Program-made: the position numbers and the translations under genes | Virus record (IMG/VR): IMGVR_UViG_3300025697_002467 | Source of the DNA: a virus | Taxonomy: Duplodnaviria; Heunggongvirae; Uroviricota; Caudoviricetes | Direction: 5' to 3' (one strand) | DNA length: 64,000 nt | Shown: positions 1 through 64,000 of the stretch, in pieces | Position numbering within the stretch: the stretch's first letter is position 1 | How the letters are laid out: every line of letters starts with the position of its first letter | Notes under the pieces: generated by a model | Told to the model about the DNA's origin: nothing | Seen by the model: the letters and a program-made list of their open reading frames with translations, nothing else | Databases searched by the model: none

Positions 1-267
1 CCCGCAGTATTGACACTGGCCTTTGTCCCTGATCCAGATATTCCGACGGTTGAACTTCACACCTTTACGGAAGTATTTGGTCATCTTGGCCACAAATCTG
101 ATAATTGACGGTAATGGGAAAGTCGTAGAAGGAGACCGTAAAAATAAACCCTCGTACACATCTTCGATCACAGCTCGACCGGAAGTTATCCATGTGATAG
201 CTTTTTGCCATGACACTGTATTGACGGGCATGTATGAACTATTTAGGACAAGAACTTGGGTTTCCAT
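1..267 (-). CDS. HNH endonuclease, partial (N-terminal 89 aa; C-terminus runs off the window start)
   Basis: Minus-strand ATG at 265-267 preceded by an AAGGAG RBS. Translation ends ...KGVKFNRRNIWIRDKGQCQYCG at position 1, the conserved HNH-family R-N-x-x-x-RD...CxYC segment. Not in the ORF track because no stop codon falls inside the window. Confidence 0.5.
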   Translation of the reverse strand, partial: METQVLVLNSSYMPVNTVSWQKAITWITSGRAVIEDVYEGLFLRSPSTTFPLPSIIRFVAKMTKYFRKGVKFNRRNIWIRDKGQCQYCG

Positions 268-335
268 AACTAACTCCTTTTATAAACTCCTATAAGGACA
301 ATTAAATAATAGAGAAAGTGGCATAAAAGGTCAAG

Positions 336-941
336 TTATGATTCTTGTCGTAGAACATTTCTACAAAACTTGGCTCGATGTATTGGTGTTACTCCCAATT
401 TCTTAATAGCATACGTATGTACCGGTGTGCCATAACCAGCATTTTTATCCCAGCCATAACCGGGATATGCTTTGGACATCTCAACCATATAATTATCTCT
501 AGCCACTTTGGCCAGAATAGATGCTGCTCCAATAGTCCATTCGATTGCGTCTCCATGTATGATGAATTCAGTTCGGACTCCTTGGAGTTCTGCCCATTGA
601 TTTGGATTCGGGGCTTTTCCATCAATCTTCACACACTCAATAGATTCTAAAGGAACTTTCTTCATAAGGTTTAAAGCTGCTTCTCGGAAACACTCAAAAA
701 CGGCCTTGTTGATACCTAAATGGTCAATTGTAGACACTGGCCTGCTTACGATGCTGAAGTACGTGTCAGGGGCATTCTGGAGTGATCTGGATACTACTAT
801 ACGTCGTGTCCCTGTCAGTTTCTTACTGTCGTCCACCCCTGCCACAGGTTTCATATCAACAGGAGCCATAAAAGCTGCTGCATGAACGTCTCCTGCCAAG
901 CATCCTCGACCAACCTCATCTATTCCAATGATGTATTTCAT
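336..941 (-). CDS. rnhB: Ribonuclease HII
   Basis: GIDEVGRGCLAG metal-binding motif at the N-terminus; the 201-aa length is typical of RNase HII. Confidence 0.9.
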   Translation of the reverse strand: MKYIIGIDEVGRGCLAGDVHAAAFMAPVDMKPVAGVDDSKKLTGTRRIVVSRSLQNAPDTYFSIVSRPVSTIDHLGINKAVFECFREAALNLMKKVPLESIECVKIDGKAPNPNQWAELQGVRTEFIIHGDAIEWTIGAASILAKVARDNYMVEMSKAYPGYGWDKNAGYGTPVHTYAIKKLGVTPIHRAKFCRNVLRQES

Positions 942-1115
942 TTCTTTCGATTATCCTTTTTAGGGATGGTCTCCCAGGCTTTACCTGCCCACTGGCAATC
1001 AGAACACTGAACATTATAGCCCCAGTCCCGGAGCTTATAATCTTCGTCAGTCTGATGGATGTTATTACTTCCACACTTAGAGCATTTTGTTTTCATTTTA
1101 GCTCCTATTGAAAAA

Positions 1116-1192
1116 TGGTACTCGTGACAGGGCTCGAACCTGTAATCAACGGCTTCGAAGGCCGGTGCCTTATCCAGTTAGGCCACACGAGC
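1116..1192 (-). tRNA. tRNA-Arg (anticodon TCG)
   Basis: Manual cloverleaf: acceptor GCTCGTG/CACGAGT, anticodon loop CTTCGAA, T-arm GGTTCGAGCCC, encoded CCA. Confidence 0.8.
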
Positions 1193-1197
1193 ATAAG

Positions 1198-1665
1198 TTA
1201 TTTATAGGCCAGAATATCAATCCCAGCTTCTTCTAACATCAGGGCAGAAATCTTGAAATCTTCTCCCCACCTCGGCATCTCGAAATCCGGTACAGAACAA
1301 ACCATCTGAGTTATACCAGACTGAATGATACCCCGAGCACAGTCTGTACATGGGAACCATTTTAAATATATTGTACAGTTTTTCAGAGGAACCCCAGTTC
1401 GAGCTGCATTGTAGATAGCATTCCGCTCTGCATGTTCAACCCACTTGTATTTCTCAGGTCTGACTTCATACCGTTCTTTCTTGTCTTTAACTCCTCGGGG
1501 AATTCCGTTGTATCCTAACGACCGAACTTCTCTGTCCGGACCGACGATAACAGCCCCTACTCCGGTGGAAGGGTCTTTGCTCCACTTTTCAACTGTTCCA
1601 CATAAGTCGAGAAATTTCTTATCCCATCTGCTAAGTTGGGAGTATTCGGTTTCTTTGAGAGGCAT
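1198..1665 (-). CDS. dCMP deaminase (deoxycytidylate deaminase)
   Basis: HAERNAI and PCTDCA zinc-binding motifs of the cytidine/dCMP deaminase family. Confidence 0.85.
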   Translation of the reverse strand: MPLKETEYSQLSRWDKKFLDLCGTVEKWSKDPSTGVGAVIVGPDREVRSLGYNGIPRGVKDKKERYEVRPEKYKWVEHAERNAIYNAARTGVPLKNCTIYLKWFPCTDCARGIIQSGITQMVCSVPDFEMPRWGEDFKISALMLEEAGIDILAYK

Positions 1666-1678
1666 TTTATTCTCCTAT

Positions 1679-1870
1679 TTAGTTACCTGTTTTCTCTGGT
1701 AAAGGACACCATTCAGGAGTCCCTTCCTCTGGGGTTGGTTTATTCATAACTTTACAAGTATCTGTTATTTTAAAACTCGCACAACCAGAGGGGTCTACTG
1801 ATGTAGTTTCTTGAGCATTAATCTGATTTGGACATCCTTTGCAAGAAAAAACTTTAAAATATTTAATCAT
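1679..1870 (-). CDS. hypothetical Cys-rich small protein
   Basis: ORF of 63 aa with CxxC pairs; no recognisable domain. Confidence 0.35.
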   Translation of the reverse strand: MIKYFKVFSCKGCPNQINAQETTSVDPSGCASFKITDTCKVMNKPTPEEGTPEWCPLPEKTGN

Positions 1871-1873
1871 TTC

Positions 1874-2167
1874 TCACCTTTTCCGTTTACGGTGGTTAGA
1901 TTCTTTGGTTTTCATATACTGACCGGGCGGAACTTTCCGGATAAACTTGACAGCTTTGAAAAACCGATCATTGGCCATCAATCCGGCAATAGTGTCCAGC
2001 TCCAAGACAGGATTCCTCAACTCGTGATTGCTAAACAAAGTATGGATTGTCTTATGGCATTCACGGCATACTAACTCAATGTCCTTCTTATCAGTTTTCT
2101 GAGTTTTCATATGGTGTTTCTCCATCAACTCAGGTACTTCTCTTTTACACAATGGGCATTTATTCAT
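1874..2167 (-). CDS. HNH endonuclease (small)
   Basis: CPLC...HH...CRECHKTIH HNH zinc-finger pattern; the start overlaps the upstream gene. Confidence 0.7.
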   Translation of the reverse strand: MNKCPLCKREVPELMEKHHMKTQKTDKKDIELVCRECHKTIHTLFSNHELRNPVLELDTIAGLMANDRFFKAVKFIRKVPPGQYMKTKESNHRKRKR

Positions 2168-2718
2168 GTCAATTTCGGTATCATTATTTTATTTACAGCT
2201 TCATTAAGATCTTCCAGAGTCCCATCGTTAACGATTATGTGATCCGGGATAATGTGATCTACCCCTGTCTCAGTTTCATGTTTCTGTTCATTATCTGTTG
2301 AAGTAGGTCCGCCAGGACGATCCACTCGGATAACATAGTCACAGAAAGCTGCTTCAAAGGGCAATCGGATATCTGAAATGATAGCTACTTTAGGACGGTA
2401 AGGGTGGCTGTCACGGATGTCTTGCTCAAGAGCTCGTAACCACACCATCTCATCCAAACCACGGAAAAAGGATGATATCTTTTGTAAGGCTTCTCGGCCT
2501 GTTAAGTCTGGGGCTATAGTGGATGCTTTCCCTGCAGTACTCCAGGTGTCAGCACCCCATAACCCTTGCACAACCTTCTTCATGTAATTAGACAACTGGA
2601 AAATTAAACTGGAGCCCCCTAACCTACTAATCCGTATAGTTAGAGCATCGGACACGGCATCTTTACCTGACATCATTTTGCCAGTGACTCCAATAACAAT
2701 CGTGTAATTATCAATCAT
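2164..2718 (-). CDS. P-loop kinase, deoxynucleoside monophosphate kinase-like
   Basis: Walker A GVTGKMMSGKD at the N-terminus. Sits among dUTPase and dCMP deaminase genes, as T4 gp1-like dNMP kinases do. Confidence 0.5.
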   Translation of the reverse strand: MIDNYTIVIGVTGKMMSGKDAVSDALTIRISRLGGSSLIFQLSNYMKKVVQGLWGADTWSTAGKASTIAPDLTGREALQKISSFFRGLDEMVWLRALEQDIRDSHPYRPKVAIISDIRLPFEAAFCDYVIRVDRPGGPTSTDNEQKHETETGVDHIIPDHIIVNDGTLEDLNEAVNKIMIPKLT

Positions 2719-2886
2719 TTTTTCCTCGTTTTATTAGGAAATCCCCGGGGATAGGTTTTTGTATTTCTCCCATAGGGTATTTTTCTTTTGCATTCTCGTG
2801 ACGAATACGAGAACGCTCTTCTTTGCCTATAGCCCGCCAAGCATTTAATGTTAGTAAGACAATTCTTTTTTGATCTTCTGTCATAT

Positions 2887-3231
2887 CTAATCTTTCTCCT
2901 GACCGAAATGGGCTTTAGCACATGTCTCACAGAAATAAATCCCACAGTACAAACATCGATAAGCATAGTGCATATTGATGGTTTTTCCACAAACACAAGT
3001 TACGTCAGGACATTTACCCCTGATTTGCTTATACTGTTTCTTGTATGCTGCCCGTTTATCAGGGATTGACATATTTGCCGTCGGGTCTACACCACACTCT
3101 GCTTCCTTATCCTTCAATTCTTTCAAGGCTAAAGCCCTGATGCTCTCAAGACGAGCTCGTATTTCAACGGTATCTCCATAGGAATTAGGAAACCTGTCTA
3201 TCTCAGCCATGATTTTCTTGTATGTTGACAT
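2887..3231 (-). CDS. hypothetical zinc-ribbon protein
   Basis: ORF of 114 aa with a C-terminal CxxC...CxxC cluster. The overlapping ORF 2715..2996 may be an alternative or spurious call. Confidence 0.45.
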   Translation of the reverse strand: MSTYKKIMAEIDRFPNSYGDTVEIRARLESIRALALKELKDKEAECGVDPTANMSIPDKRAAYKKQYKQIRGKCPDVTCVCGKTINMHYAYRCLYCGIYFCETCAKAHFGQEKD

Positions 3232-3428
3232 TAGTTTTTCTTCATGAGGTTAAAGGTTTTGGCCCCCTCAACACATTTGGGGTTGTCATTGCAATACCTG
3301 ACGTTCATGTCCATCGTGCCTGCGGGCATATTCATGTCAGCACTTATATCCCGTTTAAACACGGAGATTTGGGCATCCGGTCGTTCTGTATCACAAACGT
3401 GACATTTCCATTTTAAATCATTCATCAT
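3231..3428 (-). CDS. hypothetical protein
   Basis: ORF of 65 aa, Cys-rich. Confidence 0.35.
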   Translation of the reverse strand: MMNDLKWKCHVCDTERPDAQISVFKRDISADMNMPAGTMDMNVRYCNDNPKCVEGAKTFNLMKKN

Positions 3429-3554
3429 TTAAAGCCCCATTTCTTAGGTTGAAATATTAGAGAGACTACTATTCCGAATAGAACTAAGATACAAGCTACA
3501 CCAACCCCTTCCAGGATTAGTACCATTATGGACTCAATTTCAGTTACTGGGATT

Positions 3555-4364
3555 TCAGTCATCGTCTTCATCCTTTAAGTGTTCCTTCATACGGGAGTCA
3601 ACATCTGCTGCATCTCCCATTACAGAAGGTTTTTGATCTTCTGCCCATTTGTAGACCTGTTTTGTGTCTGGCATCTTCTGAGTTTTGAACATATTATTGA
3701 CAACAGCATTCGGGCAAAGAGGCATTAGTCCTCGAATGGTCGGGAGTGAGTTGCACCCCATTGAAACACCTTTGTGTTTTCCATCCTGAATATCTTTCAT
3801 GTGTTCGTCCCAGTTAGAGAGGGTCTCCAGATTATAGTTATTGGTTGCCAGCTCGTAGTTTGAATACTGTTTCTGGCCTGTGATTTCTTTAAGACACCAA
3901 TCAGGAACTACTACAACAGAACCTTCAGGATCATTTTTATCTTCAGGGTCTGTGTATTCCAACTCAGCAATACGAAGACCTTTGTAACGATCCTCATAAA
4001 GGTCTACTTCAAAGACATGGTATGAAACCAGATTCATGATACAATACCGTACCTTATGAATTACAGCATCACCACAACGATCTATTAATGAATAAGCATC
4101 ATCAAGACTGATAGGGAATTCAAACTCATCCCTAGTAGTTCCGGCAGCATCTAAGAAATCACTCTTTAGGGTTAGATAGGCCATATCTTTTATCAGAGGG
4201 TGTCTGTTTTTAAGCTCTTTTTGAACACGTACTCGAACAACCATACCAGAGAATTTCCCAAGATAACCTTGAATGATATCATAAACATCCTCAGCTTTCT
4301 TAAGTAGGTCGTTTTGATAATAACTGGCACTAACTAACCAACGGCGTTCTATTTCTTTTGACAT
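3555..4364 (-). CDS. CYTH-domain protein (triphosphate tunnel metalloenzyme family) with a C-terminal extension
   Basis: N-terminal EIERRWLV matches the CYTH ExExK signature (EIERKFLV). Confidence 0.55.
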   Translation of the reverse strand: MSKEIERRWLVSASYYQNDLLKKAEDVYDIIQGYLGKFSGMVVRVRVQKELKNRHPLIKDMAYLTLKSDFLDAAGTTRDEFEFPISLDDAYSLIDRCGDAVIHKVRYCIMNLVSYHVFEVDLYEDRYKGLRIAELEYTDPEDKNDPEGSVVVVPDWCLKEITGQKQYSNYELATNNYNLETLSNWDEHMKDIQDGKHKGVSMGCNSLPTIRGLMPLCPNAVVNNMFKTQKMPDTKQVYKWAEDQKPSVMGDAADVDSRMKEHLKDEDDD

Positions 4365-4373
4365 TGAAACCTC

Positions 4374-4844
4374 TTATTTCCCTGTAGAGCCTAACCCACC
4401 TTCACCACGGTCGGTGTCGTTGAGTTTTTCAACTTCGTTCAGTGACACTCCTGCCAGATGAGCTACGAAAAACAGTTGGGCTATCCTGTCGTTTTTATTG
4501 ATAAGGTAAGCACTATCCCCTGTGTTCAACAGGATGACCTTGATATTCCCACGATAATGGGAATCTATAATGCCAGGTGAGTTCACGATGGTAATACCGT
4601 GTTTGGCTGCCAATCCTGAACGAGGGGTTATCATTGCAAAATATCCGACGGGAGTTTCCAAACTGATTCCAGTATCTACAATCAGACGTTGACCTGAACA
4701 AATAGACACAGCATCTGCTGAGGGTAAATCCCATCCCGCATCTGTGGGGTGAGACTTGCTGGGTGTATTGATGCTGTCGTCAGTTTTGTGGAAATTGATT
4801 AAGTTCGGGTTGGGGGGCTGATATATCTTTACTAAATCACTCAT
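4374..4844 (-). CDS. dut: dUTP diphosphatase (dUTPase)
   Basis: GIIDSHYRG and RGEGGLGSTG motifs; the likely start is the internal Met MSDLVKIY. Confidence 0.9.
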   Translation of the reverse strand: MSDLVKIYQPPNPNLINFHKTDDSINTPSKSHPTDAGWDLPSADAVSICSGQRLIVDTGISLETPVGYFAMITPRSGLAAKHGITIVNSPGIIDSHYRGNIKVILLNTGDSAYLINKNDRIAQLFFVAHLAGVSLNEVEKLNDTDRGEGGLGSTGK

Positions 4845-4920
4845 AGGAATCCTTTCGTTTACAATAAAATAATGTCCTTGAATAATAATACCCCATAATG
4901 GCATCCAACTGTTTTAAAAA

Positions 4921-4997
4921 TGGTGGGTCTGTACGGATTTGAACCGTAGATCGTCCGGTTATGAGCCGGGTGCATTAACCAACTATGCTACAGACCC
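4921..4997 (-). tRNA. tRNA-Met (anticodon CAT)
   Basis: Acceptor GGGTCTG/CAGACCC, anticodon loop CTCATAA, encoded CCA. Confidence 0.8.
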
Positions 4998-5181
4998 TTT
5001 ATTCTAATTCTGAATCTAGGAGTACGAAACCAAGGCATCTGGAACAGGTGGCCGTTCCAGAACCTGCAAATTCCATAAACACATGGAATTGTGAACAATG
5101 AGGGCATTTTAATAGAAAGAACCTGAATGTATACATATTAGTCCTCCATAAAGTGGAGAACATCATCAAAAAATTGACTTT

Positions 5182-5385
5182 CTAGTCTGAGTTCTCAGCC
5201 CATAACGGAGCGTTCTCGTTTACATACTCAGTTAAAAAATCTCTAGTTCCTCTATCTTTTTCACTATCTTGTTTTTTCAGAGTTTCAATGAACTCGTCTA
5301 ATTGGTCTCCAGCCTTAACATCCTCAATTACCATAGTTAAGAAATCTACACACATTTCAAGATTAGTCATAAGAATACCTTTCAT
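5182..5385 (-). CDS. hypothetical protein
   Basis: The listed ORF 5182..5496 runs into tRNA-Cys and tRNA-Met; the internal Met at 5385 gives a non-overlapping 67-aa product. Confidence 0.35.
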   Translation of the reverse strand: MKGILMTNLEMCVDFLTMVIEDVKAGDQLDEFIETLKKQDSEKDRGTRDFLTEYVNENAPLWAENSD

Positions 5386-5389
5386 AAAT

Positions 5390-5465
5390 TGGAGCAGCTG
5401 TCCGGATTCGAACCGGAACCTCTGGATTTGCAATCCAGCGTCTTTGCCATTTTGACCACAGCTGC
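5390..5465 (-). tRNA. tRNA-Cys (anticodon GCA)
   Basis: Acceptor GCAGCTG/CAGCTGC, anticodon loop TTGCAAA, encoded CCA. Confidence 0.8.
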
Positions 5466-5466
5466 A

Positions 5467-5541
5467 TGGTGACAGGAGAGGAATTTGAATCCACAACCTC
5501 TCGAATATGAGTCGAGGGCTCTACCATTGAGCTATCCTGCC
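5467..5541 (-). tRNA. tRNA with CAT anticodon (elongator Met, or Ile2 if lysidine-modified)
   Basis: Acceptor GGCAGGA/TCCTGTC, anticodon loop CTCATAT, encoded CCA. It directly abuts tRNA-Cys. Confidence 0.75.
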
Positions 5542-5960
5542 TTAATTTTTGGTTTCGTTGTTAAACGAAACGAACCCATTAAAAAATCTCCAAGGTTCTT
5601 CATATTTTCAGTTCTTATATCCATACTGCCCTCTTTATAGACGGCTATTGCTTTTTCTTCAAGCCCCTTATGGAACTTATATAAACTTTCCATAGTATGA
5701 TCTCCGTTCCCTAACCCTACAGGGGAACCACAGTCGTTATTTTCCCATTCATCAGGTTCCATAGGTCGGATGTTTTTTATTTTACCACCAAAAAGATCAA
5801 TGAAGATTTGTATAAGGTACATATCAAATTCATCTCTGACTTCGGGTCTGTCCCATTGCATAAGGGATTCTTCTAATTTAAAAATCCTTCCAGCATCAGT
5901 ATGAAGTCTGTAAACGTCTCCAAGTTTTCTTAAATCCAATTTCCCGTGATATCCCATCAC
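5532..5960 (-). CDS. hypothetical protein
   Basis: ORF of 142 aa whose stop overlaps the tRNA 5' end by 10 nt. Confidence 0.5.
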   Translation of the reverse strand: MMGYHGKLDLRKLGDVYRLHTDAGRIFKLEESLMQWDRPEVRDEFDMYLIQIFIDLFGGKIKNIRPMEPDEWENNDCGSPVGLGNGDHTMESLYKFHKGLEEKAIAVYKEGSMDIRTENMKNLGDFLMGSFRLTTKPKIKAG

Positions 5961-6289
5961 TCCCCCTTTTCTTCGAAGAATGGAAAGGGGACTCGTTGAG
6001 TCGAACTTTCCATTACAATTTTACCACCACCGTCTATATATACAAGACCTTTGGCCCCATGCTCATTCTCAACCATGTCTGCTTGAGAACGCTGACACTC
6101 AGGACAAGAAACAATTCTCATCTCTGGTCGGTCAAATGGGTGAATTGGTTTCCCATCTTCATCCCATGCAGTCAGCTTTGTGTTTCCTGTGAACTGGAAA
6201 TGGAATCCTTGAACAGGTTTGTCGGCTGTTCCAGGCAGTTCCAGTTTTTCTTTGTCGCCCCATTCCTTGCCACATTTACACTTGTTCAT
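5957..6289 (-). CDS. hypothetical zinc-binding protein
   Basis: CKCG...CPEC motifs in a 110-aa product. Confidence 0.5.
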   Translation of the reverse strand: MNKCKCGKEWGDKEKLELPGTADKPVQGFHFQFTGNTKLTAWDEDGKPIHPFDRPEMRIVSCPECQRSQADMVENEHGAKGLVYIDGGGKIVMESSTQRVPFPFFEEKGE

Positions 6290-6298
6290 AATTACTCC

Positions 6299-7168
6299 TT
6301 ATAAAATGGTTCCGGGAGAAGGAATCGAACCCTCGTCTGATGAACCAAAATCATCCGTCTTGCCGTTAGACGATCCCGGAATGTATCCTTTTTTTACCCA
6401 TTTTCTTATTGAAGTATTACTAACTCCCAACATACTAGCAACCTCCAACTGGGTTTTTTCTTTTAGCAGTATTAAAAGTTCTTGAAAAGATATATCTACT
6501 GGGATAGCTTTTGTTTTCATTATGCAAAAGAAACATAACCCAGATTTACCATGTTTTGTGATTGCACGGCCACATTTTTTACAATTATATGCCTTTTTTC
6601 GTTTGGAAGCCCCACAAAAAGTAGGTTGCTGGCTGTTGCAATTAGGGCATAGTAGACGTAAATTTTCTAATCTGTGATCGTCTCGGACTCCGTTTATATG
6701 ATCCAAAACTAGAACTAATGGTTTCTTGTCCCACATAGGGAGCAACCCGCAAAGGACACATTTGTTTTTTAGTATTCCTTCGTGTAAAAGACGTTTTTTC
6801 AAATGACCCCTACTGTAAGTAGAGTGTTCCACCATTATTTTTTCAAGTGGTCTTTTCTGTGCTTGTCTGCGTTCCTTTAGTTTCCCACAGTTCTTTTTTA
6901 AACTGTTTCGTACAAACTCATTGTAATCTAAACCCATTTCTTGCATTCTGTTTTTTACAGTATAGTGGTTCCCCCCAACCCCTTTCAACCCAAAAAACTC
7001 TAATACTTCTCTAATGGAATCACTATTGTTTAGAAGTTCGATGAATTTGTCGTCTTCTAATTTCCATATAGGGCTTCTTCGTTTTCTAGTGTGCATACAT
7101 AAACCTCTGTTATTAATAGTTAGAACCTGTACTATTATCAATGGTATAGGTTTTTTAGAATAAGTCAA
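6299..7168 (-). CDS. HNH homing endonuclease with a C-terminal HTH-like domain
   Basis: LDHINGVRDDHRLENLRLLCPNCNSQ HNH core. It is a paralog of the 24065..24778 gene. The last ~25 codons read through tRNA-Gln in antisense. Confidence 0.8.
   Translation of the reverse strand: MTYSKKPIPLIIVQVLTINNRGLCMHTRKRRSPIWKLEDDKFIELLNNSDSIREVLEFFGLKGVGGNHYTVKNRMQEMGLDYNEFVRNSLKKNCGKLKERRQAQKRPLEKIMVEHSTYSRGHLKKRLLHEGILKNKCVLCGLLPMWDKKPLVLVLDHINGVRDDHRLENLRLLCPNCNSQQPTFCGASKRKKAYNCKKCGRAITKHGKSGLCFFCIMKTKAIPVDISFQELLILLKEKTQLEVASMLGVSNTSIRKWVKKGYIPGSSNGKTDDFGSSDEGSIPSPGTIL
6307..6380 (-). tRNA. tRNA-Gln (anticodon TTG)
   Basis: Acceptor TCCGGGA/TCCCGGA with a U1:A72 pair typical of tRNA-Gln, anticodon stem GATGA/TCATC, loop TTTTGGT, short D-arm. 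Confidence 0.7.
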
Positions 7169-7326
7169 GGTTTAATTACCTGCTGGACGACACCCGAATA
7201 ATTATCGGTTATACCACATAATATGAGTGTAAGATTTATCTACCTTACCACTCGTAACATCCGAGGGTTTAACCACTCAAGAGTGACAGGTTTATTATCA
7301 TCCTTAGACATTGGCATCTCCTTGTA

Positions 7327-7359
7327 ATACAACAACCCACGAAAATCAAAAACTAAGCC
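7327..7359 (-). promoter_or_regulatory. conserved phage promoter-like motif (plus-strand text CAACAACCCAC-N9-AAACTAAGCC), copy 1
   Basis: One of at least 13 copies of the same bipartite element with an invariant 9-nt spacer; intergenic between the divergent HNH genes. Confidence 0.45.
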
Positions 7360-7399
7360 GTTATTACCAGCTTGGTATTCTTATAGGGTATAATACCCT

Positions 7400-7774
7400 A
7401 TGAAAGGAAATGTCATGCCTAATCCAAATATTCAATGTTCAGCTTGTGGGAAACCAATCTACAGGTCTCCTCGTCAGATAGCCAAATCAAAAACAGGTCT
7501 TTTCTACTGTTGTAAAGCTCATCAGAAGAAATGGCGTTTCTACAAGATGACAGCATATCGGAAATTGGCTTTCGATAATTTCCCTCATAAATGTGATGAA
7601 TGTGGTTATGATTTCATGGAGATCCTTGAAGTTCATCATGTGGATTTCAACCACAGTAACGACCAGCTCGACAATCTTCGGATCTTATGCCCGAACTGTC
7701 ATCGGGAAATCCATTGGTACGGACGTGGAGAAGCTGCTATGGAAGCAGCTTATGAACCTGACTGGGAAGATTGA
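7400..7774 (+). CDS. HNH endonuclease
   Basis: HHVDFNHSNDQLDNLRILCPNCHREIH plus an N-terminal CxxC...CC zinc finger. It is divergent from the 6299..7168 HNH gene. Confidence 0.8.
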   Translation: MKGNVMPNPNIQCSACGKPIYRSPRQIAKSKTGLFYCCKAHQKKWRFYKMTAYRKLAFDNFPHKCDECGYDFMEILEVHHVDFNHSNDQLDNLRILCPNCHREIHWYGRGEAAMEAAYEPDWED

Positions 7775-8011
7775 CGGTTCTTCAACAACCTAACTAATCT
7801 CGTCCGATACATCCAAGGTATATAGGATTTTAATATTGATGGCCCATACGTAACAGGTTGTAACCCTACCAAAGGTTTTGCTTCCAGGCCATTGGTACCT
7901 CTAAGATGGGAGAGTCACTTGCTTTAAGTTTCTTCAATATCTCCCGGACAATTTCATTCCTGTGATGCTCTGGACCACATATCAATACCATTTTCGGATC
8001 AGGGTCGTCCA

Positions 8012-8227
8012 TTACATATCCTTAAATCGGGTAGCAGCCAGTAACCATCCTGCTGCTATTGTGGAACTCATCCACCCTATTACCCAAGCCCAAGGGATTC
8101 CTTGAGAGGGGTTTTCAACAAACCCGTAAACAATGTCAGCAAATACAAGGATAAGTGATACGATAACAAGCACCAAACCAAACACCCAGCTATTCTTAGT
8201 TGGTGGGTTATATTTTGGAGTTCCCAT
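8012..8227 (-). CDS. small membrane protein
   Basis: Two predicted transmembrane helices in 71 aa. Confidence 0.4.
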   Translation of the reverse strand: MGTPKYNPPTKNSWVFGLVLVIVSLILVFADIVYGFVENPSQGIPWAWVIGWMSSTIAAGWLLAATRFKDM

Positions 8228-8239
8228 GACAGTTTCCTT

Positions 8240-8638
8240 TCAAATACAAGATAGCCCAACGTATGCAGTCAAGGACAAAGTGCTTCGATTCCATTCCACT
8301 TTGTGCATCCATACAGTAATAATACCCTCAAAATCCTTGTTTTCTCTCAGAGCTGTGTCCTCTAGTACGGCAACACGCTCTGCAATCCAGAACCCAAGTT
8401 CTTGATACTGCTTTAATAAAGCTGTATCATCCCGAACTTTTGCTGTATAGGACAACCGTGTTAAAGGAACAATAACATGTTCCTTGGTTGGTTTAAGCAA
8501 CAAAACATTTTCACCACCAGCCCCGATTATGAGGGGCTTCTCTTTAGTCTGTGGTTTAGTCGGTTGTTTTACTGCAAAGTCTGCTCCGTTGTAATCATAT
8601 GGGATTACGTCAGTTACTGTTTTGGTTTCAATGTGCAT
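8240..8638 (-). CDS. hypothetical protein
   Basis: ORF of 132 aa ending just before a tRNA. Confidence 0.5.
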   Translation of the reverse strand: MHIETKTVTDVIPYDYNGADFAVKQPTKPQTKEKPLIIGAGGENVLLLKPTKEHVIVPLTRLSYTAKVRDDTALLKQYQELGFWIAERVAVLEDTALRENKDFEGIITVWMHKVEWNRSTLSLTAYVGLSCI

Positions 8639-8656
8639 AACATTTCCTTTTAAAAA

Positions 8657-8732
8657 TGGTGGAGCTTGTCGGGCTCGAACCGACCACCTTCTGCGTGCAA
8701 GGCAGACGCTCTTCCAGATGAGCTAAAGCCCC
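8657..8732 (-). tRNA. tRNA-Ala (anticodon TGC)
   Basis: Acceptor GGGGCTT/AAGCTCC carries the G3:U70 alanine identity pair; anticodon loop CTTGCAC; encoded CCA. Confidence 0.8.
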
Positions 8733-8942
8733 GAATTACCAATTCATTCTTTGTAACATTTCCAAATGAAGCTGTAGGTTCCCAGCTACCCGACGTGCCT
8801 TCTGTAACTCGACGGTCATCTGTTTAGCGGATTTGGTAAATCCTTTGTCGTCATATTTACAAAGTTTGTATCTGTACATCTCAACAATATCATCCTGATG
8901 AGCTATATTTTTTTTCAGTTTCTTGGATCAGATTATCTACGT

Positions 8943-9521
8943 TCATGGTGTATACATTCCTCTATGTTCTTCCAAGAACTCATTAGTACCATGTCGAGTA
9001 TCTTTACCCGATAAAATATCTTTTAATCGGCGGTCGTATAATATTACGTTCACGGCAGCAGCCAAATTCAGGCAATGGGCTGTCGGAATCGTCACGAAAC
9101 TGTGTGCCCAGTTCAGAACCGACTTTGGTAATGACCCGTCTTCTGGCCCAAAGATATAAAGAGCATTCTCTGGGTGTTCAAAGTGTACCAGATTTTCCGA
9201 GTTCGGTCGAACTTCTATGGCCACAGGGGTCACATCAATTTTATCAAAAGCTTTCCAATATTGATCATTGTGAATAACTTCTACTTTTTGATAACCCTTC
9301 ATCCGTTCCTCCCGTGGGAGTCGGCTGAGGTCATCCAATTTATCAATCACTCGGTCTCCTGTGAACCAAAGCTGGTTCATTCCCCAACAGGAACAGGCTC
9401 TTAGAGCATTGCCTACGTTGTGTGGGTCACGGGGATTAATGAGAAGGACTCCTGGTGGCACCGGTGTTCGTTTCTTCATCATCTCTTGGATGTATTTGGC
9501 TTTAACTGCTTTAGTGCTCAT
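8943..9521 (-). CDS. SpoU/TrmH-family RNA 2'-O-methyltransferase
   Basis: SPOUT motifs NPRDPHNVGNALRAC, LYIFGPEDGSLP and IPTAHCLNLAAAVNVILYDR. Confidence 0.8.
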   Translation of the reverse strand: MSTKAVKAKYIQEMMKKRTPVPPGVLLINPRDPHNVGNALRACSCWGMNQLWFTGDRVIDKLDDLSRLPREERMKGYQKVEVIHNDQYWKAFDKIDVTPVAIEVRPNSENLVHFEHPENALYIFGPEDGSLPKSVLNWAHSFVTIPTAHCLNLAAAVNVILYDRRLKDILSGKDTRHGTNEFLEEHRGMYTP

Positions 9522-9957
9522 TTAATTATATCCGCCCATTTTCGTTGAAAGCATTAAACTTTTCTTCATCGGTCATGTTGTTCATACGTCGTTCTATCAG
9601 ACGGTCACGTAATACCAAAATACCTATTGAAACAAGTGTGATACCAACAAATGTGATACCAACAAATAAACTAGCTGTTAAACACATAACATTTTCCTTT
9701 CGAGTTATGACGGGGCTGCAACCCCATTATAAAAACCTGACCCCTTGAGGGGGGACGAGAGGTCAGGCCACGGTGGTTTGGTTAAGAAAGTAAAGAGTAA
9801 AAAGTTTATGGCTCAACCGCTGTTTGATATCAGTTCCGGCTCCCCGTGCTAAAAAAGCTCTCGGTGCCTTCATGAGTGTGTAATCACGGTGTTTCTAGCC
9901 ATTTTCATAATCCTGTTAGGGATCGATTTAACCTCACCAACCATGTATAAAACCAGC

Positions 9958-10524
9958 TTACTCAAAGAGAGCTGGCTCCAATCCTTCAATTTCAACCTTG
10001 GTTCCATTACCTATCTGAATAGCTTCTCGAAGGGCAGATGCTCTCCGTGCTGCTGTCTTGGCCAATAGCTGAGAGTCAGTAACCGTAATCTGCTTCTCAG
10101 CATATTCAGTACCTTCTTCCCGACTACGTTTCAGACTCTCACCAAAATCATAACGATCCATTTTCTTAGGTTTGGAAAGATCACGCCATTTCTTTTCTAC
10201 ACGTCCAGCACCACCGACCAATTTAATAGCCATAGTTAAAGAGATATCTTGACCTCCAACTGACACTTTTACTTTTTGATTGTAGAGAGCCTGAGCAGCT
10301 TGCACCTGAGCAAAATTAGCTTCTGCTTCACGAAAAATTGACATTGCAGCTACAGGGCTGGGTTTTTCCTCATCTTCAAACTTCCAAATGGAATCATCAA
10401 AGATATGTTCAGCCGTTTCTTTAGCAAAAGCCAGTTCTTTCAAGGCTCTCATCAATTGGTATCCAGTAACTTCCATAGTCAGTACTCCTCTTAAACTTAA
10501 TAAAACCCTGACAGGCTTTAACAC
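9958..10524 (-). CDS. hypothetical coiled-coil protein adjacent to the flotillin-like gene
   Basis: ORF of 188 aa; the likely start is the internal Met MEVTGYQL. Ala/Gln-rich coiled-coil content. Confidence 0.45.
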   Translation of the reverse strand: MLKPVRVLLSLRGVLTMEVTGYQLMRALKELAFAKETAEHIFDDSIWKFEDEEKPSPVAAMSIFREAEANFAQVQAAQALYNQKVKVSVGGQDISLTMAIKLVGGAGRVEKKWRDLSKPKKMDRYDFGESLKRSREEGTEYAEKQITVTDSQLLAKTAARRASALREAIQIGNGTKVEIEGLEPALFE

Positions 10525-10550
10525 CTGTCAGGTGATTAAATCACGTTCAG

Positions 10551-12545
10551 TTAAACTTTCGGGGCATCCATCATCGATCTCATCCGTTTAGTCATCGTTT
10601 TTTTAACCTTGGGGATAACATCATCACCGTTGGCCATGCCCGTCAGGGTTGCAAAGAGTCCGTCCATGGCACTCCCACTGCCACCACCGGTTACGAGAAC
10701 CTTCGGCATGATGTTCATACCATTCTCAGACAAGGAACGAGCCACGTTGACTACTGTAGTTCCCTGCTGACCAATGGCCTCCACTTGCTTCTGATAACCC
10801 TCAGCAAGACCAAGAGCAGTAGCTCTGACTTCGGCAGCTTTAGCAGCACCCGTCATTTCGATGTATGTTGCTTCACCATCAGCTTCGTTTTTACGAGCAT
10901 TGGCTTGGTTCTCAGCAATTTCCATACCGAGTTGGGAACTAACCAGATCTTTCTGCTTGTCAGCCTGAGCATTGGATTTCTCCATCTTGACACGTTGGTT
11001 CTGAGACTCAGTCTGTTTCTTGTAAGTTTCGATTTCCTGATTGGCAATTTCACGTTCGGTCAGGACTTCTACCAACTGTGCTGGCAGGATAACATCCTGA
11101 ATATAGACACCACGGACTTCAACTTCATACTGGCCTAAATGCCTCACGATATGGTCGTTGGCTTCTGTTTGGATGGTTTGACGATCCTCAATGAACTTGA
11201 CAGCAGCCATTGTTTGCAGCTTATCCCGGAAATGGTTACCAACGGCAGCTTGCAAAACTTCATTGATCAGATTTGCCATAGTTCCGACCATCGAAATAAC
11301 CTGTGGGGCTTTCGTGTCAGGAACATGAATCTGCACTTGAAGGTCGATAGTAAATACAAAACCTTCCTTGGATTTAGCACCAATCGAACTGAGCTGTTTG
11401 TCAAGGTCATGAGCGTCAGAAGTAGCATTTGCCCAGTTCAGAGTCAGGATGCTGGTAGGCACCTTTTCAACCTGATAACAACGGGGATTTAAAGCATACT
11501 TACCTGTACGAAGAGGTTCTTGCCAAATACCACGGTGACCAGGTCGGACAAGAGAGCCAAATTTGAACTCAGCACCAGAGATGTCTTCTGTAACCAAACC
11601 GACATAGGCTTTGACCACGGCAACTTGACCCTGTTGGATTACCAACATTGGAGCTTTTTCTACTCTAACGAGGAAGGGGTTCAGTGCATATGCACCATAC
11701 ATCAACGGATCATGCTGGAGTCCCATTGTCCCGCCTTCGTCGAGGAACTTCTGGTAATCCTGATAGTTGTTATGTTTGTCGTTCTGGCTGCCGAGCAATA
11801 GCTCAATCATAGCAGCATCAGAAATTTTATCTTTGCTTGTTTCTATGTCCCCGATGTCTTTGAATCCATTCATACGGGATGCAATATCACCAGCAGGAAG
11901 TGGAGGTCCTTCAAGAGTTGTCACGATACCAATGATATCCTTAACTCCGTTGTTGGAGGAATCTGGTTCGATGACAGTCAACTTGAAACAACTGGGGGAA
12001 AGTCCAAATCGTTCTGAGCCTCGAACTGCTTTTTTCACGTCTTCGGACATTGGAAGCCCGAATACTTTGTCAGAAGTAACGACAAGGAAAGCAACAGGAT
12101 GGATTGGGACGATAGTTCCTGGAGATAGCACAGGACGTTGGATACCTTTTTGACCACCGTTTTCAATGAATACCTTCAAGTCACGATAGTCACCGAAGAT
12201 TTCTTTGTAAGCAGCAGATTTAGCACCGATAGGCAAAGGGTCTCCAATCTGAGATTGAACCACACCAATTTGGCCTGGAGGTACTTGCACCCACGGATGT
12301 TTTTCAACGGAATAAATTGGCCAGAGCATGAATCTCAAGCCAGGCATCAACAAATCAGCTTGATAACCGGCTTCACCATTGAAGGCTATCGGGTTATCCC
12401 CACTCAGTTGTTTAAAGGCAAGGTTTTTGGATACAAGTCCAACCTCGTCCTCATCAATAAAGTGGAACGACTTGATCACCATTCCGGTGATCACGCCTGC
12501 TATAACAGCAAGCACAGCTACAACAAAAAGCACAAGACCAGTCAT
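10551..12545 (-). CDS. flotillin-like SPFH/band-7 membrane protein
   Basis: N-terminal transmembrane helix, a central SPFH-like region, and a C-terminal Ala/Glu/Gln-rich coiled-coil of the flotillin type (YqiK-like). Confidence 0.65.
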   Translation of the reverse strand: MTGLVLFVVAVLAVIAGVITGMVIKSFHFIDEDEVGLVSKNLAFKQLSGDNPIAFNGEAGYQADLLMPGLRFMLWPIYSVEKHPWVQVPPGQIGVVQSQIGDPLPIGAKSAAYKEIFGDYRDLKVFIENGGQKGIQRPVLSPGTIVPIHPVAFLVVTSDKVFGLPMSEDVKKAVRGSERFGLSPSCFKLTVIEPDSSNNGVKDIIGIVTTLEGPPLPAGDIASRMNGFKDIGDIETSKDKISDAAMIELLLGSQNDKHNNYQDYQKFLDEGGTMGLQHDPLMYGAYALNPFLVRVEKAPMLVIQQGQVAVVKAYVGLVTEDISGAEFKFGSLVRPGHRGIWQEPLRTGKYALNPRCYQVEKVPTSILTLNWANATSDAHDLDKQLSSIGAKSKEGFVFTIDLQVQIHVPDTKAPQVISMVGTMANLINEVLQAAVGNHFRDKLQTMAAVKFIEDRQTIQTEANDHIVRHLGQYEVEVRGVYIQDVILPAQLVEVLTEREIANQEIETYKKQTESQNQRVKMEKSNAQADKQKDLVSSQLGMEIAENQANARKNEADGEATYIEMTGAAKAAEVRATALGLAEGYQKQVEAIGQQGTTVVNVARSLSENGMNIMPKVLVTGGGSGSAMDGLFATLTGMANGDDVIPKVKKTMTKRMRSMMDAPKV

Positions 12546-12632
12546 TACGTTTCTCCTTACAGAGGGTTAAATGGTAGCACTGAAAATATTCAAAAATCAA
12601 TATTCGTTAAATTGTTATCTCCTTAGTAGGAG

Positions 12633-13328
12633 GTGTTGTTTATGTTACCCTTATTTACTGACGAAGAATTTGAAAAAGCTAAGTCCAGAGAAAAACTCCC
12701 ACTGAAATGTAAGCATTGCGGGAAAACTTTTTATCAAACTAAGAATCAAATTCAAGTTGGGTATTCCCCCAAGTATCATACAAAATGGGAATTCTGCTCT
12801 CCTTCCTGTATGGGTTCTTATCGGTATAAAGGTCACCGTATTGATTTTAACTGTGAACAATGTAGGAAATTATCCAGTAAGTTAAAATCTGCATATAAAA
12901 GAACAAAACATCATTTCTGTTCAAAATCTTGTTCAGCTACTTATCATAACCAAAGAAAACAAACAGGAACTCGGAGATCAAAATTTGAAGTCTGGGTTGA
13001 AAAACAACTGGTCTCCTTGTATCCAAATCTTGAGTTCCATTTTAACAAGAAAGACACCATTCAATCAGAACTAGATATCTACATCCCCTCTCTCAAGCTG
13101 GCTTTTGAGATAAATGGGGTTTTTCATTATGAACCTATCTTTGGACAAGATAAACTTGATAAGATTCAAAAAAATGAAAAAGGTAAATTTGCTGCCTGTA
13201 TTGAAAAGAACATCAGTCTTTGTATTATTGACGTTAGTACTTTAAGCTACTTCAAGCCTAAAAAAGCTCAGAAGTTCCTTGACATAATTACTAATATCAT
13301 TGATCAAGCTATCAGCCTGGATTCATAA
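12633..13328 (+). CDS. putative homing-type endonuclease: N-terminal zinc finger plus Vsr/DUF559-like PD-(D/E)xK nuclease domain (paralog 1)
   Basis: CxxC...CxxC...HHFCSxSC zinc-finger region. The C-terminal SELDIYIPSLKLAFEINGVFH matches the D...(I/V)E(I/V)DGxxH core of Vsr/DUF559 nucleases. About 75% identical to the 15665..16357 gene, with a conserved upstream region. Confidence 0.55.
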   Translation: MLFMLPLFTDEEFEKAKSREKLPLKCKHCGKTFYQTKNQIQVGYSPKYHTKWEFCSPSCMGSYRYKGHRIDFNCEQCRKLSSKLKSAYKRTKHHFCSKSCSATYHNQRKQTGTRRSKFEVWVEKQLVSLYPNLEFHFNKKDTIQSELDIYIPSLKLAFEINGVFHYEPIFGQDKLDKIQKNEKGKFAACIEKNISLCIIDVSTLSYFKPKKAQKFLDIITNIIDQAISLDS

Positions 13329-13375
13329 TCCAGTTTCCATCCAATGCCTCGTGGAGGCTGCTTGACATCATTGGA

Positions 13376-13448
13376 CAGCGGTGGCCGGATTCGAACCGAC
13401 GACCTGATGGGTATGAGCCACCCGAGCTGTCCTCTGCTCTACACCGCA
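13376..13448 (-). tRNA. tRNA with CAT anticodon (third CAT tRNA; Met or Ile2)
   Basis: D-arm TAGAGCAGAGGACAGCTC, anticodon stem GGTGG/CCATC, loop CTCATAC, T-arm GTCGGTTCGAATCCGGC. The acceptor has a 1:72 T:T mismatch and CCA is not encoded. Confidence 0.55.
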
Positions 13449-13464
13449 AAAAAAGTTTTTCTCA

Positions 13465-13497
13465 ATACAACAACCCACGACTTTTCAAAACTAAGCC
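13465..13497 (-). promoter_or_regulatory. conserved promoter-like motif, copy 2
   Basis: Lies between gmk and the third CAT tRNA; same motif and spacer. Confidence 0.45.
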
Positions 13498-14051
13498 GTG
13501 TTTTTTATTATTCGGTATAAATCTTGTACTGTTTTTTCAATATCAACATTAATCAACTGATAGTCATATGTCTCAGCATCTTTGATTTCTTCTAATGCTC
13601 GGTTTAATCGTATTTGAATCACATCTTCAGTATCAGAACCTCTACCCCGAAGACGTTTTTCCATCTCATCCTTAGAAGGAGGTAACAAAAAGATTGTAGT
13701 AGCTTCAGGGAGTTTTGCTTTGACAGTTTCTTTTCCCTGAGTATCAATTACAAGGATTGCTCCGTCTCCGCAATCCCAAACAGTCTCCACATCAGACATT
13801 AAAGTCCCATAAGATTGACCGTGGACTGTGGCATACTCAAGGAATTTGTTTGACTTAACTAAGATATTAAAAGAAAATTCTGTTAAAAACTGATAGTCAA
13901 TACCATCTAATTCACCTTTACGAGGTTTTCTAGTGGTACAGGTTTTAACTTGTCTCCAGCCAGCATTAGAATATCTTTGGAGAAACCGATCCACTACGGT
14001 TGTTTTTCCAACTCCTGACGGTGCTGACAATATAACTAAATCTTTCGGCAT
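13491..14051 (-). CDS. gmk: guanylate kinase
   Basis: P-loop SAPSGVGKTT, plus TTRKPRKGELDGIDYQF and the remaining guanylate-kinase signatures. Confidence 0.85.
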   Translation of the reverse strand: MPKDLVILSAPSGVGKTTVVDRFLQRYSNAGWRQVKTCTTRKPRKGELDGIDYQFLTEFSFNILVKSNKFLEYATVHGQSYGTLMSDVETVWDCGDGAILVIDTQGKETVKAKLPEATTIFLLPPSKDEMEKRLRGRGSDTEDVIQIRLNRALEEIKDAETYDYQLINVDIEKTVQDLYRIIKNTA

Positions 14052-14204
14052 TCAATTTATCCAATCTTATTCAGATGGCTGATTTTCGTAACGATGGCTG
14101 AGGTCGAATCAAGTTCATCCATATCAGGGATGAGCTTCAATCCATAGGATTGCTGCTTCTAATGATGTTGATTTAAACGGGTTAATAATCATAATGGTTC
14201 TCTT

Positions 14205-14242
14205 TCTTACCTCAACAACCCACAAAAAAGAGAAACTAAGCC
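14205..14242 (-). promoter_or_regulatory. conserved promoter-like motif, copy 3
   Basis: Lies between tRNA-Gly(CCC) and gmk. Confidence 0.45.
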
Positions 14243-14251
14243 AAAAATAAA

Positions 14252-14327
14252 TGGAGCGGGAGACGGGACTCGAACCCGTGGCATCTACCTTGGGAAGGTA
14301 GTACTCTACCAACTGAGTTACACCCGC
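14252..14327 (-). tRNA. tRNA-Gly (anticodon CCC)
   Basis: Acceptor GCGGGTG/CTCCCGC, anticodon stem CTACC/GGTAG, loop TTCCCAA, encoded CCA. Confidence 0.75.
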
Positions 14328-14334
14328 GTTTTTA

Positions 14335-14724
14335 TTAAGCTTTGTTCAGGTAATCAGCAACTTTTTGAAGGTTACTTAAGAATCGGCCACCGTTTCGTTC
14401 AACCATCTCACCGACAGCTTGAAGGCTTGTTTTAGCTTCTTTACTGTAAGTAGCTGTTTTACTTGGGATATAGCAGAATACGGTTTTCTCTGGCCGTTTG
14501 TTGGAATCATCGACGACTTCGGCTATTGAATACACACCCTTCATATCCGGGGTGATGACATACAAGCAGAAATCACATTCCTCACGTTCCCTCAGTTCCG
14601 TTCTCTTGGCTGTTTCATCCCAGTTCTCTACGACAGGGTCAAAGAAATCAATGGTTAGTAATTGGATGAGTTCTTCTCTCCATGTTGTTTCAGCACAGGT
14701 ACCACCTAAAAACACTCGTTTCAT
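14335..14724 (-). CDS. nucleoside 2-deoxyribosyltransferase-like protein
   Basis: N-terminal VFLGG plus a conserved acidic core resemble the Rcl/deoxyribosyltransferase fold; the call is weak. Confidence 0.35.
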   Translation of the reverse strand: MKRVFLGGTCAETTWREELIQLLTIDFFDPVVENWDETAKRTELREREECDFCLYVITPDMKGVYSIAEVVDDSNKRPEKTVFCYIPSKTATYSKEAKTSLQAVGEMVERNGGRFLSNLQKVADYLNKA

Positions 14725-14780
14725 TTGGGGTTCTCTTTTTCATCAAGGTTAAAAAAAAATGGAGCTGGGTCTTAAAGATC

Positions 14781-14960
14781 CTATTTTTTTTCTGCTGTAA
14801 GTGATGTGGGGCTGAAGGTTCCTTCAAGAAGGTCTTTTGCCTTAAACCAAAGGCAAAAGAAATTTCCATTTTTGTCTTTTTCAGATATTGTCATCATAGG
14901 ACCGCCTGATTTTAATTCAACTACATCCCCTATTTTCAATTCTTGGTTGTCAGTACTCAT
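14781..14960 (-). CDS. DUF2158-like small protein (59 aa; absent from the ORF track)
   Basis: MSTDNQELKIGDVVELKSGGPMMTISEK... matches the KxGDxVxLKSGGPxMTV signature of the DUF2158/YodC family. Confidence 0.5.
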   Translation of the reverse strand: MSTDNQELKIGDVVELKSGGPMMTISEKDKNGNFFCLWFKAKDLLEGTFSPTSLTAEKK

Positions 14961-15028
14961 AGCATCTCACTTTCATTGTAAAGGGTTTTTCTGATAGCAA
15001 CTATCATACTATACCCAAAGAATAAAAA

Positions 15029-15104
15029 TGGAGCAGATAACGGGGTACGATCCCGTAGCCTTCGGATTGGCAACCCGATGCTCTACCAGTTGAGCTATAT
15101 CTGC
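15029..15104 (-). tRNA. tRNA-Gly (anticodon GCC)
   Basis: Acceptor GCAGATA/TATCTGC, anticodon loop TTGCCAA, encoded CCA. Confidence 0.8.
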
Positions 15105-15114
15105 ATTATTACTA

Positions 15115-15190
15115 TGGATGAGGTGGAAAGGTTTGAACTTTCGACATTCGGATTCAGAGACCGATGCTCTACCAACTGAGCTACACCTCA
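15115..15190 (-). tRNA. tRNA-Gln (anticodon CTG)
   Basis: U1:A72 acceptor, canonical D-arm TAGCTCAGTTGGTAGAGC, anticodon loop CTCTGAA. There is one U:U mismatch at the base of the anticodon stem. Confidence 0.65.
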
Positions 15191-15201
15191 ATAATTATAA
15201 A

Positions 15202-15278
15202 TGGTACATCTGACAGGACTCGAACCTGTGGTCCCTGGTTTCGTAGACCAGTGCTTTATCCATCTAAGCTACAGATGC
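15202..15278 (-). tRNA. tRNA-Arg (anticodon ACG)
   Basis: Acceptor GCATCTG/CAGATGT, anticodon stem CTGGT/ACCAG, loop CTACGAA, encoded CCA. Confidence 0.8.
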
Positions 15279-15285
15279 TTAATTG

Positions 15286-15585
15286 TTAGAGTAAGGAAAG
15301 TCTTCGGAAAATTTCTCCGGTATGCACGGTGGCCAGAGCAGTTACTTGGTCACCAATATCAGGTTCCCGGAACACCTTGAAAGGGATATCGTTCCCTTCC
15401 AATCGTCTCCTCCAGGTTTTCAGTTGCCTTCGGCCACTGACTCCCAAGATGATCATAGTTCCGTTCTTCCACTTTGTTTTGGGTCCTCTCAGAAGCCACT
15501 CAGCTACGGCATGGCCGGACTGAACAACTTGCTGGGACATCGGTAAGTCCCTACGGACTAAGACGTATAATTTTTGTTCTTCCAT
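15286..15585 (-). CDS. peptidyl-tRNA hydrolase PTH2-like protein
   Basis: YVLVRRDLPMSQQVVQSGHAVAEW resembles the PTH2 core (vvRtDL...GK.aAQ..HA). Confidence 0.45.
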   Translation of the reverse strand: MEEQKLYVLVRRDLPMSQQVVQSGHAVAEWLLRGPKTKWKNGTMIILGVSGRRQLKTWRRRLEGNDIPFKVFREPDIGDQVTALATVHTGEIFRRLSLL

Positions 15586-15664
15586 TAGGAACTCCTATAA
15601 ATATTGGTACGTGATACTGGGATTTAATTTCAATATTCATTAAATTGCCATCTCCTTATAGGAG

Positions 15665-16357
15665 GTGTTGATTATGATCCCTTTATATACCCCAGAAGAA
15701 TTCGAGAATGCTAAGTCCAGAGAGAAACTCCCCATCAAATGTAAACGCTGTGGAAAAACATTTTATAAGACCAAACATGTTGTGTATATGACATTCTCAA
15801 AGACATCTACCACAAATGATTTCTGTAGCAGATTTTGTAGTTCTAAATATCTTCATGAAAGCCGCTGTGTTGATTTTGACTGTGAGCAATGTGGAAAACA
15901 CACCAGTAATATCTTATCTGAATTTAATAGAAACAAACACCATTTCTGTTCTCGGTCTTGCTCTGCTACCTATTATAACCAAAGGAAACAAACAGGAATC
16001 CGAAGGTCAAAATTTGAAGTCTGGGTTGAAGAACAGTTGGTCTCCTTGTACCCAAATCTTGAATTTCACTTTAATAGGAAAGATACAATCCAATCGGAAC
16101 TTGATATTTATATCCCATCTCTTAAATTAGCTTTTGAGATAAATGGTATTTTCCATTATGAACCCATCTTTGGTCAAGATAAACTTGACCGAACTCAAAA
16201 GAATGAAAAAGGAAAGTTTGCAGCTTGTTTTGAAAAGAACATTAGCCTTTGTATAATTGATATTAGCACTTTAAATTATTTTAAACCAAAAAAGGCTCAA
16301 AAGTTCCTTGATATTATTACTACTATCATTGATCAAACTCTTAGCCTGGAGTCTTAA
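15665..16357 (+). CDS. putative homing-type endonuclease: zinc finger plus Vsr/DUF559-like nuclease (paralog 2)
   Basis: Paralog of the 12633..13328 gene with the same SELDIYIPSLKLAFEINGIFH core and a near-identical RBS region (ccatctccttataggaggtgttgattatg). Confidence 0.55.
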   Translation: MLIMIPLYTPEEFENAKSREKLPIKCKRCGKTFYKTKHVVYMTFSKTSTTNDFCSRFCSSKYLHESRCVDFDCEQCGKHTSNILSEFNRNKHHFCSRSCSATYYNQRKQTGIRRSKFEVWVEEQLVSLYPNLEFHFNRKDTIQSELDIYIPSLKLAFEINGIFHYEPIFGQDKLDRTQKNEKGKFAACFEKNISLCIIDISTLNYFKPKKAQKFLDIITTIIDQTLSLES

Positions 16358-16374
16358 TCACGCATGATTTTAAA

Positions 16375-16449
16375 TGGTACGGGAGGAGGGTTTCGAACCC
16401 CCAGCTTCTGCCTTGTAGGGACAGATTTCTACCATTGAATTACTCCCGC
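16375..16449 (-). tRNA. tRNA-Val (anticodon TAC), tentative
   Basis: Acceptor GCGGGAG/CTCCCGT, anticodon stem CTGTC/GGCAG, loop CCTACAA with an unusual C33, T-arm GGGGGTTCGAAACCCTC, encoded CCA. Confidence 0.6.
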
Positions 16450-16454
16450 ATGAA

Positions 16455-17099
16455 TTATTTGACTTCGTTAGCTGCTATCGGTTTGCCTGTCAGGAGATTT
16501 TTCCATCGGACAGCCACGATAGGTAATATGGTAAAAATTGACAGGAGAGCCTGCCAGTTTATTAAGAACCAGTCAGCATAGATTAACACTGTCGGCTGGT
16601 CTTTTTTTAATTTTGGGTCATCCCTATAAGCTAATAAGGTGAGTTTTTCCAATTCTTTTGCTTCTTCTGCTTCACTGAGGATGTGTTTACGAAGGAGTGC
16701 CCGTTCTTCTCTTTTTAAAGAACTGATCTCTCTCTGGATAAAATCTATTATTTCATCCTTTGCATCATCCCCATCAGCAATAAGGCTTTGTAGATATTTA
16801 CGTTCGTCTCGAATCTGACGTAAACTTCTGTCAGCTTGTCGGCCTCCAAATAGATTTCTTGGTTTTTTCTTCTTGGCCGATCTCTTTGATAACTCCCCAA
16901 TCTCAGGAATATCTTCTTTGAATACTAATCCGTCAAGGTCTGATTTGATAGCAGATTTAGGTTGAGATTTAGGTTGGGGGGCATCAATTACTAATCCAAC
17001 CTCACCGCTTATTAGGTAAGGAGGAATCCAAATACCTAATTGTATGAAAACTATGATGAGAATTAACCATCGAGCCTTGATTGTTTTAAGCCATTTCAT
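16455..17099 (-). CDS. membrane protein with a coiled-coil region
   Basis: N- and C-terminal transmembrane helices; charged coiled-coil centre. Confidence 0.5.
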   Translation of the reverse strand: MKWLKTIKARWLILIIVFIQLGIWIPPYLISGEVGLVIDAPQPKSQPKSAIKSDLDGLVFKEDIPEIGELSKRSAKKKKPRNLFGGRQADRSLRQIRDERKYLQSLIADGDDAKDEIIDFIQREISSLKREERALLRKHILSEAEEAKELEKLTLLAYRDDPKLKKDQPTVLIYADWFLINWQALLSIFTILPIVAVRWKNLLTGKPIAANEVK

Positions 17100-17141
17100 A
17101 GTAGACCTCCTATAGAAGGAGAGGTATCAAATAAAAACCGT

Positions 17142-17474
17142 CTATTCCCCAAGCCTGTCTTTTATATGTTCATCCTTAATAGCCCTTAACTCAATTAACC
17201 ATCGGGCTAATTGGTCAGTGTATTCAGCTAATTCAGGATTGTCATATTGGGCACAGTCAAGGACAGTCTCCTCAGCATGTTTGATTGCCTCTGTGAGCTT
17301 CATAATCTCCCCTGCTGGATTGCATCGAGGACATTGTTTGATAGAGCAGTACGTGAGCAGCGGAGGCCTTTCTTTGCCTGTTGGCACTTCGGAAGACTCC
17401 AATGAAAACCCTTTAAGGTTTGCATCTGAGAGATACCCAGAATAGAAGTGGTTACATTTTTCACATTTAGGCAT
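17142..17474 (-). CDS. hypothetical zinc-ribbon protein
   Basis: CEKC...CPRC motifs in a 110-aa product. Confidence 0.5.
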   Translation of the reverse strand: MPKCEKCNHFYSGYLSDANLKGFSLESSEVPTGKERPPLLTYCSIKQCPRCNPAGEIMKLTEAIKHAEETVLDCAQYDNPELAEYTDQLARWLIELRAIKDEHIKDRLGE

Positions 17475-17489
17475 CTTGTTACCTCACAG

Positions 17490-17720
17490 TTAAAATTGGA
17501 AAGGTTCGTCCATCTTAATCATAGCTCTAGTACCCTCTAACATCCTGCCTAATCCGTTTCTTGCTGTCAAGGATTTGTAGTCATCTACCCATAATTTAAT
17601 GAGTCCTTGTTTCGATTCAGGCTTTTTATCTAATGCTTCTCTTTCTTCATCAGAAAGAGCTTTCATACGTTTCTCATGGTTTTCATGAGAAACCTCATAA
17701 CATACTCGGTCTATACGATA
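17490..17720 (-). CDS. hypothetical protein
   Basis: The listed ORF 17490..17840 overlaps a tRNA; the internal Met (MYRIDRV) gives a 77-aa product. Confidence 0.4.
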   Translation of the reverse strand, partial: YRIDRVCYEVSHENHEKRMKALSDEEREALDKKPESKQGLIKLWVDDYKSLTARNGLGRMLEGTRAMIKMDEPFQF

Positions 17721-17747
17721 CATAATCGTTACCTCATAGTTAAAAAA

Positions 17748-17824
17748 TGGTAGACCCAGTGGGAATCGAACCCACAACCTTCGGATTAAGAGTCCGCTGC
17801 TCTGCCTGATTGAGCTACAAGTCC
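17748..17824 (-). tRNA. tRNA-Lys (anticodon CTT), tentative
   Basis: Canonical D-arm and T-arm with anticodon loop CTCTTAA. The acceptor stem holds four G:U pairs, so this could be a weak or pseudo tRNA. Confidence 0.5.
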
Positions 17825-17901
17825 ATAAAACGATTGACAAGATATTCTACCCTCGATATACAATAATTACCTTTTGGGGTATTATATATAAGGAGGTTCT
17901 A

Positions 17902-18168
17902 ATGTCTCGAAGTTATAAAAAATCTCTTGCCGGTGTTCTACACTACGGCAGAGAAAATAAAAAAGGAAAACGAAGGACACATAAAGAATTAAGAGCTAAA
18001 GTGAGAGCTCTGATTCACCGATTGATGGGGAACCCTGAAGAAGAACATACGATCCCTGATATCCGAGATGTTCATATGAGTCCTGATAAGGATGTTCATC
18101 AAGATGATACCCGAGAGTTCTATAACCCCTTCTTAGAAGAATTCCCAAAAAAACTAATGAAAAAATAA
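17902..18168 (+). CDS. small basic protein (MSRSYKK family)
   Basis: Strong RBS taaggaggttctaatg. Its N-terminus MSRSYKKS is paralogous to the 22289..22600 product (MSRSYRKP). Lys/Arg-rich. Confidence 0.5.
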   Translation: MSRSYKKSLAGVLHYGRENKKGKRRTHKELRAKVRALIHRLMGNPEEEHTIPDIRDVHMSPDKDVHQDDTREFYNPFLEEFPKKLMKK

Positions 18169-18169
18169 A

Positions 18170-18246
18170 TGGTACCCGTGGTAGGACTCAAACCTACAAT
18201 TTTCGGAATAGAAATCCGCTGCCTTATTCAGTTAGGCTACACGGGC
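18170..18246 (-). tRNA. tRNA-Arg (anticodon TCT)
   Basis: Acceptor GCCCGTG/CACGGGT, anticodon loop TTTCTAT, encoded CCA. Confidence 0.75.
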
Positions 18247-18251
18247 AAAAA

Positions 18252-18321
18252 TGGTGGGAATCGAACCCTTTCGAGTCCACACATCCGAAGATATGCCTGT
18301 GTTCGTCAACACAGGATTCCC
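18252..18321 (-). ncRNA. tRNA-like structured element, non-canonical
   Basis: A 70-nt unit ending GGGTTCGATTCCC-ACCA, with a perfect GGGAATC/GATTCCC closing stem and two internal hairpins (CCTGTGTT-GACG-AACACAGG and CATATC-TTCG-GATGTG). There is no canonical D-arm or anticodon arm. Confidence 0.3.
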
Positions 18322-18327
18322 GTAAAA

Positions 18328-18405
18328 TGGTCGGGCTGCTGGGGCTTGAACCCAGAAATCTTCGGTGTAGGAGACCGCTGCTCTATCCAGTTGAGCCACA
18401 ACCCG
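18328..18405 (-). tRNA. tRNA-Arg (anticodon CCT)
   Basis: Acceptor CGGGTTG/CAGCCCG, anticodon loop CTCCTAC, T-arm CTGGGTTCAAGCCCCAG, encoded CCA. Confidence 0.7.
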
Positions 18406-18406
18406 A

Positions 18407-18739
18407 TTATTTGTACTTACGAATCCCACGAAACCCTGTCATTTGGATAGGTTCGGTGTCATATAAAGGACCAGACCTTTGAATGTATTTACCTGCTGGC
18501 CATACCACACCAGTTGTTGCACATTTCCAATCATGAGGGTATTCTTTCAGCCCTACAATCCTCATCCAACCTCGAACATTACCGTTCCAGAGAAGGTAGC
18601 ATTTATCTCCCACCTTCATTTCTTTTGGGAAATACCGTGTTTTGTAGTTCATACGGAACTTCCCGTCTTCTACGGCATCTAATTCTTTCTGGTAATCATC
18701 CCAGGATATTGTTTTCGGGATTGTGACAATCCAGTCCAT
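18407..18739 (-). CDS. hypothetical protein
   Basis: ORF of 110 aa, Trp-rich. Confidence 0.5.
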   Translation of the reverse strand: MDWIVTIPKTISWDDYQKELDAVEDGKFRMNYKTRYFPKEMKVGDKCYLLWNGNVRGWMRIVGLKEYPHDWKCATTGVVWPAGKYIQRSGPLYDTEPIQMTGFRGIRKYK

Positions 18740-18753
18740 GAGAACTCCTTAAA

Positions 18754-18837
18754 TGGCGGAAGAGACAGGAGTCGAACCTGCTAATGTTTTACCACCGACG
18801 GTTTTCAAGACCGCTTCCCACCGTTAGGCTCCCTTCC
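18754..18837 (-). tRNA. tRNA-Ser (anticodon TGA), type II with a long variable arm
   Basis: Acceptor GGAAGGG/CTCTTCC, anticodon stem GCGGT/ACCGT, loop CTTGAAA, a roughly 18-nt variable arm, encoded CCA. Confidence 0.75.
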
Positions 18838-19022
18838 AAAATAAAATGCAGAGTAGGATTGATTACCCACGAAACTGACGGTTTATCACGGCCTCCATGT
18901 AGTGTGACGGGTACTTCAACTAAACTACATACTTCCGTGTTTTCCCTGTTGTCAGATGTCCCTCGTGCAAAGGGCTAGGCCTCAAGTACCAGTTCCAGCC
19001 GTTGTCTGCAAAATTAAAGAAC

Positions 19023-19418
19023 TTAACCCAATTCCTCAATCATTTTATTGATGTCTTCCTTGGACAGATTTTGCATATCATCTGTCTCTTTCTGAGCCAA
19101 GAGGTTCATCAAGAACTGCTTTCTCTCCTTGTTGCTCTTAGCTTTCAGAACAGCTTCGTTCTCAGCTTTGCGTACCTGGATGACATGTTTGACGATATCA
19201 AATTTGTTCTTGGAAGTTTCATCAACTTTTTTTACATCATCCACAAAGGAAACCACGTCAGAAGCTTCTTTTGTTTCTTTGTACAAATCCAGGGCAATAC
19301 TATTGAGATTAGCTTTGCCAGTCTTGGAGGTTAAAGGTATGTCCCAAAGGTCTTCAGTGGTAAGATTACCTTGTGGGGTGTTAAATCGGAATTTCTGTCT
19401 TGTTGCTTTTTCAAACAT
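19023..19418 (-). CDS. hypothetical protein
   Basis: ORF of 131 aa, charged. Confidence 0.5.
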   Translation of the reverse strand: MFEKATRQKFRFNTPQGNLTTEDLWDIPLTSKTGKANLNSIALDLYKETKEASDVVSFVDDVKKVDETSKNKFDIVKHVIQVRKAENEAVLKAKSNKERKQFLMNLLAQKETDDMQNLSKEDINKMIEELG

Positions 19419-19434
19419 CTGATTTTCCTTTCAA

Positions 19435-21447
19435 TTAGAAAATGATTTTAATATCCCGTCTGAACGACCCTCTTACTCGGCACACTACCGAGTTTTTCTT
19501 CGTAGAGGAGAACCCCAGACCAGATAACTGATTGTCAGTACCTTCTATCGTTGTTTTGGAACCGACGATTTCAAGAACTTTACGGTGTTTATCAAGTTCG
19601 GTTGTGAGAAATTCATTGAAGAACCCACGAGCCTTGCCTTCATGCTTACAGCCTTCCAAGAAGAAGAAACAATGTCTGTTTCCTACTGGTTTGTCACCCC
19701 AATAGTTCGGGGAAAACATTACAGTCTGTACCTTATGGAAAGACTGAGTTGTAACATTCCAGATCGTCTTCGGAGTTTGACTGGTCGGTAAGGACGAAAG
19801 AATCTTGAATACTCCATCCTTGTACTGGATTCGAGCTACCTCTACAGTTTTCTTTGAAGGGAGGGCATTTGGGTAACTCATATGGAAAATGTTACCGTCA
19901 AATTCAATCTCTACTTCAAATCCTACATTCGTAGTGTTTCTCTTAGAATACTGATTAACACTGAGAACATAGATACCATTCTTCATCTTACGACGGTTTG
20001 GGTATGTGATGTTCTCAACAGGATCAACAGAGTTGTTCCTACCACCAGCATTCATATCTACGTCAAGTCTTCCACCTGTGCTAACTGAGCGTTTAGTACT
20101 GAAATGTATATGGTACCCACCAGCTTCTTTCATGTGGAGATCCAAATCGTCAGAGTTGAACCAACTCAGTGAACATCTGAGATCACCTGTAACATCTCCT
20201 CCGGCCTTCTTAACTCTTTCTTTAATAGAGTCAGCTACTTCCCCTGCATAACTCCAGGAAAAAGCATTCGGCCATTTGAACATCAAAGGGGCATGTTCTT
20301 GCTCTGGTGCAACCAAGCTGACAAAGTTTGGGTTGTGACGGTTTTCTACCAGAAGCTCAAGACTTTCAGCTTTAGGTAATACTTCTTTAAGGAAAATATC
20401 AATAGAAACCTCTTCCATTTTATCAGAGCTTTTGATCTTTTCAGAAGTTCCGGCAGCTACTTCATCAAACACGTCATTCATCAGTTCTTTTGCAGAACGA
20501 TCAGCAAACAACACATCGGTAGCCGAGATGTCTTCCAGTACAGCAAGGCGTCTTTCGATGGATGGTAAGAAGCCAAGGTCTTCGATTGTTTTTTTGGCTT
20601 TGGCTACCATAGTTTTGGTTACTAATGCCGTTGGACGTTTGTAGTTTTCAGGTGCAACTTTTGCTTCAAAAGAACCTACTGCATGATCCAATGCAACTTC
20701 ATTGGACAAGTCAACAAGCAGAGTACCTATTGAAGTGCTTCGGATTCTGAGTGTTGCTTCTGAACCAGACTGAACTTTTGACCAGCAGAAAAACGTCTTG
20801 TTTTCAGCTTTATCAAACTCAGTTTTCAGCTTTTTGAAGGCTGTAACTATAGCCTTCTGCTCTTCACCACGGTAAAGGGAATTCTGGCCGATGAGTTCAA
20901 GAACGGTATCAATAGCATCAACTTTGATTTCTTCCAAAGAACGGAACATCACATCAAAGGTTGAACGGTATCTGCCGAGCTTGGTTCCAATGTCTGATTT
21001 CTGGCATTGTAAACTTGCAGGGAGTTTGAGATAAAAGTGTTCCCATTGAATCCTGTCGGTGGTGCCTTCTTTTTCCTCAAAGTTCTTGTCCACTCCAATA
21101 GCACTTTCACTGTGAAGGAAGACGTTTTCAATAGCACAGGACTTCACAAGAGCGGATAAAGCATCCGTAACAGGTTGATAACCCTCACCAACCTCTACAT
21201 CCCACAGGCTTACCAACTCACCCTTATGGATGACAACCATACCACCAGCTTGTTTAATGAACTGACGGCAGCAAGAACAATCGTGTTCCGTTCGTTCTCG
21301 GAAAATTGGGTTAGTGCCTTCTTCAAAAGAATTCAGGTAAGTTTCCCAGAGCAGGTCTCTGTCGACATTTACTCGAAAAACACTACCTAACTTTTGCATT
21401 TTGCTAAAATGCACACTTATAGCTTTTTTAAAAATTGAAAAATTCAT
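19435..21447 (-). CDS. large hypothetical protein (670 aa)
   Basis: Long uninterrupted ORF with a CSCC motif near the N-terminus. No domain could be assigned by eye. Confidence 0.6.
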   Translation of the reverse strand: MNFSIFKKAISVHFSKMQKLGSVFRVNVDRDLLWETYLNSFEEGTNPIFRERTEHDCSCCRQFIKQAGGMVVIHKGELVSLWDVEVGEGYQPVTDALSALVKSCAIENVFLHSESAIGVDKNFEEKEGTTDRIQWEHFYLKLPASLQCQKSDIGTKLGRYRSTFDVMFRSLEEIKVDAIDTVLELIGQNSLYRGEEQKAIVTAFKKLKTEFDKAENKTFFCWSKVQSGSEATLRIRSTSIGTLLVDLSNEVALDHAVGSFEAKVAPENYKRPTALVTKTMVAKAKKTIEDLGFLPSIERRLAVLEDISATDVLFADRSAKELMNDVFDEVAAGTSEKIKSSDKMEEVSIDIFLKEVLPKAESLELLVENRHNPNFVSLVAPEQEHAPLMFKWPNAFSWSYAGEVADSIKERVKKAGGDVTGDLRCSLSWFNSDDLDLHMKEAGGYHIHFSTKRSVSTGGRLDVDMNAGGRNNSVDPVENITYPNRRKMKNGIYVLSVNQYSKRNTTNVGFEVEIEFDGNIFHMSYPNALPSKKTVEVARIQYKDGVFKILSSLPTSQTPKTIWNVTTQSFHKVQTVMFSPNYWGDKPVGNRHCFFFLEGCKHEGKARGFFNEFLTTELDKHRKVLEIVGSKTTIEGTDNQLSGLGFSSTKKNSVVCRVRGSFRRDIKIIF

Positions 21448-21940
21448 TTGTATTACTCCTTTGTGATGTCTGTTTATCTAAGTGGCTTTGACCACTAGCT
21501 CATTCAATATTACCCTAAAAAAGTTTGAATGCACCCCCAACGACCGATGGGCCGTACTCCTAATGTGAATTATAGAGACCCGTAAAGTTGCACCTAGGCA
21601 CCATGTCACATCACGGTGATTCCTAGTCAGGCTTCAACGACTGGGAGAACATTCAGGCCGGTAATTAATCGGCCTCTTTCAAATTTAAAAGAATACCCTA
21701 CTGGGTTTGCACCAGCATCTCCCTACTCCACGTAGGGCGGTCTTAATTAGACGAAGGGCTCTCGTAAAACAATCCAACTAATACCAAGTTCTTAAAAGGC
21801 TAAGACTGCCTCATGGTATTGTTTTCATGTCTCACTATTCAAATTCTATGTTGGACAACACGACCTTTGCACCCTACGGGTCATCCTAAGATGTAACCTA
21901 CGGGTTATCTAGTCATGTCGTCTAACATAGAATCGAAAAA

Positions 21941-22016
21941 TGGTGGAGCTGGCGGGAGTCGAACCCGCTACCTCTTGAATGCCATTCAAGCACTCTACCA
22001 GATGAGCTACAGCCCC
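21941..22016 (-). tRNA. tRNA-Ala (anticodon GGC)
   Basis: Acceptor GGGGCTG/CAGCTCC with a G3:U70 pair, anticodon stem CTTGA/TCAAG, loop ATGGCAT, encoded CCA. Confidence 0.8.
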
Positions 22017-22288
22017 AAAATATGTCGGTAGTAGTGACGATAAAACAGTCGTCCCATTTATAACCCCATGCGGGGTAACTACCTAAATTTTCAGACAATA
22101 ATGATAAACCTTGTTAGTTCCTAGCTCCATCTATCCAATAAGCATCCGGCTAAACGACCTATCCGGCAGGTATTTGTATTATCATTATCACCATATCAAG
22201 TTTCTTAAGATGGGCGTCGAAAGGCTTTAAGGAAACCGCGTCAACGACGAGATTCAATAAAGGTTGACCCCTTCAACTAACCCGCTTT

Positions 22289-22600
22289 CTATTTTCTTTT
22301 CAAAGGTTCAAACCAAGTGTTTTCTTCATTTTCATCAGCCCATTCGTTGGCTATGTGTTCTGCTTGGTAGGGATTAGTTCTCCCGTCTCCAAAGTAGATA
22401 GCACCCCAATCAAGATCTCTACTACCCGCTTTACCACGGTTACGATCTTGACGATGAATGAAGTTGAAGTCCTCTTCTTCAATGTGAAGAAGTTGTCGTA
22501 TTTTACGACGAATTGCCCGACTTGTAACTTGCTTGCCTTTTTTGGAATGATTTCCACCAGTGGCAAAGCTAAATGCAGGCTTACGGTATGACCGTGACAT
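22289..22600 (-). CDS. small basic protein (MSRSYRK family; paralog of the 17902..18168 gene)
   Basis: The internal Met of the listed 22289..22690 ORF gives MSRSYRKPAFSF...; it shares its N-terminal motif and basic character with the other copy. Confidence 0.5.
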   Translation of the reverse strand: MSRSYRKPAFSFATGGNHSKKGKQVTSRAIRRKIRQLLHIEEEDFNFIHRQDRNRGKAGSRDLDWGAIYFGDGRTNPYQAEHIANEWADENEENTWFEPLKRK

Positions 22601-23395
22601 TGTGACCTCCTTTTTAAAGGTTTCACAACATGACGGACCTCCTTCCTTGGTTAAAGATACTGAGCTGTAGGCCAAAAATACCCACACCATCTAATAGATG
22701 CCTTCACTTAGGCAAAGGTACTCAGTAAGTCATTCAGTATATTATGCCGAGCTATGAGTCATGAACTCATCAACCAATCTTTAAGTAAAACACACTCCCA
22801 AAGCTTAACTGAGAAGCTGATCAGCACTTGATACAGCTCGTAGGCAGCTACCTACAATGAATTACCAAACCAGATTAACCGCCCCTTACAGGAACAGGGA
22901 CTCTCGACATAATACACCGAACAGTTTAAATTATCAACCCTTAGCAGGGATTGAACCTGCATTCTCCACTATACGTGGCATCCTACCGTTAGAAGATAAG
23001 AGTTAGATGTGCAATCCCCTAAACAATCAAAGCCTTTCCTAGGATGCTCTTCTTTAATCTAGGTTCTTACAATTATCAAAAAACCGGTGGGTAACAGACA
23101 ACCGTGAAAGGATTGTTACTTCCTATCTCGGCAAAGAGACAGATGAGTACCTTATGGTTGATGCCTTTAGTGAGGTTGGACTAGCTTTGCAGAGCATACC
23201 AACTGAACTAATGCAGAGGTCTGAAACCCTAATTACCTTATTCAATATCCTATCAGGAAATGCAGTTCCAGACAGTTAGATTTGAACCAACGTCCTCCTG
23301 CACTCTGGCAGGTGCTCTACCAGACTGAGCTACATCCAGATTTGCATGACCTGATACGATATTGAATTGCTATTTAGTTTTCAATGAACGTCTTT

Positions 23396-23432
23396 CTTAC
23401 TACAACAACCCACGGGAATCCAAAACTAAGCC
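23396..23432 (-). promoter_or_regulatory. conserved promoter-like motif, copy 4
   Basis: Extended form TTCTTACTACAACAACCCAC...AAACTAAGCC. Confidence 0.45.
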
Positions 23433-23444
23433 AAAGTTGTAAAA

Positions 23445-23519
23445 TGGAGACCCCGACGGGGATTGAACCCGCGTTACCGGATTGAGAGTCCAGCTTCCTA
23501 GCCACTAGAAGACAGGTCC
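23445..23519 (-). tRNA. tRNA-Glu (anticodon CTC), tentative
   Basis: D-arm CTTCTAGTGGCTAGGAAG, anticodon stem CTGGA/TCCGG, loop CTCTCAA, T-arm GCGGGTTCAATCCCCGT, encoded CCA. The acceptor has one A:G mismatch. Confidence 0.5.
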
Positions 23520-23771
23520 TTAATTTTTAGTTTCTTTTCTCCAAGTTACTGTTTTTAATTTGGGTTCTTGTGGTTTGTAGTTTTCCATACTATCACCAAA
23601 TACCCTTACAAGACCTACATTATTAACTGCTGCTGTTGAGTTTGTTGGTGTAGGGTTTGTTTTTATAACTTCTGGACAATGTTCACAATGAGGACATAAA
23701 GTCCAATCATTTGTGATTTCTTTTGAAGGAAACCATTCTAAACATTGCTGGCATTGTTTACGTTGTTCCAT
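23520..23771 (-). CDS. hypothetical zinc-ribbon protein
   Basis: The listed 23520..23969 ORF runs through two tRNAs; the internal Met (MEQRKQCQQC...CPHCEHC) gives an 83-aa product. Confidence 0.4.
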   Translation of the reverse strand: MEQRKQCQQCLEWFPSKEITNDWTLCPHCEHCPEVIKTNPTPTNSTAAVNNVGLVRVFGDSMENYKPQEPKLKTVTWRKETKN

Positions 23772-23797
23772 AGTAAAATAATCTCCTAAGTAAAAAA

Positions 23798-23871
23798 TGG
23801 AGCGGGTAACCGGACTCGAACCGGTATCTCCAACTTGGAAGGCTGGGGCCCAACCCTTAGACCATACCCGC
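23798..23871 (-). tRNA. tRNA-Gly (anticodon TCC)
   Basis: Acceptor GCGGGTA/TACCCGC, anticodon stem CCAGC/GTTGG, loop CTTCCAA, encoded CCA. Confidence 0.8.
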
Positions 23872-23908
23872 TTACATATACTGATTATCATACCCTTAAA
23901 ATTAAAAA

Positions 23909-23983
23909 TGGTACGGGCGGAGGGGATCGAACCCTCGACAATTGGTTTATCAGACCAATCTTCTACCACTGAAATACACCCGT
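23909..23983 (-). tRNA. tRNA-Ile (anticodon GAT)
   Basis: Acceptor ACGGGTG/CGCCCGT, anticodon stem TTGGT/ACCAA, loop CTGATAA, encoded CCA. Confidence 0.8.
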
Positions 23984-23989
23984 TTAAAA

Positions 23990-24065
23990 TGGTGGGACTG
24001 GGGCGGCTCGAACGCCCTACTTACGAATTAAAAGTTCGTTGCTCTACCTGTTGAGCTACAGTCCC
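23990..24065 (-). tRNA. tRNA-Lys (anticodon TTT)
   Basis: Fully canonical cloverleaf: acceptor GGGACTG/CAGTCCC, anticodon loop CTTTTAA, encoded CCA. Confidence 0.85.
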
Positions 24066-24778
24066 TAATGGTTTCTTAGGTGTTTCCGAATGGCATTATC
24101 AGAAACCCCAAGTTTTTTTGCTACTTGTGTCATAGGCATACTGTTTACTAACACCATCAAGTCTTTATAGGATGGCCATTCTATTTTAGTGGGCCTTACC
24201 CTTGACTTTTCTGCACAAATTTTACATTGTTGTGAAGTATGGAACTTTACTCTTCCACAAGAACAAATAGTTTTATCTGATTGAGGTTTTCGGTATTTAT
24301 TACGTCCTTTATAAGTAGGGAGTTGGGAATCACAATGAGGGCATATAATTCTTAAATTTTCTATCCTGTTATCAGAGCTATCCCCATTTATATGGTCTAA
24401 GTGTAAGATTAAAGGCTGACCTTTCCAGATTGGCTCCTGCCCACATAAGGAACATACATTATTTAAGAGTTTCTTTGACAACAACCGATGTTTTAAATTA
24501 TATGTTGATGTGTTTGGTGAATTAGAAACCAGTATCTCTGATAGTTTCCTTTTTTTATGATACCTACTAATATTATTTGATAAATGTGATACATCAACAC
24601 CATCATTAAGTGCTCTAGTTAATAATGTCATCCTGTTTGAACCTACAGGGCGTAACCCACATCTAGTGAGGGCTTCAGACATTGTTTTAGATACTTGGAT
24701 AATATCTCTAAATTCATCAATTGTTTTTTCATAAATAATACTAGGCATTTGAACCTCCATTCTTAGTGCTTTACACAC
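24065..24778 (-). CDS. HNH homing endonuclease with a C-terminal HTH-like domain
   Basis: LDHINGDSSDNRIENLRIICPHCDSQ HNH core; paralog of the 6299..7168 gene. Its stop codon abuts the tRNA-Lys 5' end. Confidence 0.8.
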   Translation of the reverse strand: MCKALRMEVQMPSIIYEKTIDEFRDIIQVSKTMSEALTRCGLRPVGSNRMTLLTRALNDGVDVSHLSNNISRYHKKRKLSEILVSNSPNTSTYNLKHRLLSKKLLNNVCSLCGQEPIWKGQPLILHLDHINGDSSDNRIENLRIICPHCDSQLPTYKGRNKYRKPQSDKTICSCGRVKFHTSQQCKICAEKSRVRPTKIEWPSYKDLMVLVNSMPMTQVAKKLGVSDNAIRKHLRNH

Positions 24779-24866
24779 TTAGAGGGTTCAATAATACAAA
24801 AATTGAAAAAACACCCAAGAGGGTGCTCGGTGTCCTGTGTTAGACGAGAAGGTAATAATTATACGA

Positions 24867-24975
24867 TGGAGGGGAGGTTGGTAGATTCGAACTACCTCGA
24901 CCCCGTAAGACATGCAAAACAAAGAGGTCTTTCCCTATAGAGTTATTGCTGGCCATACAATAACCCCTTCTCCCC
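24867..24975 (-). ncRNA. long tRNA-like element (~109 nt), non-canonical
   Basis: Ends with the T-arm GGTAGTTCGAATCTACC followed by CCTCCCC-T-CCA, which pairs with the 5' GGGGAG. The interior has a 7-bp hairpin GTTATTG/CAATAAC and no canonical D-arm or anticodon arm. Confidence 0.25.
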
Positions 24976-24980
24976 ATAAA

Positions 24981-25057
24981 TGGTCCGATACCCCAGATTT
25001 GAACTGGGAACCTCTTGATCCCGAACCAAGCACCCTACCAGATTGGGCCAGTATCGG
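24981..25057 (-). tRNA. tRNA-Pro (anticodon CGG)
   Basis: Perfect acceptor CCGATAC/GTATCGG, anticodon stem CTTGG/TCAAG, loop TTCGGGA, encoded CCA. Confidence 0.75.
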
Positions 25058-25180
25058 TTAATTTGCCATGTACTAAAAAGTGTGGCCACACCTTCCAGTA
25101 TTTGGGTTTAGTTACCTTCTCAGAGGATCACCCTGATATACGTCTAAAACCCGTTGCCCATGGCCCAGCAGTATTCAAAA

Positions 25181-25257
25181 TGGTCGGAGTAGACAGATTT
25201 GAACTGTCGGCTTCTTGACCCCCAGTCAAGCGGTCTACCAGACTGACCTATACCCCG
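25181..25257 (-). tRNA. tRNA-Pro (anticodon GGG)
   Basis: Acceptor CGGGGTA/TACTCCG, anticodon stem CTTGA/TCAAG, loop CTGGGGG, encoded CCA. Confidence 0.75.
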
Positions 25258-25414
25258 GAAAATGTTAATACAATATTGTGTTACACACAGATTTGTGTAG
25301 TAAAACATACTCGGGCAGGAGTCGAACCTGCATTACCAAGTTAATCCCTGGCGTGTTTCCTAAACCAACACTCATGAGGTATTGGTGTTTTTTTTATCAC
25401 TACCGAGTAAAAAA

Positions 25415-25491
25415 TGGTCGAGGTACTCAGATTCGAACTGAGGACTTCCTGCTCCCAAAGCAGGCGGACTACCAGACTGTCCTATACCTCG
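25415..25491 (-). tRNA. tRNA-Pro (anticodon TGG)
   Basis: Acceptor CGAGGTA/TACCTCG, anticodon stem CCTGC/GCAGG, loop TTTGGGA, encoded CCA. Confidence 0.8.
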
Positions 25492-25725
25492 TTATTTGTG
25501 TTTTCGTTTCTTTAATCTTGGAACAGACCCCATCGGAGTCCATTCATATTCCCCATCAATAGGGAATTTTTGTATTTGTTTAGGATAATCTCCTACACCT
25601 TTGATGAGTATTCGTTTCTGTTCACCTGTCAGGTTTAAACATTCCTCAGAATCCAAGATCCATCGGATACGTTCCCAAACTTGGTACTTGTTCTCACGTT
25701 CGACCTGAATGGAGAACTGTCCCAT
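25492..25725 (-). CDS. hypothetical protein
   Basis: ORF of 77 aa sitting between tRNAs. Confidence 0.4.
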   Translation of the reverse strand: MGQFSIQVERENKYQVWERIRWILDSEECLNLTGEQKRILIKGVGDYPKQIQKFPIDGEYEWTPMGSVPRLKKRKHK

Positions 25726-25800
25726 ATTAGGGTCGTACTGAGAAACTTCTACTTCATAGCTTCCTGGCGGTGCATAGCTTCCTCCTGATGTAAAAATAAA

Positions 25801-25878
25801 TGGCGGAACATATGGGATTTGAACCCATGATCTCTGCCTTGACAGGGCAGCGTCTTAAGCCAACTAGACTAATGCTCC
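25801..25878 (-). tRNA. tRNA-Asp (anticodon GTC)
   Basis: Acceptor GGAGCAT/ATGTTCC, anticodon stem CTGCC/GGCAG, loop CTGTCAA, encoded CCA. Confidence 0.8.
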
Positions 25879-25886
25879 ATATATAA

Positions 25887-26432
25887 TTAAGTTCCTTGTA
25901 GAGCTGGAACTTGTTCACATTCTTCTCTTAATAGGGAGTACATTTTGTAATCCCTATGCTCACCTCTATTGAAAGCACATTTCCTCATCGTTCCTTCGTG
26001 CCGATAGTGACATTTCTCAGCTACTTTCTGGCAACCGATGTTATCAACATCCATCATAACTTGTAAACGAGGAGTTTCAAAGTTCTGGAAAAGATAATTA
26101 GACATGATCTTTAGTGCCTCAGTCATGTATCCTTTACTTCTGTGTTCGGCCTTAAAGATATGGAATCCGATCTCATACCCATTTACATAAGCACCATTTG
26201 AGAAGTACCCAATACTTCCGATAATGTTCTCTTGGGTGTTGCAGATAAGTAACCAACCCTCATCATTGTCCCACAAGCCTGTGTCCTTGAACTCTTTTTC
26301 GAGCTGAGACAGACTTCGAAGATATGAAGGCCAGAACTTACCTCTTTCAGTGAGATCGTTATCTAACTGAAGGTATTCTTCAAGGCCTTCTTTTCTGAAA
26401 GTTCTTAAAATAACTTTTTCACCTGTAATCAT
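25887..26432 (-). CDS. GNAT-family N-acetyltransferase (RimJ/RimL-like)
   Basis: GSIGY...YEIGFHIF...KGYMTEAL acetyl-CoA-binding region typical of RimJ/RimL-type GNAT enzymes. Confidence 0.7.
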   Translation of the reverse strand: MITGEKVILRTFRKEGLEEYLQLDNDLTERGKFWPSYLRSLSQLEKEFKDTGLWDNDEGWLLICNTQENIIGSIGYFSNGAYVNGYEIGFHIFKAEHRSKGYMTEALKIMSNYLFQNFETPRLQVMMDVDNIGCQKVAEKCHYRHEGTMRKCAFNRGEHRDYKMYSLLREECEQVPALQGT

Positions 26433-26595
26433 TTTCTCACCTCTATATAATGAACTTATTATATGATACCCAAAATGACGGGTTTCTCGGGAAGGGATTT
26501 GAACCCTCTTTACACTGACCTTTGGCCAGCATCTTTACCAGTATGTTGCATCTCCGATAATTCCCTAACAGACTGTCATGACAGTCCATTAACAA

Positions 26596-26671
26596 TGGCG
26601 ACCGTATAGGGGTTTGAACCCTAGTTGCCGAATTGAAAGTCCGGTGTCCTGACCAATTGGACGATACGGTC
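26596..26671 (-). tRNA. tRNA-Glu (anticodon TTC)
   Basis: Perfect acceptor GACCGTA/TACGGTC, anticodon stem CCGGA/TTCGG, loop CTTTCAA, encoded CCA. Confidence 0.8.
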
Positions 26672-26719
26672 ATTAAATGTTTTTGTCAGAAAAACTATAC
26701 TTTTTTCTGACAAAATAAA

Positions 26720-26794
26720 TGGCTCCTGGAACAGGATTCGAACCTGTATTGAGACGGTTAACAGCCGTCGGCCTTACCAATCGGCCATCCAGGA
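26720..26794 (-). tRNA. tRNA-Asn (anticodon GTT)
   Basis: Perfect acceptor TCCTGGA/TCCAGGA, anticodon stem GACGG/CCGTC, loop CTGTTAA, encoded CCA. Confidence 0.8.
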
Positions 26795-26842
26795 ATAAAA
26801 TTTCAATTTGTCAACATCCAATAAACTTGGACATTCAAAAAT

Positions 26843-26918
26843 TGGGGTGGATGACGAGAATTGAACTCGCCTAAACTTGGGCCACAACCAAGCGGTCAAC
26901 CACTGACCCACATCCACC
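26843..26918 (-). tRNA. tRNA-His (anticodon GTG) with an encoded G-1
   Basis: Extra 5' G opposite discriminator C73, the His identity element. Acceptor GTGGATG/CATCCAC, anticodon loop TTGTGGC, encoded CCA. Confidence 0.8.
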
Positions 26919-27030
26919 ATAATAAGAAGGACCATGTAAGGAATCGAACCTTACACCAATTAACCGGCCTAGAGGGCCTATTTCTACGAGTACCAGTTAA
27001 ACAGACTCACCACAGAGGGGTCCATAATTT

Positions 27031-27067
27031 AACAAAAACAGTGGGGGGAATTTAACCACCCCCACTG
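27031..27067 (-). terminator. rho-independent terminator-like hairpin (minus strand)
   Basis: A 9-bp GC-rich stem CAGTGGGGG/CCCCCACTG followed on the minus strand by a T-run. Confidence 0.5.
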
Positions 27068-27135
27068 GAAGTGTTATGCCATTTTCTCTATTATTTAATT
27101 GTCAATGAACATGGGCAACGATTACCCATTAAAAC

Positions 27136-27172
27136 ATAAAAAAAGCCGGACACCCTTTTGAGGTGTCCGGCT
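27136..27172 (-). terminator. rho-independent terminator (minus strand)
   Basis: Perfect 11-bp stem AGCCGGACACC/GGTGTCCGGCT followed on the minus strand by TTTTTTTT. Confidence 0.6.
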
Positions 27173-27197
27173 TGTAGCTTAAATTGCTGTTAGGCTG

Positions 27198-27419
27198 CTA
27201 CGTCACACCGGACACCTCAATATCATTATGACCATTTTCTTCTGGACGATTTGATGGTGCTGGGGCTGATCCCACGACTACACAAATCTGTCCAACGGCC
27301 ATAATCTTGGCTGCTTGTTTGACTGATTGTTTGTTGTCGTGTCTGCGTATCATCTTCTTCTCCATAGTTGCTCTAATAGGAAATTTGATTTTCCTGAGCA
27401 TTAAGTATCCAAAATACAA
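27198..27419 (-). CDS. hypothetical small protein
   Basis: ORF of 73 aa. Confidence 0.3.
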   Translation of the reverse strand: MYFGYLMLRKIKFPIRATMEKKMIRRHDNKQSVKQAAKIMAVGQICVVVGSAPAPSNRPEENGHNDIEVSGVT

Positions 27420-27493
27420 GCTCTTTAAAAGAATGTCAAGAACTTTTTTAAGTTATTTTCAATTTAATTACCAAGACTTTTTTTATCGTCTTG

Positions 27494-27528
27494 TAGTACA
27501 ACAACCCACAAGAAATCAAAACTAAGCC
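27494..27528 (-). promoter_or_regulatory. conserved promoter-like motif, copy 5
   Basis: Lies downstream of the NAD-operon distal gene, about 75 nt upstream of the 27419 start. Confidence 0.45.
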
Positions 27529-27548
27529 AAAAAAGTTTTATTGCCTGT

Positions 27549-28508
27549 TTACTGGCCTCCTGCCAAGTCTTGTAGGTTTTTGAAACGGCTGATGTATTCT
27601 TCTATAGGGACGATTGCTGTTTCAGCTACGTCCAAGGTCTTGGCATAATCCACAGCTTTCTGAAGTTTCTCAAGACACTCTTGGATTTGGTCGATATCGA
27701 AACGGACATCGGAAATATCCTTGGGGATACTTGTTATTGGGTTATCTGTTTCATCCAAGTCAATCAGGATATTCATTAACCAAGGCATCTCTGTAGCTAA
27801 AGCCCCTACACATTTATTTCCAGCAGCCTTGAACATCCCCATATCCACCAACCCTTTCAAGAGTTTTGGAGTGTTGAATGTGTCTCGGGCAGCCCTGATT
27901 GTCATCACATTATATCCATCACGCCCATAAGGGATTGCATAACCACTCAAGAAATCTTTTGGACTCATTGGCAATTGGTAGAAAACACTCGTGGCTTTGG
28001 GAGTTTTTAAACTTTCTTTACCGTTTAATGCTTTCTCTTTATCCCCAACTGCCTTATTAAGGTCGTATGGAGCCTTCGTTGCCATCATATCCAATAGGAT
28101 TAGGGAACGGATCGGATAATTGTGATTGGTCATATAGTCCTTAGCCAATTCCCAATCTTTCTCAGTTGTTGGGTGATTCCCTGAAAACTGTTTATAAGCT
28201 TCAACATTACTTTGCCATCCAAGGAATGGGACAAAGGGAGAATCTACAACGTAATCTCCAGGAACTTTATTACCATCATTCAGGGAAGATTCAGAATCAT
28301 TTTTTCCAGAGGGCAAAGTCATAAAACCTGAAGGCTTATTACCTTTGAAATCTACGTACAGGAAATAATCCAAACCGTCCACATTCCCTATCATGAGAGA
28401 CATGCCAGTGGCATCTCTTAATTCAGGGTTGGAGGTATCGGATGTGAACAGGCATGTGCCTCTTACGAAATAATTTCGTTTTTGTCCTTCAATCTTAATA
28501 AGTCTCAT
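27549..28508 (-). CDS. hypothetical protein, distal gene of the NAD/ADP-ribose operon
   Basis: ORF of 319 aa with no recognisable motif; its stop overlaps the NMNAT start region. Confidence 0.6.
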   Translation of the reverse strand: MRLIKIEGQKRNYFVRGTCLFTSDTSNPELRDATGMSLMIGNVDGLDYFLYVDFKGNKPSGFMTLPSGKNDSESSLNDGNKVPGDYVVDSPFVPFLGWQSNVEAYKQFSGNHPTTEKDWELAKDYMTNHNYPIRSLILLDMMATKAPYDLNKAVGDKEKALNGKESLKTPKATSVFYQLPMSPKDFLSGYAIPYGRDGYNVMTIRAARDTFNTPKLLKGLVDMGMFKAAGNKCVGALATEMPWLMNILIDLDETDNPITSIPKDISDVRFDIDQIQECLEKLQKAVDYAKTLDVAETAIVPIEEYISRFKNLQDLAGGQ

Positions 28509-29059
28509 AAGTATAGTCCTTTCTCGACTATGTAATCAAACACATTTTTTGGAATCATCTTCTCTACATAAGGCATATTAGTTTCGTGAGCTGCAATCAG
28601 CTCACGAATCCTGGTGGAACTGATATTAGGCATCTCCCATACCCAAATTGAATCAGAAGACCTTTCTCGTGGAACGACATGTAATCCTATCAGGTTCTCA
28701 AGGATGTTCCAATCTTTCCATCGGTGTTGCTCTAACACATTATCTGAACCTATAATGAAAGTGAAATCATTATCAGGATAGTCCCGTTGCAGGTTCGTTA
28801 CTAAGTGAATGGAGTATTTGGTCTGGTACATCTTCTCATAATGACGAACAATCACATTTGGCCATTGAGAGAAAGCTAACCGGCACATTTCCATCCGAGT
28901 CTCGAAAGGCAACAAGCTGTCATTCTTATCAAAAGCATGTTCCCAACATGGGAGCACCCAAACTTCATCAAATTTCCCAGAAGCTAATGCATCCGTAACC
29001 ATGAAAAGATGGGCTTTGTGTGGTGGGTTAAAACCACCACCGAGAATAGCAACTCTCAT
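28505..29059 (-). CDS. nicotinamide/nicotinate mononucleotide adenylyltransferase (NMNAT, NadD-like)
   Basis: ILGGGFNPPHKAH matches the (H/T)xGH nucleotidyltransferase motif; the ISSTRIR motif is also present. Confidence 0.8.
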   Translation of the reverse strand: MRVAILGGGFNPPHKAHLFMVTDALASGKFDEVWVLPCWEHAFDKNDSLLPFETRMEMCRLAFSQWPNVIVRHYEKMYQTKYSIHLVTNLQRDYPDNDFTFIIGSDNVLEQHRWKDWNILENLIGLHVVPRERSSDSIWVWEMPNISSTRIRELIAAHETNMPYVEKMIPKNVFDYIVEKGLYL

Positions 29060-29787
29060 TACTTCACCTCAAAATCAATCCCCTGCTCAAGCAGGGCTTC
29101 GTAGTTGGTTTTATCAAAACGATACTTGAGGGCTGGTCTGCCCCCACTCCGCTTCTGTCCGTCAGGAGTTAACACACCCAACTTCATTACTTTAGCTCGG
29201 AAATTCCGTTTATCAAGTTTCTGGCCGAGAATGGCCTCATAGACCTCCTGAAGCTCTGTAAGAGTAAAAGCCTCTGGTAGGACGTTAATACCTATCGGTT
29301 GCCACCTGACCTTAGATCTGAGCCTCTGAAGGCCCCTCTTAATGATCTTATTGTGGTCGAAAGCCAAGCTGGGTAATCCTGAGATAGGAAACCACTTAGC
29401 TTTGGCTGCATCGTCTCCAGCTTCGACGGTTACGTCAGCAGCACGGACGAGTGCCAGATAAGATGTGGAGATTACTCTGCCACGAGGATCTCGTCCAGGG
29501 TCTCCAAAGGTATAGAGCTGTTCCATCCAAGCCAGCTTCACGCTGGTTTCTTCTTCCAGTTCCCGAAGGACAGCTTGATCGATGGTTTCGTCTTCTTCAA
29601 GATAACCCCCGGGCAATGCCCACTGGCCTTTGAAAGGGTCGTCTTTTCGTTCAATCAGGAGAACATGGAGTTCATTCCTGTCTATGAACATCTTATCAGG
29701 CCCAATGCCGAACACCACTGCATCTACAGTATTGTCGGCCATTGGGTAATCGTATGTATATGATTGTTTTTTATTTCTCGACTTCAA
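29059..29787 (-). CDS. Nudix hydrolase (ADP-ribose pyrophosphatase-like) with a C-terminal winged-helix-like domain
   Basis: Nudix box GGYLEEDETIDQAVLRELEEETSV. Its start overlaps the NMNAT stop. Confidence 0.8.
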   Translation of the reverse strand: MKSRNKKQSYTYDYPMADNTVDAVVFGIGPDKMFIDRNELHVLLIERKDDPFKGQWALPGGYLEEDETIDQAVLRELEEETSVKLAWMEQLYTFGDPGRDPRGRVISTSYLALVRAADVTVEAGDDAAKAKWFPISGLPSLAFDHNKIIKRGLQRLRSKVRWQPIGINVLPEAFTLTELQEVYEAILGQKLDKRNFRAKVMKLGVLTPDGQKRSGGRPALKYRFDKTNYEALLEQGIDFEVK

Positions 29788-29965
29788 CGGTTGGCCATCC
29801 TTTCAGAATTTTTCTAATCCCTAAAAAAGCCACTTTGTAAGCAGCATAATGTCCTTCAAGGTATTTTAAGCTATGATCGGAATCAATACATGCTTCGTTT
29901 TTTTCTTCAAGGAGCTTGGCCAAGGCCTGTAACTCCGTATGTGCCGTTTCTATTTTTGTTGACAT
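29771..29965 (-). CDS. hypothetical small protein
   Basis: Internal Met of the listed 29771..30031 ORF; it lies between the macro and Nudix genes. Confidence 0.3.
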   Translation of the reverse strand: MSTKIETAHTELQALAKLLEEKNEACIDSDHSLKYLEGHYAAYKVAFLGIRKILKGWPTVEVEK

Positions 29966-29978
29966 CCCTACAACCCTC

Positions 29979-30905
29979 CTATTTAACAGGTACTTTAATG
30001 ATGTTTCCGTCAGCGTCACGTTTGATAGCAACGTACACCAAATTAGCAGCCGTCACATATTTCTCATCGTCTTCACGTCCTGGTCGTGAAGCTGTAACTT
30101 CTACCCGAACAGTGATGGAGGTTTTACCAATTTTGACCAGTGATGTCCAAAAACTGATTGCATCACCGATCTTCAAAGGCTTCTTAAACTCAATACCGTC
30201 CATTGCAATGGTAGCCACATCGTGGTTTGTGTGACGTTGAGCTTCCATAGCTCCTGCCAGATCAATCTCAGCCAGAACAGCCCCGCCAAAGACTTCTCCA
30301 CGGTGGTTAGTATCTCTTGGGAGCAGCATTCTACGAACTGCTAAATAACGGTCGATCTTGGAGTTAATGACAATTTTAGCAGTCTCCAATTCTTCATCGG
30401 TAAACATCACCAATGAAATTTCTTCAATGTGGTCCCATTTCCGGGAAGTGGCTGCTTTGTAAGCTATGTTGACACCCAGTTCCAGAGGACAACCATACAC
30501 ACCACAAGAGATGGCAGGGAAAGCAATCGTTTTGCATTGGGTTGCATCGGCCAATTTAAGACTATTCAAGTAGGCTTCATACAAAAGTTTTTCTTTATCG
30601 GTACCATCCGGCAGAGTGATAGCATTATCAATTTCGATGTCTGCAAACAAAGGACCCACGGTATGAATGACGTAACGTGCAGGAAGATTGTACCCTGCTG
30701 TCAGAAAAGCCTCACCTGTATAACAACGGACACCAGGTTCTTTTTCAGGAAGTTGCTCACAAGCAAACTTGAGAGCCGAGCCAGCACCACGATGGATTGC
30801 ACCATCTACACCACCACCCCCTAATAGGGAAGGACGGCCAGCATTAACGATGGCATCAACGATCATTTTGGTAATATCATCTTGAATAACAAGTATTTTG
30901 GTCAT
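29979..30905 (-). CDS. macro-domain (ADP-ribose-binding/processing) fused to a hotdog-fold acyl-CoA thioesterase
   Basis: N-terminus VIQDDITKMIVDAIVNAGRPSLLGGGGVDGAIHRGAG is a macro domain; C-terminus GGAVLAEIDLAGAMEAQRHT...ATIAMDGIEFKKPLKIGD is a YciA/4HBT-type thioesterase. Confidence 0.75.
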   Translation of the reverse strand: MTKILVIQDDITKMIVDAIVNAGRPSLLGGGGVDGAIHRGAGSALKFACEQLPEKEPGVRCYTGEAFLTAGYNLPARYVIHTVGPLFADIEIDNAITLPDGTDKEKLLYEAYLNSLKLADATQCKTIAFPAISCGVYGCPLELGVNIAYKAATSRKWDHIEEISLVMFTDEELETAKIVINSKIDRYLAVRRMLLPRDTNHRGEVFGGAVLAEIDLAGAMEAQRHTNHDVATIAMDGIEFKKPLKIGDAISFWTSLVKIGKTSITVRVEVTASRPGREDDEKYVTAANLVYVAIKRDADGNIIKVPVK

Positions 30906-30924
30906 GATTTTTTTCCTTCAGTTT

Positions 30925-31128
30925 TTAGTGTATACGTTTGCAATGATGAGGCCATACTTCTCTGCCATGATGAGGCCATACTTCATCCGTTTTCAATTCA
31001 TGATCTGTAACCTCTAGTTTAGGGGCTAAGAGGACACGCCCCCAGAACTCCTTTACATTAATAGGTTCAGGAGGGTCTACGTGCGTGAAAGGATGAATTA
31101 CATCAATGATAATCAAATCTTTTTTCAT
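30925..31128 (-). CDS. hypothetical protein containing an in-frame tandem repeat
   Basis: Encodes EVWPHHGR-EVWPHHCK from a 24-bp tandem DNA duplication. Confidence 0.35.
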   Translation of the reverse strand: MKKDLIIIDVIHPFTHVDPPEPINVKEFWGRVLLAPKLEVTDHELKTDEVWPHHGREVWPHHCKRIH

Positions 31129-31505
31129 GATTTTTCCTTTTTTCCTATGTGTTCGTGAAGGCCTCCGGCAATATCACCTTTGACATCACAGTCTGTGTTG
31201 GCAGGATACCAGTTTTCCCCTCTTTCCTCATGGAATTCCTTGTCGGATTCATGAGGGTTAGGAGCTACAATAAATCCAGGCAGTGAAGTCCCACCATCAA
31301 GACAGGTAAGAATACTGAAGGCCAGACCTTCCATCCGTTCTCGAGTGGTTTTGTCAGGAAGATCATGCCAGTATTCGGTCATCATACGAACGTGGTCAAG
31401 GAACATTTCCCTGACCTCGTCCGTGGTGTATTCTCGTGAATCAGACATGTTAATTTCCTTGGTAAAATTGTATAAGGCTGATATAATGTGTAATGGTAAC
31501 GGCAA
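31125..31505 (-). CDS. hypothetical protein
   Basis: ORF of 126 aa; the likely start is the internal Met MSDSREY. Confidence 0.45.
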   Translation of the reverse strand: MPLPLHIISALYNFTKEINMSDSREYTTDEVREMFLDHVRMMTEYWHDLPDKTTRERMEGLAFSILTCLDGGTSLPGFIVAPNPHESDKEFHEERGENWYPANTDCDVKGDIAGGLHEHIGKKEKS

Positions 31506-31650
31506 GTGCTAAAACCATAGTAATAACAACATTGAATTTTTCTATAGATTTCTTTTTGGATAATTCAAATGTCCCAGAAAAAACAAAAACCAGAACCCCA
31601 AAAAACATCATAAACCAGTGGAAATACTCATGATTTATATAATCCGGCAT
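31450..31650 (-). CDS. small membrane protein
   Basis: Two transmembrane helices in 66 aa. Confidence 0.35.
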   Translation of the reverse strand: MPDYINHEYFHWFMMFFGVLVFVFSGTFELSKKKSIEKFNVVITMVLALAVTITHYISLIQFYQGN

Positions 31651-32054
31651 TAGTTAGCTCCTTTCTGACCAAGCTGCATCAGAACCATGCTGTTAGGGAT
31701 TTTGTAGCTTTTACCGGTTACACAATCCACAACTGAGATTGGGTACTTAGGACGACGAGTGTTGATTCCAGTGATTTTAGCCATGTTGCCGTTGTTGAGG
31801 CGGATTTCTTTGTTGTAGTCATCTTCGGTCATGTTATACAAAGGAGCAAGACGTTTGAAATCAGCAGGGATACCATCTTCGGTAACAATACAGAATTTCA
31901 GTTTAGGGCTGTAACTGGCAGCGGGGTCATACTTGCCACCGTTGATGCTCATAGTCAAGCCGTGTTTCTCTACAACCTCAGCTAAAGCAGCTTTGATCTC
32001 AGAGTCCAGTGTTGTCATAAATGCTTTTGTTACCTTGGTAATTTTCTGTGCCAT
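31650..32054 (-). CDS. hypothetical protein
   Basis: ORF of 134 aa with a good RBS (ccaaggagatgaacaatg). Confidence 0.5.
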   Translation of the reverse strand: MAQKITKVTKAFMTTLDSEIKAALAEVVEKHGLTMSINGGKYDPAASYSPKLKFCIVTEDGIPADFKRLAPLYNMTEDDYNKEIRLNNGNMAKITGINTRRPKYPISVVDCVTGKSYKIPNSMVLMQLGQKGAN

Positions 32055-32098
32055 TGTTCATCTCCTTGGGTTAAGTTTTCAGTGTCGTTTTATCTTCT

Positions 32099-32134
32099 AC
32101 ACTTCAACAACCCACGAGAATCCAAAACTAAGCC
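32099..32134 (-). promoter_or_regulatory. conserved promoter-like motif, copy 6
   Basis: About 50 nt upstream of the ATG at 32054. Confidence 0.45.
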
Positions 32135-32135
32135 A

Positions 32136-32429
32136 TTATTTTTTCTTTTTAGCAGATTGTGCTGCTTCGATGAATCGGCCAAGGAATTTACTGTAGTATG
32201 TTTCAGCAGTTTCAACGGCAGCTTTCTGTGTTTTAGCTGTGAAATCCTCAGCCCAAACAGCATCCTCTGGGTCAATGATATCATTTTCATCTTTAATCAT
32301 GAAGAACACTTGATATTTTTTCTTGTCGTAGTCAACAGTAAGTTCATCTCCTGGAGCATGAACTAATGCAGCTCCAAAAAAACCATCATCCGAGTACCAC
32401 AAGCCTTTTGATTTCTTCTTAAATTTCAT
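32136..32429 (-). CDS. hypothetical protein
   Basis: ORF of 97 aa. Confidence 0.5.
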   Translation of the reverse strand: MKFKKKSKGLWYSDDGFFGAALVHAPGDELTVDYDKKKYQVFFMIKDENDIIDPEDAVWAEDFTAKTQKAAVETAETYYSKFLGRFIEAAQSAKKKK

Positions 32430-33379
32430 TCATCTTCTCCTAACTTCAAAAGTTTTCGAACCAACTCTTTCATATCCGTTGGCCATAACCATTCTGGTCG
32501 AGGGTACTGAGTATCTGGTGAACCGTACTGAGGTTCACAGTTCAATACGGTATCCTGCCATTTCTTAGGGATTGCTTCGATTCCATAGTAAGCTCCAAGG
32601 AGAGCCCCGACAATAGCACCGTTTGTATCGGTATCCCCACCACGTTGAATAGTGTCTACCAGACCTTCCTCAAAATTCTCAGCATGAAGCAACTGCCAGA
32701 AAGCATTCTGGAGAGCAATCAAGACCCAGCCCATCTGGTGAAAATACTCATCAGGAGGATTCTGTTTAGCATTTGTAAGAGCTTCAATAACAGAAGGAGA
32801 AATTCCCCGTTTCTTGGCCAGTCGTAGAATAAACTCATATATTTCCAAGGGGCTTTCGTCCCTTACCAAGCAGGTATAAAGTGCAAACACGAAAACACTG
32901 TTTGCATCGACACACACCTGATTGACATGAGTGATTCTACAATCGTGTGCAGCCCAACCCATAAATTTATTAGGGAAAGCCAGACCCAGAATGCCTAACG
33001 GGGCAGCCCGCATCATGGCTCCATTAGCTTGGCTGCCTTTGTCAAATCTGTTGGACAGAGATTTGTTGATGGTCCCACCAATACCGAAAGGCATCGTGTT
33101 TCTCCACTCTATGTAAGCCCTCTTAACTTCGTTCGTTTTATACCTGCCGTTTTTCAGGACCGATCGAATCATAGCCAGAGCCATCTCAGAATCATCCGTA
33201 ATCTGTCCAGGAGCTAATTTCCATACTCCAGGGTCACCAAACTCACGAACACCTTTAGGATACCTCCATTGGATGTCAGCAGGGTTCTCAAATTCCACGA
33301 TAGCTCCGAGAGCGTCTCCAACACACATTCCAATGAGACAGCCATCAGTTTTGTTAAGTTGTTTTTTTGTCGGTTTCAT
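32426..33379 (-). CDS. ADP-ribosylglycohydrolase (DraG/ARH family)
   Basis: GCLIGMCVGDALGAIVEF, GQITDDSEMALA and GGDTDTNGAIVGALLGA motifs. Confidence 0.8.
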   Translation of the reverse strand: MKPTKKQLNKTDGCLIGMCVGDALGAIVEFENPADIQWRYPKGVREFGDPGVWKLAPGQITDDSEMALAMIRSVLKNGRYKTNEVKRAYIEWRNTMPFGIGGTINKSLSNRFDKGSQANGAMMRAAPLGILGLAFPNKFMGWAAHDCRITHVNQVCVDANSVFVFALYTCLVRDESPLEIYEFILRLAKKRGISPSVIEALTNAKQNPPDEYFHQMGWVLIALQNAFWQLLHAENFEEGLVDTIQRGGDTDTNGAIVGALLGAYYGIEAIPKKWQDTVLNCEPQYGSPDTQYPRPEWLWPTDMKELVRKLLKLGEDE

Positions 33380-33665
33380 CTGGTCTTTCTCCTAAATGTT
33401 TTCTTATATCTTTTGCATAAGTTTCTGCAAGCTCTCCAATTGTCAAAGCACCATGCATCAGATGCATGTCCATAAGTAGAGGACCTATTGACGGGACACC
33501 GATATTATCAACTATCATCTCATAGTGCATAGTGATTTGAATATCCTTGTCAGGAAACATCTCCTTTAAAACACTCTGGACTTTTTCAGAAACACTCTGG
33601 GGTTTTTTCTCATCACTCATTTCATTACCTTTAGCCACCGACTTGGGAATTCTAATTCTCTCCAA
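33354..33665 (-). CDS. hypothetical protein
   Basis: ORF of 103 aa. Confidence 0.4.
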   Translation of the reverse strand: MERIRIPKSVAKGNEMSDEKKPQSVSEKVQSVLKEMFPDKDIQITMHYEMIVDNIGVPSIGPLLMDMHLMHGALTIGELAETYAKDIRKHLGERPDETDKKTT

Positions 33666-33874
33666 TAGGTTATTGTTGCCGTGTGTAACTCATCTAGGTC
33701 ATAGGAATGGTCGCAGGAAATAGACCACGAATGGCTTCCCCATTCGGCCACAGCCTGGTATCTCTCCCCGTCCTTTTCGTAACATATCAGGACGGGAGTT
33801 CCCGTCTTGGGCATTTTCTTGGAAACCTCGATCCATTTTTTCATTTCATCCTCTTTCAATAATGTGCTGTCCAA
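33617..33874 (-). CDS. hypothetical protein
   Basis: ORF of 85 aa. Confidence 0.45.
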   Translation of the reverse strand: MDSTLLKEDEMKKWIEVSKKMPKTGTPVLICYEKDGERYQAVAEWGSHSWSISCDHSYDLDELHTATITYWRELEFPSRWLKVMK

Positions 33875-34015
33875 GTTTTTTAAGGGTTTCCGATGCCTTC
33901 ATAAAATCTTCTTTAGACATCTTATGCCCAGTTACTATGTCGTGTACCCCATCAAATTTCTTTAGGTTAACAGTTGGGCAACTTACTATCTCAAACTTAG
34001 GGACTTTAACTCTCT

Positions 34016-35740
34016 TCATTTCATCCTCACTTTGTACATTTTATTACCCTTGGACACAACGACAGCACCGGCATGTTTGCCGAGCTTCATATCACCACCG
34101 ACCACAGGGTCATCAATAATTTTAATTGAGGATGCATTCTTCCGGCTACTGAAAGCCTCCATCTTCTCATCCTCAGTAATGGACACACAAACCCCAGAGT
34201 CCAACGTCACGAAGTTCAAGCCTGTAGGCTGAATATCTTTGACTTCTCGGACATCATAAGATTGGTCAGTCAAATCAAATCTGAAAACCAACCTGTTATA
34301 CTTACCCTTAATTTGGCCGACGACCATCAAGACACCACCTTCAAATTTGGCATCCACGATTCGATAACCGTCCAGTTCCTTGATAGGGATCTGATATGAC
34401 TTTCCAGACTCTGGGAGCAGGGACACATAAACCGAACCCAACAGGTTCTGTATGGCCACACCCGGGTATAGCCTGGTTGCATGTTCCAACACTTGAGCTG
34501 CTTCCTTGGTGGAAGGGATAATGGTGTTCCCTACCTCAGTAAAGATAACTTCATGTATTCGATCAGCAGTACGGATATACATTCGACCATTTGTGTATGA
34601 CACTTCTTTAGTGGTCAGACCAAAAGGTAGGTTCTTTTTCAAGATCATATCCGTCATTGTAATAGGTTGAGTCGAACCATTTATCTGGACAGGACGGCTG
34701 CCACGGGGAGTGAATGTTGTTCCCGTAGCTTGGGTTGGTTGTCCAGACTTAATTTTATCTACGTACATGGCTTTGGTTGTGGCCACGACCAACTTATGAC
34801 CGTCACTCCAGAAATCCTTGATATCCCCATCGTACTCACCAATTTCAGTGATATCCAAATATTGAGTACCTGACAAGGTAACAATCTTGGGTACGAAAAT
34901 CATAGCTGCCCCGATGTCCATAGGCGGAGCACATCTCCTACCATTCTCGAATATTGCTTCATACCATTCACGGTATCCCTTGGGGATAACATCAAAGGGA
35001 TAGGCAGCTTTGGGAACTCCCACGTCCTGATTGAAAACACTAATGCCTTGTTGCATCCGTTCATCAAAGGACATTTTCTTTTTCTTATACCGGCCTTTAT
35101 AAGGATGAATCCCTGTAAACATTTGAAAAGTGACAATGCCGAAGCTGTACCAATCAGAATCAGTTGTGAATTTGTTTTTCTTAACCTTCCAGTCCTTGAC
35201 TGAAGGCATAATTGCCGTGGCAGGATAAGATTTGGTTTGATAGGAATCCACATCAATGAACATCACATCATCGAATTTCTTGGGGATGAGGAAATTCATC
35301 TCGTTCAGGTCTACAATCAAGATACCTGACTTGTGGACGTTCTCCACGCCTTCATGCATTTTCTTGACGAGCTCTTGGATAGTATTAAAGGAAATACCAT
35401 TTCTATCCCTGAAAGCACGGGGGAAAATCTGGCATAAGGACCAAGCATCTTTAACAAACTTGTAAGTGTAACCAATAGGTTTGCCACGGTCGTCTGTCAA
35501 TACTCTCTCAGGCTTAATAACCCTGGGATCAGATATCTGGGAAAGTTCCTGAATCTTGCCGAGGGGGATGACTTTCTTGGGGTCGAAGTAAACTTTGAAG
35601 GCTACCCCACCCTTCTGATAAATCCGACCTTCACCACCCTCACCAACGTAATCACGTTGAGTCAGGCTAATGGCAGCAGATTGTCCTTTGGTATAAACTT
35701 TCATTTTTTTATCCAAGCCCAACCAACGACAGGATTCCAC
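34016..35740 (-). CDS. Hanks-type Ser/Thr protein kinase with a large C-terminal domain
   Basis: Gly-rich loop GEGGEGRIY plus VAFKVY lysine, catalytic-loop-like ILIVDLNEMNF, DVDS, and the subdomain-IX-like DWYSFGIVTFQMFTG. Confidence 0.8.
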   Translation of the reverse strand: MESCRWLGLDKKMKVYTKGQSAAISLTQRDYVGEGGEGRIYQKGGVAFKVYFDPKKVIPLGKIQELSQISDPRVIKPERVLTDDRGKPIGYTYKFVKDAWSLCQIFPRAFRDRNGISFNTIQELVKKMHEGVENVHKSGILIVDLNEMNFLIPKKFDDVMFIDVDSYQTKSYPATAIMPSVKDWKVKKNKFTTDSDWYSFGIVTFQMFTGIHPYKGRYKKKKMSFDERMQQGISVFNQDVGVPKAAYPFDVIPKGYREWYEAIFENGRRCAPPMDIGAAMIFVPKIVTLSGTQYLDITEIGEYDGDIKDFWSDGHKLVVATTKAMYVDKIKSGQPTQATGTTFTPRGSRPVQINGSTQPITMTDMILKKNLPFGLTTKEVSYTNGRMYIRTADRIHEVIFTEVGNTIIPSTKEAAQVLEHATRLYPGVAIQNLLGSVYVSLLPESGKSYQIPIKELDGYRIVDAKFEGGVLMVVGQIKGKYNRLVFRFDLTDQSYDVREVKDIQPTGLNFVTLDSGVCVSITEDEKMEAFSSRKNASSIKIIDDPVVGGDMKLGKHAGAVVVSKGNKMYKVRMK

Positions 35741-35991
35741 CCTTCACCTTTACCACTTGTTGACCGTCCAAGCCCCTTGAAGTTGTACCAATAGTCAGCA
35801 GATCCTGAACGATAGGTATTTACTACCTCTTTGTCATTTTCCAACTCCACCATGATAATCCATTGTCCGTCTTCCGAAGGGGTCGGGAGAGGGTCGGTTC
35901 TGTTAATTTTAATCTTCCACATTATTTTTTCCTCTGTTAAATTGTTTTTTTCCAGCACATCGGCAGATTGTCCTTTGATATGTACTTTCAT
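35701..35991 (-). CDS. hypothetical protein
   Basis: ORF of 96 aa overlapping the kinase start by 40 nt. Confidence 0.4.
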   Translation of the reverse strand: MKVHIKGQSADVLEKNNLTEEKIMWKIKINRTDPLPTPSEDGQWIIMVELENDKEVVNTYRSGSADYWYNFKGLGRSTSGKGEGWNPVVGWAWIKK

Positions 35992-36377
35992 TTTATCACC
36001 GATTTGTATTCGTTAAAAAGTTCAAGAAATCGAGTTTTAGCTTTATTTTCTGTTAGTCCATCACCAGGGTCATCAAAAACACCTATGGCAATGTTGGTAC
36101 CATATGTACCAGCTACTATCATTGGCCCATCAAAACACACAACTGCCAGATTATTTTGGTGTTTAGATGCTTGGTGGATAATGCTATGTATTTTTTCCCA
36201 CAAGGCATCTAAAGAATTTCGTTCCAAATACACTCTAGGGAGCAATACCAATTCCTCATCCTTTAATTCATCTTTAATACGACTATCCCCAGCATAGACT
36301 GTAACAGCCTGACCTTTTGCTTTACTAAAAGCAGCTAGTGGAAACACGAGGGCTTGAATGTTATACAGGATGTTCAT
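35988..36377 (-). CDS. hypothetical protein
   Basis: ORF of 129 aa. Confidence 0.5.
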   Translation of the reverse strand: MNILYNIQALVFPLAAFSKAKGQAVTVYAGDSRIKDELKDEELVLLPRVYLERNSLDALWEKIHSIIHQASKHQNNLAVVCFDGPMIVAGTYGTNIAIGVFDDPGDGLTENKAKTRFLELFNEYKSVIK

Positions 36378-36613
36378 TTTGCTTCTTCTTCCAATAATAA
36401 ATCTTCACCAAAGAGCTGGATAAATTCGGATCGGGTCATAGCCCTAAAACCATCCCCATCTTTAATTACTGCTGGGGTTTTCTCATCATCCACTTTGAAG
36501 CCTGCTTCGATGGCATCCTGCCTTGACATAACCACACGAGCTGATGTTAGTGGGTGTTTGTTTAAAAGCTCAAAGGCTTCATCTAAGGTTTTATTGTCGA
36601 GCTTATCCATCAA
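36374..36613 (-). CDS. hypothetical protein
   Basis: ORF of 79 aa. Confidence 0.45.
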   Translation of the reverse strand: MMDKLDNKTLDEAFELLNKHPLTSARVVMSRQDAIEAGFKVDDEKTPAVIKDGDGFRAMTRSEFIQLFGEDLLLEEEAK

Positions 36614-37107
36614 ATGCTTTCATAGAGTTGGAGGTAAAGTTTCACTTCACCTGTAATGCCCAGTTTGGTAGCTTCAGCAGTAATTTCATCAGCATGAGCC
36701 TGAAGTTCTGAGATTGTAAATCCTGTTTCTCCCCCACCACCTTCGGTACTGCTATAACCTAAGAGATGCCCGAACACTAAAGTGTCAGGATCTCCCTCAC
36801 CGATAGTTTTGGGGTCTGCATCATGGACACAGAATCCGTTCATACCTGATTGTTTCAGGTCTTCCCAAAGGCCATCAGAATCTTGAGCATCAAGAGTTTT
36901 CCCAAACCATGTCAATAATTTTGGTGTTGGAATTTCTTCCCATTCTTCCCGTACAGCTTTTCCACAGATAGGACAAAACTTAGGGACGGGAGCCTCATAG
37001 ACATGACCATCCTCACACACGAAACGAGATTCAGTTGAAAATGTGAAAAACTGATCTTGTGTAACCTTGATCCCCATAATATGTCGAGCATATGCATCGT
37101 ATCCCAT
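36610..37107 (-). CDS. hypothetical protein
   Basis: ORF of 165 aa with a CxxC pair. Confidence 0.5.
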   Translation of the reverse strand: MGYDAYARHIMGIKVTQDQFFTFSTESRFVCEDGHVYEAPVPKFCPICGKAVREEWEEIPTPKLLTWFGKTLDAQDSDGLWEDLKQSGMNGFCVHDADPKTIGEGDPDTLVFGHLLGYSSTEGGGGETGFTISELQAHADEITAEATKLGITGEVKLYLQLYESI

Positions 37108-37110
37108 TGT

Positions 37111-37515
37111 TTACCTCATTCCTGAGTTGTCCGGAACCTGATCTCCGTTATTTATTGTTACAGTACGTCTGGAGAACATCCCTTTCAGGGCATCCAATAA
37201 TTTGTTTTTCATATCCTGAGTTCCATACAGATGGATTTCAGCAACCAAACTACCCTGCCGGATTACAGCAACTGTCACTCCATAACCTCCACAGATACCA
37301 CCTCCCTCTGAAGGGACAAAATCGTGGAGTGCTTCATTGTAAGAGAATGAATCAAATACACCTACCAATTCCATAATCCGCATAATTGGAACCCCAACTA
37401 TTAAGTTCCCTACCAGAGTGGGGATTGGAGTTCCTGAGTCTTCGTTTTTCCTGTGTGGTTTGGATGGGAAAGATATTGTGATGTCACTTTTTTCTAAAAG
37501 TCCTTGGTTATCCAT
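37111..37515 (-). CDS. hypothetical protein
   Basis: ORF of 134 aa. Confidence 0.5.
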   Translation of the reverse strand: MDNQGLLEKSDITISFPSKPHRKNEDSGTPIPTLVGNLIVGVPIMRIMELVGVFDSFSYNEALHDFVPSEGGGICGGYGVTVAVIRQGSLVAEIHLYGTQDMKNKLLDALKGMFSRRTVTINNGDQVPDNSGMR

Positions 37516-37852
37516 AAGTTACTTCTCCTTCGTTTTCCCGTTCAAGTTCCAGAGCTGCCTCAGCATCTTTGAATTCTTCCAACATGTCGGCATCCAGGAT
37601 TTCTTTAATAGTTCGTCTCTTGGCATCAGGAAGGAAATCGGCTAGGAATTGTCGGTGGGTGGTCATTGACCCTGCAGAGGCTGTCATCTCCCACCCTGCC
37701 CCAGTTAAAGCCATCAGCTCTATACTTAACTCAGTGCCTTCTATTATAGACATGACTCCTGAGTACACATAAGGGGATTTTTGTCTCCAAATAATCATTT
37801 TGATCCTCCTGAATATCGTTCTGCACCAGTTTCTGAATGCCATTCTGGCCAA
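37508..37852 (-). CDS. hypothetical protein
   Basis: ORF of 114 aa. Confidence 0.5.
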   Translation of the reverse strand: MARMAFRNWCRTIFRRIKMIIWRQKSPYVYSGVMSIIEGTELSIELMALTGAGWEMTASAGSMTTHRQFLADFLPDAKRRTIKEILDADMLEEFKDAEAALELERENEGEVTYG

Positions 37853-38254
37853 CGTCCGTCAGCTAAACTACCACCGATACACCGATACATCGATACCAAC
37901 CGGTATAGTCGTGGCCATCTATTTCATATTCGTATTTACCATCATATGAGTGCCAGTAAGTCATTTGGTTTCCTCTTTGATTTCTCGAATCCATGCCCAT
38001 TGTAGAACGGCACTTGCTTGAGGTCTACTTGCTCCTGATTCTATATCAGTCCAAATTACACCATCATAATCATGGAAAGCTGCTTCAAGGAAACCAATCA
38101 TCCCATTTTTGTTTCTCCACTGGACAATTATAATTGACCCATAGACAGGTTTCTCAGGGAGAGTTTACTCCTTTTTTCCATTTAACTACCCACCCTTCAT
38201 TAAAATGGTGAGCCTTTGGTTTTTCAAATTCTTTAGTCATCGTCTTCCTCCTCC

Positions 38255-39037
38255 TTAAAATAAATTAAGTATATTAATTTCAACTTCTTGTTTGGAGATA
38301 CGTTTTACAGCACCATCAAAGATTTCAGGATCTAATTCAATCCCTATAAAACCTCTGTTCAGTTCTATACAAGCAACCCCTGTTGTTCCTGATCCCATAG
38401 TGAAATCTAATACTAACTCATTTTCATTTGTGTAAGTTTTAACTAAATAAGTCATTAGTGCAACAGGCTTTTGGGTGGGGTGAAGTTTACTACCTTTTGG
38501 GGTGTTTGGAACACTTTTAAATTTTAACACCGTTTTGGGATTTACCTTTGTTTCATTATAAAATTTTGCTTTTTGGTTTCCCATTTTTATGTGATTAGAC
38601 TTGTTACTATTTCCCTGAAGTTTATATTTTGCTCTATCAAGGCTACTACTGTTTCTCTCGGCTAATTGCTTATTAAAAGTTGGCTTTCCTTTGTTTATAA
38701 AAATGCTTATTGTTTCATGATATTTCATAGGCATATATGAACTTTGTGCCATTCCTGTTGGCATTGATTTTTGCCATATCCAATCATATTTATAATTCTT
38801 AATATTGCTCATTCTCAAAGCACTTGAAAATGGTTCACTACCAAATAAAACAATAGCCCCATTTGGTTTTATTAATTTGTTTAACCGTTCCCACAGTTCA
38901 TCAAAAGGGATAATAAAATCCCATTTACATGCCGTGGTACCATAAGGGGGGTCCGTTATGATAGCATCTACTACAACCCCCTTTTTAATTAAAAAGTCCA
39001 TCTCTTTCAGACAATCCCCATTTATAAGATTAATCAT
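38255..39037 (-). CDS. DNA methyltransferase, N6-adenine or N4-cytosine (beta class)
   Basis: ITDPPYG (motif IV) lies N-terminal to FTMGSGTTGVAC (motif I); HPTQKP is also present. Confidence 0.8.
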   Translation of the reverse strand: MINLINGDCLKEMDFLIKKGVVVDAIITDPPYGTTACKWDFIIPFDELWERLNKLIKPNGAIVLFGSEPFSSALRMSNIKNYKYDWIWQKSMPTGMAQSSYMPMKYHETISIFINKGKPTFNKQLAERNSSSLDRAKYKLQGNSNKSNHIKMGNQKAKFYNETKVNPKTVLKFKSVPNTPKGSKLHPTQKPVALMTYLVKTYTNENELVLDFTMGSGTTGVACIELNRGFIGIELDPEIFDGAVKRISKQEVEINILNLF

Positions 39038-39942
39038 TTTCCCTCTTCCTCAATGATCTCCTCAATGTAAATAGCTCCGACCCCCAAATCGTCGTAATGT
39101 TGCCATTGCTTTTTCGGGAGAGTTTTCTTCTCAAAGGCATTAAGCCTACGTTTTACAAAAGAACCCTTCAGGTTCTTAAAACCCACTATATGAGGAAGAA
39201 CTTCAGCCAGAGGAACAGGGACTGGGGAAAGGTCACTGATATCTTGAAAAGATTCAACTCCATCACTCATCAAAACTACCAAATCTGTGTCTCTGGGATC
39301 TACAAGGAACGTGAAGTCTGGAAAACTTTCCAGTTCATCAGGAGTCCATTCCCAGATGGCTTTTTCTTCACCATCCACAATAACAGTTACTTTCCGGCCA
39401 CCGAAACCAGCCTTTTTCAGAGCTTCCATTCGGTCAGGGCTGCTAAAGTACGAAGGATAAGCTGGAGCACCCCCCTGGTCGATAATGTAAGTTTCAAGAG
39501 AACCATTCCGACGCCGGACTGACACCACACCATCTCCAAAGACCTGAACCTTGATGTAACCGGTAGGTGTGGAGTAAGCTGCCATCAATGTGGCATCCAA
39601 ACACCCCTCCGATAATTCTCTCGGATGTTCTGCAAACCACATCAATCTTTGAACATCAATATTTTTGATCGGCCCTCCTTGAATACACCTTTGTGCTGAA
39701 AGAACCAAAGACCGAGACCCAAAATCGGTATCCTTAGAAGAAGAACATCCATCTGATACAAACACAGCTACAGAGGGTGTTATCTCTTTAAAATCAAAAC
39801 ACCTTGAATAATCCTCACAGACGTGGTGGGAGGAACCAATGGTGAAATAATCATCCGTGTGAAAATGGAACTTCCGGCCATCCTCAATAGGTTTGCCCAA
39901 CGGGGGGAAAAACCTCAAATATCGTGAAATGTCAGGCTGCAT
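39034..39942 (-). CDS. PP2C-type Ser/Thr protein phosphatase-like protein
   Basis: FVSDGCSSS and VLMSDGVESF metal-binding Asp motifs in a PPM-like arrangement. Confidence 0.6.
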   Translation of the reverse strand: MQPDISRYLRFFPPLGKPIEDGRKFHFHTDDYFTIGSSHHVCEDYSRCFDFKEITPSVAVFVSDGCSSSKDTDFGSRSLVLSAQRCIQGGPIKNIDVQRLMWFAEHPRELSEGCLDATLMAAYSTPTGYIKVQVFGDGVVSVRRRNGSLETYIIDQGGAPAYPSYFSSPDRMEALKKAGFGGRKVTVIVDGEEKAIWEWTPDELESFPDFTFLVDPRDTDLVVLMSDGVESFQDISDLSPVPVPLAEVLPHIVGFKNLKGSFVKRRLNAFEKKTLPKKQWQHYDDLGVGAIYIEEIIEEEGK

Positions 39943-39959
39943 AGTAAAACTCCTTTGAA

Positions 39960-40703
39960 TCAGAAAGTGATGGACTGTGAAGGACCGCCGGTGCCCAGAG
40001 CTTGGGACTGGCTGGAAATCGACTTCGAGATGAAGTTGGCCAGCTTTGCCAGTTCGTTGGCTGTGGCATTGGCAATGGCCACATACTGCTGGAATCCACC
40101 GTTGTCACGGTAATCTTCCAGGTAGTGATTCAGGCCATTTGCAGCATCGGTGTTGACACCAATAAGAACCGGCATGATGGACTCAACTGCTTCATCGGTC
40201 TTGGCTTCACGGATGGCATCAGCCACCATCTTCATCGAAACACTGGAGCAGTTGTCATCACCATCGGTAATAACGAACACAGCCGAATTGACAGCATAAT
40301 CCTGTTCGGTCAAGTCCCGACCAAAATCGGTCATTGCTTTGACCGCATTGTAAGTGGCATCAAACAGTGAAGTTCCACCACCGGGACGGATAGTGCCGTC
40401 ATACAGGTTGTCATTGCAGTTGGAGAGGAGTTGGAACCCGTGGATTTCATCAACACGAGTGTTGAAATAAACCACACGTAACATCAGGTTATCCACACGT
40501 TTGTCCTTCTGACAGGCACGAGCGACGGTTTTGACAGCTTCTTCGATGTCCTTTCCGAACCCTGTTACGGAACCTGACACATCAACCACGAGGGTGACGA
40601 GGGTGTATTCGGAAGCTCCTGTCAGGGATTCAATCTTCTGGGCAGAAAATCCGTAGTTGGAACCGGCAATGGTTTTCATTTCCATGTCATCAGTAAATTT
40701 CAT
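39960..40703 (-). CDS. von Willebrand factor A (vWA) domain protein
   Basis: MIDAS motif LVVDVSGSV, plus GGTSLFDA and VFVITDGDDN. Confidence 0.8.
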   Translation of the reverse strand: MKFTDDMEMKTIAGSNYGFSAQKIESLTGASEYTLVTLVVDVSGSVTGFGKDIEEAVKTVARACQKDKRVDNLMLRVVYFNTRVDEIHGFQLLSNCNDNLYDGTIRPGGGTSLFDATYNAVKAMTDFGRDLTEQDYAVNSAVFVITDGDDNCSSVSMKMVADAIREAKTDEAVESIMPVLIGVNTDAANGLNHYLEDYRDNGGFQQYVAIANATANELAKLANFISKSISSQSQALGTGGPSQSITF

Positions 40704-40731
40704 AGCACAATATCCTTTCTTTGCTGGCAGT

Positions 40732-41577
40732 TTAGGCCAGGAAGTCCACCGTAGTGGAAAGTTTCATACCTTTAGCAACCATGTCTTTAACGAATGCATC
40801 ACCGAGGAAATCAAAACCAGGCACGTTTGATGAGGCATCTGTCAACAGAGTGATTTTCTGGATGTACTTCGGGTCACTAAAACTGTCAGCAATATCACGT
40901 CCAGAGTTAGCCAAGCAATGGCTGAGGGCTTCACCCGAAAGGGCAATGATGTCAGCTTCTTCCAGAGTCTGGATCAGGCCAGTGTTGATCTGAGTTGTAG
41001 GATCATCAGGATCTGGCACTTGAGCTTTAACAGCACCAAAATGCTCGGTGAAGATGTTGGAACCTTTAGTAACATAGTTAGTTACTGCAATCTGAGCTTC
41101 CCATTCGTGGATAGCATCCAGCAGTTCAGGAACGATACAAGCACCCCAACTACCGATCAAGCAATGAACTGGCCAGATGCAATGTGGGTAACGGCCTGTG
41201 GCATCCAGATCTTCCAAGTATTTAGTAACTTTTGGAAGGAAACTGAACTTGACTGTGGTGTATTCCTCAGTCGTCGGGATTTTTTGACCAGTGGCATCCA
41301 TATCACACTTGACGATTTTACCATTGTCAAGGCCAAGAATAGTGAAGGGGTCAGGAGCAGCACCATCACTGACACGTTTCCACATCGTGGGGTGGCTGAT
41401 GTCCAGATAATGGTGACTATCCAGAGTAACGTGGATATCGTCCAGTTTACCTTTGGTACGTTGAATCATGGTTGCCAGACGTTTCATATCTTCGTCTGCA
41501 CCTGGTACGGCCAAGGTTCCTTTTTTGGGGTGACAGAAATCGTTCTGCGGGTCAATGATAAGCAATTGAATGTTCAT
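40732..41577 (-). CDS. pncA: nicotinamidase/isochorismatase-family hydrolase (PncA-like)
   Basis: LLIIDPQNDFCHPKKGTLAVPGADE matches the PncA start (DxQxDF...GGxLAV); Cys/Lys/Asp triad context. Confidence 0.7.
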   Translation of the reverse strand: MNIQLLIIDPQNDFCHPKKGTLAVPGADEDMKRLATMIQRTKGKLDDIHVTLDSHHYLDISHPTMWKRVSDGAAPDPFTILGLDNGKIVKCDMDATGQKIPTTEEYTTVKFSFLPKVTKYLEDLDATGRYPHCIWPVHCLIGSWGACIVPELLDAIHEWEAQIAVTNYVTKGSNIFTEHFGAVKAQVPDPDDPTTQINTGLIQTLEEADIIALSGEALSHCLANSGRDIADSFSDPKYIQKITLLTDASSNVPGFDFLGDAFVKDMVAKGMKLSTTVDFLA

Positions 41578-41987
41578 GAGTTATCCTTTCGGGATAAAAT
41601 TGAAATTGAAGGATTAAGTTTTCCTTCTAAAATATCGTCAGCTAATGTAGAATTTAGAGATTCATCACGGATTCTTTGTGTACGTGCCTCCCTTTTCTTT
41701 TTTTCTTCCATTTGTTCGGTATAGGTATCATGAAACTGTTTATGATTATCCAGTTTCTCATCGGTTTCGTGAACGAGTGTCAAGAAAACATGATCCCCGT
41801 AATCCTCATTATGGATTTCCAAATCAATATCAACAAGACCCACTGAGGGAAACTTGCTGGGTGCAAAATCATAAATATCCACGATACTATCCACACCTTC
41901 AGGGATTATAACCGTGTATCGGTATTTTTTTGAGTGGCCAACCTGGACTTCCCGTTTGTGATATTCTTCGTTGTAATCACACATCAT
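41574..41987 (-). CDS. hypothetical protein
   Basis: ORF of 137 aa, acidic. Confidence 0.5.
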   Translation of the reverse strand: MMCDYNEEYHKREVQVGHSKKYRYTVIIPEGVDSIVDIYDFAPSKFPSVGLVDIDLEIHNEDYGDHVFLTLVHETDEKLDNHKQFHDTYTEQMEEKKKREARTQRIRDESLNSTLADDILEGKLNPSISILSRKDNS

Positions 41988-42301
41988 TTATTATCTCCTG
42001 TTCGGCGTACCCGTAGCCATATGGCCAACCATTTATGTTTGTAAGAGAAATCATATTGTTTCTTTCGTACATGGGATGAGTAATCAGCAATAAACCCGTC
42101 TTTAAGCAATCGACCAAGAACCATCGATGCAATATTAATACTGATTCTGGCTGCCTTAGCAACTTCACGAGATGTTGCAATCCCGTTGATAGAGGCCAGG
42201 CTAGCCAGAACTTTACGTTTTTGGGGGGGCAACTCATCCATTGTAGCAGTGAATATAGGAGTCATTTCATCAAGAACTATTTTTTGGTTTTCTGTTAACA
42301 T
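41984..42301 (-). CDS. winged-helix DNA-binding protein (MarR/ArsR-like)
   Basis: LASINGIATSREVAKAARISINIASMVLGRLLKDGFI HTH region. Confidence 0.5.
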   Translation of the reverse strand: MLTENQKIVLDEMTPIFTATMDELPPQKRKVLASLASINGIATSREVAKAARISINIASMVLGRLLKDGFIADYSSHVRKKQYDFSYKHKWLAIWLRVRRTGDNK

Positions 42302-43401
42302 TATATCTCCAAACCATTAGACAAAATACCTGCCTTAACCAACTCGGCACGAGTACCGAGACTTGGGATAGCTGGGTTTTCTTTGTGCCGAGTTATCTTC
42401 TCAGCTCTACGAGCAGCCCATAGGTAATCTGCAACTTTGGGTGGTTCCATATCTTTAGGGAAAATACCTTTATCTTTAGAAATCAATATCATATGGTCTA
42501 TTAAACCAGACAGGTTAGGGACATCATCCCGAAACAAAACATCACCTATAGTTAGTTTAGGGAAAGGGGGTTCCATACCTGGAGGGTATAGACCACTTGC
42601 CCAAGCATTAGCATACTTAAATTCCGTATCCAGCAGACGAGACATTCTTTCGATGGTCCCATATTCAATAATCTTGCCTGTTTCAGGATCAACTTTACCA
42701 TAGGTAAAAGATACTCCTGTCCAGCTTTTCAGTTCGTCCTCATCGTTATGGTCATCACCATCACCCCAAAGGTCGGGGGAAGGTTTGACGGAGATCAATT
42801 CTTTGAAACACTCACCAAGAACTGAATCAGGGTGACGTTGTGAAATGCCCCAAGCCATCTGGAATACTTCTGTTTTGGTCAGCATTTCCATAGGGTTAGT
42901 GTCAACTTCTCCATCCCCACCTTTTTGGTAGAAGCGGAGGAATCGGTCTTCACATTCGTTGCCTGTACCATGACGAAGGCCACCACCATTCAGGCGGTTA
43001 AAGAAACGTCCGATAGGTGCTCGAAGTGTAGACTTAAAAGAACCTACGATAGTAGGGTCGAGTGCTATACGTTCATCAGCAGCCTTACCTAATTTCATTT
43101 TCATATCAAAAACCAGATCATTAAACAGTTCGGTTATATCGAAATCCACGAATTGAGCTTCAAGAGCATCCACTGCTAATTTTCTAGCCCGTTCGGTTTG
43201 TTCAGGGTTTGTATTGATTTTGGAATGAACTAATATAACATTTTCCACACCCAGAGCCTCTATCAACAGGTAAGCCATCACAGCGGAGTCGATGCCACCA
43301 GACAAGTCCAGTTCAGCTTTCTTTATACCACATTCTCTATGGTATGCTTGAATAGCAAAGATTCGGTTTTGTATTAAAAGTTCAATATTTGGTACACTCA
43401 T
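42301..43401 (-). CDS. nadE: NAD+ synthetase (NadE family, PP-loop ATP pyrophosphatase)
   Basis: SGGIDSAV PP-loop; GTGNECEDRF...GGDGEVDTNPMEMLTKTEV matches the NadE core. Confidence 0.8.
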   Translation of the reverse strand: MSVPNIELLIQNRIFAIQAYHRECGIKKAELDLSGGIDSAVMAYLLIEALGVENVILVHSKINTNPEQTERARKLAVDALEAQFVDFDITELFNDLVFDMKMKLGKAADERIALDPTIVGSFKSTLRAPIGRFFNRLNGGGLRHGTGNECEDRFLRFYQKGGDGEVDTNPMEMLTKTEVFQMAWGISQRHPDSVLGECFKELISVKPSPDLWGDGDDHNDEDELKSWTGVSFTYGKVDPETGKIIEYGTIERMSRLLDTEFKYANAWASGLYPPGMEPPFPKLTIGDVLFRDDVPNLSGLIDHMILISKDKGIFPKDMEPPKVADYLWAARRAEKITRHKENPAIPSLGTRAELVKAGILSNGLEI

Positions 43402-43416
43402 TTTGGTTCTCCTTCT

Positions 43417-43450
43417 ATATCAACAACCCACAACTTCGGGAAACTAAGCC
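43417..43450 (-). promoter_or_regulatory. conserved promoter-like motif, copy 7
   Basis: Immediately upstream of the nadE RBS: GTGGGTTGTTGATATAGAAGGAGAACCAAAATG on the coding strand. Confidence 0.45.
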
Positions 43451-44946
43451 AGTTTTTCAGACATCTCGTTAATTCTCATCACACACAAGGCTTGGTATGC
43501 TCTTGTAGTGGGGCTGAATGCCACATCTTTGTCCAGAGAAGGTCGATCCATCCCAGCCTCTAACAGACTGAATCCAATAGGAGGTTCTTCTCCTGCTTGG
43601 CCAATAATGCCAGTGATCTCAGTAAACTCTGTAAAGCCAGAGGTATTCTGACGGAAAATAACAGGGACACCTGGAAGTGATGCTTTAGCCGGTGCTGAAT
43701 CACAAGTCTTCATTACAGGAACATTGCTGGTCATGCTGAGTTTATAGACTGCCGAAACTCTATCACGGGTCAGATCGGTGAATTCGGGTTTAACGAAGAA
43801 CCCACCAGCACCATACAAACGGCGTTCTTTGATGATACCAAACTTATTACAGAGAGCCTCAAAGTGCAAAACTTTCTTATCGTTGATACTGTCCTCGAAA
43901 ATGTAATCTCCATTATCCAAGTCTGCCTGTCCCACACACATTGCAAGCTGGACATCCTGATCTCCAGAATCAAACCTGATAAAGAAATCCCTGTTAGGAG
44001 TTTCTCTCATCACTTTGAAAGCAGCGGGGAGACCTAATTCTATAGGGCTAAAAGTATCTGGCAAACAAGAAGGTTTACCTGATCTCATATCTCTCATAGC
44101 ACGACAGGCAGTTAAATCATCTCCCCATCTCAGGATATGTTCATGGCCTGTTGTTCCAACGGCTTTCATACCTAATTTCTCAGCCAGATAAACATTAGAG
44201 GTGCTGTTGATACCGAGATCCTTGAGGACTTGTAGAGCTATCTCGTGCATTTCCATACAGGAGCAAGCTCTCATACCGACTTCAAATAAACGGCTGGGGT
44301 CTTTATCGTCCAGAGCATCAATTAAGGACTGTGCTCTATCTGAAACATCCTGTTCATATCGTTCCTGTTCAACGGTGATGATTCGGGTACTGTCGTCTTT
44401 TCCGATAGCTTTAAGAGTAGCATGGACGATGTTTGCTTCATCCTCACAGGTACACCTGAACTCTTTTTTGTCGTTCAATAAAACTTCCGTAGCTACCTGA
44501 ATGGGGAAATGAAGCATCAAGGCCAAAGGTTCCATAACCGAAACAGGAAACGATGGGCATGTGAGTGCAAAGAAAGGTTCTTTCTCACGGACCCATGAAC
44601 CCTTGGGGGCTGCATTGATAGTGACAGAATCTTTATCTTTCAACATCTCAATAGACTCTACCATTCCAGGTGTCAAACTATAACCCATTGAATCCAAAAA
44701 AGAGGCCTCGTGTTGCCGAGGTTGCCCTGTTGGAAGCAATCCTCTAATGACAGTTTCAACGTCAAACGGGACGTAATACATTCCTTTACGTCTGAATGAC
44801 ATATAGAAGGTCTCCTCCCGCATTGGGAAACCAGCTTGTGCCATTGCAAATTTATACCCATCGGTCTTCAAAACTGAAGGACCAGAATATACATATCCAA
44901 GGATATGTTCAATCAGTTCTTGTTCGTATGTGAGTTCCATTTTCAT
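43444..44946 (-). CDS. nicotinate/nicotinamide phosphoribosyltransferase (NAPRT/NAMPT family)
   Basis: TDGYKF (TDSYK-like), IRFDSGDQD (RPDSG-like) and LYGAGGFF (GSGGG-like) motifs. The 500-aa length is typical of NadV/NAMPT. Confidence 0.8.
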   Translation of the reverse strand: MKMELTYEQELIEHILGYVYSGPSVLKTDGYKFAMAQAGFPMREETFYMSFRRKGMYYVPFDVETVIRGLLPTGQPRQHEASFLDSMGYSLTPGMVESIEMLKDKDSVTINAAPKGSWVREKEPFFALTCPSFPVSVMEPLALMLHFPIQVATEVLLNDKKEFRCTCEDEANIVHATLKAIGKDDSTRIITVEQERYEQDVSDRAQSLIDALDDKDPSRLFEVGMRACSCMEMHEIALQVLKDLGINSTSNVYLAEKLGMKAVGTTGHEHILRWGDDLTACRAMRDMRSGKPSCLPDTFSPIELGLPAAFKVMRETPNRDFFIRFDSGDQDVQLAMCVGQADLDNGDYIFEDSINDKKVLHFEALCNKFGIIKERRLYGAGGFFVKPEFTDLTRDRVSAVYKLSMTSNVPVMKTCDSAPAKASLPGVPVIFRQNTSGFTEFTEITGIIGQAGEEPPIGFSLLEAGMDRPSLDKDVAFSPTTRAYQALCVMRINEMSEKLA

Positions 44947-45027
44947 ATTTTCAAACCTTCCTTACTTTATAAGTTAGTGTGTCTTTCACACTAAGTCAAG
45001 CTGTTTCTCAAAAGAACTTCATATTTC

Positions 45028-45063
45028 TTACCCCAACAACCCACAAGAAATGAAAACTAAGCC
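45028..45063 (-). promoter_or_regulatory. conserved promoter-like motif, copy 8 (minus-oriented half of a divergent pair)
   Basis: Back-to-back with the inverted copy at 45078..45113. Confidence 0.45.
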
Positions 45064-45077
45064 GAATTTGATTTTTT

Positions 45078-45113
45078 AGCTTAGTTTCGGGTAGTAGTGG
45101 GTTGTTGTAGTAG
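45078..45113 (+). promoter_or_regulatory. conserved promoter-like motif, copy 9 (plus orientation)
   Basis: AGCTTAGTTT-N9-GTGGGTTGTTGTAGTAG sits about 24 nt upstream of the ATG at 45134, the first gene of the plus-strand operon. Confidence 0.5.
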
Positions 45114-45133
45114 AACAAAGAAAGGAAAAGATT

Positions 45134-45820
45134 ATGGATCTTAGTTGCACGACCCCGAAATATAATAAAATATATGCTCCTTGGCTGGCTAATCCAGGTA
45201 AGCTGTTGGATCTGGCCGAATACAAAGTCGGTGATACCCTATTGGATTTGGCCGGTGGGACAGGAGCTATATCTGAAGAAGCTTTACGGCGTATCCATCA
45301 AGAACGAGCCATTCTCAGATTTGATGAAGGTTTGTCTCTTTTGGATATGAACCCTCGTACAAAACATAACAGCATCAAAGTATCAAAAGGATATGTTGAG
45401 AACGTAGACAATATTTACATCAAAGATTCCTTTAATATCGTTGTCTGCCGTCAGGCCGTTGGTTATATTTATATGGATCAAGCCATTCCAGGCATCTGGA
45501 AGGTTCTAAAGTCCGGTGGGCGTTTCGTTTTCAACTCCTTCGGTAAACCCTCACGAACTAGATTCCGATATCACAAAACAAAAAACGGGGTAAGATTTGC
45601 TGAGTTCAGCCTACGAATAGAAGACCATGTTTTCCATATCCAAGCTCGACTCAATCAAAGACCTGGGATAGATTTCTCATGGTTTAAATACTGGTCTGCT
45701 AAAGAACTTCACGATCTTTTAATGCCGTGGTTCAAAGTAGATATTTTTCAGAAACATAATTCATTTAACTGGGTTTGTACTAAAAGAGATTTAGGGCTGC
45801 CCGCAAGGAGAAAAACATGA
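45134..45820 (+). CDS. class I SAM-dependent methyltransferase
   Basis: Motif I LLDLAGGTGAIS. It is the first gene of the plus-strand operon and is preceded by the inverted promoter motif. Confidence 0.7.
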   Translation: MDLSCTTPKYNKIYAPWLANPGKLLDLAEYKVGDTLLDLAGGTGAISEEALRRIHQERAILRFDEGLSLLDMNPRTKHNSIKVSKGYVENVDNIYIKDSFNIVVCRQAVGYIYMDQAIPGIWKVLKSGGRFVFNSFGKPSRTRFRYHKTKNGVRFAEFSLRIEDHVFHIQARLNQRPGIDFSWFKYWSAKELHDLLMPWFKVDIFQKHNSFNWVCTKRDLGLPARRKT

Positions 45821-46020
45821 ATAGTAGTATTGTAATAGGTGTTTTAATAACACTTGGGGTTCTTTTTGTTTGTTTTGAAGGTTTTATGGATAACAATCCT
45901 AAAAATCAGGAGAGCTCCGGGAGAATGGTTCCAACTGGCAAAGATGTGCCGTTTGTTAACAAACGGAATTGTATCGGATTACAAGAAACAGAAAATTCAA
46001 AAGAATCTGGATATCCTTGA
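45817..46020 (+). CDS. small membrane protein
   Basis: ATGA start/stop overlap with the upstream gene; an N-terminal transmembrane helix. Confidence 0.4.
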   Translation: MNSSIVIGVLITLGVLFVCFEGFMDNNPKNQESSGRMVPTGKDVPFVNKRNCIGLQETENSKESGYP

Positions 46021-46129
46021 AAAAGAAAAGGGTCAGATTATCTGGAATAAAAACCACACCAAATACGAAGCTGAGGTAACTCTGGATGCTTTGAAAGAAC
46101 AATACGAGGCATGGGCTTCGGGTAAATAG
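45944..46129 (+). CDS. hypothetical protein (alternative frame; overlaps the 45817..46020 ORF)
   Basis: Internal Met of the listed 45854..46129 ORF; charged C-terminal part. Only one of the two overlapping ORFs is likely real. Confidence 0.3.
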   Translation: MCRLLTNGIVSDYKKQKIQKNLDILEKEKGQIIWNKNHTKYEAEVTLDALKEQYEAWASGK

Positions 46130-46147
46130 CCTAAGAGAGGTACAAGT

Positions 46148-46399
46148 ATGTTGTCCCGTATAAATATGGTTGGAATGTCCCAAGTAGTTTTAGGCATAGC
46201 ATATGATAATGAACAGGCTAATGAGGCATCTGATAAAGCAAGGGATGCCCTGAGCCTTCTTGAAAATCCTATGAACAAAGGGAAAGTCATAGAGATGACA
46301 TGCTTCAACCTGAAGGACGAGAACATACATCGGAAGGCTTTCCAGATGAGACTGTCTACAGAACAGATGGAACGAGTTTTCTTTATCCGATATTTTTGA
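46148..46399 (+). CDS. hypothetical protein
   Basis: ORF of 83 aa. Confidence 0.45.
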   Translation: MLSRINMVGMSQVVLGIAYDNEQANEASDKARDALSLLENPMNKGKVIEMTCFNLKDENIHRKAFQMRLSTEQMERVFFIRYF

Positions 46400-46416
46400 A
46401 ACTGAGGAGACCTTAA

Positions 46417-46749
46417 ATGATAATTAGAATTGAGAAGTCAGGTAATAACTATCGAGCCTATATGAAGGACCTACCAGGAAGTCCTCCTGTTGGGACAGCT
46501 CAGACCCCAGAAAAAGCAGTGGCTGATATGTTTTTCAGGGTACTCCATCCTAATAACCAGAACCCTTGGACACAATACATAGACTTCAAAACTTTAGAAA
46601 TTGAAATGGTTACAGACCCTGGTGAAGATCAACAAACCTTCTGCCACATTTGCGGAGCAGAATGGCACGATAAAAACCCAGCCTGTCCGAACGTAGGTTG
46701 TTCTGATAATCAAGATTTGGAGCAGAGCTTTGATGCAAAAACTAACTGA
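46417..46749 (+). CDS. hypothetical protein
   Basis: ORF of 110 aa with a good RBS (tgaggagaccttaaatg). Confidence 0.5.
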   Translation: MIIRIEKSGNNYRAYMKDLPGSPPVGTAQTPEKAVADMFFRVLHPNNQNPWTQYIDFKTLEIEMVTDPGEDQQTFCHICGAEWHDKNPACPNVGCSDNQDLEQSFDAKTN

Positions 46750-47350
46750 TTCAGACCTTGTTTTTCAGGAGCACAAAGAAGAGGTTGTAGAATATCTGGT
46801 ACACCGAGGATTCACCGTCAGGGAGGGAGCTGATGCTCTTACCCTTGTGGTCAGTAAAAACGAGCTGGAAATCCTAACATTTTGGTGGGACACTGAGAAA
46901 GAAGCCTGGAGTCCTTGGTTTATGGGTCCTCCTATCAGAACCCTGAAAGATCTCGATGTAGTTATAAACTCAGCCAATGCTAATGAGGAGACTCTCAGAT
47001 TAGTTGATAAAACTTGGGAGGTGTATCTCAACCATGAAAACGATGAAAATTGGATGAGTTATCTCGGTTCTCAATGTCCTTTTTACCAGAAGGCTAATAC
47101 TTGGGGTAGTATACTGGATGAAATGTCGGAGGATCTTGAGGCAATAAAAAAACTGGCACTTAAAGCAGCCGATATGTTGTGGAATCGAGGAAAAGGACAT
47201 TTAGGTTATATATCCCTGAACGACCCCTCCATGTCAATAAAACCAAAGACTCAAGGATTCACGGTAGATGACCTATTCCAAATGAACCAGAAGATATATG
47301 ACCTACTAGGAAAGATTGGATACCCTGAGAAGGAAAAGAAAAATGATTGA
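46730..47350 (+). CDS. hypothetical protein
   Basis: ORF of 206 aa. Confidence 0.5.
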   Translation: MMQKLTDSDLVFQEHKEEVVEYLVHRGFTVREGADALTLVVSKNELEILTFWWDTEKEAWSPWFMGPPIRTLKDLDVVINSANANEETLRLVDKTWEVYLNHENDENWMSYLGSQCPFYQKANTWGSILDEMSEDLEAIKKLALKAADMLWNRGKGHLGYISLNDPSMSIKPKTQGFTVDDLFQMNQKIYDLLGKIGYPEKEKKND

Positions 47351-47582
47351 CTTAACTAAAGGACAAACCTTGTTTCTCGACCAAATGACTCGAAAACTCT
47401 TGGTAGGTTGGTGTGACAAATCTCTCCAAGGTGTTCGTTTTATGGAAGTGACTGAGATCGAAACTAAGAAAGAACATAAAGTTTATTTAGAATACGCTCA
47501 AAAGAAAGGTTTTGTCTCTGCTGATGGAACCCGTATTCTTGCCAAAGGGTGGCAAGCTGCCACCAGTTTTCTTAAACGATAG
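47343..47582 (+). CDS. hypothetical protein
   Basis: Internal Met MIDLTKGQ of the listed 47316..47582 ORF. Confidence 0.4.
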   Translation: MIDLTKGQTLFLDQMTRKLLVGWCDKSLQGVRFMEVTEIETKKEHKVYLEYAQKKGFVSADGTRILAKGWQAATSFLKR

Positions 47583-47592
47583 GAGAAGTACT

Positions 47593-47874
47593 ATGAACAA
47601 GATGCTTAAGAAAGACCTGTTAGCCGATCTGGCCACGACAACTAACATGAGCCAAACTCAAGTTGATGCCGTCCTGACCAGCTTGGCCAAACTTGTTGCC
47701 ACGCAAACTCTCGAAAACGACACTGCCGTTGTTATCATGGGTTTGGGGACATTCACACCGAACTTCAAGAAAGCACGTACTGGCCGTAATCCTGCTACAG
47801 GAGCACCTCTGCAAATTGCAGCCAAGACCGTTATCAAGTTCAAGCCCGTTGCAAGTCTGGTCAAAGCCGGTTAA
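47593..47874 (+). CDS. HU/IHF-family DNA-binding protein
   Basis: MNKMLKKDLLADLA...GLGTFTPNFKKARTGRNPATGAPLQIAAKTVIKFKPVASLVKAG carries the RNPxTG arm motif of HU. RBS aggagaagtactatg. Confidence 0.85.
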   Translation: MNKMLKKDLLADLATTTNMSQTQVDAVLTSLAKLVATQTLENDTAVVIMGLGTFTPNFKKARTGRNPATGAPLQIAAKTVIKFKPVASLVKAG

Positions 47875-47894
47875 CACGCCTTTCCAGTTCTAAA

Positions 47895-47929
47895 CCCACA
47901 GGCAGTCTAATCTGCCTGTGGGTATTTTT
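47895..47929 (+). terminator. rho-independent terminator (plus strand)
   Basis: Perfect 11-bp stem CCCACAGGCAG/CTGCCTGTGGG with a 6-nt loop, followed by TATTTTT. Confidence 0.6.
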
Positions 47930-48395
47930 GGAGAAAATGGTTATGATAGCCTTTATTACAGAAATACTTACGACAAAAATATACCCTTATGCCTTACCTT
48001 ATCTATTGATCATTATGGCTATGGTTGTAGCCAAGATCATAATGTACAGATCCAAAAAACCCCAAACGGGTGTTGAATGCATTACAAAAGAACGGCAGTT
48101 TCAAAAGAACATTGGGTTTAATGATAAACATGATGATACTCAGATTCAAAGAGAACTTGTCCAGCTTGGGGTGGCATATGCATCCCACGGAGTCCCTATG
48201 AAATCCTATGAGCCAGAGTTATGGGACGGGGTTGGGTTTTTCCCAAATGGTTGGGATTATTCCCTATGGAATCCCTCTGAAGTAGACCCTAAAGACATGA
48301 CTATCGATGGCCGTATCCGACATCTGACTATTGCAGGTGCTTTAATGGCAGCTGAAATTGATAGACTCGAACGCCAAAAGAAAAAACAAATCTAA
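47928..48395 (+). CDS. membrane protein
   Basis: Two N-terminal transmembrane helices in 155 aa. Confidence 0.5.
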   Translation: MEKMVMIAFITEILTTKIYPYALPYLLIIMAMVVAKIIMYRSKKPQTGVECITKERQFQKNIGFNDKHDDTQIQRELVQLGVAYASHGVPMKSYEPELWDGVGFFPNGWDYSLWNPSEVDPKDMTIDGRIRHLTIAGALMAAEIDRLERQKKKQI

Positions 48396-48429
48396 CACCA
48401 AACCTTCAGAAACGAAATAGGTTCATTAT

Positions 48430-48945
48430 ATGATTGACTTAGTAGTGATGGATCTTTCTGATGATAAAGTGTTAGACATAATGGCAACCTACAGTAAAAC
48501 CATTCTACATAAGATGTTCCGTAATGGAATGCAGTTGATGTCCGAACTTACCAGTGAACAATGCATTCAGGATAACTGTCCCGGACTCTGCTGTTCCCCA
48601 GAACAATGTGAAATTGTAAAAAATGATTTAGATGGCCAAGGGGTAAAGTATGAAACAGGCACCGACCCACGGATGCCCTTCTTGACCGAAACTGGTTGTA
48701 TCTTAGAACCTTGGCAAAGGCCAATATGCACTTTACATATTTGTGATAAGCTTCTTGTGGTTGATACAGAGTTCTACGACAGATATTTTCATCTTCGGTC
48801 AAACTTGGATCTTTTAATGTATTTGCTAGATGAGGATGATGAATGTCTGAAAAAACAAATATGCAGTTGGCCAAAGCCCTCCGAATCATCGGAAACCTCC
48901 TCAAAGGGAATTCAGGATCTGATAAAAAAGCTGAAGAATTTCTAA
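48430..48945 (+). CDS. hypothetical Cys-rich protein
   Basis: ORF of 171 aa with multiple CxxC and CC pairs. Confidence 0.5.
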   Translation: MIDLVVMDLSDDKVLDIMATYSKTILHKMFRNGMQLMSELTSEQCIQDNCPGLCCSPEQCEIVKNDLDGQGVKYETGTDPRMPFLTETGCILEPWQRPICTLHICDKLLVVDTEFYDRYFHLRSNLDLLMYLLDEDDECLKKQICSWPKPSESSETSSKGIQDLIKKLKNF

Positions 48946-49055
48946 AAAGTGTTGAATCTCACGAAATCTTATTGAATCCGCTGGAGACGACTACAACAGT
49001 AAAACCACACTGGTTCCAAAGCAATTCTATTTGGGGGAACACCGATGGCAAATAA
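48843..49055 (+). CDS. hypothetical protein (overlaps the preceding ORF)
   Basis: ORF of 70 aa in an alternative frame. Confidence 0.3.
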   Translation: MSEKTNMQLAKALRIIGNLLKGNSGSDKKAEEFLKSVESHEILLNPLETTTTVKPHWFQSNSIWGNTDGK

Positions 49056-49410
49056 AGGATACTACACAATTATCCAATATATCCCTGACCAAGGACGACT
49101 CGAATCTGTCAATATAGGTGTTGTCTTGGTTATTCCTGATCTGGAGTATGTTGGGGTTTCTTCAGGCTACCCAAATAGCTATCATAGAGCTCATGCATTT
49201 TTCCCTGATGTAGATTTAAGCTGGTTATCAACAGCTATGGACAGTTTGACTAATAGAATACGTATAACATCCCCCACAAAGCTCGAATTTGGCTCTCTAA
49301 TCAACACTAGAGCCAATGAACTCAGAATGACACCCCTTCGGGCTATGAAGGTCATAGAGAAGCCCTCAGAAGCTCTGAAGAAACTCAAAGCAGAACTCGT
49401 TGATGTCTAA
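49045..49410 (+). CDS. DUF3037-like hypothetical protein
   Basis: N-terminus YYTIIQYIPDQGRLESVNIGVVLV resembles the DUF3037 signature. Confidence 0.4.
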   Translation: MANKGYYTIIQYIPDQGRLESVNIGVVLVIPDLEYVGVSSGYPNSYHRAHAFFPDVDLSWLSTAMDSLTNRIRITSPTKLEFGSLINTRANELRMTPLRAMKVIEKPSEALKKLKAELVDV

Positions 49411-49455
49411 CCAATAAAAATATCTCTCCTTAAAATTTAGGGTAAATAACATCAC

Positions 49456-49490
49456 GGCTTAGTTTTCGTTTCCCGTGGGTTGTTGAAGTG
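49456..49490 (+). promoter_or_regulatory. conserved promoter-like motif, copy 10 (plus orientation)
   Basis: GGCTTAGTTT-N9-GTGGGTTGTTGAAGTG sits about 40 nt upstream of the ATG at 49526. Confidence 0.5.
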
Positions 49491-49525
49491 TAAAGAGTTC
49501 AGTAACTCAAAAATAAGGTTTTGAT

Positions 49526-49738
49526 ATGAAAGACCCTTTTAAAATTAACCCTTTCGGAAATTTAACCGATCAGGAACAGAAAGCTTATAACAATATACGC
49601 CTATACCAAGAGAATGGTTGGTTTATAGCAAGCTGGATTCCCGGAGGTGTTAGTGGCCGATTGATTGATAACGGTAAAAATGAGACACAAACTATGAAAG
49701 ATGCTATTAAAAAAGCCATTGATTTAGGATTAATATAG
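49526..49738 (+). CDS. hypothetical protein
   Basis: ORF of 70 aa preceded by the promoter motif. Confidence 0.45.
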   Translation: MKDPFKINPFGNLTDQEQKAYNNIRLYQENGWFIASWIPGGVSGRLIDNGKNETQTMKDAIKKAIDLGLI

Positions 49739-49741
49739 GAG

Positions 49742-50389
49742 ATGGACATGAGAAGTATAAAAATACGTGACCCTTTGGTATTGGAATGTATTGAATACAT
49801 GAAAAGAATGCACGAAGGACAGGTCAGAAGGGTTAACAAAACACCCTTCTATATTCATCCTCTCAGGGTCCTTGAGCTTCTGGAAGAAGCACCGTTCTTT
49901 TTCTCAGCCCGTGACAAATGTGCTGCCCTACTTCATGACGTGAAAGAAGACAGCCCCCTATTCTCGTGGGACGAGATTGTGGACAAATTCAGTCCGTGGG
50001 TGGCCGGTGTAGTTGCCCTGCTTTCCAAAGCAAAACTAGGTGAAACACAACCCGCTGTCTATTTCCATATGCTCCGGCATACCCATCCTAACATTATTGC
50101 AATCAAGATATGTGACCGTATCAGTAATACTGAGGATTTCAATATTATCACGGATGCTGTTTGGTTGGAGAAATACCTCTCTGAAACAATAGAACTCGTA
50201 CATCCCCTGATTCAACTACTGGTTGCCCGTGGAAGTATGATGTCTCCACAAGGTTACTTCAAATTGGGAGTCTGGCTTGAGAAAAAACTTCAACATAACC
50301 TACACGGTATGCAAGTCCGACTCAGAGAACTCCAAGTTGTTGAAATGGAAAAAGAAATACAAAAAGCAGACCCTTCGGACAAGAAATAG
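49742..50389 (+). CDS. RelA/SpoT-type HD-domain small alarmone hydrolase (SAH)
   Basis: MHEGQVRRVNKTPFYIHPLRVLELL...AALLHDVKEDS matches the (p)ppGpp-hydrolase HD core (HxGQxR...HPL...AALLHDxxED). Confidence 0.8.
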   Translation: MDMRSIKIRDPLVLECIEYMKRMHEGQVRRVNKTPFYIHPLRVLELLEEAPFFFSARDKCAALLHDVKEDSPLFSWDEIVDKFSPWVAGVVALLSKAKLGETQPAVYFHMLRHTHPNIIAIKICDRISNTEDFNIITDAVWLEKYLSETIELVHPLIQLLVARGSMMSPQGYFKLGVWLEKKLQHNLHGMQVRLRELQVVEMEKEIQKADPSDKK

Positions 50390-50506
50390 GACTCATTATT
50401 GACCCTATAAGCTGCTTTTAGGAAAGGTTACGATAAACCTTTAGACTATAAATCTCTATTCAGGAGATATATTTATCTTAAACTCAACCCTTCACATTTC
50501 AATGCC

Positions 50507-50541
50507 GCATCCCCCAACATTGGGGGATGCCCATAGTTTTA
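50507..50541 (+). terminator. terminator-like hairpin (plus strand)
   Basis: A 10-bp stem GCATCCCCCA/TGGGGGATGC followed by CCATAGTTTTAT. Confidence 0.45.
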
Positions 50542-50940
50542 TGCTTGAGCCTCTTTTAACTACCGCCACTCAGGACCTCTCCAGAACCCCCACCGATCTC
50601 AACTGAGATTCACAATGTATTGTTGGATACAAATGATGCCCTTATGGGTACAGGCCACTATTCTTATCGGGATCACCGGATTTTTATTCGGCTCGATTCG
50701 TTGGTTTTTTAACCTAATTACACCCCCAAAGAAAAAATCCGCAAGGGGTAAGAAATAAGAGTTAAATCTTATTTTGGCAGATTATCTGCCAATTGGGGAA
50801 AGCAAAGAGTTTTCAAAGACTTAGGTCTTCTCAGCTCTTAGTGTCCTGCCCACTCCTGGGCAGTGTGACTTTTAGGCATAAAAAAACGGCCAAAACCCCC
50901 AGTTAGGGATTTTGACCGTGTGTGTGTTAAGGAGTTTGGT

Positions 50941-51483
50941 TTACAGTACTTTACGAATGCTCCCGCCCGATATCTTCAAAGCCCCGGGTGCTATTTTCTT
51001 AATAGAAGCTAAGATGGAAACCACTACAGCATCATAAGGTTTTCGAGCAGTCTTACAAAAAGCAAAAGCATTGGTGGTTTCTTTTTGCATGTAGAAAGAC
51101 TCATGAGAAAGATCATCTGGACCATCTGGACCGATATATTTCTTATTACCGTTCAGAGAGATAAGTTTATTATTCAGGATAGGTTTGCCTGTACCGAAAG
51201 GTCCGAAAATCTGAATGCCATCAAGAGCAATTTCTTCATCGTAATAATCCCCAGAAGGTGCTTTCAATTTTGTTGTTCTAGCAGCTTTGGCAATGATCTG
51301 TTTTGACACCTGTATGATCTTAGACCATTCCTGATCGGTAAAAGGACGGAGGATATCCCAATAATGGGTGTAACCTGCCTGCTTGGTCGTTGAGGTTTCT
51401 TTCAAAATCGGGACTAAATGTTCCCGGATACCGTCAGGATTGTCGTTGGCTAATTTTACTAATTTGTTTCGTAAGTTACTCAT
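50941..51483 (-). CDS. hypothetical protein (tandem paralog A)
   Basis: Internal Met MSNLRNKLVKLANDNPDGIREHLVP of the listed 50941..51522 ORF; homologous to the C-terminal half of the 51488..52813 product. Confidence 0.5.
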   Translation of the reverse strand: MSNLRNKLVKLANDNPDGIREHLVPILKETSTTKQAGYTHYWDILRPFTDQEWSKIIQVSKQIIAKAARTTKLKAPSGDYYDEEIALDGIQIFGPFGTGKPILNNKLISLNGNKKYIGPDGPDDLSHESFYMQKETTNAFAFCKTARKPYDAVVVSILASIKKIAPGALKISGGSIRKVL

Positions 51484-51487
51484 AGTG

Positions 51488-52813
51488 TTACCCTTCCAAG
51501 GCTTTATCAAAAAATTTGGCAATATTTAAAGAAGTTGCTGCCTGTGTAGACAGTTTAACTTTTTCATCTACATATTTTCCAAATGCTGTTAGGTTCACAG
51601 TGTTATTATCATAATTGGGGAAAACACCCAATGTGATTTTCACAATATCAACCTTCGTATGGATATACAACCGAGGTATCCTGACTTCAATACTTAATAT
51701 TTTCACAGGAGTATGCATCTTGGTTATGATTGTTTTAGCCATGTCGTTCATCATTTTCTCATAAGAACCGAGAATTGTCTCACCACCAGCATAAATGCGT
51801 TTAATGGCACTCGATCCACCATCAGATGACACCCTCACTGACTTAGGAGCTATCTTCTTAATTGCTGCCAAAATAGAAACTATGACAGCATCATAAGGAC
51901 GCTGTTCAGTTTTGCAGAATTCATTCTGCTCTGTCGGGTACTTGGATACAAGAAAACCCTCATACTGGTCATCAGTAGAACGATCACCGTTTATTAAAAT
52001 CTCCTTATTCGTCAAGATCGGTGACCCTGTACCCATCCCATTACGAATGATAATCCCGTCTTTTTTAGCTTTTCCGATTATCTGTTTTGTAACCCGAATA
52101 ATCTTAGACCACTCTTGATCAGTGAAAGGCTCTGTCCAATGATGTTCTGGAGTTGTTTGATACTCCAAGTAGTGAGTGTAACCGGCCTGCTTGGCCATTG
52201 AAGCCTCTTTAGGCTCTCCTACAGGACCGTCACCGTTGGCATCTCCGTTGGCATCTCCCTTGCCTTTACCCTTGGATTTTGTTTTGTTGCCTGGATCGGC
52301 ACATTCAGCACTCTTTAACAAAGGAACCAAATGCTCCCGAATACCATCAGGGTTATCGTTGGCTAATTTTACTAATTTTTCTCTTAAATTACTCATAGTG
52401 TTTCCTTCTTTTTGTCGAGGTCTTTTTAGAAAAATCTTTAAATGCTTTATCAAACCACGGGCAATCTTCTGACCTGTAGCATCTGTTAAATTATTAAACG
52501 ATAAAACATACTTATCTGATTTCTCAACCCCATACCGTTTATCAGCTATATTAGCATGTATCTCAATGTCATTAAGACTCAAATCCTGATGAAAAGAATT
52601 CAAATGGTATGCAATGCTAAATAGAAAATGACCGTGAGTAGCATCATAACCCTTAGCTACCATCTGAAACATAATCTTATTCTCAAGATAATTGTTTGCA
52701 AAATCAAAATGAGTCACTTTACCATAGGAACGTAAAGCTTTCTGAACCTGTACCCAGACATGCTTCACAACCTGCTTTGTAACAAAATTCATTTTAAAAG
52801 CGGACCTATCCAT
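51488..52813 (-). CDS. hypothetical protein (441 aa): N-terminal domain fused to a copy of the paralog A domain
   Basis: Contains the internal ...KEGNTMSNLREKLVKLANDNPDGIREHLVP repeat of the downstream gene's start context, plus a Gly/Asp/Ala/Asn-rich low-complexity linker. Confidence 0.55.
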   Translation of the reverse strand: MDRSAFKMNFVTKQVVKHVWVQVQKALRSYGKVTHFDFANNYLENKIMFQMVAKGYDATHGHFLFSIAYHLNSFHQDLSLNDIEIHANIADKRYGVEKSDKYVLSFNNLTDATGQKIARGLIKHLKIFLKRPRQKEGNTMSNLREKLVKLANDNPDGIREHLVPLLKSAECADPGNKTKSKGKGKGDANGDANGDGPVGEPKEASMAKQAGYTHYLEYQTTPEHHWTEPFTDQEWSKIIRVTKQIIGKAKKDGIIIRNGMGTGSPILTNKEILINGDRSTDDQYEGFLVSKYPTEQNEFCKTEQRPYDAVIVSILAAIKKIAPKSVRVSSDGGSSAIKRIYAGGETILGSYEKMMNDMAKTIITKMHTPVKILSIEVRIPRLYIHTKVDIVKITLGVFPNYDNNTVNLTAFGKYVDEKVKLSTQAATSLNIAKFFDKALEG

Positions 52814-52816
52814 AAC

Positions 52817-53263
52817 TTATAAACCCCATACCTTTTTAGTTAACTGTCTGACTTGTAATCGAACCGCCTCAGATATATCAGCAAGACCCCAATTCTTATC
52901 TATCAAATAAGACATCGGATAATTCTCAACATCTTCAACATTCCGGCCATGATGATAATCACGAATCCTAATGGTAATTTTGACACCCCTCCCATCAAAC
53001 AACCATGTGGCACTGATAATAGAAGGAATCTTACCGGTATCCAGCTCTAAACTCCAAATCCAACCATTAGCTAACTTGATAGTCTTCAAGTCATCAAAGC
53101 CAATGTCTTCAAATACCTTGAACAACATTCGATTATTAATTACAGAATACAAATCCTTCTCAGCCTTAACAAAACCACGGCTAAGGAGCTCTGATAAATG
53201 ATCTGACATACCATTAGAGGAAGAACTCAGGATAGTCTTGTAATCTTGTATAGATAAACTCAT
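52817..53263 (-). CDS. hypothetical protein
   Basis: ORF of 148 aa. Confidence 0.5.
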   Translation of the reverse strand: MSLSIQDYKTILSSSSNGMSDHLSELLSRGFVKAEKDLYSVINNRMLFKVFEDIGFDDLKTIKLANGWIWSLELDTGKIPSIISATWLFDGRGVKITIRIRDYHHGRNVEDVENYPMSYLIDKNWGLADISEAVRLQVRQLTKKVWGL

Positions 53264-53267
53264 TTTA

Positions 53268-53648
53268 TTACTCCTTCAAAGCCTCTACAGTAGCACGTAT
53301 AACATGATTAACTATGGTCTCGGCCATAGCAGCCGGAGGGATATTATAATCAATCTTGAAGTCAGGAAGCTTCTCTTTGGAAATACCCTTAACTTCTCCC
53401 CGGAACTGGACGAACCCAGTTGCAGTAAAATAATGTAAAATAACATCAACAGACTCAGAACCCAATTTCAACGTGAAACCTAACCGGCTATTAAGCAGAG
53501 CCGTCAATTTCACAAGAGATACTTTACGGTCACGCCTGAGTTCCATTCCTATAAACGGCCATAGTGTCTTGTCAACAAACTCAGGATACATATCCACAAA
53601 AGGTGCATCCCGAACTGCCAGTTTTTGATATTCACTTATAGGTAACAT
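53268..53648 (-). CDS. hypothetical protein
   Basis: ORF of 126 aa. Confidence 0.5.
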   Translation of the reverse strand: MLPISEYQKLAVRDAPFVDMYPEFVDKTLWPFIGMELRRDRKVSLVKLTALLNSRLGFTLKLGSESVDVILHYFTATGFVQFRGEVKGISKEKLPDFKIDYNIPPAAMAETIVNHVIRATVEALKE

Positions 53649-53880
53649 CTCAGGTTACTCCTTACAAAATATAAGACTTCCTACCAAAGGGTATCCTATA
53701 AGGGAAAAATTGCCAATAGAATAATACACCAACCCTCATATTTATAGTTAGGGAAAAAACTCGTATTACAGGTATTCAAAGAAACACTCCGCCGCCGGGA
53801 AAAATTAGTTCAAAATAAAAATCGAATATACGATATCACAAATCCCGTTTCAAAAAAGCTCTCATATAAAGGGCCCTTCT

Positions 53881-54096
53881 CTAAGGGAACCTTAGTCTAT
53901 TGATTCTCTCCTGCAACTCATTCCATTCTTCTTCCTCAGTAGGGTCGTCAGGATTCCAAGGGTTCTCCATCCTACAGTATGCCTTCTCATATTCTTCTGG
54001 GGAACGGTCTGGTATCTTAAACATATCTACACCTCCTGTATAGTATACGATCATAGAACGGATTCGTGACAAACAAAGGGGATTCCAATACCCCAT
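53881..54096 (-). CDS. hypothetical acidic small protein
   Basis: ORF of 71 aa. Confidence 0.35.
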   Translation of the reverse strand: MGYWNPLCLSRIRSMIVYYTGGVDMFKIPDRSPEEYEKAYCRMENPWNPDDPTEEEEWNELQERINRLRFP

Positions 54097-54348
54097 TTCA
54101 ATGTTGGTCCTCCGTTTTCAATGCACATCCAATACGCGTTTTTGAGGGGGTCGGTACTTTCTTCGAAATTTACTAATCGGTTATACAGATGTGACCGGGT
54201 GGGGTCTCCAGAGAGGGGTGTTGTTATCACAGTTATAACTCAGAGGGATAGGTTGTTTTCAGGTTGTTTTCAGGTTGGTCACTTACAACTTGGGTTGAAG
54301 GACCGACCAACCTACGGATTTTTTCCCTAGCTATCAATGAGTGCTCCA

Positions 54349-54594
54349 TCACCACCCTGCTTGGTGTTCTTCACAAATGCAGTGACAGGAGCAAAACTCT
54401 CCTGCCCGTTCTTTCTTTACACAGTCTGTTATAGGATAGAACAAATGTTTACAGTGGGGACATGTCACACTGGTGTCCTCTGTAGCTTCGGTTACAGTGA
54501 ACCACTGATTACACTCAGGACACTTGACCATGATGTTCCCAGTTTCTGATATTGCTGTCGGTACTAAGACTGTCTCTTGATCCATATTAATCAA
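54349..54594 (-). CDS. hypothetical zinc-ribbon protein
   Basis: CPECN...CPHCKH...C-rich, 81 aa. Confidence 0.45.
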   Translation of the reverse strand: MINMDQETVLVPTAISETGNIMVKCPECNQWFTVTEATEDTSVTCPHCKHLFYPITDCVKKERAGEFCSCHCICEEHQAGW

Positions 54595-54860
54595 CCCTCT
54601 CTGTTTCGACCTGGATACCGTGCTGTCTCATTTCTTCCTCCAAGGCTATGATGTTGTGGTACGGACACTGCTCCCCTGGACTCCATCCCATACAGGATCT
54701 GTTGGCTGCCTTGCATGGTGGGGTAGTCCCCCTGACTCCAAGGGTCTGCTACCCAATCGTTCGGTACATGTCCGCAATATTTACAGTTGTCTGCCAGTAG
54801 GCATTGATGCTTCGACATGGTTAGTGCGTCTCCAATTCTGATGGTGGATAGTAACCACAT
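54591..54860 (-). CDS. hypothetical protein
   Basis: ORF of 89 aa with CKYCGH. Confidence 0.4.
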   Translation of the reverse strand: MWLLSTIRIGDALTMSKHQCLLADNCKYCGHVPNDWVADPWSQGDYPTMQGSQQILYGMESRGAVSVPQHHSLGGRNETARYPGRNREG

Positions 54861-55810
54861 AGTCTGGCCACCTCTCGTATCGTGACCATAGCTTTACCTA
54901 TTGAGGTACGGCTGATGTCTAACATCTCAGCCATGTCTCCGTGTGTGTACCCTTGACCAAGCAGAGGGACAACTCGTAAGGCCAGACGATTCTCCCTGGT
55001 AGGTCTGCTCAATAGCATCAGGGACAGGTCGTCCGTCATAGTAGATTGTTTACGTGGGTCCTTGGTATGTTTCTCAGCTAATCCTTCCGCTGCATCAGCC
55101 TCTTTCCATACTCCGTCCTTCATCATCTTCATACCTACCATCTCAGCCTTGGCTCGACGAGACTCCTTACGATGATAGTTCGATAGAATACACCGGCACA
55201 CCTGATGAACGTAATGACCAAAGGATGCCTTCCTCACATCGAAGGGACACGTACCCTTGTTACGGATCAAGATCCCTTTATATACTTCCTGCAACACTTC
55301 CTGCGGATCATACCCGGACCCAAAGATCCAATTCTTGAAACCTGCAAACAAAAGTTTAGCAACCTCGTGGCCTCTTTCGTCTAAATTTATCCCAAGTATC
55401 GGCCCGTTAGGAAACTTCTGCATATCTATCAGTGCTTGTTCGGCACAAGTAAGTTTTAAGTTTCCCTTAGCTTGTAAACTTTTAGGGTTGATAGTTAGGT
55501 TCTGAGTTGATTTAGTTTTACCGGGGACGATTATCCCGGCATCTGTAACGATGCCACCGGGTTCAAAGAGGTCGAGTACGGGAACGATTGGTTGGATGTC
55601 ACGTTGAGGCGGTGACCAGATTCCTTGTTTGAAGTACCGGTCGAAAGTCCAGTTACGAGCTTGGGGGTGACCGGTGAGATTAATGATTAGTTGACGAGCT
55701 GAGGAACAGATTACTTTTTCGTGAGGCTTGTGGATTTCGTACTGGCCGTCGTCTCTCATGTAAACTGGAAAACTGCCATCTTGATACCGACTGTATAATA
55801 ATCTCTCCAT
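54821..55810 (-). CDS. sigma-70-family (ECF-like) sigma factor with a ~170-aa N-terminal extension
   Basis: Region-2-like QEVLQEVYKGILIRNKGTCPFDVRKASFGHYVHQVCRCIL. Region-4.2-like TRENRLALRVVPLLGQGYTHGDMAEMLDISRTSIGKAMVTIREVARL. Confidence 0.6.
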   Translation of the reverse strand: MERLLYSRYQDGSFPVYMRDDGQYEIHKPHEKVICSSARQLIINLTGHPQARNWTFDRYFKQGIWSPPQRDIQPIVPVLDLFEPGGIVTDAGIIVPGKTKSTQNLTINPKSLQAKGNLKLTCAEQALIDMQKFPNGPILGINLDERGHEVAKLLFAGFKNWIFGSGYDPQEVLQEVYKGILIRNKGTCPFDVRKASFGHYVHQVCRCILSNYHRKESRRAKAEMVGMKMMKDGVWKEADAAEGLAEKHTKDPRKQSTMTDDLSLMLLSRPTRENRLALRVVPLLGQGYTHGDMAEMLDISRTSIGKAMVTIREVARLCGYYPPSELETH

Positions 55811-56294
55811 GCATCACCTCATTTTCAATAGGACTGGATAACTACATCTTCTACCCGAAAATCATTTTGATTTTCAAAATACATTCACAATTTTATTTTC
55901 AATGCGTGTTTGGATTTTTTCAAATATACACACTAAGTCCACACCTTTACTCCCACCTTTGAGAAAGGTTGGGGGGCTACGGGGTGGGTCGGTAATACCA
56001 TCATCAACAGGGTTCCCATATTTACGGGGGAGTATTTACAGCATGATTTCTTTTGTCTATATCAGGTCAGATACGATAAAGCAAGCAAAAAGGTATAATA
56101 GGTTAAGAAAAGGGTTATCTCTGTAACTAGTATTGATGGGGGGGTCACTGAGATTTAGGGATTTATGAGCTCTTTTGTTTTACCAGCATCCTCTTTTAGG
56201 TTTAGGGTACATAGAGTCTACCTATGATTGTTTGATAAGCAGGGATAGTATTCTGTGTCCTTTACGAGTTGCTTGTATTTCGTAAGCCATTGTG

Positions 56295-56915
56295 TTAGTC
56301 CTCCTTTACTACTATGAAATAGGTCACCCATACGAAGTCCCCATTACTATTTTGTTTGGTAGTAACATCTGTAATTTCTATAATGAGGTCATCTGATAGT
56401 TTTTCAAACGATCCTGTACGGGTATAAGGGTAGAGTACGAAACGGAATGGACAATTAGTATACTCAGGGTCAAAGAAATGACCCCCGAAGAAGTGAGCTC
56501 CGAAGCCTTTAGACCCTTCATACACTTTTACTGTAACATCCTTGAGCTTCTTTTCAGGCTGGTTATCAAACAACCGTTCAGTGCGGGTTAAGGTTCCTTC
56601 ACGGATATCCGAATAAACTGTACCTTTGTGGAGATTAGGGAACAGTTTCATAGTCTTGGGCGTGTCCTTAAAGTGTTCCTGTCCTGCTGGTGGTTCTTGA
56701 GGGGTATTTAAAGTTTTCTGGGCTTCTACTGTAATGCCTGCTGCCATTAGGAGGCTACTGGCTTGTTTAGCTCTGATATTGATATTATCAAAAATGTTGG
56801 CTGATGTTTCATTACCTAAAGATTTAGCTGTGTTAGAGGCTAATTCCAGGTCTTCTTGTACACGTAGGAGGTTATCTATACCTTCTTGTATTTGTTTTGC
56901 TTGTTCTTCATTCAT
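56295..56915 (-). CDS. hypothetical protein
   Basis: ORF of 206 aa directly downstream of the C5-MTase gene. Confidence 0.5.
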   Translation of the reverse strand: MNEEQAKQIQEGIDNLLRVQEDLELASNTAKSLGNETSANIFDNINIRAKQASSLLMAAGITVEAQKTLNTPQEPPAGQEHFKDTPKTMKLFPNLHKGTVYSDIREGTLTRTERLFDNQPEKKLKDVTVKVYEGSKGFGAHFFGGHFFDPEYTNCPFRFVLYPYTRTGSFEKLSDDLIIEITDVTTKQNSNGDFVWVTYFIVVKED

Positions 56916-57994
56916 TGTTTGTTCCGTTCTGTAAGGATGTTTTTAACTAACCGTGCTAAGAAAAAAGAAATCTTTGGTGGTACTGCATTCCCTATCTGTC
57001 TACTGATGGATCGTTTGCCGCCATAGAATACGAAGTCATCAGGGAAACTTTGAATCCTTGCTGCTTCTCTGGGTGATAGTGTTCTATTTTCAGTAGGGTG
57101 TATAAATCTACCACCTGTAGGTGTATCAAATCTTGTTGTTATTGTTACGGACTGTTTATGCCAATCCATCCTTCCATATGACCCACTGTGTACTGATTTG
57201 ATTGTTTCATCTAATACTGTATAGTTTTCACCTGTCTTAATCAGTTTCATTCTTTCAACAGCCGTTTTTGAATGTTTTGCCTGCCAGTGGTTTTTTATTG
57301 TTTTGCCTGTACAGGCTAGGTATTTCTCATAATTTGTTTGAGGTGTTGGATTATCTACTACTCCGTCTTTGCTTACAGTAGGTAGATTCCCGATTGCATT
57401 GTGTATGTTTACTGTATCGAAGTATGATGGGTTTAGTTCGTTCTTGGTTTGTTCCCAGAGTTTGTTTATGTCTGTATCCAGCGTTGTACCAATAACTATG
57501 AGTCGTTCTCTTTTCTGTGGTATCCCGAAGTCTGATGTTTTGATTATTACGGAAAATAGTTGATAGGGTTCATTGAGTGTATTGAATGCTTGTTTTATTT
57601 CTTCGAAGATTTTACCTTTCTTCATTGTCAACATGCCTTTGACGTTTTCCATTACGAACACTTTTGGTTTCACCATTGATACTATGTTGAGGTAATGCTT
57701 GAACAGGTAGTTTCTGGGATCATTGGTAAAGTTTTGTCTTATTCTGGCTCCGGCCATTGAGAATCCTTGACATGGAGGTCCACCGATGATTACGTCCTTC
57801 ACCTTGTTTAAAGGAGTTTTATCTACATTCTTGATATCATCTACGATCATCTTTATTTCTGGGTGGTTCAGTTTATAGGTATTGGCAATCATAGGGTCAA
57901 ATTCCACAGCTTTCTCTATGATAAACCCTTCTTTTATGAAGCCGAGAGAAAACCCACCACATCCAGCAAATAGGTCAATTACTTTGATTGACAT
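56912..57994 (-). CDS. DNA cytosine-5 methyltransferase
   Basis: DLFAGCGG (motif I), GGPPCQGFS (motif IV), ENV (motif VI) and QIGNAVPP (motif X). Confidence 0.9.
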   Translation of the reverse strand: MSIKVIDLFAGCGGFSLGFIKEGFIIEKAVEFDPMIANTYKLNHPEIKMIVDDIKNVDKTPLNKVKDVIIGGPPCQGFSMAGARIRQNFTNDPRNYLFKHYLNIVSMVKPKVFVMENVKGMLTMKKGKIFEEIKQAFNTLNEPYQLFSVIIKTSDFGIPQKRERLIVIGTTLDTDINKLWEQTKNELNPSYFDTVNIHNAIGNLPTVSKDGVVDNPTPQTNYEKYLACTGKTIKNHWQAKHSKTAVERMKLIKTGENYTVLDETIKSVHSGSYGRMDWHKQSVTITTRFDTPTGGRFIHPTENRTLSPREAARIQSFPDDFVFYGGKRSISRQIGNAVPPKISFFLARLVKNILTERNKQ

Positions 57995-58000
57995 TATACT

Positions 58001-59155
58001 TTATCCTTTGAGCTTTTTCTTTAAACGGTTCTGGTAAACTAGAACAGATTGGCAATCAAATCCTTTGTGGAACCCTGTCATAAACATTGATTTGAGAAGA
58101 TTCTCCCCGACATTGTTTGTTTTTAACTTGGGTAGGTGTTTGGTTTTAAAATGATTCTCAGACCGATCTTGATATGTAATATTGTACCGTATCTCAGGAT
58201 CATTGGGGGCATCTTTATCACATTCAGCTCTACCATCTTCGAATCCTGCAAGGAACATTTTTTCAGCTTGTTCTTCCCCTGTCTTTGTTCTGAGGAACTC
58301 TGGGACTTGTGGGTCTGGAGGGTTATCATTCTCAGTTATACTCTTATACAATCCAGCAAAGTGTTCATGCGGAAATGTGTCTAATGGTGGCAGCTTTAAC
58401 TCCAGTACCTCTTGTTCTTCTGTGGTAAGGACTACAGGAGCTTTCTTAGGGGCTTTTTGTTCCTTGGCTTTGTTACGTTCTCTGTATTGTTTGATACGTT
58501 CACTGTAACTGTCAAGGGAGTAGAAACTGATATCAAACTTCTTCAAGAGCTTTGTAAGTTTATCCCAGTCAGTAAGGGCATGAAGGAGCATCTTGGTTGC
58601 TTCCTCTGTAAAAGTGTAGCTCTTGGGATCTACATGGATATTCTTCTCCATGTAGCCTGGGTTATTTATATCCCATATTAGCCTTCGGGTACATCTATGA
58701 GTTCCATAGATATCGAGCCTACGTTCTTCTTCCTCTATCATTTTCCATTTTAACTCTTGGTGTATTCTTTCTTGGCAGTCTGCTATGAACTCTTGAAGGA
58801 ACTTTTTACGGAATTTTCTGGTTAGGCTGGGGTGTCCTTGGTATTTGTCGTTGTTGGAGTCTTCTTCTGGTTTATAGTGGAAGTAGGAGACATCTGAATA
58901 GCCATGATAGAAATTATGGAGTCCGACAGAGCCTATGGTTCCATTTTCTATAGGTAGATTCATCCAGCCTCTCCAACCACCTCTTCCTATTTCCTCTTGT
59001 CCTGTAAAAGCTACTTTATGGATATCACACATGTCCTCAAGTAGTCCTTGAACGGGTTGTATTTCTTTCTTGTATTCGGCTCGTTCTTCCGCTCTCCGTG
59101 CTGACCAGGCATCTTGTCTTTTCTCAGCTTGTTCTTGTGTTATGTAACAGGGCAT
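58001..59155 (-). CDS. hypothetical protein upstream of the C5-MTase
   Basis: ORF of 384 aa; no catalytic motif recognised. Confidence 0.55.
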   Translation of the reverse strand: MPCYITQEQAEKRQDAWSARRAEERAEYKKEIQPVQGLLEDMCDIHKVAFTGQEEIGRGGWRGWMNLPIENGTIGSVGLHNFYHGYSDVSYFHYKPEEDSNNDKYQGHPSLTRKFRKKFLQEFIADCQERIHQELKWKMIEEEERRLDIYGTHRCTRRLIWDINNPGYMEKNIHVDPKSYTFTEEATKMLLHALTDWDKLTKLLKKFDISFYSLDSYSERIKQYRERNKAKEQKAPKKAPVVLTTEEQEVLELKLPPLDTFPHEHFAGLYKSITENDNPPDPQVPEFLRTKTGEEQAEKMFLAGFEDGRAECDKDAPNDPEIRYNITYQDRSENHFKTKHLPKLKTNNVGENLLKSMFMTGFHKGFDCQSVLVYQNRLKKKLKG

Positions 59156-59370
59156 TATCTTCTCCTTTTATCACATTTTCTTTTCAGGTCATTTGGATGA
59201 ATACATTTCAGTTCTTTCATGTGTTCCTGAGTACGGTCTCCATAGTCAATAACTTGATCCAGAAATTTTTTACCTTCTGGGGTTGAGAAAAGGGATTTGA
59301 GTGTTCTTTTCTTCATCCTAATCCTTGTGCTTGTTCGATGTATCTCCATTGTGTGACTGTGTAGCCCCAT
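59155..59370 (-). CDS. hypothetical basic protein
   Basis: ORF of 71 aa. Confidence 0.35.
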   Translation of the reverse strand: MGLHSHTMEIHRTSTRIRMKKRTLKSLFSTPEGKKFLDQVIDYGDRTQEHMKELKCIHPNDLKRKCDKRRR

Positions 59371-59654
59371 TTGTTTATTTTGCCATAGATACTAGAGAGC
59401 CATTGACCATCTTCATAGCAGCCGTGTTCTATTGATCTTGTATCAAGATCAATTTCGACCTTCATGTTCTCTGGCGGGGTCTTGTCATCTGGGTTGATCC
59501 ATCCATCGTTGTCGTCTGGTATTCCCTTGGTTGTTTTACGATCACATTCAGGGCAATAGAGGTCTGTTTTACCTTGTGGTTCAAAGGAGCTGTTACATTT
59601 GACGCAGGTTCCTTTTGTCCAGTTGATATATTTCCAAAATTGTTCTTCTTTCAT
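59313..59654 (-). CDS. hypothetical zinc-ribbon protein
   Basis: CVKCN...CPECD in 113 aa. Confidence 0.45.
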   Translation of the reverse strand: MKEEQFWKYINWTKGTCVKCNSSFEPQGKTDLYCPECDRKTTKGIPDDNDGWINPDDKTPPENMKVEIDLDTRSIEHGCYEDGQWLSSIYGKINKWGYTVTQWRYIEQAQGLG

Positions 59655-59721
59655 GTCTGATCCTATCCTTGATTATAGTTTTTAATAGCTGCTGATTCTT
59701 TTATTGTGTATGGGTCTTATA

Positions 59722-59976
59722 TCAATGTTTTTCTTTTAGTTCCAGTCTGAAAACATTTGTTAGATGCTTGACACATTGGTAATTGCAAAGATCTCTATAA
59801 AATTTAACGGCACATCTTTTGTAACAGCATACCGGAATGGTATCCCAATTCTTTTCTTTTTCTACTTCGGTCTTACACAGAATAATTGAATCTTTACCAT
59901 ACTGCTCGGCCTCTTTGTGCATTTCACCGCAGGAACACATTAGGAAAGCCATTATTAAAATCATAAAATATCTCAT
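59722..59976 (-). CDS. putative lipoprotein, Cys-rich
   Basis: Signal peptide with a lipobox-like LMCSCG; 84 aa. Confidence 0.45.
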   Translation of the reverse strand: MRYFMILIMAFLMCSCGEMHKEAEQYGKDSIILCKTEVEKEKNWDTIPVCCYKRCAVKFYRDLCNYQCVKHLTNVFRLELKEKH

Positions 59977-59992
59977 TGTTTTCGGTCCTTTC

Positions 59993-60433
59993 TTATCTAA
60001 ATCCGGGGTATCGGTATCTCTTATGCTTCTTCACAGGGTTTGGGTGTCCTAAACAGCCTAGAAGGAATGTATCTGAGTTGTTTCTTTTACCCATTAGTTT
60101 TTTGTTATCTTCATAGAGGGCAGTTCCGATCCATACGCAGCATTGTTGTATTTCTTTATGTGAGCATTGGGTGCATTCTATGTCTTTGAGGGAGCTTTGG
60201 ATCACTTCATACTCTGATGATCCTATGTCTGTGTATTGAGTTCCTGCACATATGTTACGTGTTATGACTCCCAAGTCATAATGCTTGTCTAATTCTCCTA
60301 CACGTAAGGTTGGCAGGTTTATTAAAAACAAGTATAATAGCCACATAACCCCTAAGACGATAAATAGGATAAGAAGGTTACCGAACCAGTCATTTTTTCT
60401 TTTCTTTTCAGTCATTGTTATTATATGTTTCAT
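59993..60433 (-). CDS. membrane-anchored hypothetical protein
   Basis: N-terminal transmembrane helix; Cys-rich ectodomain. Confidence 0.5.
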   Translation of the reverse strand: MKHIITMTEKKRKNDWFGNLLILFIVLGVMWLLYLFLINLPTLRVGELDKHYDLGVITRNICAGTQYTDIGSSEYEVIQSSLKDIECTQCSHKEIQQCCVWIGTALYEDNKKLMGKRNNSDTFLLGCLGHPNPVKKHKRYRYPGFR

Positions 60434-60690
60434 AACGTCCTTACCATTTTCTCATAGGAGTCCATAGTCACTGCCATGGTTTTTATTTCTTTTTGAAGGG
60501 CTTCTTCATTTGACTTTGCCTTTTTTCTTATTTTTTCAAGCCTTTTTATGTCATCAGACAGAGATTTCCCGTCGGTGTCATCTTGAATCATACTTTCATA
60601 TTCCCATGAAATTACTTCATCGACTGCTATTTCTAATTCCTTAAGTCGTTGAAGTAACTCTTTATTTTTATTTTTTAATAAGTTTATCAT
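60430..60690 (-). CDS. hypothetical coiled-coil protein
   Basis: ORF of 86 aa. Confidence 0.45.
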   Translation of the reverse strand: MINLLKNKNKELLQRLKELEIAVDEVISWEYESMIQDDTDGKSLSDDIKRLEKIRKKAKSNEEALQKEIKTMAVTMDSYEKMVRTL

Positions 60691-61052
60691 TTGACCTTTA
60701 TCCCCTTGGATAATCGTCTTTCCAAGGTTAGAGTAGGAATATTAACATTATCCTTAACATCTATACAAATACGTCCTTTACCATCAGGAGTGTACAACCA
60801 AGCATTAAGCTTTAAATAACTATTGTTTTTATAACATACTTCTGTTGCTTGTTTAGAGAATAGCTCTTTCACGTTCCAAGGCTCTACAACTAACTGAGAA
60901 AACAGAAAACCAGCTATAAATATAACCACTACAACCATTACAGTACCTAATGGGCAGCATTTTTTATTATTTGTCATCATTTTCCCCATCGTTGATGAAC
61001 TCTGGACCTTCTGGGTGTACCAGAGGATTATAGAATCCGCACCTTGGCCCAT
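60687..61052 (-). CDS. membrane protein
   Basis: Transmembrane helix; 121 aa. Confidence 0.45.
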   Translation of the reverse strand: MGQGADSIILWYTQKVQSSSTMGKMMTNNKKCCPLGTVMVVVVIFIAGFLFSQLVVEPWNVKELFSKQATEVCYKNNSYLKLNAWLYTPDGKGRICIDVKDNVNIPTLTLERRLSKGIKVK

Positions 61053-61191
61053 CTATCTCATGACAGACACATTTTTCTGGAGTTTCCGTCCACATACATC
61101 CGCCACAATCTCTTATATCAAGACAGGTCAGTTTAGTTTTCCAGTCCTTTGGTAATGTTTTATACCTCATAAGTAGCCTCTTTACTTTCAC
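60967..61191 (-). CDS. hypothetical Cys-rich protein
   Basis: ORF of 74 aa overlapping its neighbour. Confidence 0.35.
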   Translation of the reverse strand: MKVKRLLMRYKTLPKDWKTKLTCLDIRDCGGCMWTETPEKCVCHEIDGPRCGFYNPLVHPEGPEFINDGENDDK

Positions 61192-61796
61192 TAAATCAGA
61201 AAAAAATTCATTCCACTACTGACAAGAACCAGACTGCTATTTTTCCAGTTTGTAAAACGGGTCAGCATGTTGTCCCACAACGAGGACTTAGGTTCTGTTT
61301 GGGTCTTTTCTGGAAAAAAGATAATAGAACAAATATCTTCGTTAAACACTTTGGGTTTATTTATCATTGGCTTAATTGGTGTAGTTGGTTTAGGCCAAAT
61401 AACTTTTCTTTTTTCTTTTTCTCTCCATCGGAGGGTTCTAAGAAAACACTGTTCGGCTTTTCCGTAAACCTCACAGTGTTCTGCTGCAGAACCAGCCACA
61501 GCAGCAGCATGGACGGCAGTTCCAGAGTCAGCTACTTCAAACACTTCAAGATATGTCCAGTCAATAGGGATGTCTCCATAAACGAAAATAGCCAAACCCC
61601 TATCCTTAGTACTCACGATCCAATTGTCAGATTGGATTTTCCTACCCCCTTTCAGACCCCTGACCATGTGGTTGTTGCCTACCTGTAGGAATGGGGTAGC
61701 TATGGGGATTCCGTGTTTAAGACCTCTCCAAATATGGTCTCCAACTTGAGGGATGTCTAAGAGTTCATAGGTTTTTGGTAGTCTGCATTTTATCAT
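61191..61796 (-). CDS. hypothetical protein
   Basis: Start moved to the internal Met MIKCRLPK (RBS aaggagcaaactatg), because the listed start lies inside the promoter motif. Confidence 0.5.
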   Translation of the reverse strand: MIKCRLPKTYELLDIPQVGDHIWRGLKHGIPIATPFLQVGNNHMVRGLKGGRKIQSDNWIVSTKDRGLAIFVYGDIPIDWTYLEVFEVADSGTAVHAAAVAGSAAEHCEVYGKAEQCFLRTLRWREKEKRKVIWPKPTTPIKPMINKPKVFNEDICSIIFFPEKTQTEPKSSLWDNMLTRFTNWKNSSLVLVSSGMNFFLI

Positions 61797-61810
61797 AGTT
61801 TGCTCCTTCT

Positions 61811-61845
61811 TACTACAACAACCCACAACTTTCAGAAACTAAGCT
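61811..61845 (-). promoter_or_regulatory. conserved promoter-like motif, copy 11
   Basis: Directly upstream of the RBS of the gene starting at 61796. Confidence 0.45.
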
Positions 61846-62464
61846 AATCCAAGTCTGGTGGTGTCCAGACCGTATGGGGATATAGTAGTCCTTCTGGCAA
61901 ATGTATCAACTGTTCTCTCTTGATCGAACGAGACCAATCAAAATATTTCTTTTCAGGGTGTATCCAAGCTCTAGGGTACGAGACAAGTGTACTCCCTTCA
62001 TGTAAGACTTTACCCTTTGGTACTCCAAGGGAGGTTTTCGTTGGATTCAGGCAAACTGCCAGACCTTTAGGAATAATGACTCTGAATCCATTCATGCTGA
62101 TAACATACTCACAGGTTGTGAGCCACAGGCTGAAATGAACCAGTTCAGGGTCTTCATTTTCAGTTACTTCAAAGTAATCGTTCAGGAGTTTAACTCCATA
62201 GATGTGAATGTCATCAGCAGGGTGTATTTTCTGGTCTCCCCATTGTTTAGCTGGTATTTTATCATAATAGATACCGAACTCCGGTGTAGGGGGTGCAGGA
62301 CGTTGAAAATAGACGTGGGTATGTGTGTGTGTGGATATAATGTTGATCGTCGTTCCTAGACCGTCTAAGACCCCTTTTGAGTGATTTGGGGCAGGGTATG
62401 TCCAGTCCTTCGGATGAACCCATGGAAAGAAGGATTGGAATCCTGTTGGATCGTTATTTGACAT
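61844..62464 (-). CDS. hypothetical protein
   Basis: ORF of 206 aa containing an HTHTHV stretch encoded by an (AC)n microsatellite. Confidence 0.5.
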   Translation of the reverse strand: MSNNDPTGFQSFFPWVHPKDWTYPAPNHSKGVLDGLGTTINIISTHTHTHVYFQRPAPPTPEFGIYYDKIPAKQWGDQKIHPADDIHIYGVKLLNDYFEVTENEDPELVHFSLWLTTCEYVISMNGFRVIIPKGLAVCLNPTKTSLGVPKGKVLHEGSTLVSYPRAWIHPEKKYFDWSRSIKREQLIHLPEGLLYPHTVWTPPDLD

Positions 62465-62714
62465 GTTTTTCGGCCCCTCTGTTTAGTTCCAATCTTGATC
62501 TCATTATGGCTCTCAGAGAGCTTTCGATACTTTTCGTAAAGAACTCAATCATAATTTCTGCTACTGCACCCCCTCTTATTTCCCAGAACTCCTGTTGTTT
62601 TTGGTACCTGATGATATCTTGTTCATTGTATCTGATAAAAGCATTGATTCTTTCTTCATCAGATTTGCTTGAGTCTTGAAACAGCAGGTAATCTTCAGAT
62701 AGTTGTGTTGTCAT
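62454..62714 (-). CDS. hypothetical protein
   Basis: ORF of 86 aa. Confidence 0.4.
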   Translation of the reverse strand: MTTQLSEDYLLFQDSSKSDEERINAFIRYNEQDIIRYQKQQEFWEIRGGAVAEIMIEFFTKSIESSLRAIMRSRLELNRGAEKHVK

Positions 62715-62977
62715 GACTGTTTCCTTTTGATTGAGGCTTCAGCAAACTCTACATCGTTAATAAGGTTTTTATAAGAAAATCTTATGTTGAAGTCAGATGT
62801 GAGGTGGATGTCTTCATGATCTATGTCAAAACTATTGCAGGTTAGTAAGAGCCAACCAAGGTCTTTTACCATGCTGCCTGTTCCTTTAAGGGCAAAGACT
62901 CTAGCAGCTAATGCTGGGAGTTTTTTACCGATTGTTTTCATGCTGTCAAAGTATTTTATAATTCCTGCTTCGTTCAT
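62711..62977 (-). CDS. hypothetical protein
   Basis: ORF of 88 aa preceded by the promoter motif and RBS aaaaggagaacaatcatg. Confidence 0.45.
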   Translation of the reverse strand: MNEAGIIKYFDSMKTIGKKLPALAARVFALKGTGSMVKDLGWLLLTCNSFDIDHEDIHLTSDFNIRFSYKNLINDVEFAEASIKRKQS

Positions 62978-62993
62978 GATTGTTCTCCTTTTC

Positions 62994-63029
62994 TTACTTC
63001 AACAACCCACAATAAAGAGAAACTAAGCC
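62994..63029 (-). promoter_or_regulatory. conserved promoter-like motif, copy 12
   Basis: About 20 nt upstream of the ATG at 62977. Confidence 0.45.
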
Positions 63030-63039
63030 AGAAAAGAAA

Positions 63040-63372
63040 TTATTTGATTTCGTAAAGTTCCACCCATTCTGTTTTGATCCAGAATTTCCATTTAGGAACA
63101 CGTTTAACGGCCATGAATAATATGTCTGAGTTGTTGTAGAGGTCATCAAAGACATCATAAGCTGCCTGGAATGCTGCCTCAGCATCGTTCATGGTGTCGT
63201 AGCGGGTTGCGTTATCAAGACCCCATATGAAATCATAGCCTTTCCTGTAAAAGTCGTTGGGGTGGTGATTTGGGTCGTATTTCAGGTATGTCGGAGTGTC
63301 ATACCTGCCGGTTAAGCTCTTGATAATGATGGTTTCCTGTTTCATTATGATCTTTCCTTTTGCATTACTCAA
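63040..63372 (-). CDS. hypothetical protein
   Basis: ORF of 110 aa. Confidence 0.5.
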   Translation of the reverse strand: MSNAKGKIIMKQETIIIKSLTGRYDTPTYLKYDPNHHPNDFYRKGYDFIWGLDNATRYDTMNDAEAAFQAAYDVFDDLYNNSDILFMAVKRVPKWKFWIKTEWVELYEIK

Positions 63373-63712
63373 TCAGTTCAGCTTTTTCTTTTGTAATAGC
63401 TGCCAAACATTTGCTTTCACACATTTCCTGATCTTTTTTTGATGTATAGAGCAGCCATATATCTGAACATTCACCTTTACAGCATGAGGTAGTGTATTTA
63501 GATTCGAGGCATTGATATATAACTCGTGACATTTTCTGATTGATATTGTTTTCGAGCAGTTCATTAAACGTCTGGTCCATATCCAGACTATTTAGAGCTT
63601 TGCTGCATTTCTTGATGCCCACTGCTACCACAATTATCAGTGCTATAACTACAAGTATTGATGCAATAGTTACAACCCAGTCTTTTATTGATTTTTTTGT
63701 TTCTTTAGTCAT
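63365..63712 (-). CDS. membrane-anchored hypothetical protein
   Basis: N-terminal transmembrane helix; preceded by the promoter motif. Confidence 0.5.
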   Translation of the reverse strand: MTKETKKSIKDWVVTIASILVVIALIIVVAVGIKKCSKALNSLDMDQTFNELLENNINQKMSRVIYQCLESKYTTSCCKGECSDIWLLYTSKKDQEMCESKCLAAITKEKAELIE

Positions 63713-63746
63713 TTTCTCTCTCCAAGATTAGGGTTAATGTTTCTTT

Positions 63747-63783
63747 CTTACTACAACAACCCACAGATTAAAGAAACTAATCC
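63747..63783 (-). promoter_or_regulatory. conserved promoter-like motif, copy 13 (variant AAACTAATCC)
   Basis: About 36 nt upstream of the ATG at 63712. Confidence 0.4.
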
Positions 63784-64000
63784 AAGCTGGTTCAATAGTC
63801 CAAATTAAAATCGTCTAGTTCGTGGTATTTATTACAAACCTCATCAACAGTTTTTAGTCTTTTTGTGATGTTGACACAAGCTATTATGCAGGCCGACCGC
63901 CTGGTGTTAGTGCAGCCTCAAGAACCAAAGAAGCATTGGCCTTTGCAGCATTCTAAAACACTTGGCTCTCCGGTACAGATTAAGCCGTTGGCACAAGCTT

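Follow-up and report, generated by a model that had tools for sequence, protein, structure and literature searches.

What would a phage gain from a dense series of tRNA genes interspersed with enzymes that probably act on tRNA? The question was addressed in a 64,000-nucleotide stretch of viral DNA (Caudoviricetes; IMG/VR record IMGVR_UViG_3300025697_002467), hereafter called the window. A 26-kb region of it forms the tRNA island of a jumbo phage that has not been cultured, and one contig bearing genes of this phage has a size of 0.2-1 Mb. Within the island, the tRNA genes are interspersed with same-strand protein genes inside a long leftward gene block, along which a promoter-like motif specific to this phage recurs:

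23401..23432, minus strand, promoter-like motif GGCTTAGTTTTG-N8-GTGGGTTGTTGTA, one of 7-8 copies (repeat family D9)

Further copies are located at 7328, 13466, 14192, 27497, 32103 and 45032 on the minus strand and at 49456 on the plus strand (7 matches versus 0 expected). Between positions 1116 and 26917, 28 tRNA-type genes were called by ARAGORN and 29 by Rfam (RF00005), all on the minus strand. The original prediction of about 30 minus-strand tRNAs was thus upheld, and most of its calls were kept, not rejected, by the automated predictors. The set consists of 27 canonical genes, one probable tRNA-Ser(UGA) and two aberrant tRNA mimics. The canonical genes, all called by ARAGORN and, where marked, matched by Rfam, are listed below; L095 and L097 are related contigs.

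1116..1192, minus, tRNA-Arg(TCG); Rfam 63.7 bits; encoded CCA; L095 orthologue 87% identical
4921..4997, minus, tRNA with CAT anticodon, elongator Met or Ile2; Rfam 68.4 bits
5390..5465, minus, tRNA-Cys(GCA); Rfam
5467..5541, minus, tRNA with CAT anticodon, elongator Met or Ile2; Rfam
6307..6380, minus, tRNA-Gln(TTG); Rfam; overlapped by the 3' end of HNH ORF 6299..7168
8657..8732, minus, tRNA-Ala(TGC), G3:U70; follows the SpoU gene directly, likewise in L095/L096
13372..13449, minus, initiator-like tRNA(CAT); U1xU72 mismatch, G2-C71/C3-G70, A11:U24
14252..14327, minus, tRNA-Gly(CCC); Rfam
15029..15104, minus, tRNA-Gly(GCC); Rfam
15115..15190, minus, tRNA-Gln(CTG); Rfam
15202..15278, minus, tRNA-Arg(ACG); Rfam; 8 nt downstream of the PTH2-like gene
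16375..16449, minus, tRNA-Val(TAC), C33 in place of U33; Rfam
17748..17824, minus, tRNA-Lys(CTT); Rfam; L097 orthologue 88% identical
18170..18246, minus, tRNA-Arg(TCT); Rfam
18328..18405, minus, tRNA-Arg(CCT); Rfam
21941..22016, minus, tRNA-Ala(GGC), G3:U70; Rfam
23445..23519, minus, tRNA-Glu(CTC); Rfam 47.2 bits
23798..23871, minus, tRNA-Gly(TCC); Rfam
23909..23983, minus, tRNA-Ile(GAT); Rfam; identical in L097
23990..24065, minus, tRNA-Lys(TTT); Rfam
24981..25057, minus, tRNA-Pro(CGG); Rfam
25181..25257, minus, tRNA-Pro(GGG); Rfam
25415..25491, minus, tRNA-Pro(TGG); Rfam
25801..25878, minus, tRNA-Asp(GTC); Rfam
26596..26671, minus, tRNA-Glu(TTC); Rfam
26720..26794, minus, tRNA-Asn(GTT); Rfam
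26843..26918, minus, tRNA-His(GTG), including the encoded G-1; Rfam

Scores of 52-69 bits were obtained for 26 of the 29 Rfam matches (gathering score 29), and a CCA end is encoded in 27 of the 28 ARAGORN calls, the exception being the aberrant 23265..23340. All anticodons previously listed for Arg (TCG, ACG, TCT, CCT), Pro (CGG, GGG, TGG), Gly (CCC, GCC, TCC), Gln (TTG, CTG), Ala (TGC, GGC), Lys (CTT, TTT) and Glu (CTC, TTC) were recovered, as were the three CAT tRNAs and those for Cys, Val, Ile, Asp, Asn and His. The G3:U70 pair in both tRNA-Ala genes and the genome-encoded G-1 of tRNA-His, which lies at 26918 opposite C73, were likewise found as described earlier. The anticodon loops look canonical except for C33 in tRNA-Val. 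The window copy of the initiator-like tRNA has an extra base ahead of CCA; in a relative, the counterpart ends in the canonical A73-CCA, and its anticodon stem carries compensatory changes. Compensatory substitutions and positional conservation of the tRNAs were seen in L095 and L097. In all, about 28 tRNA genes of the island look functional, and they serve 15 amino acids.

The tRNA-Ser of the original prediction was missed by default ARAGORN and default Rfam; its best candidate emerged only from ARAGORN at relaxed settings and, with 39.3 bits (E 1.6e-6), as a match below threshold to the tRNA-Sec model of Rfam. This candidate is given here with the two aberrant elements.

18758..18837, minus, probable class-II tRNA-Ser, anticodon UGA
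22936..23003, minus, tRNA-like element B; Rfam 37 bits; 'Ile(tat)' by relaxed ARAGORN
23240..23367, minus, tRNA-like element A, core 23267..23339; long stem built by the flanks

With its perfectly paired 7-bp acceptor stem, its G73-CCA end and its long variable arm, 18758..18837 is probably a class-II tRNA-Ser(UGA). It is also conserved in L097, where a compensatory change (G-C to U-A) affects the anticodon stem and where the flanks diverge. The elements at 23267..23339 and 22936..23003 are not decoding tRNAs. Element B has acceptor, D and T arms, a shortened anticodon arm and no CCA, features pointing to a non-decoding mimic or pseudogene; the anticodon arm of its L097 counterpart (5550..5622) differs. 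Element A has a 6-nt 'anticodon' loop, G3:U70 and no CCA, and its long stem comprises about 22 paired bases (25 positions), with a minimum free energy of -55.9 kcal/mol and a z-score of -5.95 for the fold. In a second allele, common to L097 and L099, the arms and flanks are conserved, one compensatory change is found in the long stem, and a 41-nt central arm differs. This tRNA mimic on a conserved long stem is the sole unusual element of the island. Decayed tRNA-like remnants are present.

A few enzymes that accompany the tRNAs probably have roles in modifying, recycling or repairing them. Three are encoded in the island, and the gene of an RtcB RNA ligase sits a short way outside.

8943..9521, minus, SPOUT/SpoU-class RNA 2'-O-methyltransferase, 192 aa; Pfam PF00588 SpoU_methylase, E 5e-19
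15286..15585, minus, PTH2-fold protein, 99 aa, short subfamily; Pfam PF01981, E 3.5e-5, 24.4 bits (cutoff 23)
25887..26432, minus, GNAT acetyltransferase, Acetyltransf_3 clade (RimJ/RimL/SpeG/MccE-like); Pfam E 7e-20

The coordinates and superfamily proposed for each gene were confirmed, and the finer labels were too specific. The assignment of the SpoU protein to TrmH, with Gm18 as its product, was not established: the PDB structures of TrmH, TrmJ and TrmL are equally distant (E ~3e-4 each), and the protein falls far below every NCBIfam subfamily cutoff (TrmJ/TrmL/RlmB). It has 1907 homologues at about 60% identity with strongly conserved motifs. Relatives were found within tRNA arrays of L095, of L004 (an IMG/VR phage contig of 350 kb that has 4 tRNAs), of L016 (13 tRNAs in 8.5 kb) and of L037 (24 tRNAs in 6.6 kb); no tRNA array was found at about 70 bacterial loci with homologues.

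The second protein had been called a peptidyl-tRNA hydrolase. Its profile matched PDB Pth2 over the full length (E 1e-7), and the AF2 model (pLDDT 95) had as its top 14 Foldseek matches Pth2/Bit1 family structures (TM 0.6-0.77), two of them deposited as proteins of unknown function. However, the catalytic Lys of archaeal Pth2 is absent from this family, in whose alignment the Lys of the GK motif is replaced by Ser-Gln and the Asp of the DAG motif by an invariant Glu74. The protein has a PTH2 fold without the canonical catalytic Lys. PTH2-like genes are embedded in the tRNA arrays of L102, near an RF-1-domain gene, and L103, near a Thg1 gene. As to the GNAT, RimJ/L should be read as a family label and not as a substrate call: likeness to RimL, SpeG and MccE is equally weak, NCBIfam RimL gave 38 bits (cutoff 184), and the PDB matches are GNATs of several specificities. 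The gene holds an equal array position in L097.

In contig L005, which belongs to the same phage population, RtcB (Pfam RtcB, E 1.2e-61) is encoded 3.2-4.1 kb left of the window; L095 also has the gene. The location of RtcB just outside the window strengthens the earlier suggestion of compensation for tRNA cleavage. The predicted embedding of translation-related enzymes in the array was borne out, and a functional link is supported by the recurrence of SpoU and PTH2-like genes in tRNA arrays of other giant phages, including distantly related contigs (46-63% identity). Genes of nucleotide metabolism (dCMP deaminase, dNMP kinase, dUTPase and guanylate kinase) are interleaved in the island, as are unrelated DUF8224 and SPFH-domain genes.

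We consider it fairly probable (roughly 60%) that the tRNAs and enzymes of this jumbo-phage island offset a loss of host tRNAs. Host RNase P and 3' exonucleases would excise the tRNAs from long transcripts, and host synthetases would charge them, since no aminoacyl-tRNA synthetase was seen in the window. The phage tRNAs would then add to, or stand in for, host tRNAs that run low in the course of infection; the most plausible causes of this depletion are tRNA-targeting defence nucleases of the host together with general host shut-off. Cleaved tRNAs could be resealed by RtcB, and the PTH2-like protein may release tRNA from peptidyl-tRNA dropped off stalled ribosomes. The SPOUT enzyme would methylate a tRNA ribose; if that ribose lies in the anticodon loop, metal-independent nucleases needing the 2'-OH would be blocked.

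General upkeep of translation is compatible with this reading; as an account that involves no specific defence, it is possible but somewhat doubtful. Here, host tRNAs would decay once the phage degrades host DNA or halts host transcription, and phage tRNAs would refill the pool late. Degradation of the host translational machinery as a driver of tRNA acquisition is an idea cited in PMC11025619 and others. The set is broad, covering 15 amino acids (~69-77% of phage codons) with complete isoacceptor sets for some, the encoded CCA of nearly all tRNAs removes the need for CCA addition, and the interleaved nucleotide-salvage genes fit a phage recycling host nucleic acids. However, this account does not explain why RtcB, the 2'-O-methyltransferase and PTH2-like genes travel with the arrays. 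Moreover, no tRNA for Leu, Thr, Phe, Tyr or Trp was found in the window or within 4.1 kb of its left edge; these five amino acids, with about 23% of phage codons, would still limit translation, so the set could not sustain it alone.

The classical hypothesis, also put forward in the original prediction, is that the tRNAs serve codons commoner in the phage than in the host. C34 isoacceptors (CUG, CUC, CUU, CCC, CGG, CCU) are present, phage ORFs use their G-ending codons to some extent (CAG 41%, GAG 31%, AAG 32%), and a CAT tRNA could be Ile2, ATA making up 25% of Ile codons. Yet the mean RSCU in phage ORFs was 0.96 for codons cognate to phage tRNAs versus 1.04 for others (p = 0.37), and what had been described as over-representation of rare-codon isoacceptors proved to be complete isoacceptor sets for some amino acids. 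Amino acids with a phage tRNA were not used more in phage ORFs than those without (p = 0.61), and Leu, the most used, has none. The set shows no bias to preferred codons or abundant amino acids of the phage, which argues against simple tuning of supply. Avoidance of GCG/CGC, which is independent of frame, also leaves a visible mark on codon choice, and a published study of mycobacteriophages rich in tRNAs saw no signal of codon compensation (PMC10264068). We regard this explanation as unlikely.

The island also contains at least five HNH/homing-endonuclease genes in 26 kb:

6299..7168, minus, HNH homing-endonuclease-like gene with HTH; PHROG 10822, E 5.6e-40; Pfam HNH_3
7400..7774, plus, small HNH endonuclease ORF; Pfam HNH, E 2.2e-6
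12633..13328, plus, homing-endonuclease-like gene; PHROG 559, E 1.3e-13
15665..16357, plus, homing-endonuclease-like gene; PHROG 559, E 1.5e-14
24065..24778, minus, HNH homing-endonuclease-like gene abutting tRNA-Lys; PHROG 10822, E 2.7e-40

The two PHROG 559 genes are paralogues (79% DNA repeat, D1). Cargo between conserved tRNAs varies: in L095/L097, genes for a DNA methylase and for RF-1-like and OGFr_N proteins occupy the place of the HNH and SPFH genes of the window, and L099 is a mosaic variant. In the preferred reading, homing endonucleases and cargo genes sit as insertions between tRNA genes and would shuffle the island among related phages. That a homing-endonuclease-driven recombination hotspot gathered tRNA genes and small enzymes largely non-adaptively, with a coincidental enzyme neighbourhood, would fit these genes, the variable cargo, the decayed remnants and the unrelated DUF8224 and SPFH-domain genes, but is very improbable given the high covariance-model scores and compensatory substitutions of the tRNAs and the recurrence of SpoU/PTH2-like genes in distant arrays.

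The preferred reading, an island offsetting host tRNA loss, has parallels in known systems. Phage tRNAs have been proposed as a means to evade anticodon nucleases (PMC10264068), and jumbo-phage tRNA arrays, PTH2, ribosomal-type GNATs and RNA ligases have been read as counter-measures to tRNA attack (PMC7824862). The experimental precedent for compensation of tRNA cleavage is phage T5, whose tRNAs were shown to neutralise PARIS and retron defences (PMC11464382, PMC11555353). In Rhodococcus phage Trina, a SpoU relative adjoins an RNA ligase. Phage records with the PTH2-like gene number 52; among the 26 that were listed or counted by name, 25 belong to phages of 300-600 kb, for example Lak, XacN1, CBB and GAP32. 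Huge phages with up to 67 tRNAs and with tRNA-modification and ligation genes have been described (PMC7162821). The whole arrangement agrees with these published descriptions of jumbo and huge phages and is of a kind already known.

ARAGORN identified 28 tRNA genes in the window, and the Rfam model RF00005 gave 29 matches of 37-69 bits, 26 of them at 52-69 bits (gathering threshold, 29 bits). All these calls lie on the minus strand and span positions 1116 to 26917, here referred to as the island; neither method found a tRNA gene in the remaining 37 kb of the window. The automated predictors thus recovered the minus-strand array of the original prediction together with its complete anticodon list, with the exception that Ser was not obtained by default calling. 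Both tRNA-Ala genes have the predicted G3:U70 pair, and the tRNA-His gene encodes G-1 (position 26918), facing C73. A CCA end is genomically encoded in 27 of the 28 ARAGORN calls, the sole exception being an aberrant call at 23265..23340. The final tally is 28 plausible decoding tRNAs for 15 amino acids and two tRNA mimics, named elements A and B. No Leu, Thr, Phe, Tyr or Trp tRNA was found in the window or in the adjoining 4.1 kb on the left, which was taken from metagenome contigs of the same phage.

Decoding competence was judged by a 7-nt anticodon loop, U33, a 5-bp anticodon stem, and a 3′ N73-CCA or an addable end. These features were found in 27 ARAGORN tRNAs and in tRNA-Ser(UGA), with one exception, C33 in tRNA-Val. 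The latter gene, tRNA-Val(UAC) at 16375..16449 (minus strand), carries C33 where U33 is nearly universal. Element A (core 23267..23339) has a 6-nt loop and no CCA, and element B (22936..23003) has a shortened anticodon arm; neither is a decoding tRNA. In the case of Ser, neither ARAGORN nor Rfam made a default call. The best candidate (18758..18837) reads UGA in its anticodon, ends in G73-CCA, and forms a long variable arm and a perfect 7-bp acceptor stem; it was detected only by relaxed ARAGORN and by a sub-threshold match to the tRNA-Sec model. In its orthologue in the close relative L097, a G-C pair of the anticodon stem is replaced by U-A through compensatory change, and a G.U pair of the acceptor stem by G-C. 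We accepted it as a real tRNA because these changes preserve the stems even though the flanks of the gene diverge between the window and L097. The relaxed ARAGORN search with introns gave 172 calls, mostly spurious, from which only Ser(UGA) and an 'Ile(tat)' mimic were retained. Another call, a 'tRNA-Leu with a 287-nt intron' (26929..27300), was discarded, as no group I intron match was present and only a T-arm-like remnant was seen.

Of the three tRNAs with a CAT anticodon, two may be elongator Met or Ile2 tRNAs. For bacterial initiator tRNA-fMet, we considered the 1:72 mismatch, the A11:U24 pair, and a run of three G:C pairs at the base of the anticodon stem. The initiator-like tRNA at 13372..13449 (minus strand) has U1xU72, G2-C71/C3-G70, and A11:U24, and its anticodon stem contains two G:C pairs and one U-A. 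It also has a one-base insertion ahead of CCA (GU-CCA), and the orthologue in the close relatives L095/L096 has the canonical A73-CCA. The window copy may need 3′ repair or may be partially defective. Element B and the decayed remnants listed below suggest that pseudogenisation is also at work in the array.

tRNA-derived features of the island
23240..23367, minus strand: tRNA-like element A; counterparts at 5392..5546 in L097 and ~3768..3922 in L099, a mosaic variant
~22746..22813, minus strand: degenerate tRNA copy, at the site of a 72-nt 'tRNA-Leu(TAA)' call in L097 and L099
26929..26965, minus strand: decayed tRNA remnant with a perfect T-arm and a weak acceptor stem, upstream of tRNA-His

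Three open reading frames of the island had been predicted to act on tRNA or the translation apparatus, and their coordinates proved exact in all three cases. The first, at 8943..9521, had been called a SpoU/TrmH 2′-O-methyltransferase, with G18 as a possible target. It matched SpoU_methylase (PF00588) at E 5e-19, with 69.2 bits against a gathering score of 29.7. Its family consists of tightly conserved proteins of ~180 aa (1907 homologues at ~60% identity), and the family alignment showed the invariant SPOUT motifs PHNVGxALR(41), FGPEDGS, and IPTxHCLNLAAAVNVxLYDRR, including Arg41. The Pfam score and the three motifs, with the catalytic Arg in motif 1, place the protein in the SPOUT/SpoU_methylase family. 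The NCBIfam models for TrmJ, TrmL, and RlmB scored 24-39 bits against cutoffs of 160-190 (TrmJ, 39.4 against 167; TrmL, 31.8 against 190.6), so that neither the TrmL nor the TrmJ subfamily can be assigned, and no TrmH model was among the NCBIfam matches. In a comparison with the PDB, the match to TrmH of T. thermophilus (1v2x, E 3.7e-4) was no better than those to TrmJ (3.4e-4) or TrmL/YibK (5e-4 to 1.6e-3), which does not indicate TrmH orthology. 'SpoU' was therefore right, but 'TrmH/Gm18' was not established, given the sub-cutoff NCBIfam scores and the similar E-values for TrmJ, TrmH, and TrmL structures. The 'TrmL' label on relatives in JGI is COG-based only; tRNA-Leu, the substrate of TrmL, is not encoded in the window. 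Relatives of the enzyme are rare in sequenced phages (5 of 50,697 GenBank phage records), and no PHROG family matched it.

The second frame (15286..15585) encodes the predicted PTH2-like peptidyl-tRNA hydrolase. It scored 24.4 bits with Pfam PF01981 (threshold 23), and a profile of its ~98-aa family matched archaeal Pth2 structures over the full length (E 1e-7). The AlphaFold (AF2) model had a pLDDT of 95, and its top 14 PDB neighbours in Foldseek belong to the Pth2/Bit1 family, although two of these entries are labelled as of unknown function. The Pfam score, the profile match, and the modelled structure with its neighbours confirm the PTH2 alpha/beta fold. The catalytic residues of archaeal Pth2, which we take to be the Lys of the GK motif and the Asp and Thr of the DAGxT motif, are not kept in the family alignment. 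Ser-Gln stands at a variable position in place of the GK lysine, an invariant Glu74 occupies the Asp position of DAGxT, and DAGxT itself is exchanged for EPDI together with a deletion of 4 residues; the HA-motif His is invariant. The fold of the original prediction therefore stood while the canonical catalytic residues were found replaced, and hydrolase activity is plausible. The third frame (25887..26432) encodes a GNAT acetyltransferase predicted to be RimJ/L-like. Only its membership in the Acetyltransf_3 clade (Pfam, E 7e-20) is established. RimL specificity did not hold: the RimL model scored 38.2 bits against an equivalog cutoff of 184, below what a RimJ/RimL assignment takes, and SpeG, AAC(6′), and MccE-type enzymes matched at similar low levels.

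Among the tRNAs lie nucleotide-metabolism genes coding for RNase HII, dCMP deaminase, dNMP kinase, dUTPase, guanylate kinase, and a deoxyribosyltransferase-like protein, as well as an SPFH-domain protein and at least five homing-endonuclease-type genes. The window showed no gene for an aminoacyl-tRNA synthetase, a CCA-adding enzyme, or a translation factor. A 32-nt motif, GGCTTAGTTTTG-N8-GTGGGTTGTTGTA, occurs in 7-8 copies in the window where 0 are expected. The copies are always intergenic and co-oriented with the downstream genes, five lie in or at the edge of the island, and the motif is conserved in L097; we read it as a probable phage-specific promoter or leader. An NAD+/ADP-ribose and signalling module follows on the right of the island and is probably a counter-defence against NAD+-depleting or ADP-ribosylating systems. 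An RtcB RNA ligase is encoded to the left of the window in L005, a contig of the same phage population, and also in the relative L095.

Genes and motifs in and around the island
6299..7168, homing-endonuclease-type gene
7400..7774, homing-endonuclease-type gene
12633..13328, homing-endonuclease-type gene
15665..16357, homing-endonuclease-type gene
24065..24778, homing-endonuclease-type gene
1874..2167, homing-endonuclease-type gene, weak
7328..7359, 13466..13497, 14192..14242, 23401..23432, 27497..27528, 32103..32134, and 45032..45063, minus strand: copies of the 32-nt motif
49456..49487, plus strand: copy of the 32-nt motif
27549..44946, minus strand, NAD+/ADP-ribose and signalling module: cytidylyltransferase-like (NMNAT type), NUDIX-NrtR, Macro + thioesterase, ADP-ribosylglycohydrolase, Ser/Thr kinase, PP2C, NAD synthase, NAPRTase-like
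L005 6185..7090, ~3.2-4.1 kb left of window position 1, opposite strand: RtcB RNA ligase, E 1.2e-61

A gene pair at 19023..21447 (minus strand) encodes a DUF8224 protein (670 aa, 19435..21447) and a conserved 131-aa partner (phrog_2018). The DUF8224 protein matched more than 550 phage records, including phiCbK-like phages, phiRSL1, Ackermannviridae, and Bacillus phages, and the small downstream ORF was confirmed next to it in PhiSH19, phiCbK, L097, and the contig L098. Considered as a candidate tRNA or Ro60-type factor, this protein gave no Pfam or PDB sequence match, lacks tRNA context in PhiSH19 and phiCbK, and in its AF2 model (pLDDT 80) revealed only a TerD-like beta-sandwich domain. We rejected it as a part of the tRNA system, and the 'RNA polymerase' label found in a few GenBank records is unsupported.

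The composition of the whole window was also unusual. The trinucleotides GCG and CGC occur at 0.13-0.14 of the composition expectation, an extreme and frame-independent depletion. GCGC is absent, TCGC occurs four times and GCGA twice, and overall CpG is 0.62. In the window ORFs, GCG accounts for 7 of 876 Ala codons and CGC for 18 of 695 Arg codons. The tRNA genes, which make up 3.6% of the sequence, contain 19% of the residual GCG/CGC sites. A C5 cytosine methylase gene is located at 56912..57994. The depletion suggests an avoided short restriction/modification target, or decay by methylation and deamination.

A megablast search with 25 kb of the window against 50,697 GenBank phage records gave no match. 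Judged by their proteins, the closest relatives of the window are uncultured giant phages. One contig with the same proteins as the window falls within 0.2-1 Mb, and L004, an IMG/VR phage contig of 350 kb, encodes a SpoU protein with 63% identity flanked by tRNAs. The closest GenBank record is LR756511.1 (uncultured phage, 595 kb), with 49.7% identity for SpoU and 38.8% for the PTH2-like protein. Closer metagenomic relatives are L095 (SpoU, 84% identity) and L097 (DUF8224, 86% identity). In L095 and L097 the tRNA order is the same as in the window, whereas the cargo between the tRNAs differs and includes a DNA methylase, an RF-1-like gene with a GGQ motif, and an OGFr_N gene. The 207-aa release-factor-like gene of L095 (5558..6181, PCRF and RF-1 domains, GGQ motif) lies inside the tRNA island and has no counterpart in the window. 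Orthologous tRNAs of the window and L095/L097 are 69-100% identical, and anticodon switches at the same position exist, as exemplified by Pro-GGG of the window, which best matches Pro-TGG of L097.

The association of the enzymes with tRNAs holds elsewhere for two of the three. SpoU relatives were located inside tRNA arrays in L004, L095/L096, and two MAG contigs, L016 (13 tRNAs in 8.5 kb) and L037 (24 tRNAs in 6.6 kb); in L095/L096, as in the window, tRNA-Ala(TGC) lies directly downstream of SpoU. About 70 other bacterial loci with homologues have no tRNA array. PTH2-like relatives were found in 52 phage records. Of those listed or tallied by name, 25 of 26 are phages of 300-600 kb, mostly Lak-type Prevotella phages; the rest of the 52 are known by genus only, with seven mycobacteriophages among them. 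In both distant contigs that were read, the PTH2-like gene lies within a tRNA array, near an RF-1-domain gene in L102 and near Thg1 in L103. A tRNA with a CTA anticodon follows it directly in each (L102 8300..8375; L103 8292..8366), and another CTA-anticodon (amber suppressor) tRNA is present in the distant relative L013 (44589..44662). These tRNAs hint at stop-codon recoding in the phages of L102, L103, and L013; the window has no suppressor tRNA. The position of the GNAT gene within the array is kept in L097.

No host could be proposed from these data. A search of genome contigs with the single SpoU protein gave no match and hence no clue to the host. With the SpoU alignment, homologues of 37-59% identity (above 46% in the top ~25 loci) were found in many phyla, including Planctomycetota, Acidobacteriota, Alpha-, Beta-, and Gammaproteobacteria, and others, with no coherent host signal.

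The D and T arms of element A are normal, its acceptor stem carries G3:U70, and in its 'anticodon' arm a stem of 5 bp closes a 6-nt loop. Over ~25 positions its flanks pair into a helix (~22 paired bases), which is interrupted by internal loops (MFE -55.9 kcal/mol, z -5.95). A second allele, present in L097 and L099, conserves the arms and the helix, in which one compensatory U-A to C-G change is seen, and has an unrelated 41-nt segment in place of the 16-nt central arm. The covariation rests on two alleles, because further copies were found in one JGI contig only and in none of the IMG/VR contigs. In bacteria, Ro60/Rsr binds Y RNAs of the YrlA/Yrn1 type, which mimic tRNA (Chen et al. 2014, PMC4201824). 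Element A shares with D. radiodurans Yrn1 (PMC4201824) the D and T arms, an acceptor-like stem extended as a long helix with internal loops, and a 5-bp stem with a 6-nt loop, and an RtcB gene lies near it as in rsr-yrlA-rtcBA operons. Unlike YrlA/Yrn1, it lacks a match to the YrlA model, an Rsr motif, and a Ro60 gene: Rfam YrlA (RF02553) gave no match at E <= 1 over 22800..23600, the Rsr-binding motif GNCGAA(N)G is absent from its 5′ strand, and the scanned ORFs included no TROVE/Ro60 gene. Its identification as YrlA or tmRNA was rejected for want of a model match. We regard element A, the one unusual element of the locus, as a conserved tRNA mimic whose architecture resembles that of bacterial Y RNAs.

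We favour, with a probability of about 0.6, the reading that the island is a tRNA supply-and-maintenance module, which would sustain translation when host tRNAs are cleaved or depleted. It is favoured because the arrangement fits the descriptions of jumbo and huge phages and because phage tRNAs have been proposed, from sequence, to act in counter-defence (PMC10264068), an effect demonstrated by experiment in T5, where individual phage tRNAs overcome tRNA-cleaving defences (PMC11464382, PMC11555353). General maintenance of translation after host shut-off is a rival reading compatible with this one. Codon compensation by the phage tRNAs is a further candidate, and the codon usage of 67 window ORFs of at least 100 aa (14,627 codons) bears on it. 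Under strict wobble rules, the phage set reads 69% of codons. Within the amino acids served by the set, the mean RSCU was 0.96 for codons with a Watson-Crick cognate phage tRNA and 1.04 for the remaining codons (p = 0.37). The usage of amino acids with a phage tRNA did not exceed that of amino acids lacking one (p = 0.61), and Leu, the most frequent amino acid, has no phage tRNA. The rare-codon isoacceptors that had been predicted to be over-represented are present, but they simply belong to complete sets for Gly, Pro, Arg, Gln, Glu, and Lys. The original prediction was confirmed as an observation, and its interpretation stood in part only.

A joint reading, which we consider unlikely, would make the window enzyme and its relatives of roughly 60% identity, as a distinct SPOUT subfamily, a mobile-element 'tRNA immunisation' enzyme and element A a Y-RNA-like cofactor or decoy. 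In its first half, the enzyme would travel with phage tRNA arrays and RtcB and would 2′-O-methylate phage or repaired tRNAs. If this were true, a 2′-O-methyl group at a nuclease-sensitive position would render tRNAs resistant to host anticodon nucleases. In the second half, element A, a non-decoding mimic with a hypervariable central arm, would either decoy a tRNA-binding host factor or serve as a Y-RNA-like cofactor.

Large tRNA sets with repair and recycling genes are now viewed as one element of the arms race in which giant phages face bacterial defences based on tRNA cleavage or depletion. Since the phenomenon has already been described in jumbo and huge phages, the main value of the locus is confirmatory. 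It represents an uncultured lineage that unites four functions, namely replacement tRNAs, an RtcB ligase, a ribose methyltransferase, and a PTH2-type protein, and the recurrence of the methyltransferase and PTH2-like genes within tRNA arrays of other contigs offers two concrete, cheap biochemical tests.

The supply-and-maintenance module finds its closest parallels in large phages. Jumbo phages have been described with tRNA arrays, PTH2, ribosomal-type GNATs, RNA ligases, and NAD+ counter-defence (Iyer et al. 2021, PMC7824862), and huge phages with up to 67 tRNAs together with tRNA-modification and ligation genes (Al-Shayeb et al. 2020, PMC7162821). Like these phages (PMC7162821, PMC7824862), the window comes from a contig of more than 200 kb and combines dozens of tRNAs with a PTH2-type hydrolase, a ribosomal-type GNAT, and RtcB; NAD+ and ADP-ribose counter-defence genes adjoin the island in the same way. 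It differs in having no megablast-level DNA match to a GenBank phage record, no synthetase, CCA-adding enzyme, or translation factor gene seen in the window, and a SPOUT methyltransferase, which is rare in sequenced phages. As in the tRNA region of T5 (Demerecviridae), the tRNAs of the window are scattered among small ORFs and HNH endonucleases; HNH homing endonuclease genes presumably sit in the T5 region as well. T5 nevertheless has no sequence relationship to the window and lacks a SPOUT, PTH2, or RtcB module. T4 encodes a tRNA cluster and repairs PrrC-cleaved tRNA-Lys with Pnkp/Rnl1, and in the bacterial Pnkp/Hen1 system, a 2′-O-methyl mark renders the repaired tRNA immune to recleavage. 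The logic of T4, replacement tRNAs plus an RNA ligase, is the same in the window, and 2′-O-methylation by the SPOUT enzyme could protect tRNAs in a manner analogous to Pnkp/Hen1. The components differ, with RtcB in the window against Rnl1/Pnkp, and a SPOUT enzyme against the Rossmann-fold Hen1. SpoU and RtcB together are a possible analogue of the repair-and-methylate activity of Pnkp/Hen1.

What the first reader, a model, noticed from the sequence alone, without database searches (positions are those of the whole stretch)
7327..63783. A 35-bp bipartite motif with an invariant 9-nt spacer recurs at least 13 times upstream of operons, and the window also encodes a sigma-70-family sigma factor that could read it
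Seen directly in the sequence: (T)ACTACAACAACCCAC-N9-AAACTAAGCC on the plus strand appears 11 times, and its reverse complement GGCTTAGTTT-N9-GTGGGTTGTTG(T/A)AGT appears twice, at 45078 and 49456. The spacer length is always exactly 9 while its sequence varies, as expected for a two-box protein-recognition site. Every copy is intergenic and oriented to read into the downstream gene, tRNA or operon, sitting 14 to 150 nt before a start codon. At the strand switch near 45.0 kb two copies sit back to back in opposite orientations. Neither box resembles sigma-70 -35/-10 elements or the T4 late TATAAATA, so I infer a phage-specific promoter. The protein at 54821..55810 has regions 2 and 4.2 of a sigma-70/ECF-type factor and is the obvious candidate reader.
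Basis: partly seen in the sequence, partly recalled or inferred. Interest (0 to 1): 0.7.

Follow-up and report, generated by a model that had tools for sequence, protein, structure and literature searches.

The report
Huge-phage promoter motif and its sigma factor
A 34-base two-box sequence repeated 13 times in this piece of a very large uncultivated phage genome is almost certainly the phage's own promoter, most likely read by a divergent phage-encoded sigma factor in the same window; this strategy is already known for large phages.

Summary
There are exactly 13 copies with at most 1 mismatch in the 21 core positions, none are expected by chance, and nothing intermediate exists. In the direction of transcription it reads GGCTTAGTTT-N9-GTGGGTTGTTG-nn-(G)T-R. 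A Shine-Dalgarno sequence plus start codon, or a tRNA, follows 7-83 nt later. At the divergent junction near 45.0 kb two copies face outward. The motif has no consistent RNA fold and is not a terminator.

About 70 metagenome contigs from related phages carry the same motif in front of genes, tRNAs, a tmRNA and an amber-suppressor tRNA. The boxes stay invariant while spacer and flanks diverge.

Verdict: a phage-specific promoter class, probably read by host core RNA polymerase plus this phage sigma. It is a new member of a known kind. No transcript 5' ends or biochemistry are available.

The parts
7326..7359 (-). Promoter motif copy 1. A Shine-Dalgarno sequence and ATG of a 23-codon ORF lie 14 nt downstream, followed by an HNH endonuclease and a long minus-strand operon with tRNAs.
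13464..13497 (-). Promoter motif copy 2. tRNA-Met starts 14 nt downstream. The TAG in box 1 is the stop codon of the upstream guanylate kinase ORF.
14209..14242 (-). Promoter motif copy 3. It lies 9 nt after tRNA-Gly. A Shine-Dalgarno sequence and ATG lie 16 nt downstream (a short ORF that is longer in the relative L066), followed by guanylate kinase.
23399..23432 (-). Promoter motif copy 4. It lies between tRNA-Glu and an atypical tRNA-like gene 58 nt downstream.
27495..27528 (-). Promoter motif copy 5. It is followed by a conserved sigma-70-like promoter, a 73-aa ORF, a strong terminator and then the tRNA cluster.
32101..32134 (-). Promoter motif copy 6. A Shine-Dalgarno sequence and ATG lie 46 nt downstream (134-aa ORF).
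43417..43450 (-). Promoter motif copy 7. The NAD synthase gene starts 15 nt downstream. The TAG in box 1 is the stop codon of the upstream NAMPT-like gene.
45030..45063 (-). Promoter motif copy 8, the left-facing member of the divergent pair. A sigma-70-like promoter follows, then the NAMPT-like gene 83 nt downstream.
45078..45111 (+). Promoter motif copy 9, the right-facing member of the divergent pair. A methyltransferase gene starts 22 nt downstream.
49456..49489 (+). Promoter motif copy 10. A 70-aa ORF starts 36 nt downstream, followed by a 215-aa ORF whose homologue in L099 has a faint HD_4 hit.
61812..61845 (-). Promoter motif copy 11. An ATG lies 15 nt downstream. No convincing minus-strand terminator lies between this copy and the sigma gene 6 kb downstream.
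62996..63029 (-). Promoter motif copy 12. An ATG lies 18 nt downstream (88-aa ORF).
63750..63783 (-). Promoter motif copy 13. An ATG lies 37 nt downstream (115-aa ORF).
54821..55810 (-). Candidate reader: a 329-aa divergent sigma-70-family protein. It has a conserved N-terminal domain of unknown function (residues ~1-70), a disordered linker, a sigma-2-like domain (~140-225) and a sigma-4 helix-turn-helix domain (~258-318).
55811..56294 (-). 484-nt non-coding region upstream of the sigma gene, without the motif. Its gene-proximal ~100 nt (around a TTGAAA hexamer) is conserved in relatives.
27411..27439 (-). Sigma-70-like promoter TTGACA-N17-TATTTT, in tandem downstream of copy 5 and conserved in the relative L070.
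44971..44999 (-). Sigma-70-like promoter TTGACT-N17-TAACTT, in tandem downstream of copy 8 and conserved in the relative L007.

Best explanation
The motif is the promoter of a phage-specific transcription class in a huge uncultivated phage whose genome is at least 402 kb. In the direction of transcription it reads (A/T-rich)-T-GGCTTAGTTT-N9-GTGGGTTGTTG-nn-(G)T-R.

The proposed mechanism is as follows. The phage protein encoded at 54821-55810 (minus strand) is a two-domain, ECF-like sigma factor that binds the host core RNA polymerase. Its sigma-4 helix-turn-helix reads GGCTTAGTTT at about -34 to -25. Its sigma-2 domain reads GTGGGTTGTTG at about -15 to -5. Transcription starts at the invariant purine directly after the invariant T, which is position 35 of the motif. 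This gives 5' leaders of about 8-80 nt that begin at or just before the Shine-Dalgarno sequence, or short pre-tRNA leaders.

The sigma gene has no motif of its own. It lies behind a long non-coding region, so it is presumably first expressed by the host holoenzyme. Possible read-through from the copy at 61812 would add positive feedback. A few units (27.4 kb and 45.0 kb) also carry conserved sigma-70-type promoters in tandem.

Shown here: the motif statistics, orientation, positions, conservation and lack of RNA structure; the sigma fold of the protein; and the co-occurrence and co-variation in relatives. Inferred: the start site, which domain contacts which box, use of the host core enzyme, and the timing.
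For: Motif statistics. There are 13 copies against 0 expected, with a bimodal mismatch distribution. The boxes never occur alone and the spacer is always 9.

Orientation and position. Every copy points into the next gene or tRNA. A Shine-Dalgarno sequence plus start codon, or a tRNA, lies 7-83 nt downstream. Outward-facing pairs sit at the 45.0-kb divergent junction and in about 10 related contigs. The convergent junction at 50.4-50.9 kb has strong hairpin terminators and no motif.

Directionality in relatives. Of 82 unique sites in the window plus relatives, 63 have a Shine-Dalgarno sequence and ORF within 100 nt downstream. Only 29 do in the opposite direction, and many of those belong to divergent pairs. 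Other copies precede tRNAs, a tmRNA and a suppressor tRNA.

Conservation. In about 70 metagenome contigs the boxes are invariant while spacer and flanks diverge. The upstream flank is A/T-rich and position 35 is a purine in 99% of sites.

Not an RNA element. The copies show no shared RNA structure, with a mean z-score of -0.3. Rfam finds only tRNAs.

Link between sigma and motif. L009 has a 77%-identical sigma with helix HQVCRC (read from P0002, its 78%-identical database counterpart) and the same GTGGGTTGTTG. L169 has a 69%-identical sigma with HQVCRC but ISKT in sigma-4, and carries GGCTCAGTTT-N9-CTGGGTTGTTG. L099 has a 67%-identical sigma with HRVCQC and carries GGCTTAGTTT-N9-CTCGGTTGTTG five times.

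More distant homologues. Contigs encoding 27-45%-identical homologues carry their own conserved two-box motifs in front of genes. Examples are GGTTAGTT-N13-CTCGGTA, GTGTAAC-N11-CGTGCTACAC, GGTTAC-N16-CTCCGTGG and GGTTCC-N15-CCGTAA.

No competing reader in the window. Pfam finds no other sigma factor, RNA polymerase, MotA or AsiA in the window ORFs scanned, which cover most but not all of the window.

Precedent. Phage 7-11 gp47 reads GTAAtg-N16-aCTA, with starts 6-9 bp downstream (PMC8948821). Reviews state that jumbo phages lacking an RNA polymerase encode sigma factors for phage-specific promoters (PMC7824862, PMC13282480).
Against: No transcript 5' end, binding or transcription data exist.

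The sigma-motif link rests on four closely related genomes (window, L009, L169, L099) plus co-occurrence in distant ones. Linkage within the same lineage would produce some of this pattern without any functional link.

The sigma-4 recognition helix of L126 differs strongly from the window's, although its -35-like box (GGTTAGTT) is similar. There is therefore no simple code between helix and box.

Only 64 kb of a genome of at least 402 kb was seen, so another sigma factor or a phage RNA polymerase could be encoded elsewhere.

The boxes lack the AAC / CGT signature typical of ECF promoters.

The genes driven by the motif look like early or middle functions (nucleotide and NAD metabolism, tRNAs). 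That raises the question of how a sigma factor that must first be synthesised can serve them.

21 invariant positions are far more than site specificity requires.
Confidence: 0.62

Rival explanations
1. The motif is a promoter, but it is read by something other than the 54821-55810 protein. The reader could be a second phage sigma factor or a phage-encoded RNA polymerase (single-subunit or multisubunit) encoded outside this window, possibly one delivered with the virion. That would fit the early-looking genes the motif drives.
For: Only 64 kb of at least 402 kb was examined. The motif-driven genes are early or middle in type: nucleotide and NAD metabolism, tRNAs, ligases. Near-perfect conservation over more than 21 positions is more typical of promoters for phage RNA polymerases than of sigma-dependent ones (own knowledge of T7-like promoters). 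Four ORFs of 1128-2144 aa in relatives have no Pfam hit.
Against: A two-box layout with a fixed but sequence-variable 9-bp spacer, spanning about -34 to -5, is sigma-like and unlike the contiguous -17..+6 promoters of T7-like enzymes. No polymerase domain was found in the scanned window ORFs or in 8 large ORFs of relatives. The boxes change together with this sigma in relatives. Distant homologues of this sigma also co-occur with two-box motifs.
Confidence: 0.2
2. Sigma appropriation, as at T4 middle promoters. A phage activator binds box 1 (GGCTTAG resembles the T4 MotA box TGCTTtA at about -30) and redirects host sigma-70 holoenzyme. Box 2 would serve as an unusual -10 region.
For: Box 1 contains GCTTAG at about -33 to -28, close to the position and sequence of the MotA box (own knowledge of T4). 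Tandem sigma-70-type and motif promoters resemble the tandem early and middle promoters of T4.
Against: Box 2 (GTGGGTTGTTG) has no TAnnnT -10 hexamer, while the same phage carries canonical TTGACA-N17-TAnnnT sites. Host sigma-70 would therefore not be expected to read box 2. No MotA or AsiA family hit was found in the window. Box 2 is as invariant as box 1, and it co-varies with residues in the sigma-2 helix of the phage sigma.
Confidence: 0.07
3. The motif acts at the RNA level or as a DNA site unrelated to initiation. It could be an RNA processing or antitermination site, a terminator, or a recombination or mobile-cassette boundary that happens to lie between genes.
For: The copies lie at gene boundaries, some immediately after tRNAs. 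The extreme conservation, and the fact that different genes follow the same 34-mer in relatives, would also suit a recombination hotspot. That role could be a secondary one alongside promoter activity.
Against: The copies have no shared hairpin or U-tract and no consistent fold. True terminators in the window look different. The motif is present in outward-facing pairs at divergent junctions, where no upstream transcript exists to be processed. There is a strict orientation bias toward the downstream gene. Rfam finds no match.
Confidence: 0.05

Closest known systems
Salmonella phage 7-11 late promoters read by the phage sigma gp47 (GTAAtg-N16-aCTA), and phiEco32 gp36 promoters (tAATGTAtA) (PMC8948821, PMC12276001)
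   Same: A phage-encoded, highly divergent sigma-70-family protein joins the host core polymerase and reads a phage-specific consensus repeated in front of phage operons. In 7-11 the promoter is two-box and transcription starts 6-9 bp downstream of the second box. The same geometry is inferred here.
   Different: The box sequences are unrelated. The boxes here are longer (10 + 11 bp) and almost invariant. The sigma here carries an extra conserved N-terminal domain and is not detectably similar in sequence to gp47 or gp36. The genes served here look early or middle rather than late. Nothing here has been tested experimentally.
Bacterial group 4 (ECF) sigma factors and their promoters (for example SigH, SigE, SigW, SigK)
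   Same: The protein has a two-domain sigma-2 / sigma-4 architecture without sigma-3. The best structural matches are ECF sigma factors. ECF promoters are highly specific two-box promoters. Distant homologues co-occur with GGTTAC/GGTTCC ... CCGT-type motifs that resemble the ECF consensus GGAAC-N16-17-CGT.
   Different: No Pfam ECF model is matched. There is an added N-terminal domain of ~135 residues. No adjacent anti-sigma gene was recognised. The window's boxes lack the AAC and CGT signatures.
Bacillus phage SPO1 gp28 / gp33-34 and T4 gp55 sigma cascades (own knowledge)
   Same: Phage sigma factors replace the host sigma to switch polymerase to phage promoter classes, while early genes use host-type promoters.
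   Different: T4 gp55 reads a single -10-type element (TATAAATA) and needs gp33 and the sliding clamp. The SPO1 consensus sequences are less conserved and different. No temporal data exist here.
T4 MotA/AsiA middle promoters and the promoter-stem-loop cassettes of T4-type phages (own knowledge)
   Same: Box 1 resembles a MotA box in sequence and position. Promoter-bearing repeats lie at gene-cassette boundaries, sometimes in tandem with sigma-70-type promoters.
   Different: There is no TAnnnT -10 element, no MotA or AsiA homologue was found, and there is no stem-loop.

Membership tests
Sigma-70-family sigma factor (ECF-like, two-domain) | Sigma-2 domain fold, with the region 2.1-2.4 helices that bind core enzyme and the -10 element | tested here: met
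   [not shown]
Sigma-70-family sigma factor (ECF-like, two-domain) | Sigma-4 helix-turn-helix domain that reads the -35 element | tested here: met
   [not shown]
Sigma-70-family sigma factor (ECF-like, two-domain) | Match to curated sequence models (Pfam Sigma70_r2 / r4 / ECF) above threshold | tested here: not met
   No Pfam family reaches E <= 0.01. The best hit is HTH_7 at E = 0.14. There is only a weak PHROG 1740 match, E = 3.4e-5. A few homologues carry precomputed PF07638 hits or a JGI 'sigma24' label.
Sigma-70-family sigma factor (ECF-like, two-domain) | Binds core RNA polymerase and confers promoter-specific initiation | not testable with these tools
   This needs pull-down and in-vitro transcription experiments.
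Sigma-dependent two-box (-35/-10) promoter | Two conserved boxes at fixed spacing, upstream of and co-oriented with the transcribed gene | tested here: met
Sigma-dependent two-box (-35/-10) promoter | Boxes centred near -35 and -10 relative to a mapped transcription start | tested here: inconclusive
   No 5'-end data exist. The invariant T34 and purine 35, and Shine-Dalgarno sequences beginning at positions 36-41, constrain the start to about position 35. That places the boxes at -34..-25 and -15..-5.
Sigma-dependent two-box (-35/-10) promoter | Cognate sigma factor encoded in the genome, with promoter and sigma co-varying in relatives | tested here: met
   Four closely related genomes (window, L009, L169, L099) show matching changes, and distant homologues have their own motifs. 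The sample is small.
ECF-type promoter consensus | AAC in the -35 box and CGT in the -10 box, about 16-17 bp apart | tested here: not met
   The window boxes are GGCTTAGTTT and GTGGGTTGTTG. The more distant relatives L107 and L131 do show GGTTCC/GGTTAC ... CCGT.
Intrinsic terminator | G+C-rich hairpin followed by a U-tract | tested here: not met
   The copies have no shared hairpin, with a mean fold z-score of -0.3. The terminators found in the window lie elsewhere.
T4-type MotA-dependent middle promoter | MotA box at -30 plus a sigma-70 -10 hexamer TAnnnT, with MotA and AsiA genes present | tested here: not met
   Box 1 resembles a MotA box only partly. There is no TAnnnT at -12..-7. No MotA or AsiA Pfam hit was found in the window.
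Promoter of a phage single-subunit RNA polymerase (T7-like) | Contiguous ~20-23-bp consensus spanning the start site, with the polymerase gene in the genome | tested here: inconclusive
   The layout is two-box with a variable spacer, which is not T7-like. No polymerase was found in the window or in the large ORFs of relatives. Most of the genome was not seen.

The most novel reading that the evidence does not exclude
The sigma factor's conserved N-terminal domain may be a third DNA-reading module. Residues 1-70 are predicted with confidence, and their weak best structural matches are DNA-binding SAND-like, MPND and CcrM C-terminal domains. Such a module could contact the A/T-rich upstream flank or the biased spacer. 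This would make it a three-point-contact sigma factor, and would explain why 21 or more positions are invariant. The near-identical 34-mers could also serve as recombination points that shuffle gene cassettes among related huge phages. If so, the more than 500-member family would be a natural library of mutually orthogonal sigma-promoter pairs.
Probability: 0.12. Interest if true: 0.6.

Novelty: new member of a known kind. Interest (0 to 1): 0.4.

Why it matters
This gives a concrete, testable promoter-sigma pair for a clade of uncultivated huge phages for which no transcription signals are known to me; a literal search of the held papers for the box sequences found nothing relevant.

It allows operon boundaries to be annotated in these genomes. 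It also shows that a large sigma family (538 database hits, on contigs up to 618 kb) is invisible to Pfam.

The natural variants offer a simple specificity-swap experiment: GTG, CTG or CTC at the upstream edge of box 2, paired with HQVCRC or HRVCQC in the sigma-2 helix. Highly specific sigma-promoter pairs of this kind are also useful as orthogonal parts in synthetic biology.

It does not change the current picture. Jumbo phages without their own RNA polymerase are already expected to use phage sigma factors with host core enzyme.

Tried and rejected
- A megablast of 20 kb against 50,697 phage records found nothing, and tblastn of the sigma found only one uncultured 485-kb phage. No cultured relative is available.
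- A literal search of the paper library for the box sequences returned only unrelated primer sequences.
- Generic sigma-70 consensus scans are not enriched over shuffles. Only 3 strict TTGAC(A/T)-N16-18-TAnnnT sites exist, and 2 of them are conserved in relatives.
- A dyad search of the window with the 13 copies masked found no second over-represented motif. Only tRNA features came up.
- I tried to relate sigma-4 recognition-helix residues to the -35 box across distant homologues. L126 has a similar box but a very different helix, so the attempt was uninformative.
- k-mer and dyad searches found no clear motif in several distant sigma-bearing loci, for example L098, L101 and L119.
- L170 and L100 carry sigma variants on short, tightly packed contigs. 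Neither contains a motif copy, so they add nothing to the co-variation test.
- Pfam on 8 large ORFs of relatives, run to look for a phage RNA polymerase, found only Cas3-like and vWA domains.
- The RNA-structure reading was rejected.
- The terminator reading was rejected.

Full report
**Observation.** Eleven are on the plus strand and two on the minus strand (45078 and 49456). None occurred in 100 dinucleotide-preserving shuffles. I rescanned with the two core boxes, allowing up to 6 mismatches and spacers of 7-11. The result is bimodal. The 13 copies have 0 or 1 mismatch in 21 core positions, always with a spacer of 9. Nothing has 2-4 mismatches. The few 5-6-mismatch sites occur at the rate seen in shuffled sequence. 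Neither box occurs anywhere in the window outside the motif.

**Orientation.** The ORF list and ARAGORN show that the genes and all 28 tRNAs in 1-45000 and 50900-64000 lie on the minus strand. Only 45134-50389 is plus-stranded. Printed the other way round, every copy reads GGCTTAGTTT-N9-GTGGGTTGTTG-nn-(G)T-purine. A purine-rich Shine-Dalgarno sequence and start codon then follow. Examples are ...TAGT aagaaggagcaaactATG and ...ATAT agaaggagaaccaaaATG. In two cases a tRNA follows instead: tRNA-Met 14 nt downstream of copy 13464, and a tRNA-like gene 58 nt downstream of copy 23399. Distances from the end of the motif to the start codon or tRNA are 7-83 nt. Three copies overlap the end of the upstream ORF by 2-7 nt. 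At 13464 and 43417 the TAG inside box 1 is that ORF's stop codon.

**Promoter, not terminator or RNA element.**
- At the strand switch near 45.0 kb the two copies face outward, each toward its own gene.
- The convergent junction at 50.4-50.9 kb has no motif. It has strong hairpin-plus-T-run terminators on both strands instead.
- The 13 copies, folded as RNA with flanks, adopt different weak structures with a mean z-score of -0.3. There is no shared hairpin or U-tract.
- Rfam finds only tRNAs in the window.
- Because the motif precedes tRNA genes as well as protein genes, it cannot be a translation signal.
- A dyad search of the window with the 13 copies masked finds no other over-represented two-box motif.

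**Relatives.** The window has no close relative among 50,697 deposited phage genomes. A scan of metagenome contigs for TTAGTTT-N9-GTGGGTTGTTG returned 84 stretches. About 70 of these carry the full extended motif followed by a Shine-Dalgarno sequence and ATG. They come from a handful of sample series: Ga0307928, Ga0075116 (including a 165-kb contig with several copies), Ga0075125, Ga0114918 and Ga0210003.

Across 80 unique sites the two boxes are invariant. This is by ascertainment for 18 of the positions, but GGC at positions 1-3 is also 80-90% conserved. The spacer and flanks vary. The upstream 13 nt are A/T-rich, spacer position 8 is T in 88%, and position 35 is a purine in 99%. Orthologous intergenic regions aligned between the window and L070 or L007 show the boxes conserved inside diverged sequence.

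Directionality also holds across the whole set. Of 82 unique sites, 63 have a Shine-Dalgarno sequence plus ORF within 100 nt downstream. In the opposite direction only 29 do, and many of those belong to back-to-back divergent pairs. The remaining copies precede tRNAs, a phage tmRNA (L002) and an amber-suppressor tRNA (L027, L030). Genes driven by the motif include NAD-dependent DNA ligase-like, RtcB-like, PARP/WGR-like, NAMPT and NAD synthase genes (names assigned by eye, except where Pfam is cited). No clearly structural gene was seen.

**The candidate sigma factor.** The 329-aa protein from 54821-55810 (minus strand) has no Pfam hit, even at E = 10, apart from a marginal HTH_7 match. It has only a weak PHROG 'sigma factor' match, E = 3.4e-5. 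It does have 538 database homologues, on contigs up to 528 kb. A few of them are labelled 'sigma24 family' by JGI or carry a PF07638 hit. Its exact sequence occurs on a 402-kb contig.

Four further lines of evidence identify it as a sigma factor:
- A profile of 42 homologues matches the crystal structure sequence of sigma-H (3mzy) from region 2 to the C-terminus, E = 1.9e-5.
- The AlphaFold model has mean pLDDT 79. It shows a small beta/alpha N-terminal domain, a disordered linker, a helical domain (143-224) and a C-terminal helix-turn-helix domain (258-318).
- In Foldseek against the PDB, 49 of the top 50 hits are sigma-factor chains or RNA-polymerase complexes. ECF sigma factors come first, with probability up to 0.99 and best E = 3.6e-3.

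Pfam scans of concatenated ORF translations covering most of the window found no other sigma factor, polymerase subunit, MotA or AsiA.

**Linking the sigma to the motif.** Closely related contigs that carry both a sigma homologue and promoters show matched differences.

| Contig | Sigma identity to window | Sigma-2 helix | Sigma-4 segment | Box 1 | Box 2 |
|---|---|---|---|---|---|
| Window | 100% | HQVCRC | ISRT | GGCTTAGTTT | GTGGGTTGTTG |
| L009 | 77% | HQVCRC (read from P0002) | ISRT (read from P0002) | GGCTTAGTTT | GTGGGTTGTTG |
| L169 | 69% | HQVCRC | ISKT | GGCTCAGTTT | CTGGGTTGTTG |
| L099 | 67% | HRVCQC | ISRT | GGCTTAGTTT | CTCGGTTGTTG (four exact copies plus one degenerate) |

The sigma-2 helix segment aligns with the part of sigma-70 region 2.3-2.4 that contacts the upstream edge of the -10 element. 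That alignment rests on my own knowledge of sigma-70 and is an inference.

IMG/VR holds 68 loci that encode homologues 27-45% identical over most or part of the protein (a few short fragments match at up to 59%), on contigs up to 618 kb. A dyad search in their 20-kb neighbourhoods found lineage-specific, highly conserved two-box motifs pointing into genes or tRNAs:
- GGTTAGTT-N13-CTCGGTA (L126), clearly related to the window's motif
- GTGTAAC-N11-CGTGCTACAC (L122)
- GGTTAC-N16-CTCCGTGG, followed after about 8 nt by ATG (L131)
- GGTTCC-N15-CCGTAA (L107)

Many other loci showed no clear motif with this crude method. The evidence is correlative and the closely related sample is small, but it points the same way throughout.

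**Geometry and mechanism (inferred).** Shine-Dalgarno sequences often begin at motif positions 36-41, and T34-purine35 is invariant. The start site can hardly lie downstream of about position 36, and position 35 fits the usual pyrimidine(-1)/purine(+1) preference. With +1 at position 35, box 2 covers -15 to -5 and box 1 covers -34 to -25. These are the regions read by sigma-2 and sigma-4 of sigma-70-family factors. The A/T-rich flank lies where an UP element would.

The sigma gene itself has no motif. It is preceded by 484 nt of non-coding DNA whose proximal part is conserved in relatives. A comparably long non-coding gap precedes the homologues in L097, L098, L099 and L169. I found no convincing minus-strand terminator between copy 61812 and the sigma gene, so read-through could give positive feedback.

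Two motif copies (27495 and 45030) are followed by TTGACA-N17-TATTTT and TTGACT-N17-TAACTT sites that are conserved in relatives. This suggests that the host uses canonical sigma-70 promoters and that these units are served by both classes.

**Comparison with what is known.** Phage sigma factors that retarget host core polymerase are well established: SPO1 gp28 and gp33/34, T4 gp55 and phiEco32 gp36. Phage 7-11 gp47 reads the two-box promoter GTAAtg-N16-aCTA, with starts 6-9 bp downstream (PMC8948821). Comparative and review papers state that jumbo phages lacking their own RNA polymerase encode sigma factors that presumably direct host enzyme to phage-specific promoters (PMC7824862, PMC13282480). 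Huge-phage surveys also note phage sigma-70 genes (PMC7162821). The present case is a new member of that kind. The particular consensus, the Pfam-invisible sigma family and its N-terminal domain have not been described as far as the searched literature shows. The principle itself is expected.

**Open points.**
- No transcript or biochemical data exist.
- The rest of the genome could encode another reader.
- The motif-driven genes look early or middle in type, so how they depend on a sigma factor that must first be made is unexplained.

**Confidence.** I rate 'promoter' at about 0.9. I rate 'read by this sigma with host core enzyme' at about 0.6.

Noticed in passing
L027 4303-4378 (+); L030 3293-3368 (+) (contigs Ga0075116_10000003 and Ga0307928_10027735): In related phages the same promoter motif sits about 10 nt upstream of a tRNA with anticodon CTA (an amber suppressor, which ARAGORN labels 'Pyl'). 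This could indicate TAG recoding in this phage group. The window itself uses the TAG inside box 1 as the stop codon of two genes.
   Followed up: partly
L002 409-757 (-): A phage-encoded tmRNA (tag peptide ANTQLAAA*) lies directly downstream of a motif copy. L076 has a similar tmRNA-like 5' end after a motif copy, but ARAGORN did not call it.
   Followed up: partly
window 23265-23340 (-): This is a tRNA-like gene (Rfam tRNA, 45 bits) whose anticodon stem CCUGC/GCAGG encloses a 6-nt loop, CAGAGU. ARAGORN cannot assign an anticodon. It lies 58 nt downstream of motif copy 23399.
   Followed up: partly
window 55811-56294; L099 4377-5215; L169 3180-3726; L097 9446-10000; L098 9523-10000: The sigma gene is preceded by an unusually long non-coding region (480-840 nt), even in homologues only ~40% identical. 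The ~100 nt next to the gene (gcaTTGAAAATAAA ... ttcgggta) is conserved among close relatives. It could be a regulatory leader or an ncRNA.
   Followed up: partly
[not shown]
   Followed up: partly
L097 1-2053 and a repeat array at ~5200-6800; L099 ~6300-7200; L018 2-2647: Related huge-phage contigs carry short repeat arrays that look like CRISPR arrays (13-16 repeats) and Cas3-like genes close to the sigma gene. L099 and L169 also carry anti-CRISPR-like Pfam hits (AcrVA2-like and AcrIF11 ADP-ribosyltransferase).
   Followed up: no
window 28505-33379 and 42301-44946 (-): There is a dense set of NAD-related genes: an NMNAT-like cytidylyltransferase, Nudix plus NrtR winged helix, macro domain plus thioesterase, ADP-ribosylglycohydrolase, NAD synthase and a NAMPT-like gene. 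Several are directly behind motif copies.
   Followed up: partly
window 1116-26917 (-): 28-29 tRNA genes lie in this region, all on the minus strand. Many have an encoded CCA followed by TTT(T). They are interspersed with HNH endonuclease genes at 6299-7168 (which overlaps tRNA-Gln) and 24065-24778.
   Followed up: no
window 50941-51522 and 51488-52813 (-): These are two adjacent paralogous ORFs that share long near-identical segments (MSNLR.KLVKLANDNPDGIREHLVP ... KQAGYTHY ... PFTDQEWSKII). They have no family hit.
   Followed up: no
window 34016-35740, 39034-39942, 38255-39037, 56912-57994, 47512-47874, 10551-12545: These ORFs encode a Ser/Thr protein kinase, a PP2C-like phosphatase, an N6/N4 DNA methylase, a C5 cytosine methylase, an HU-like DNA-binding protein and a 664-aa SPFH/Band 7 protein.
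   Followed up: no
window plus loci L001-L085 (82 unique motif sites): The distance from the end of the motif to the start codon is bimodal, at about 8-18 nt and about 32-42 nt, with few values in between.
   Followed up: no
L131 12282-19193: A GC-rich (67%) phage encodes a distant sigma homologue and has 11 copies of GGTTAC-N16-CTCCGTGG only ~8 nt before ATG, with no Shine-Dalgarno sequence. This suggests leaderless or near-leaderless mRNAs.
   Followed up: no
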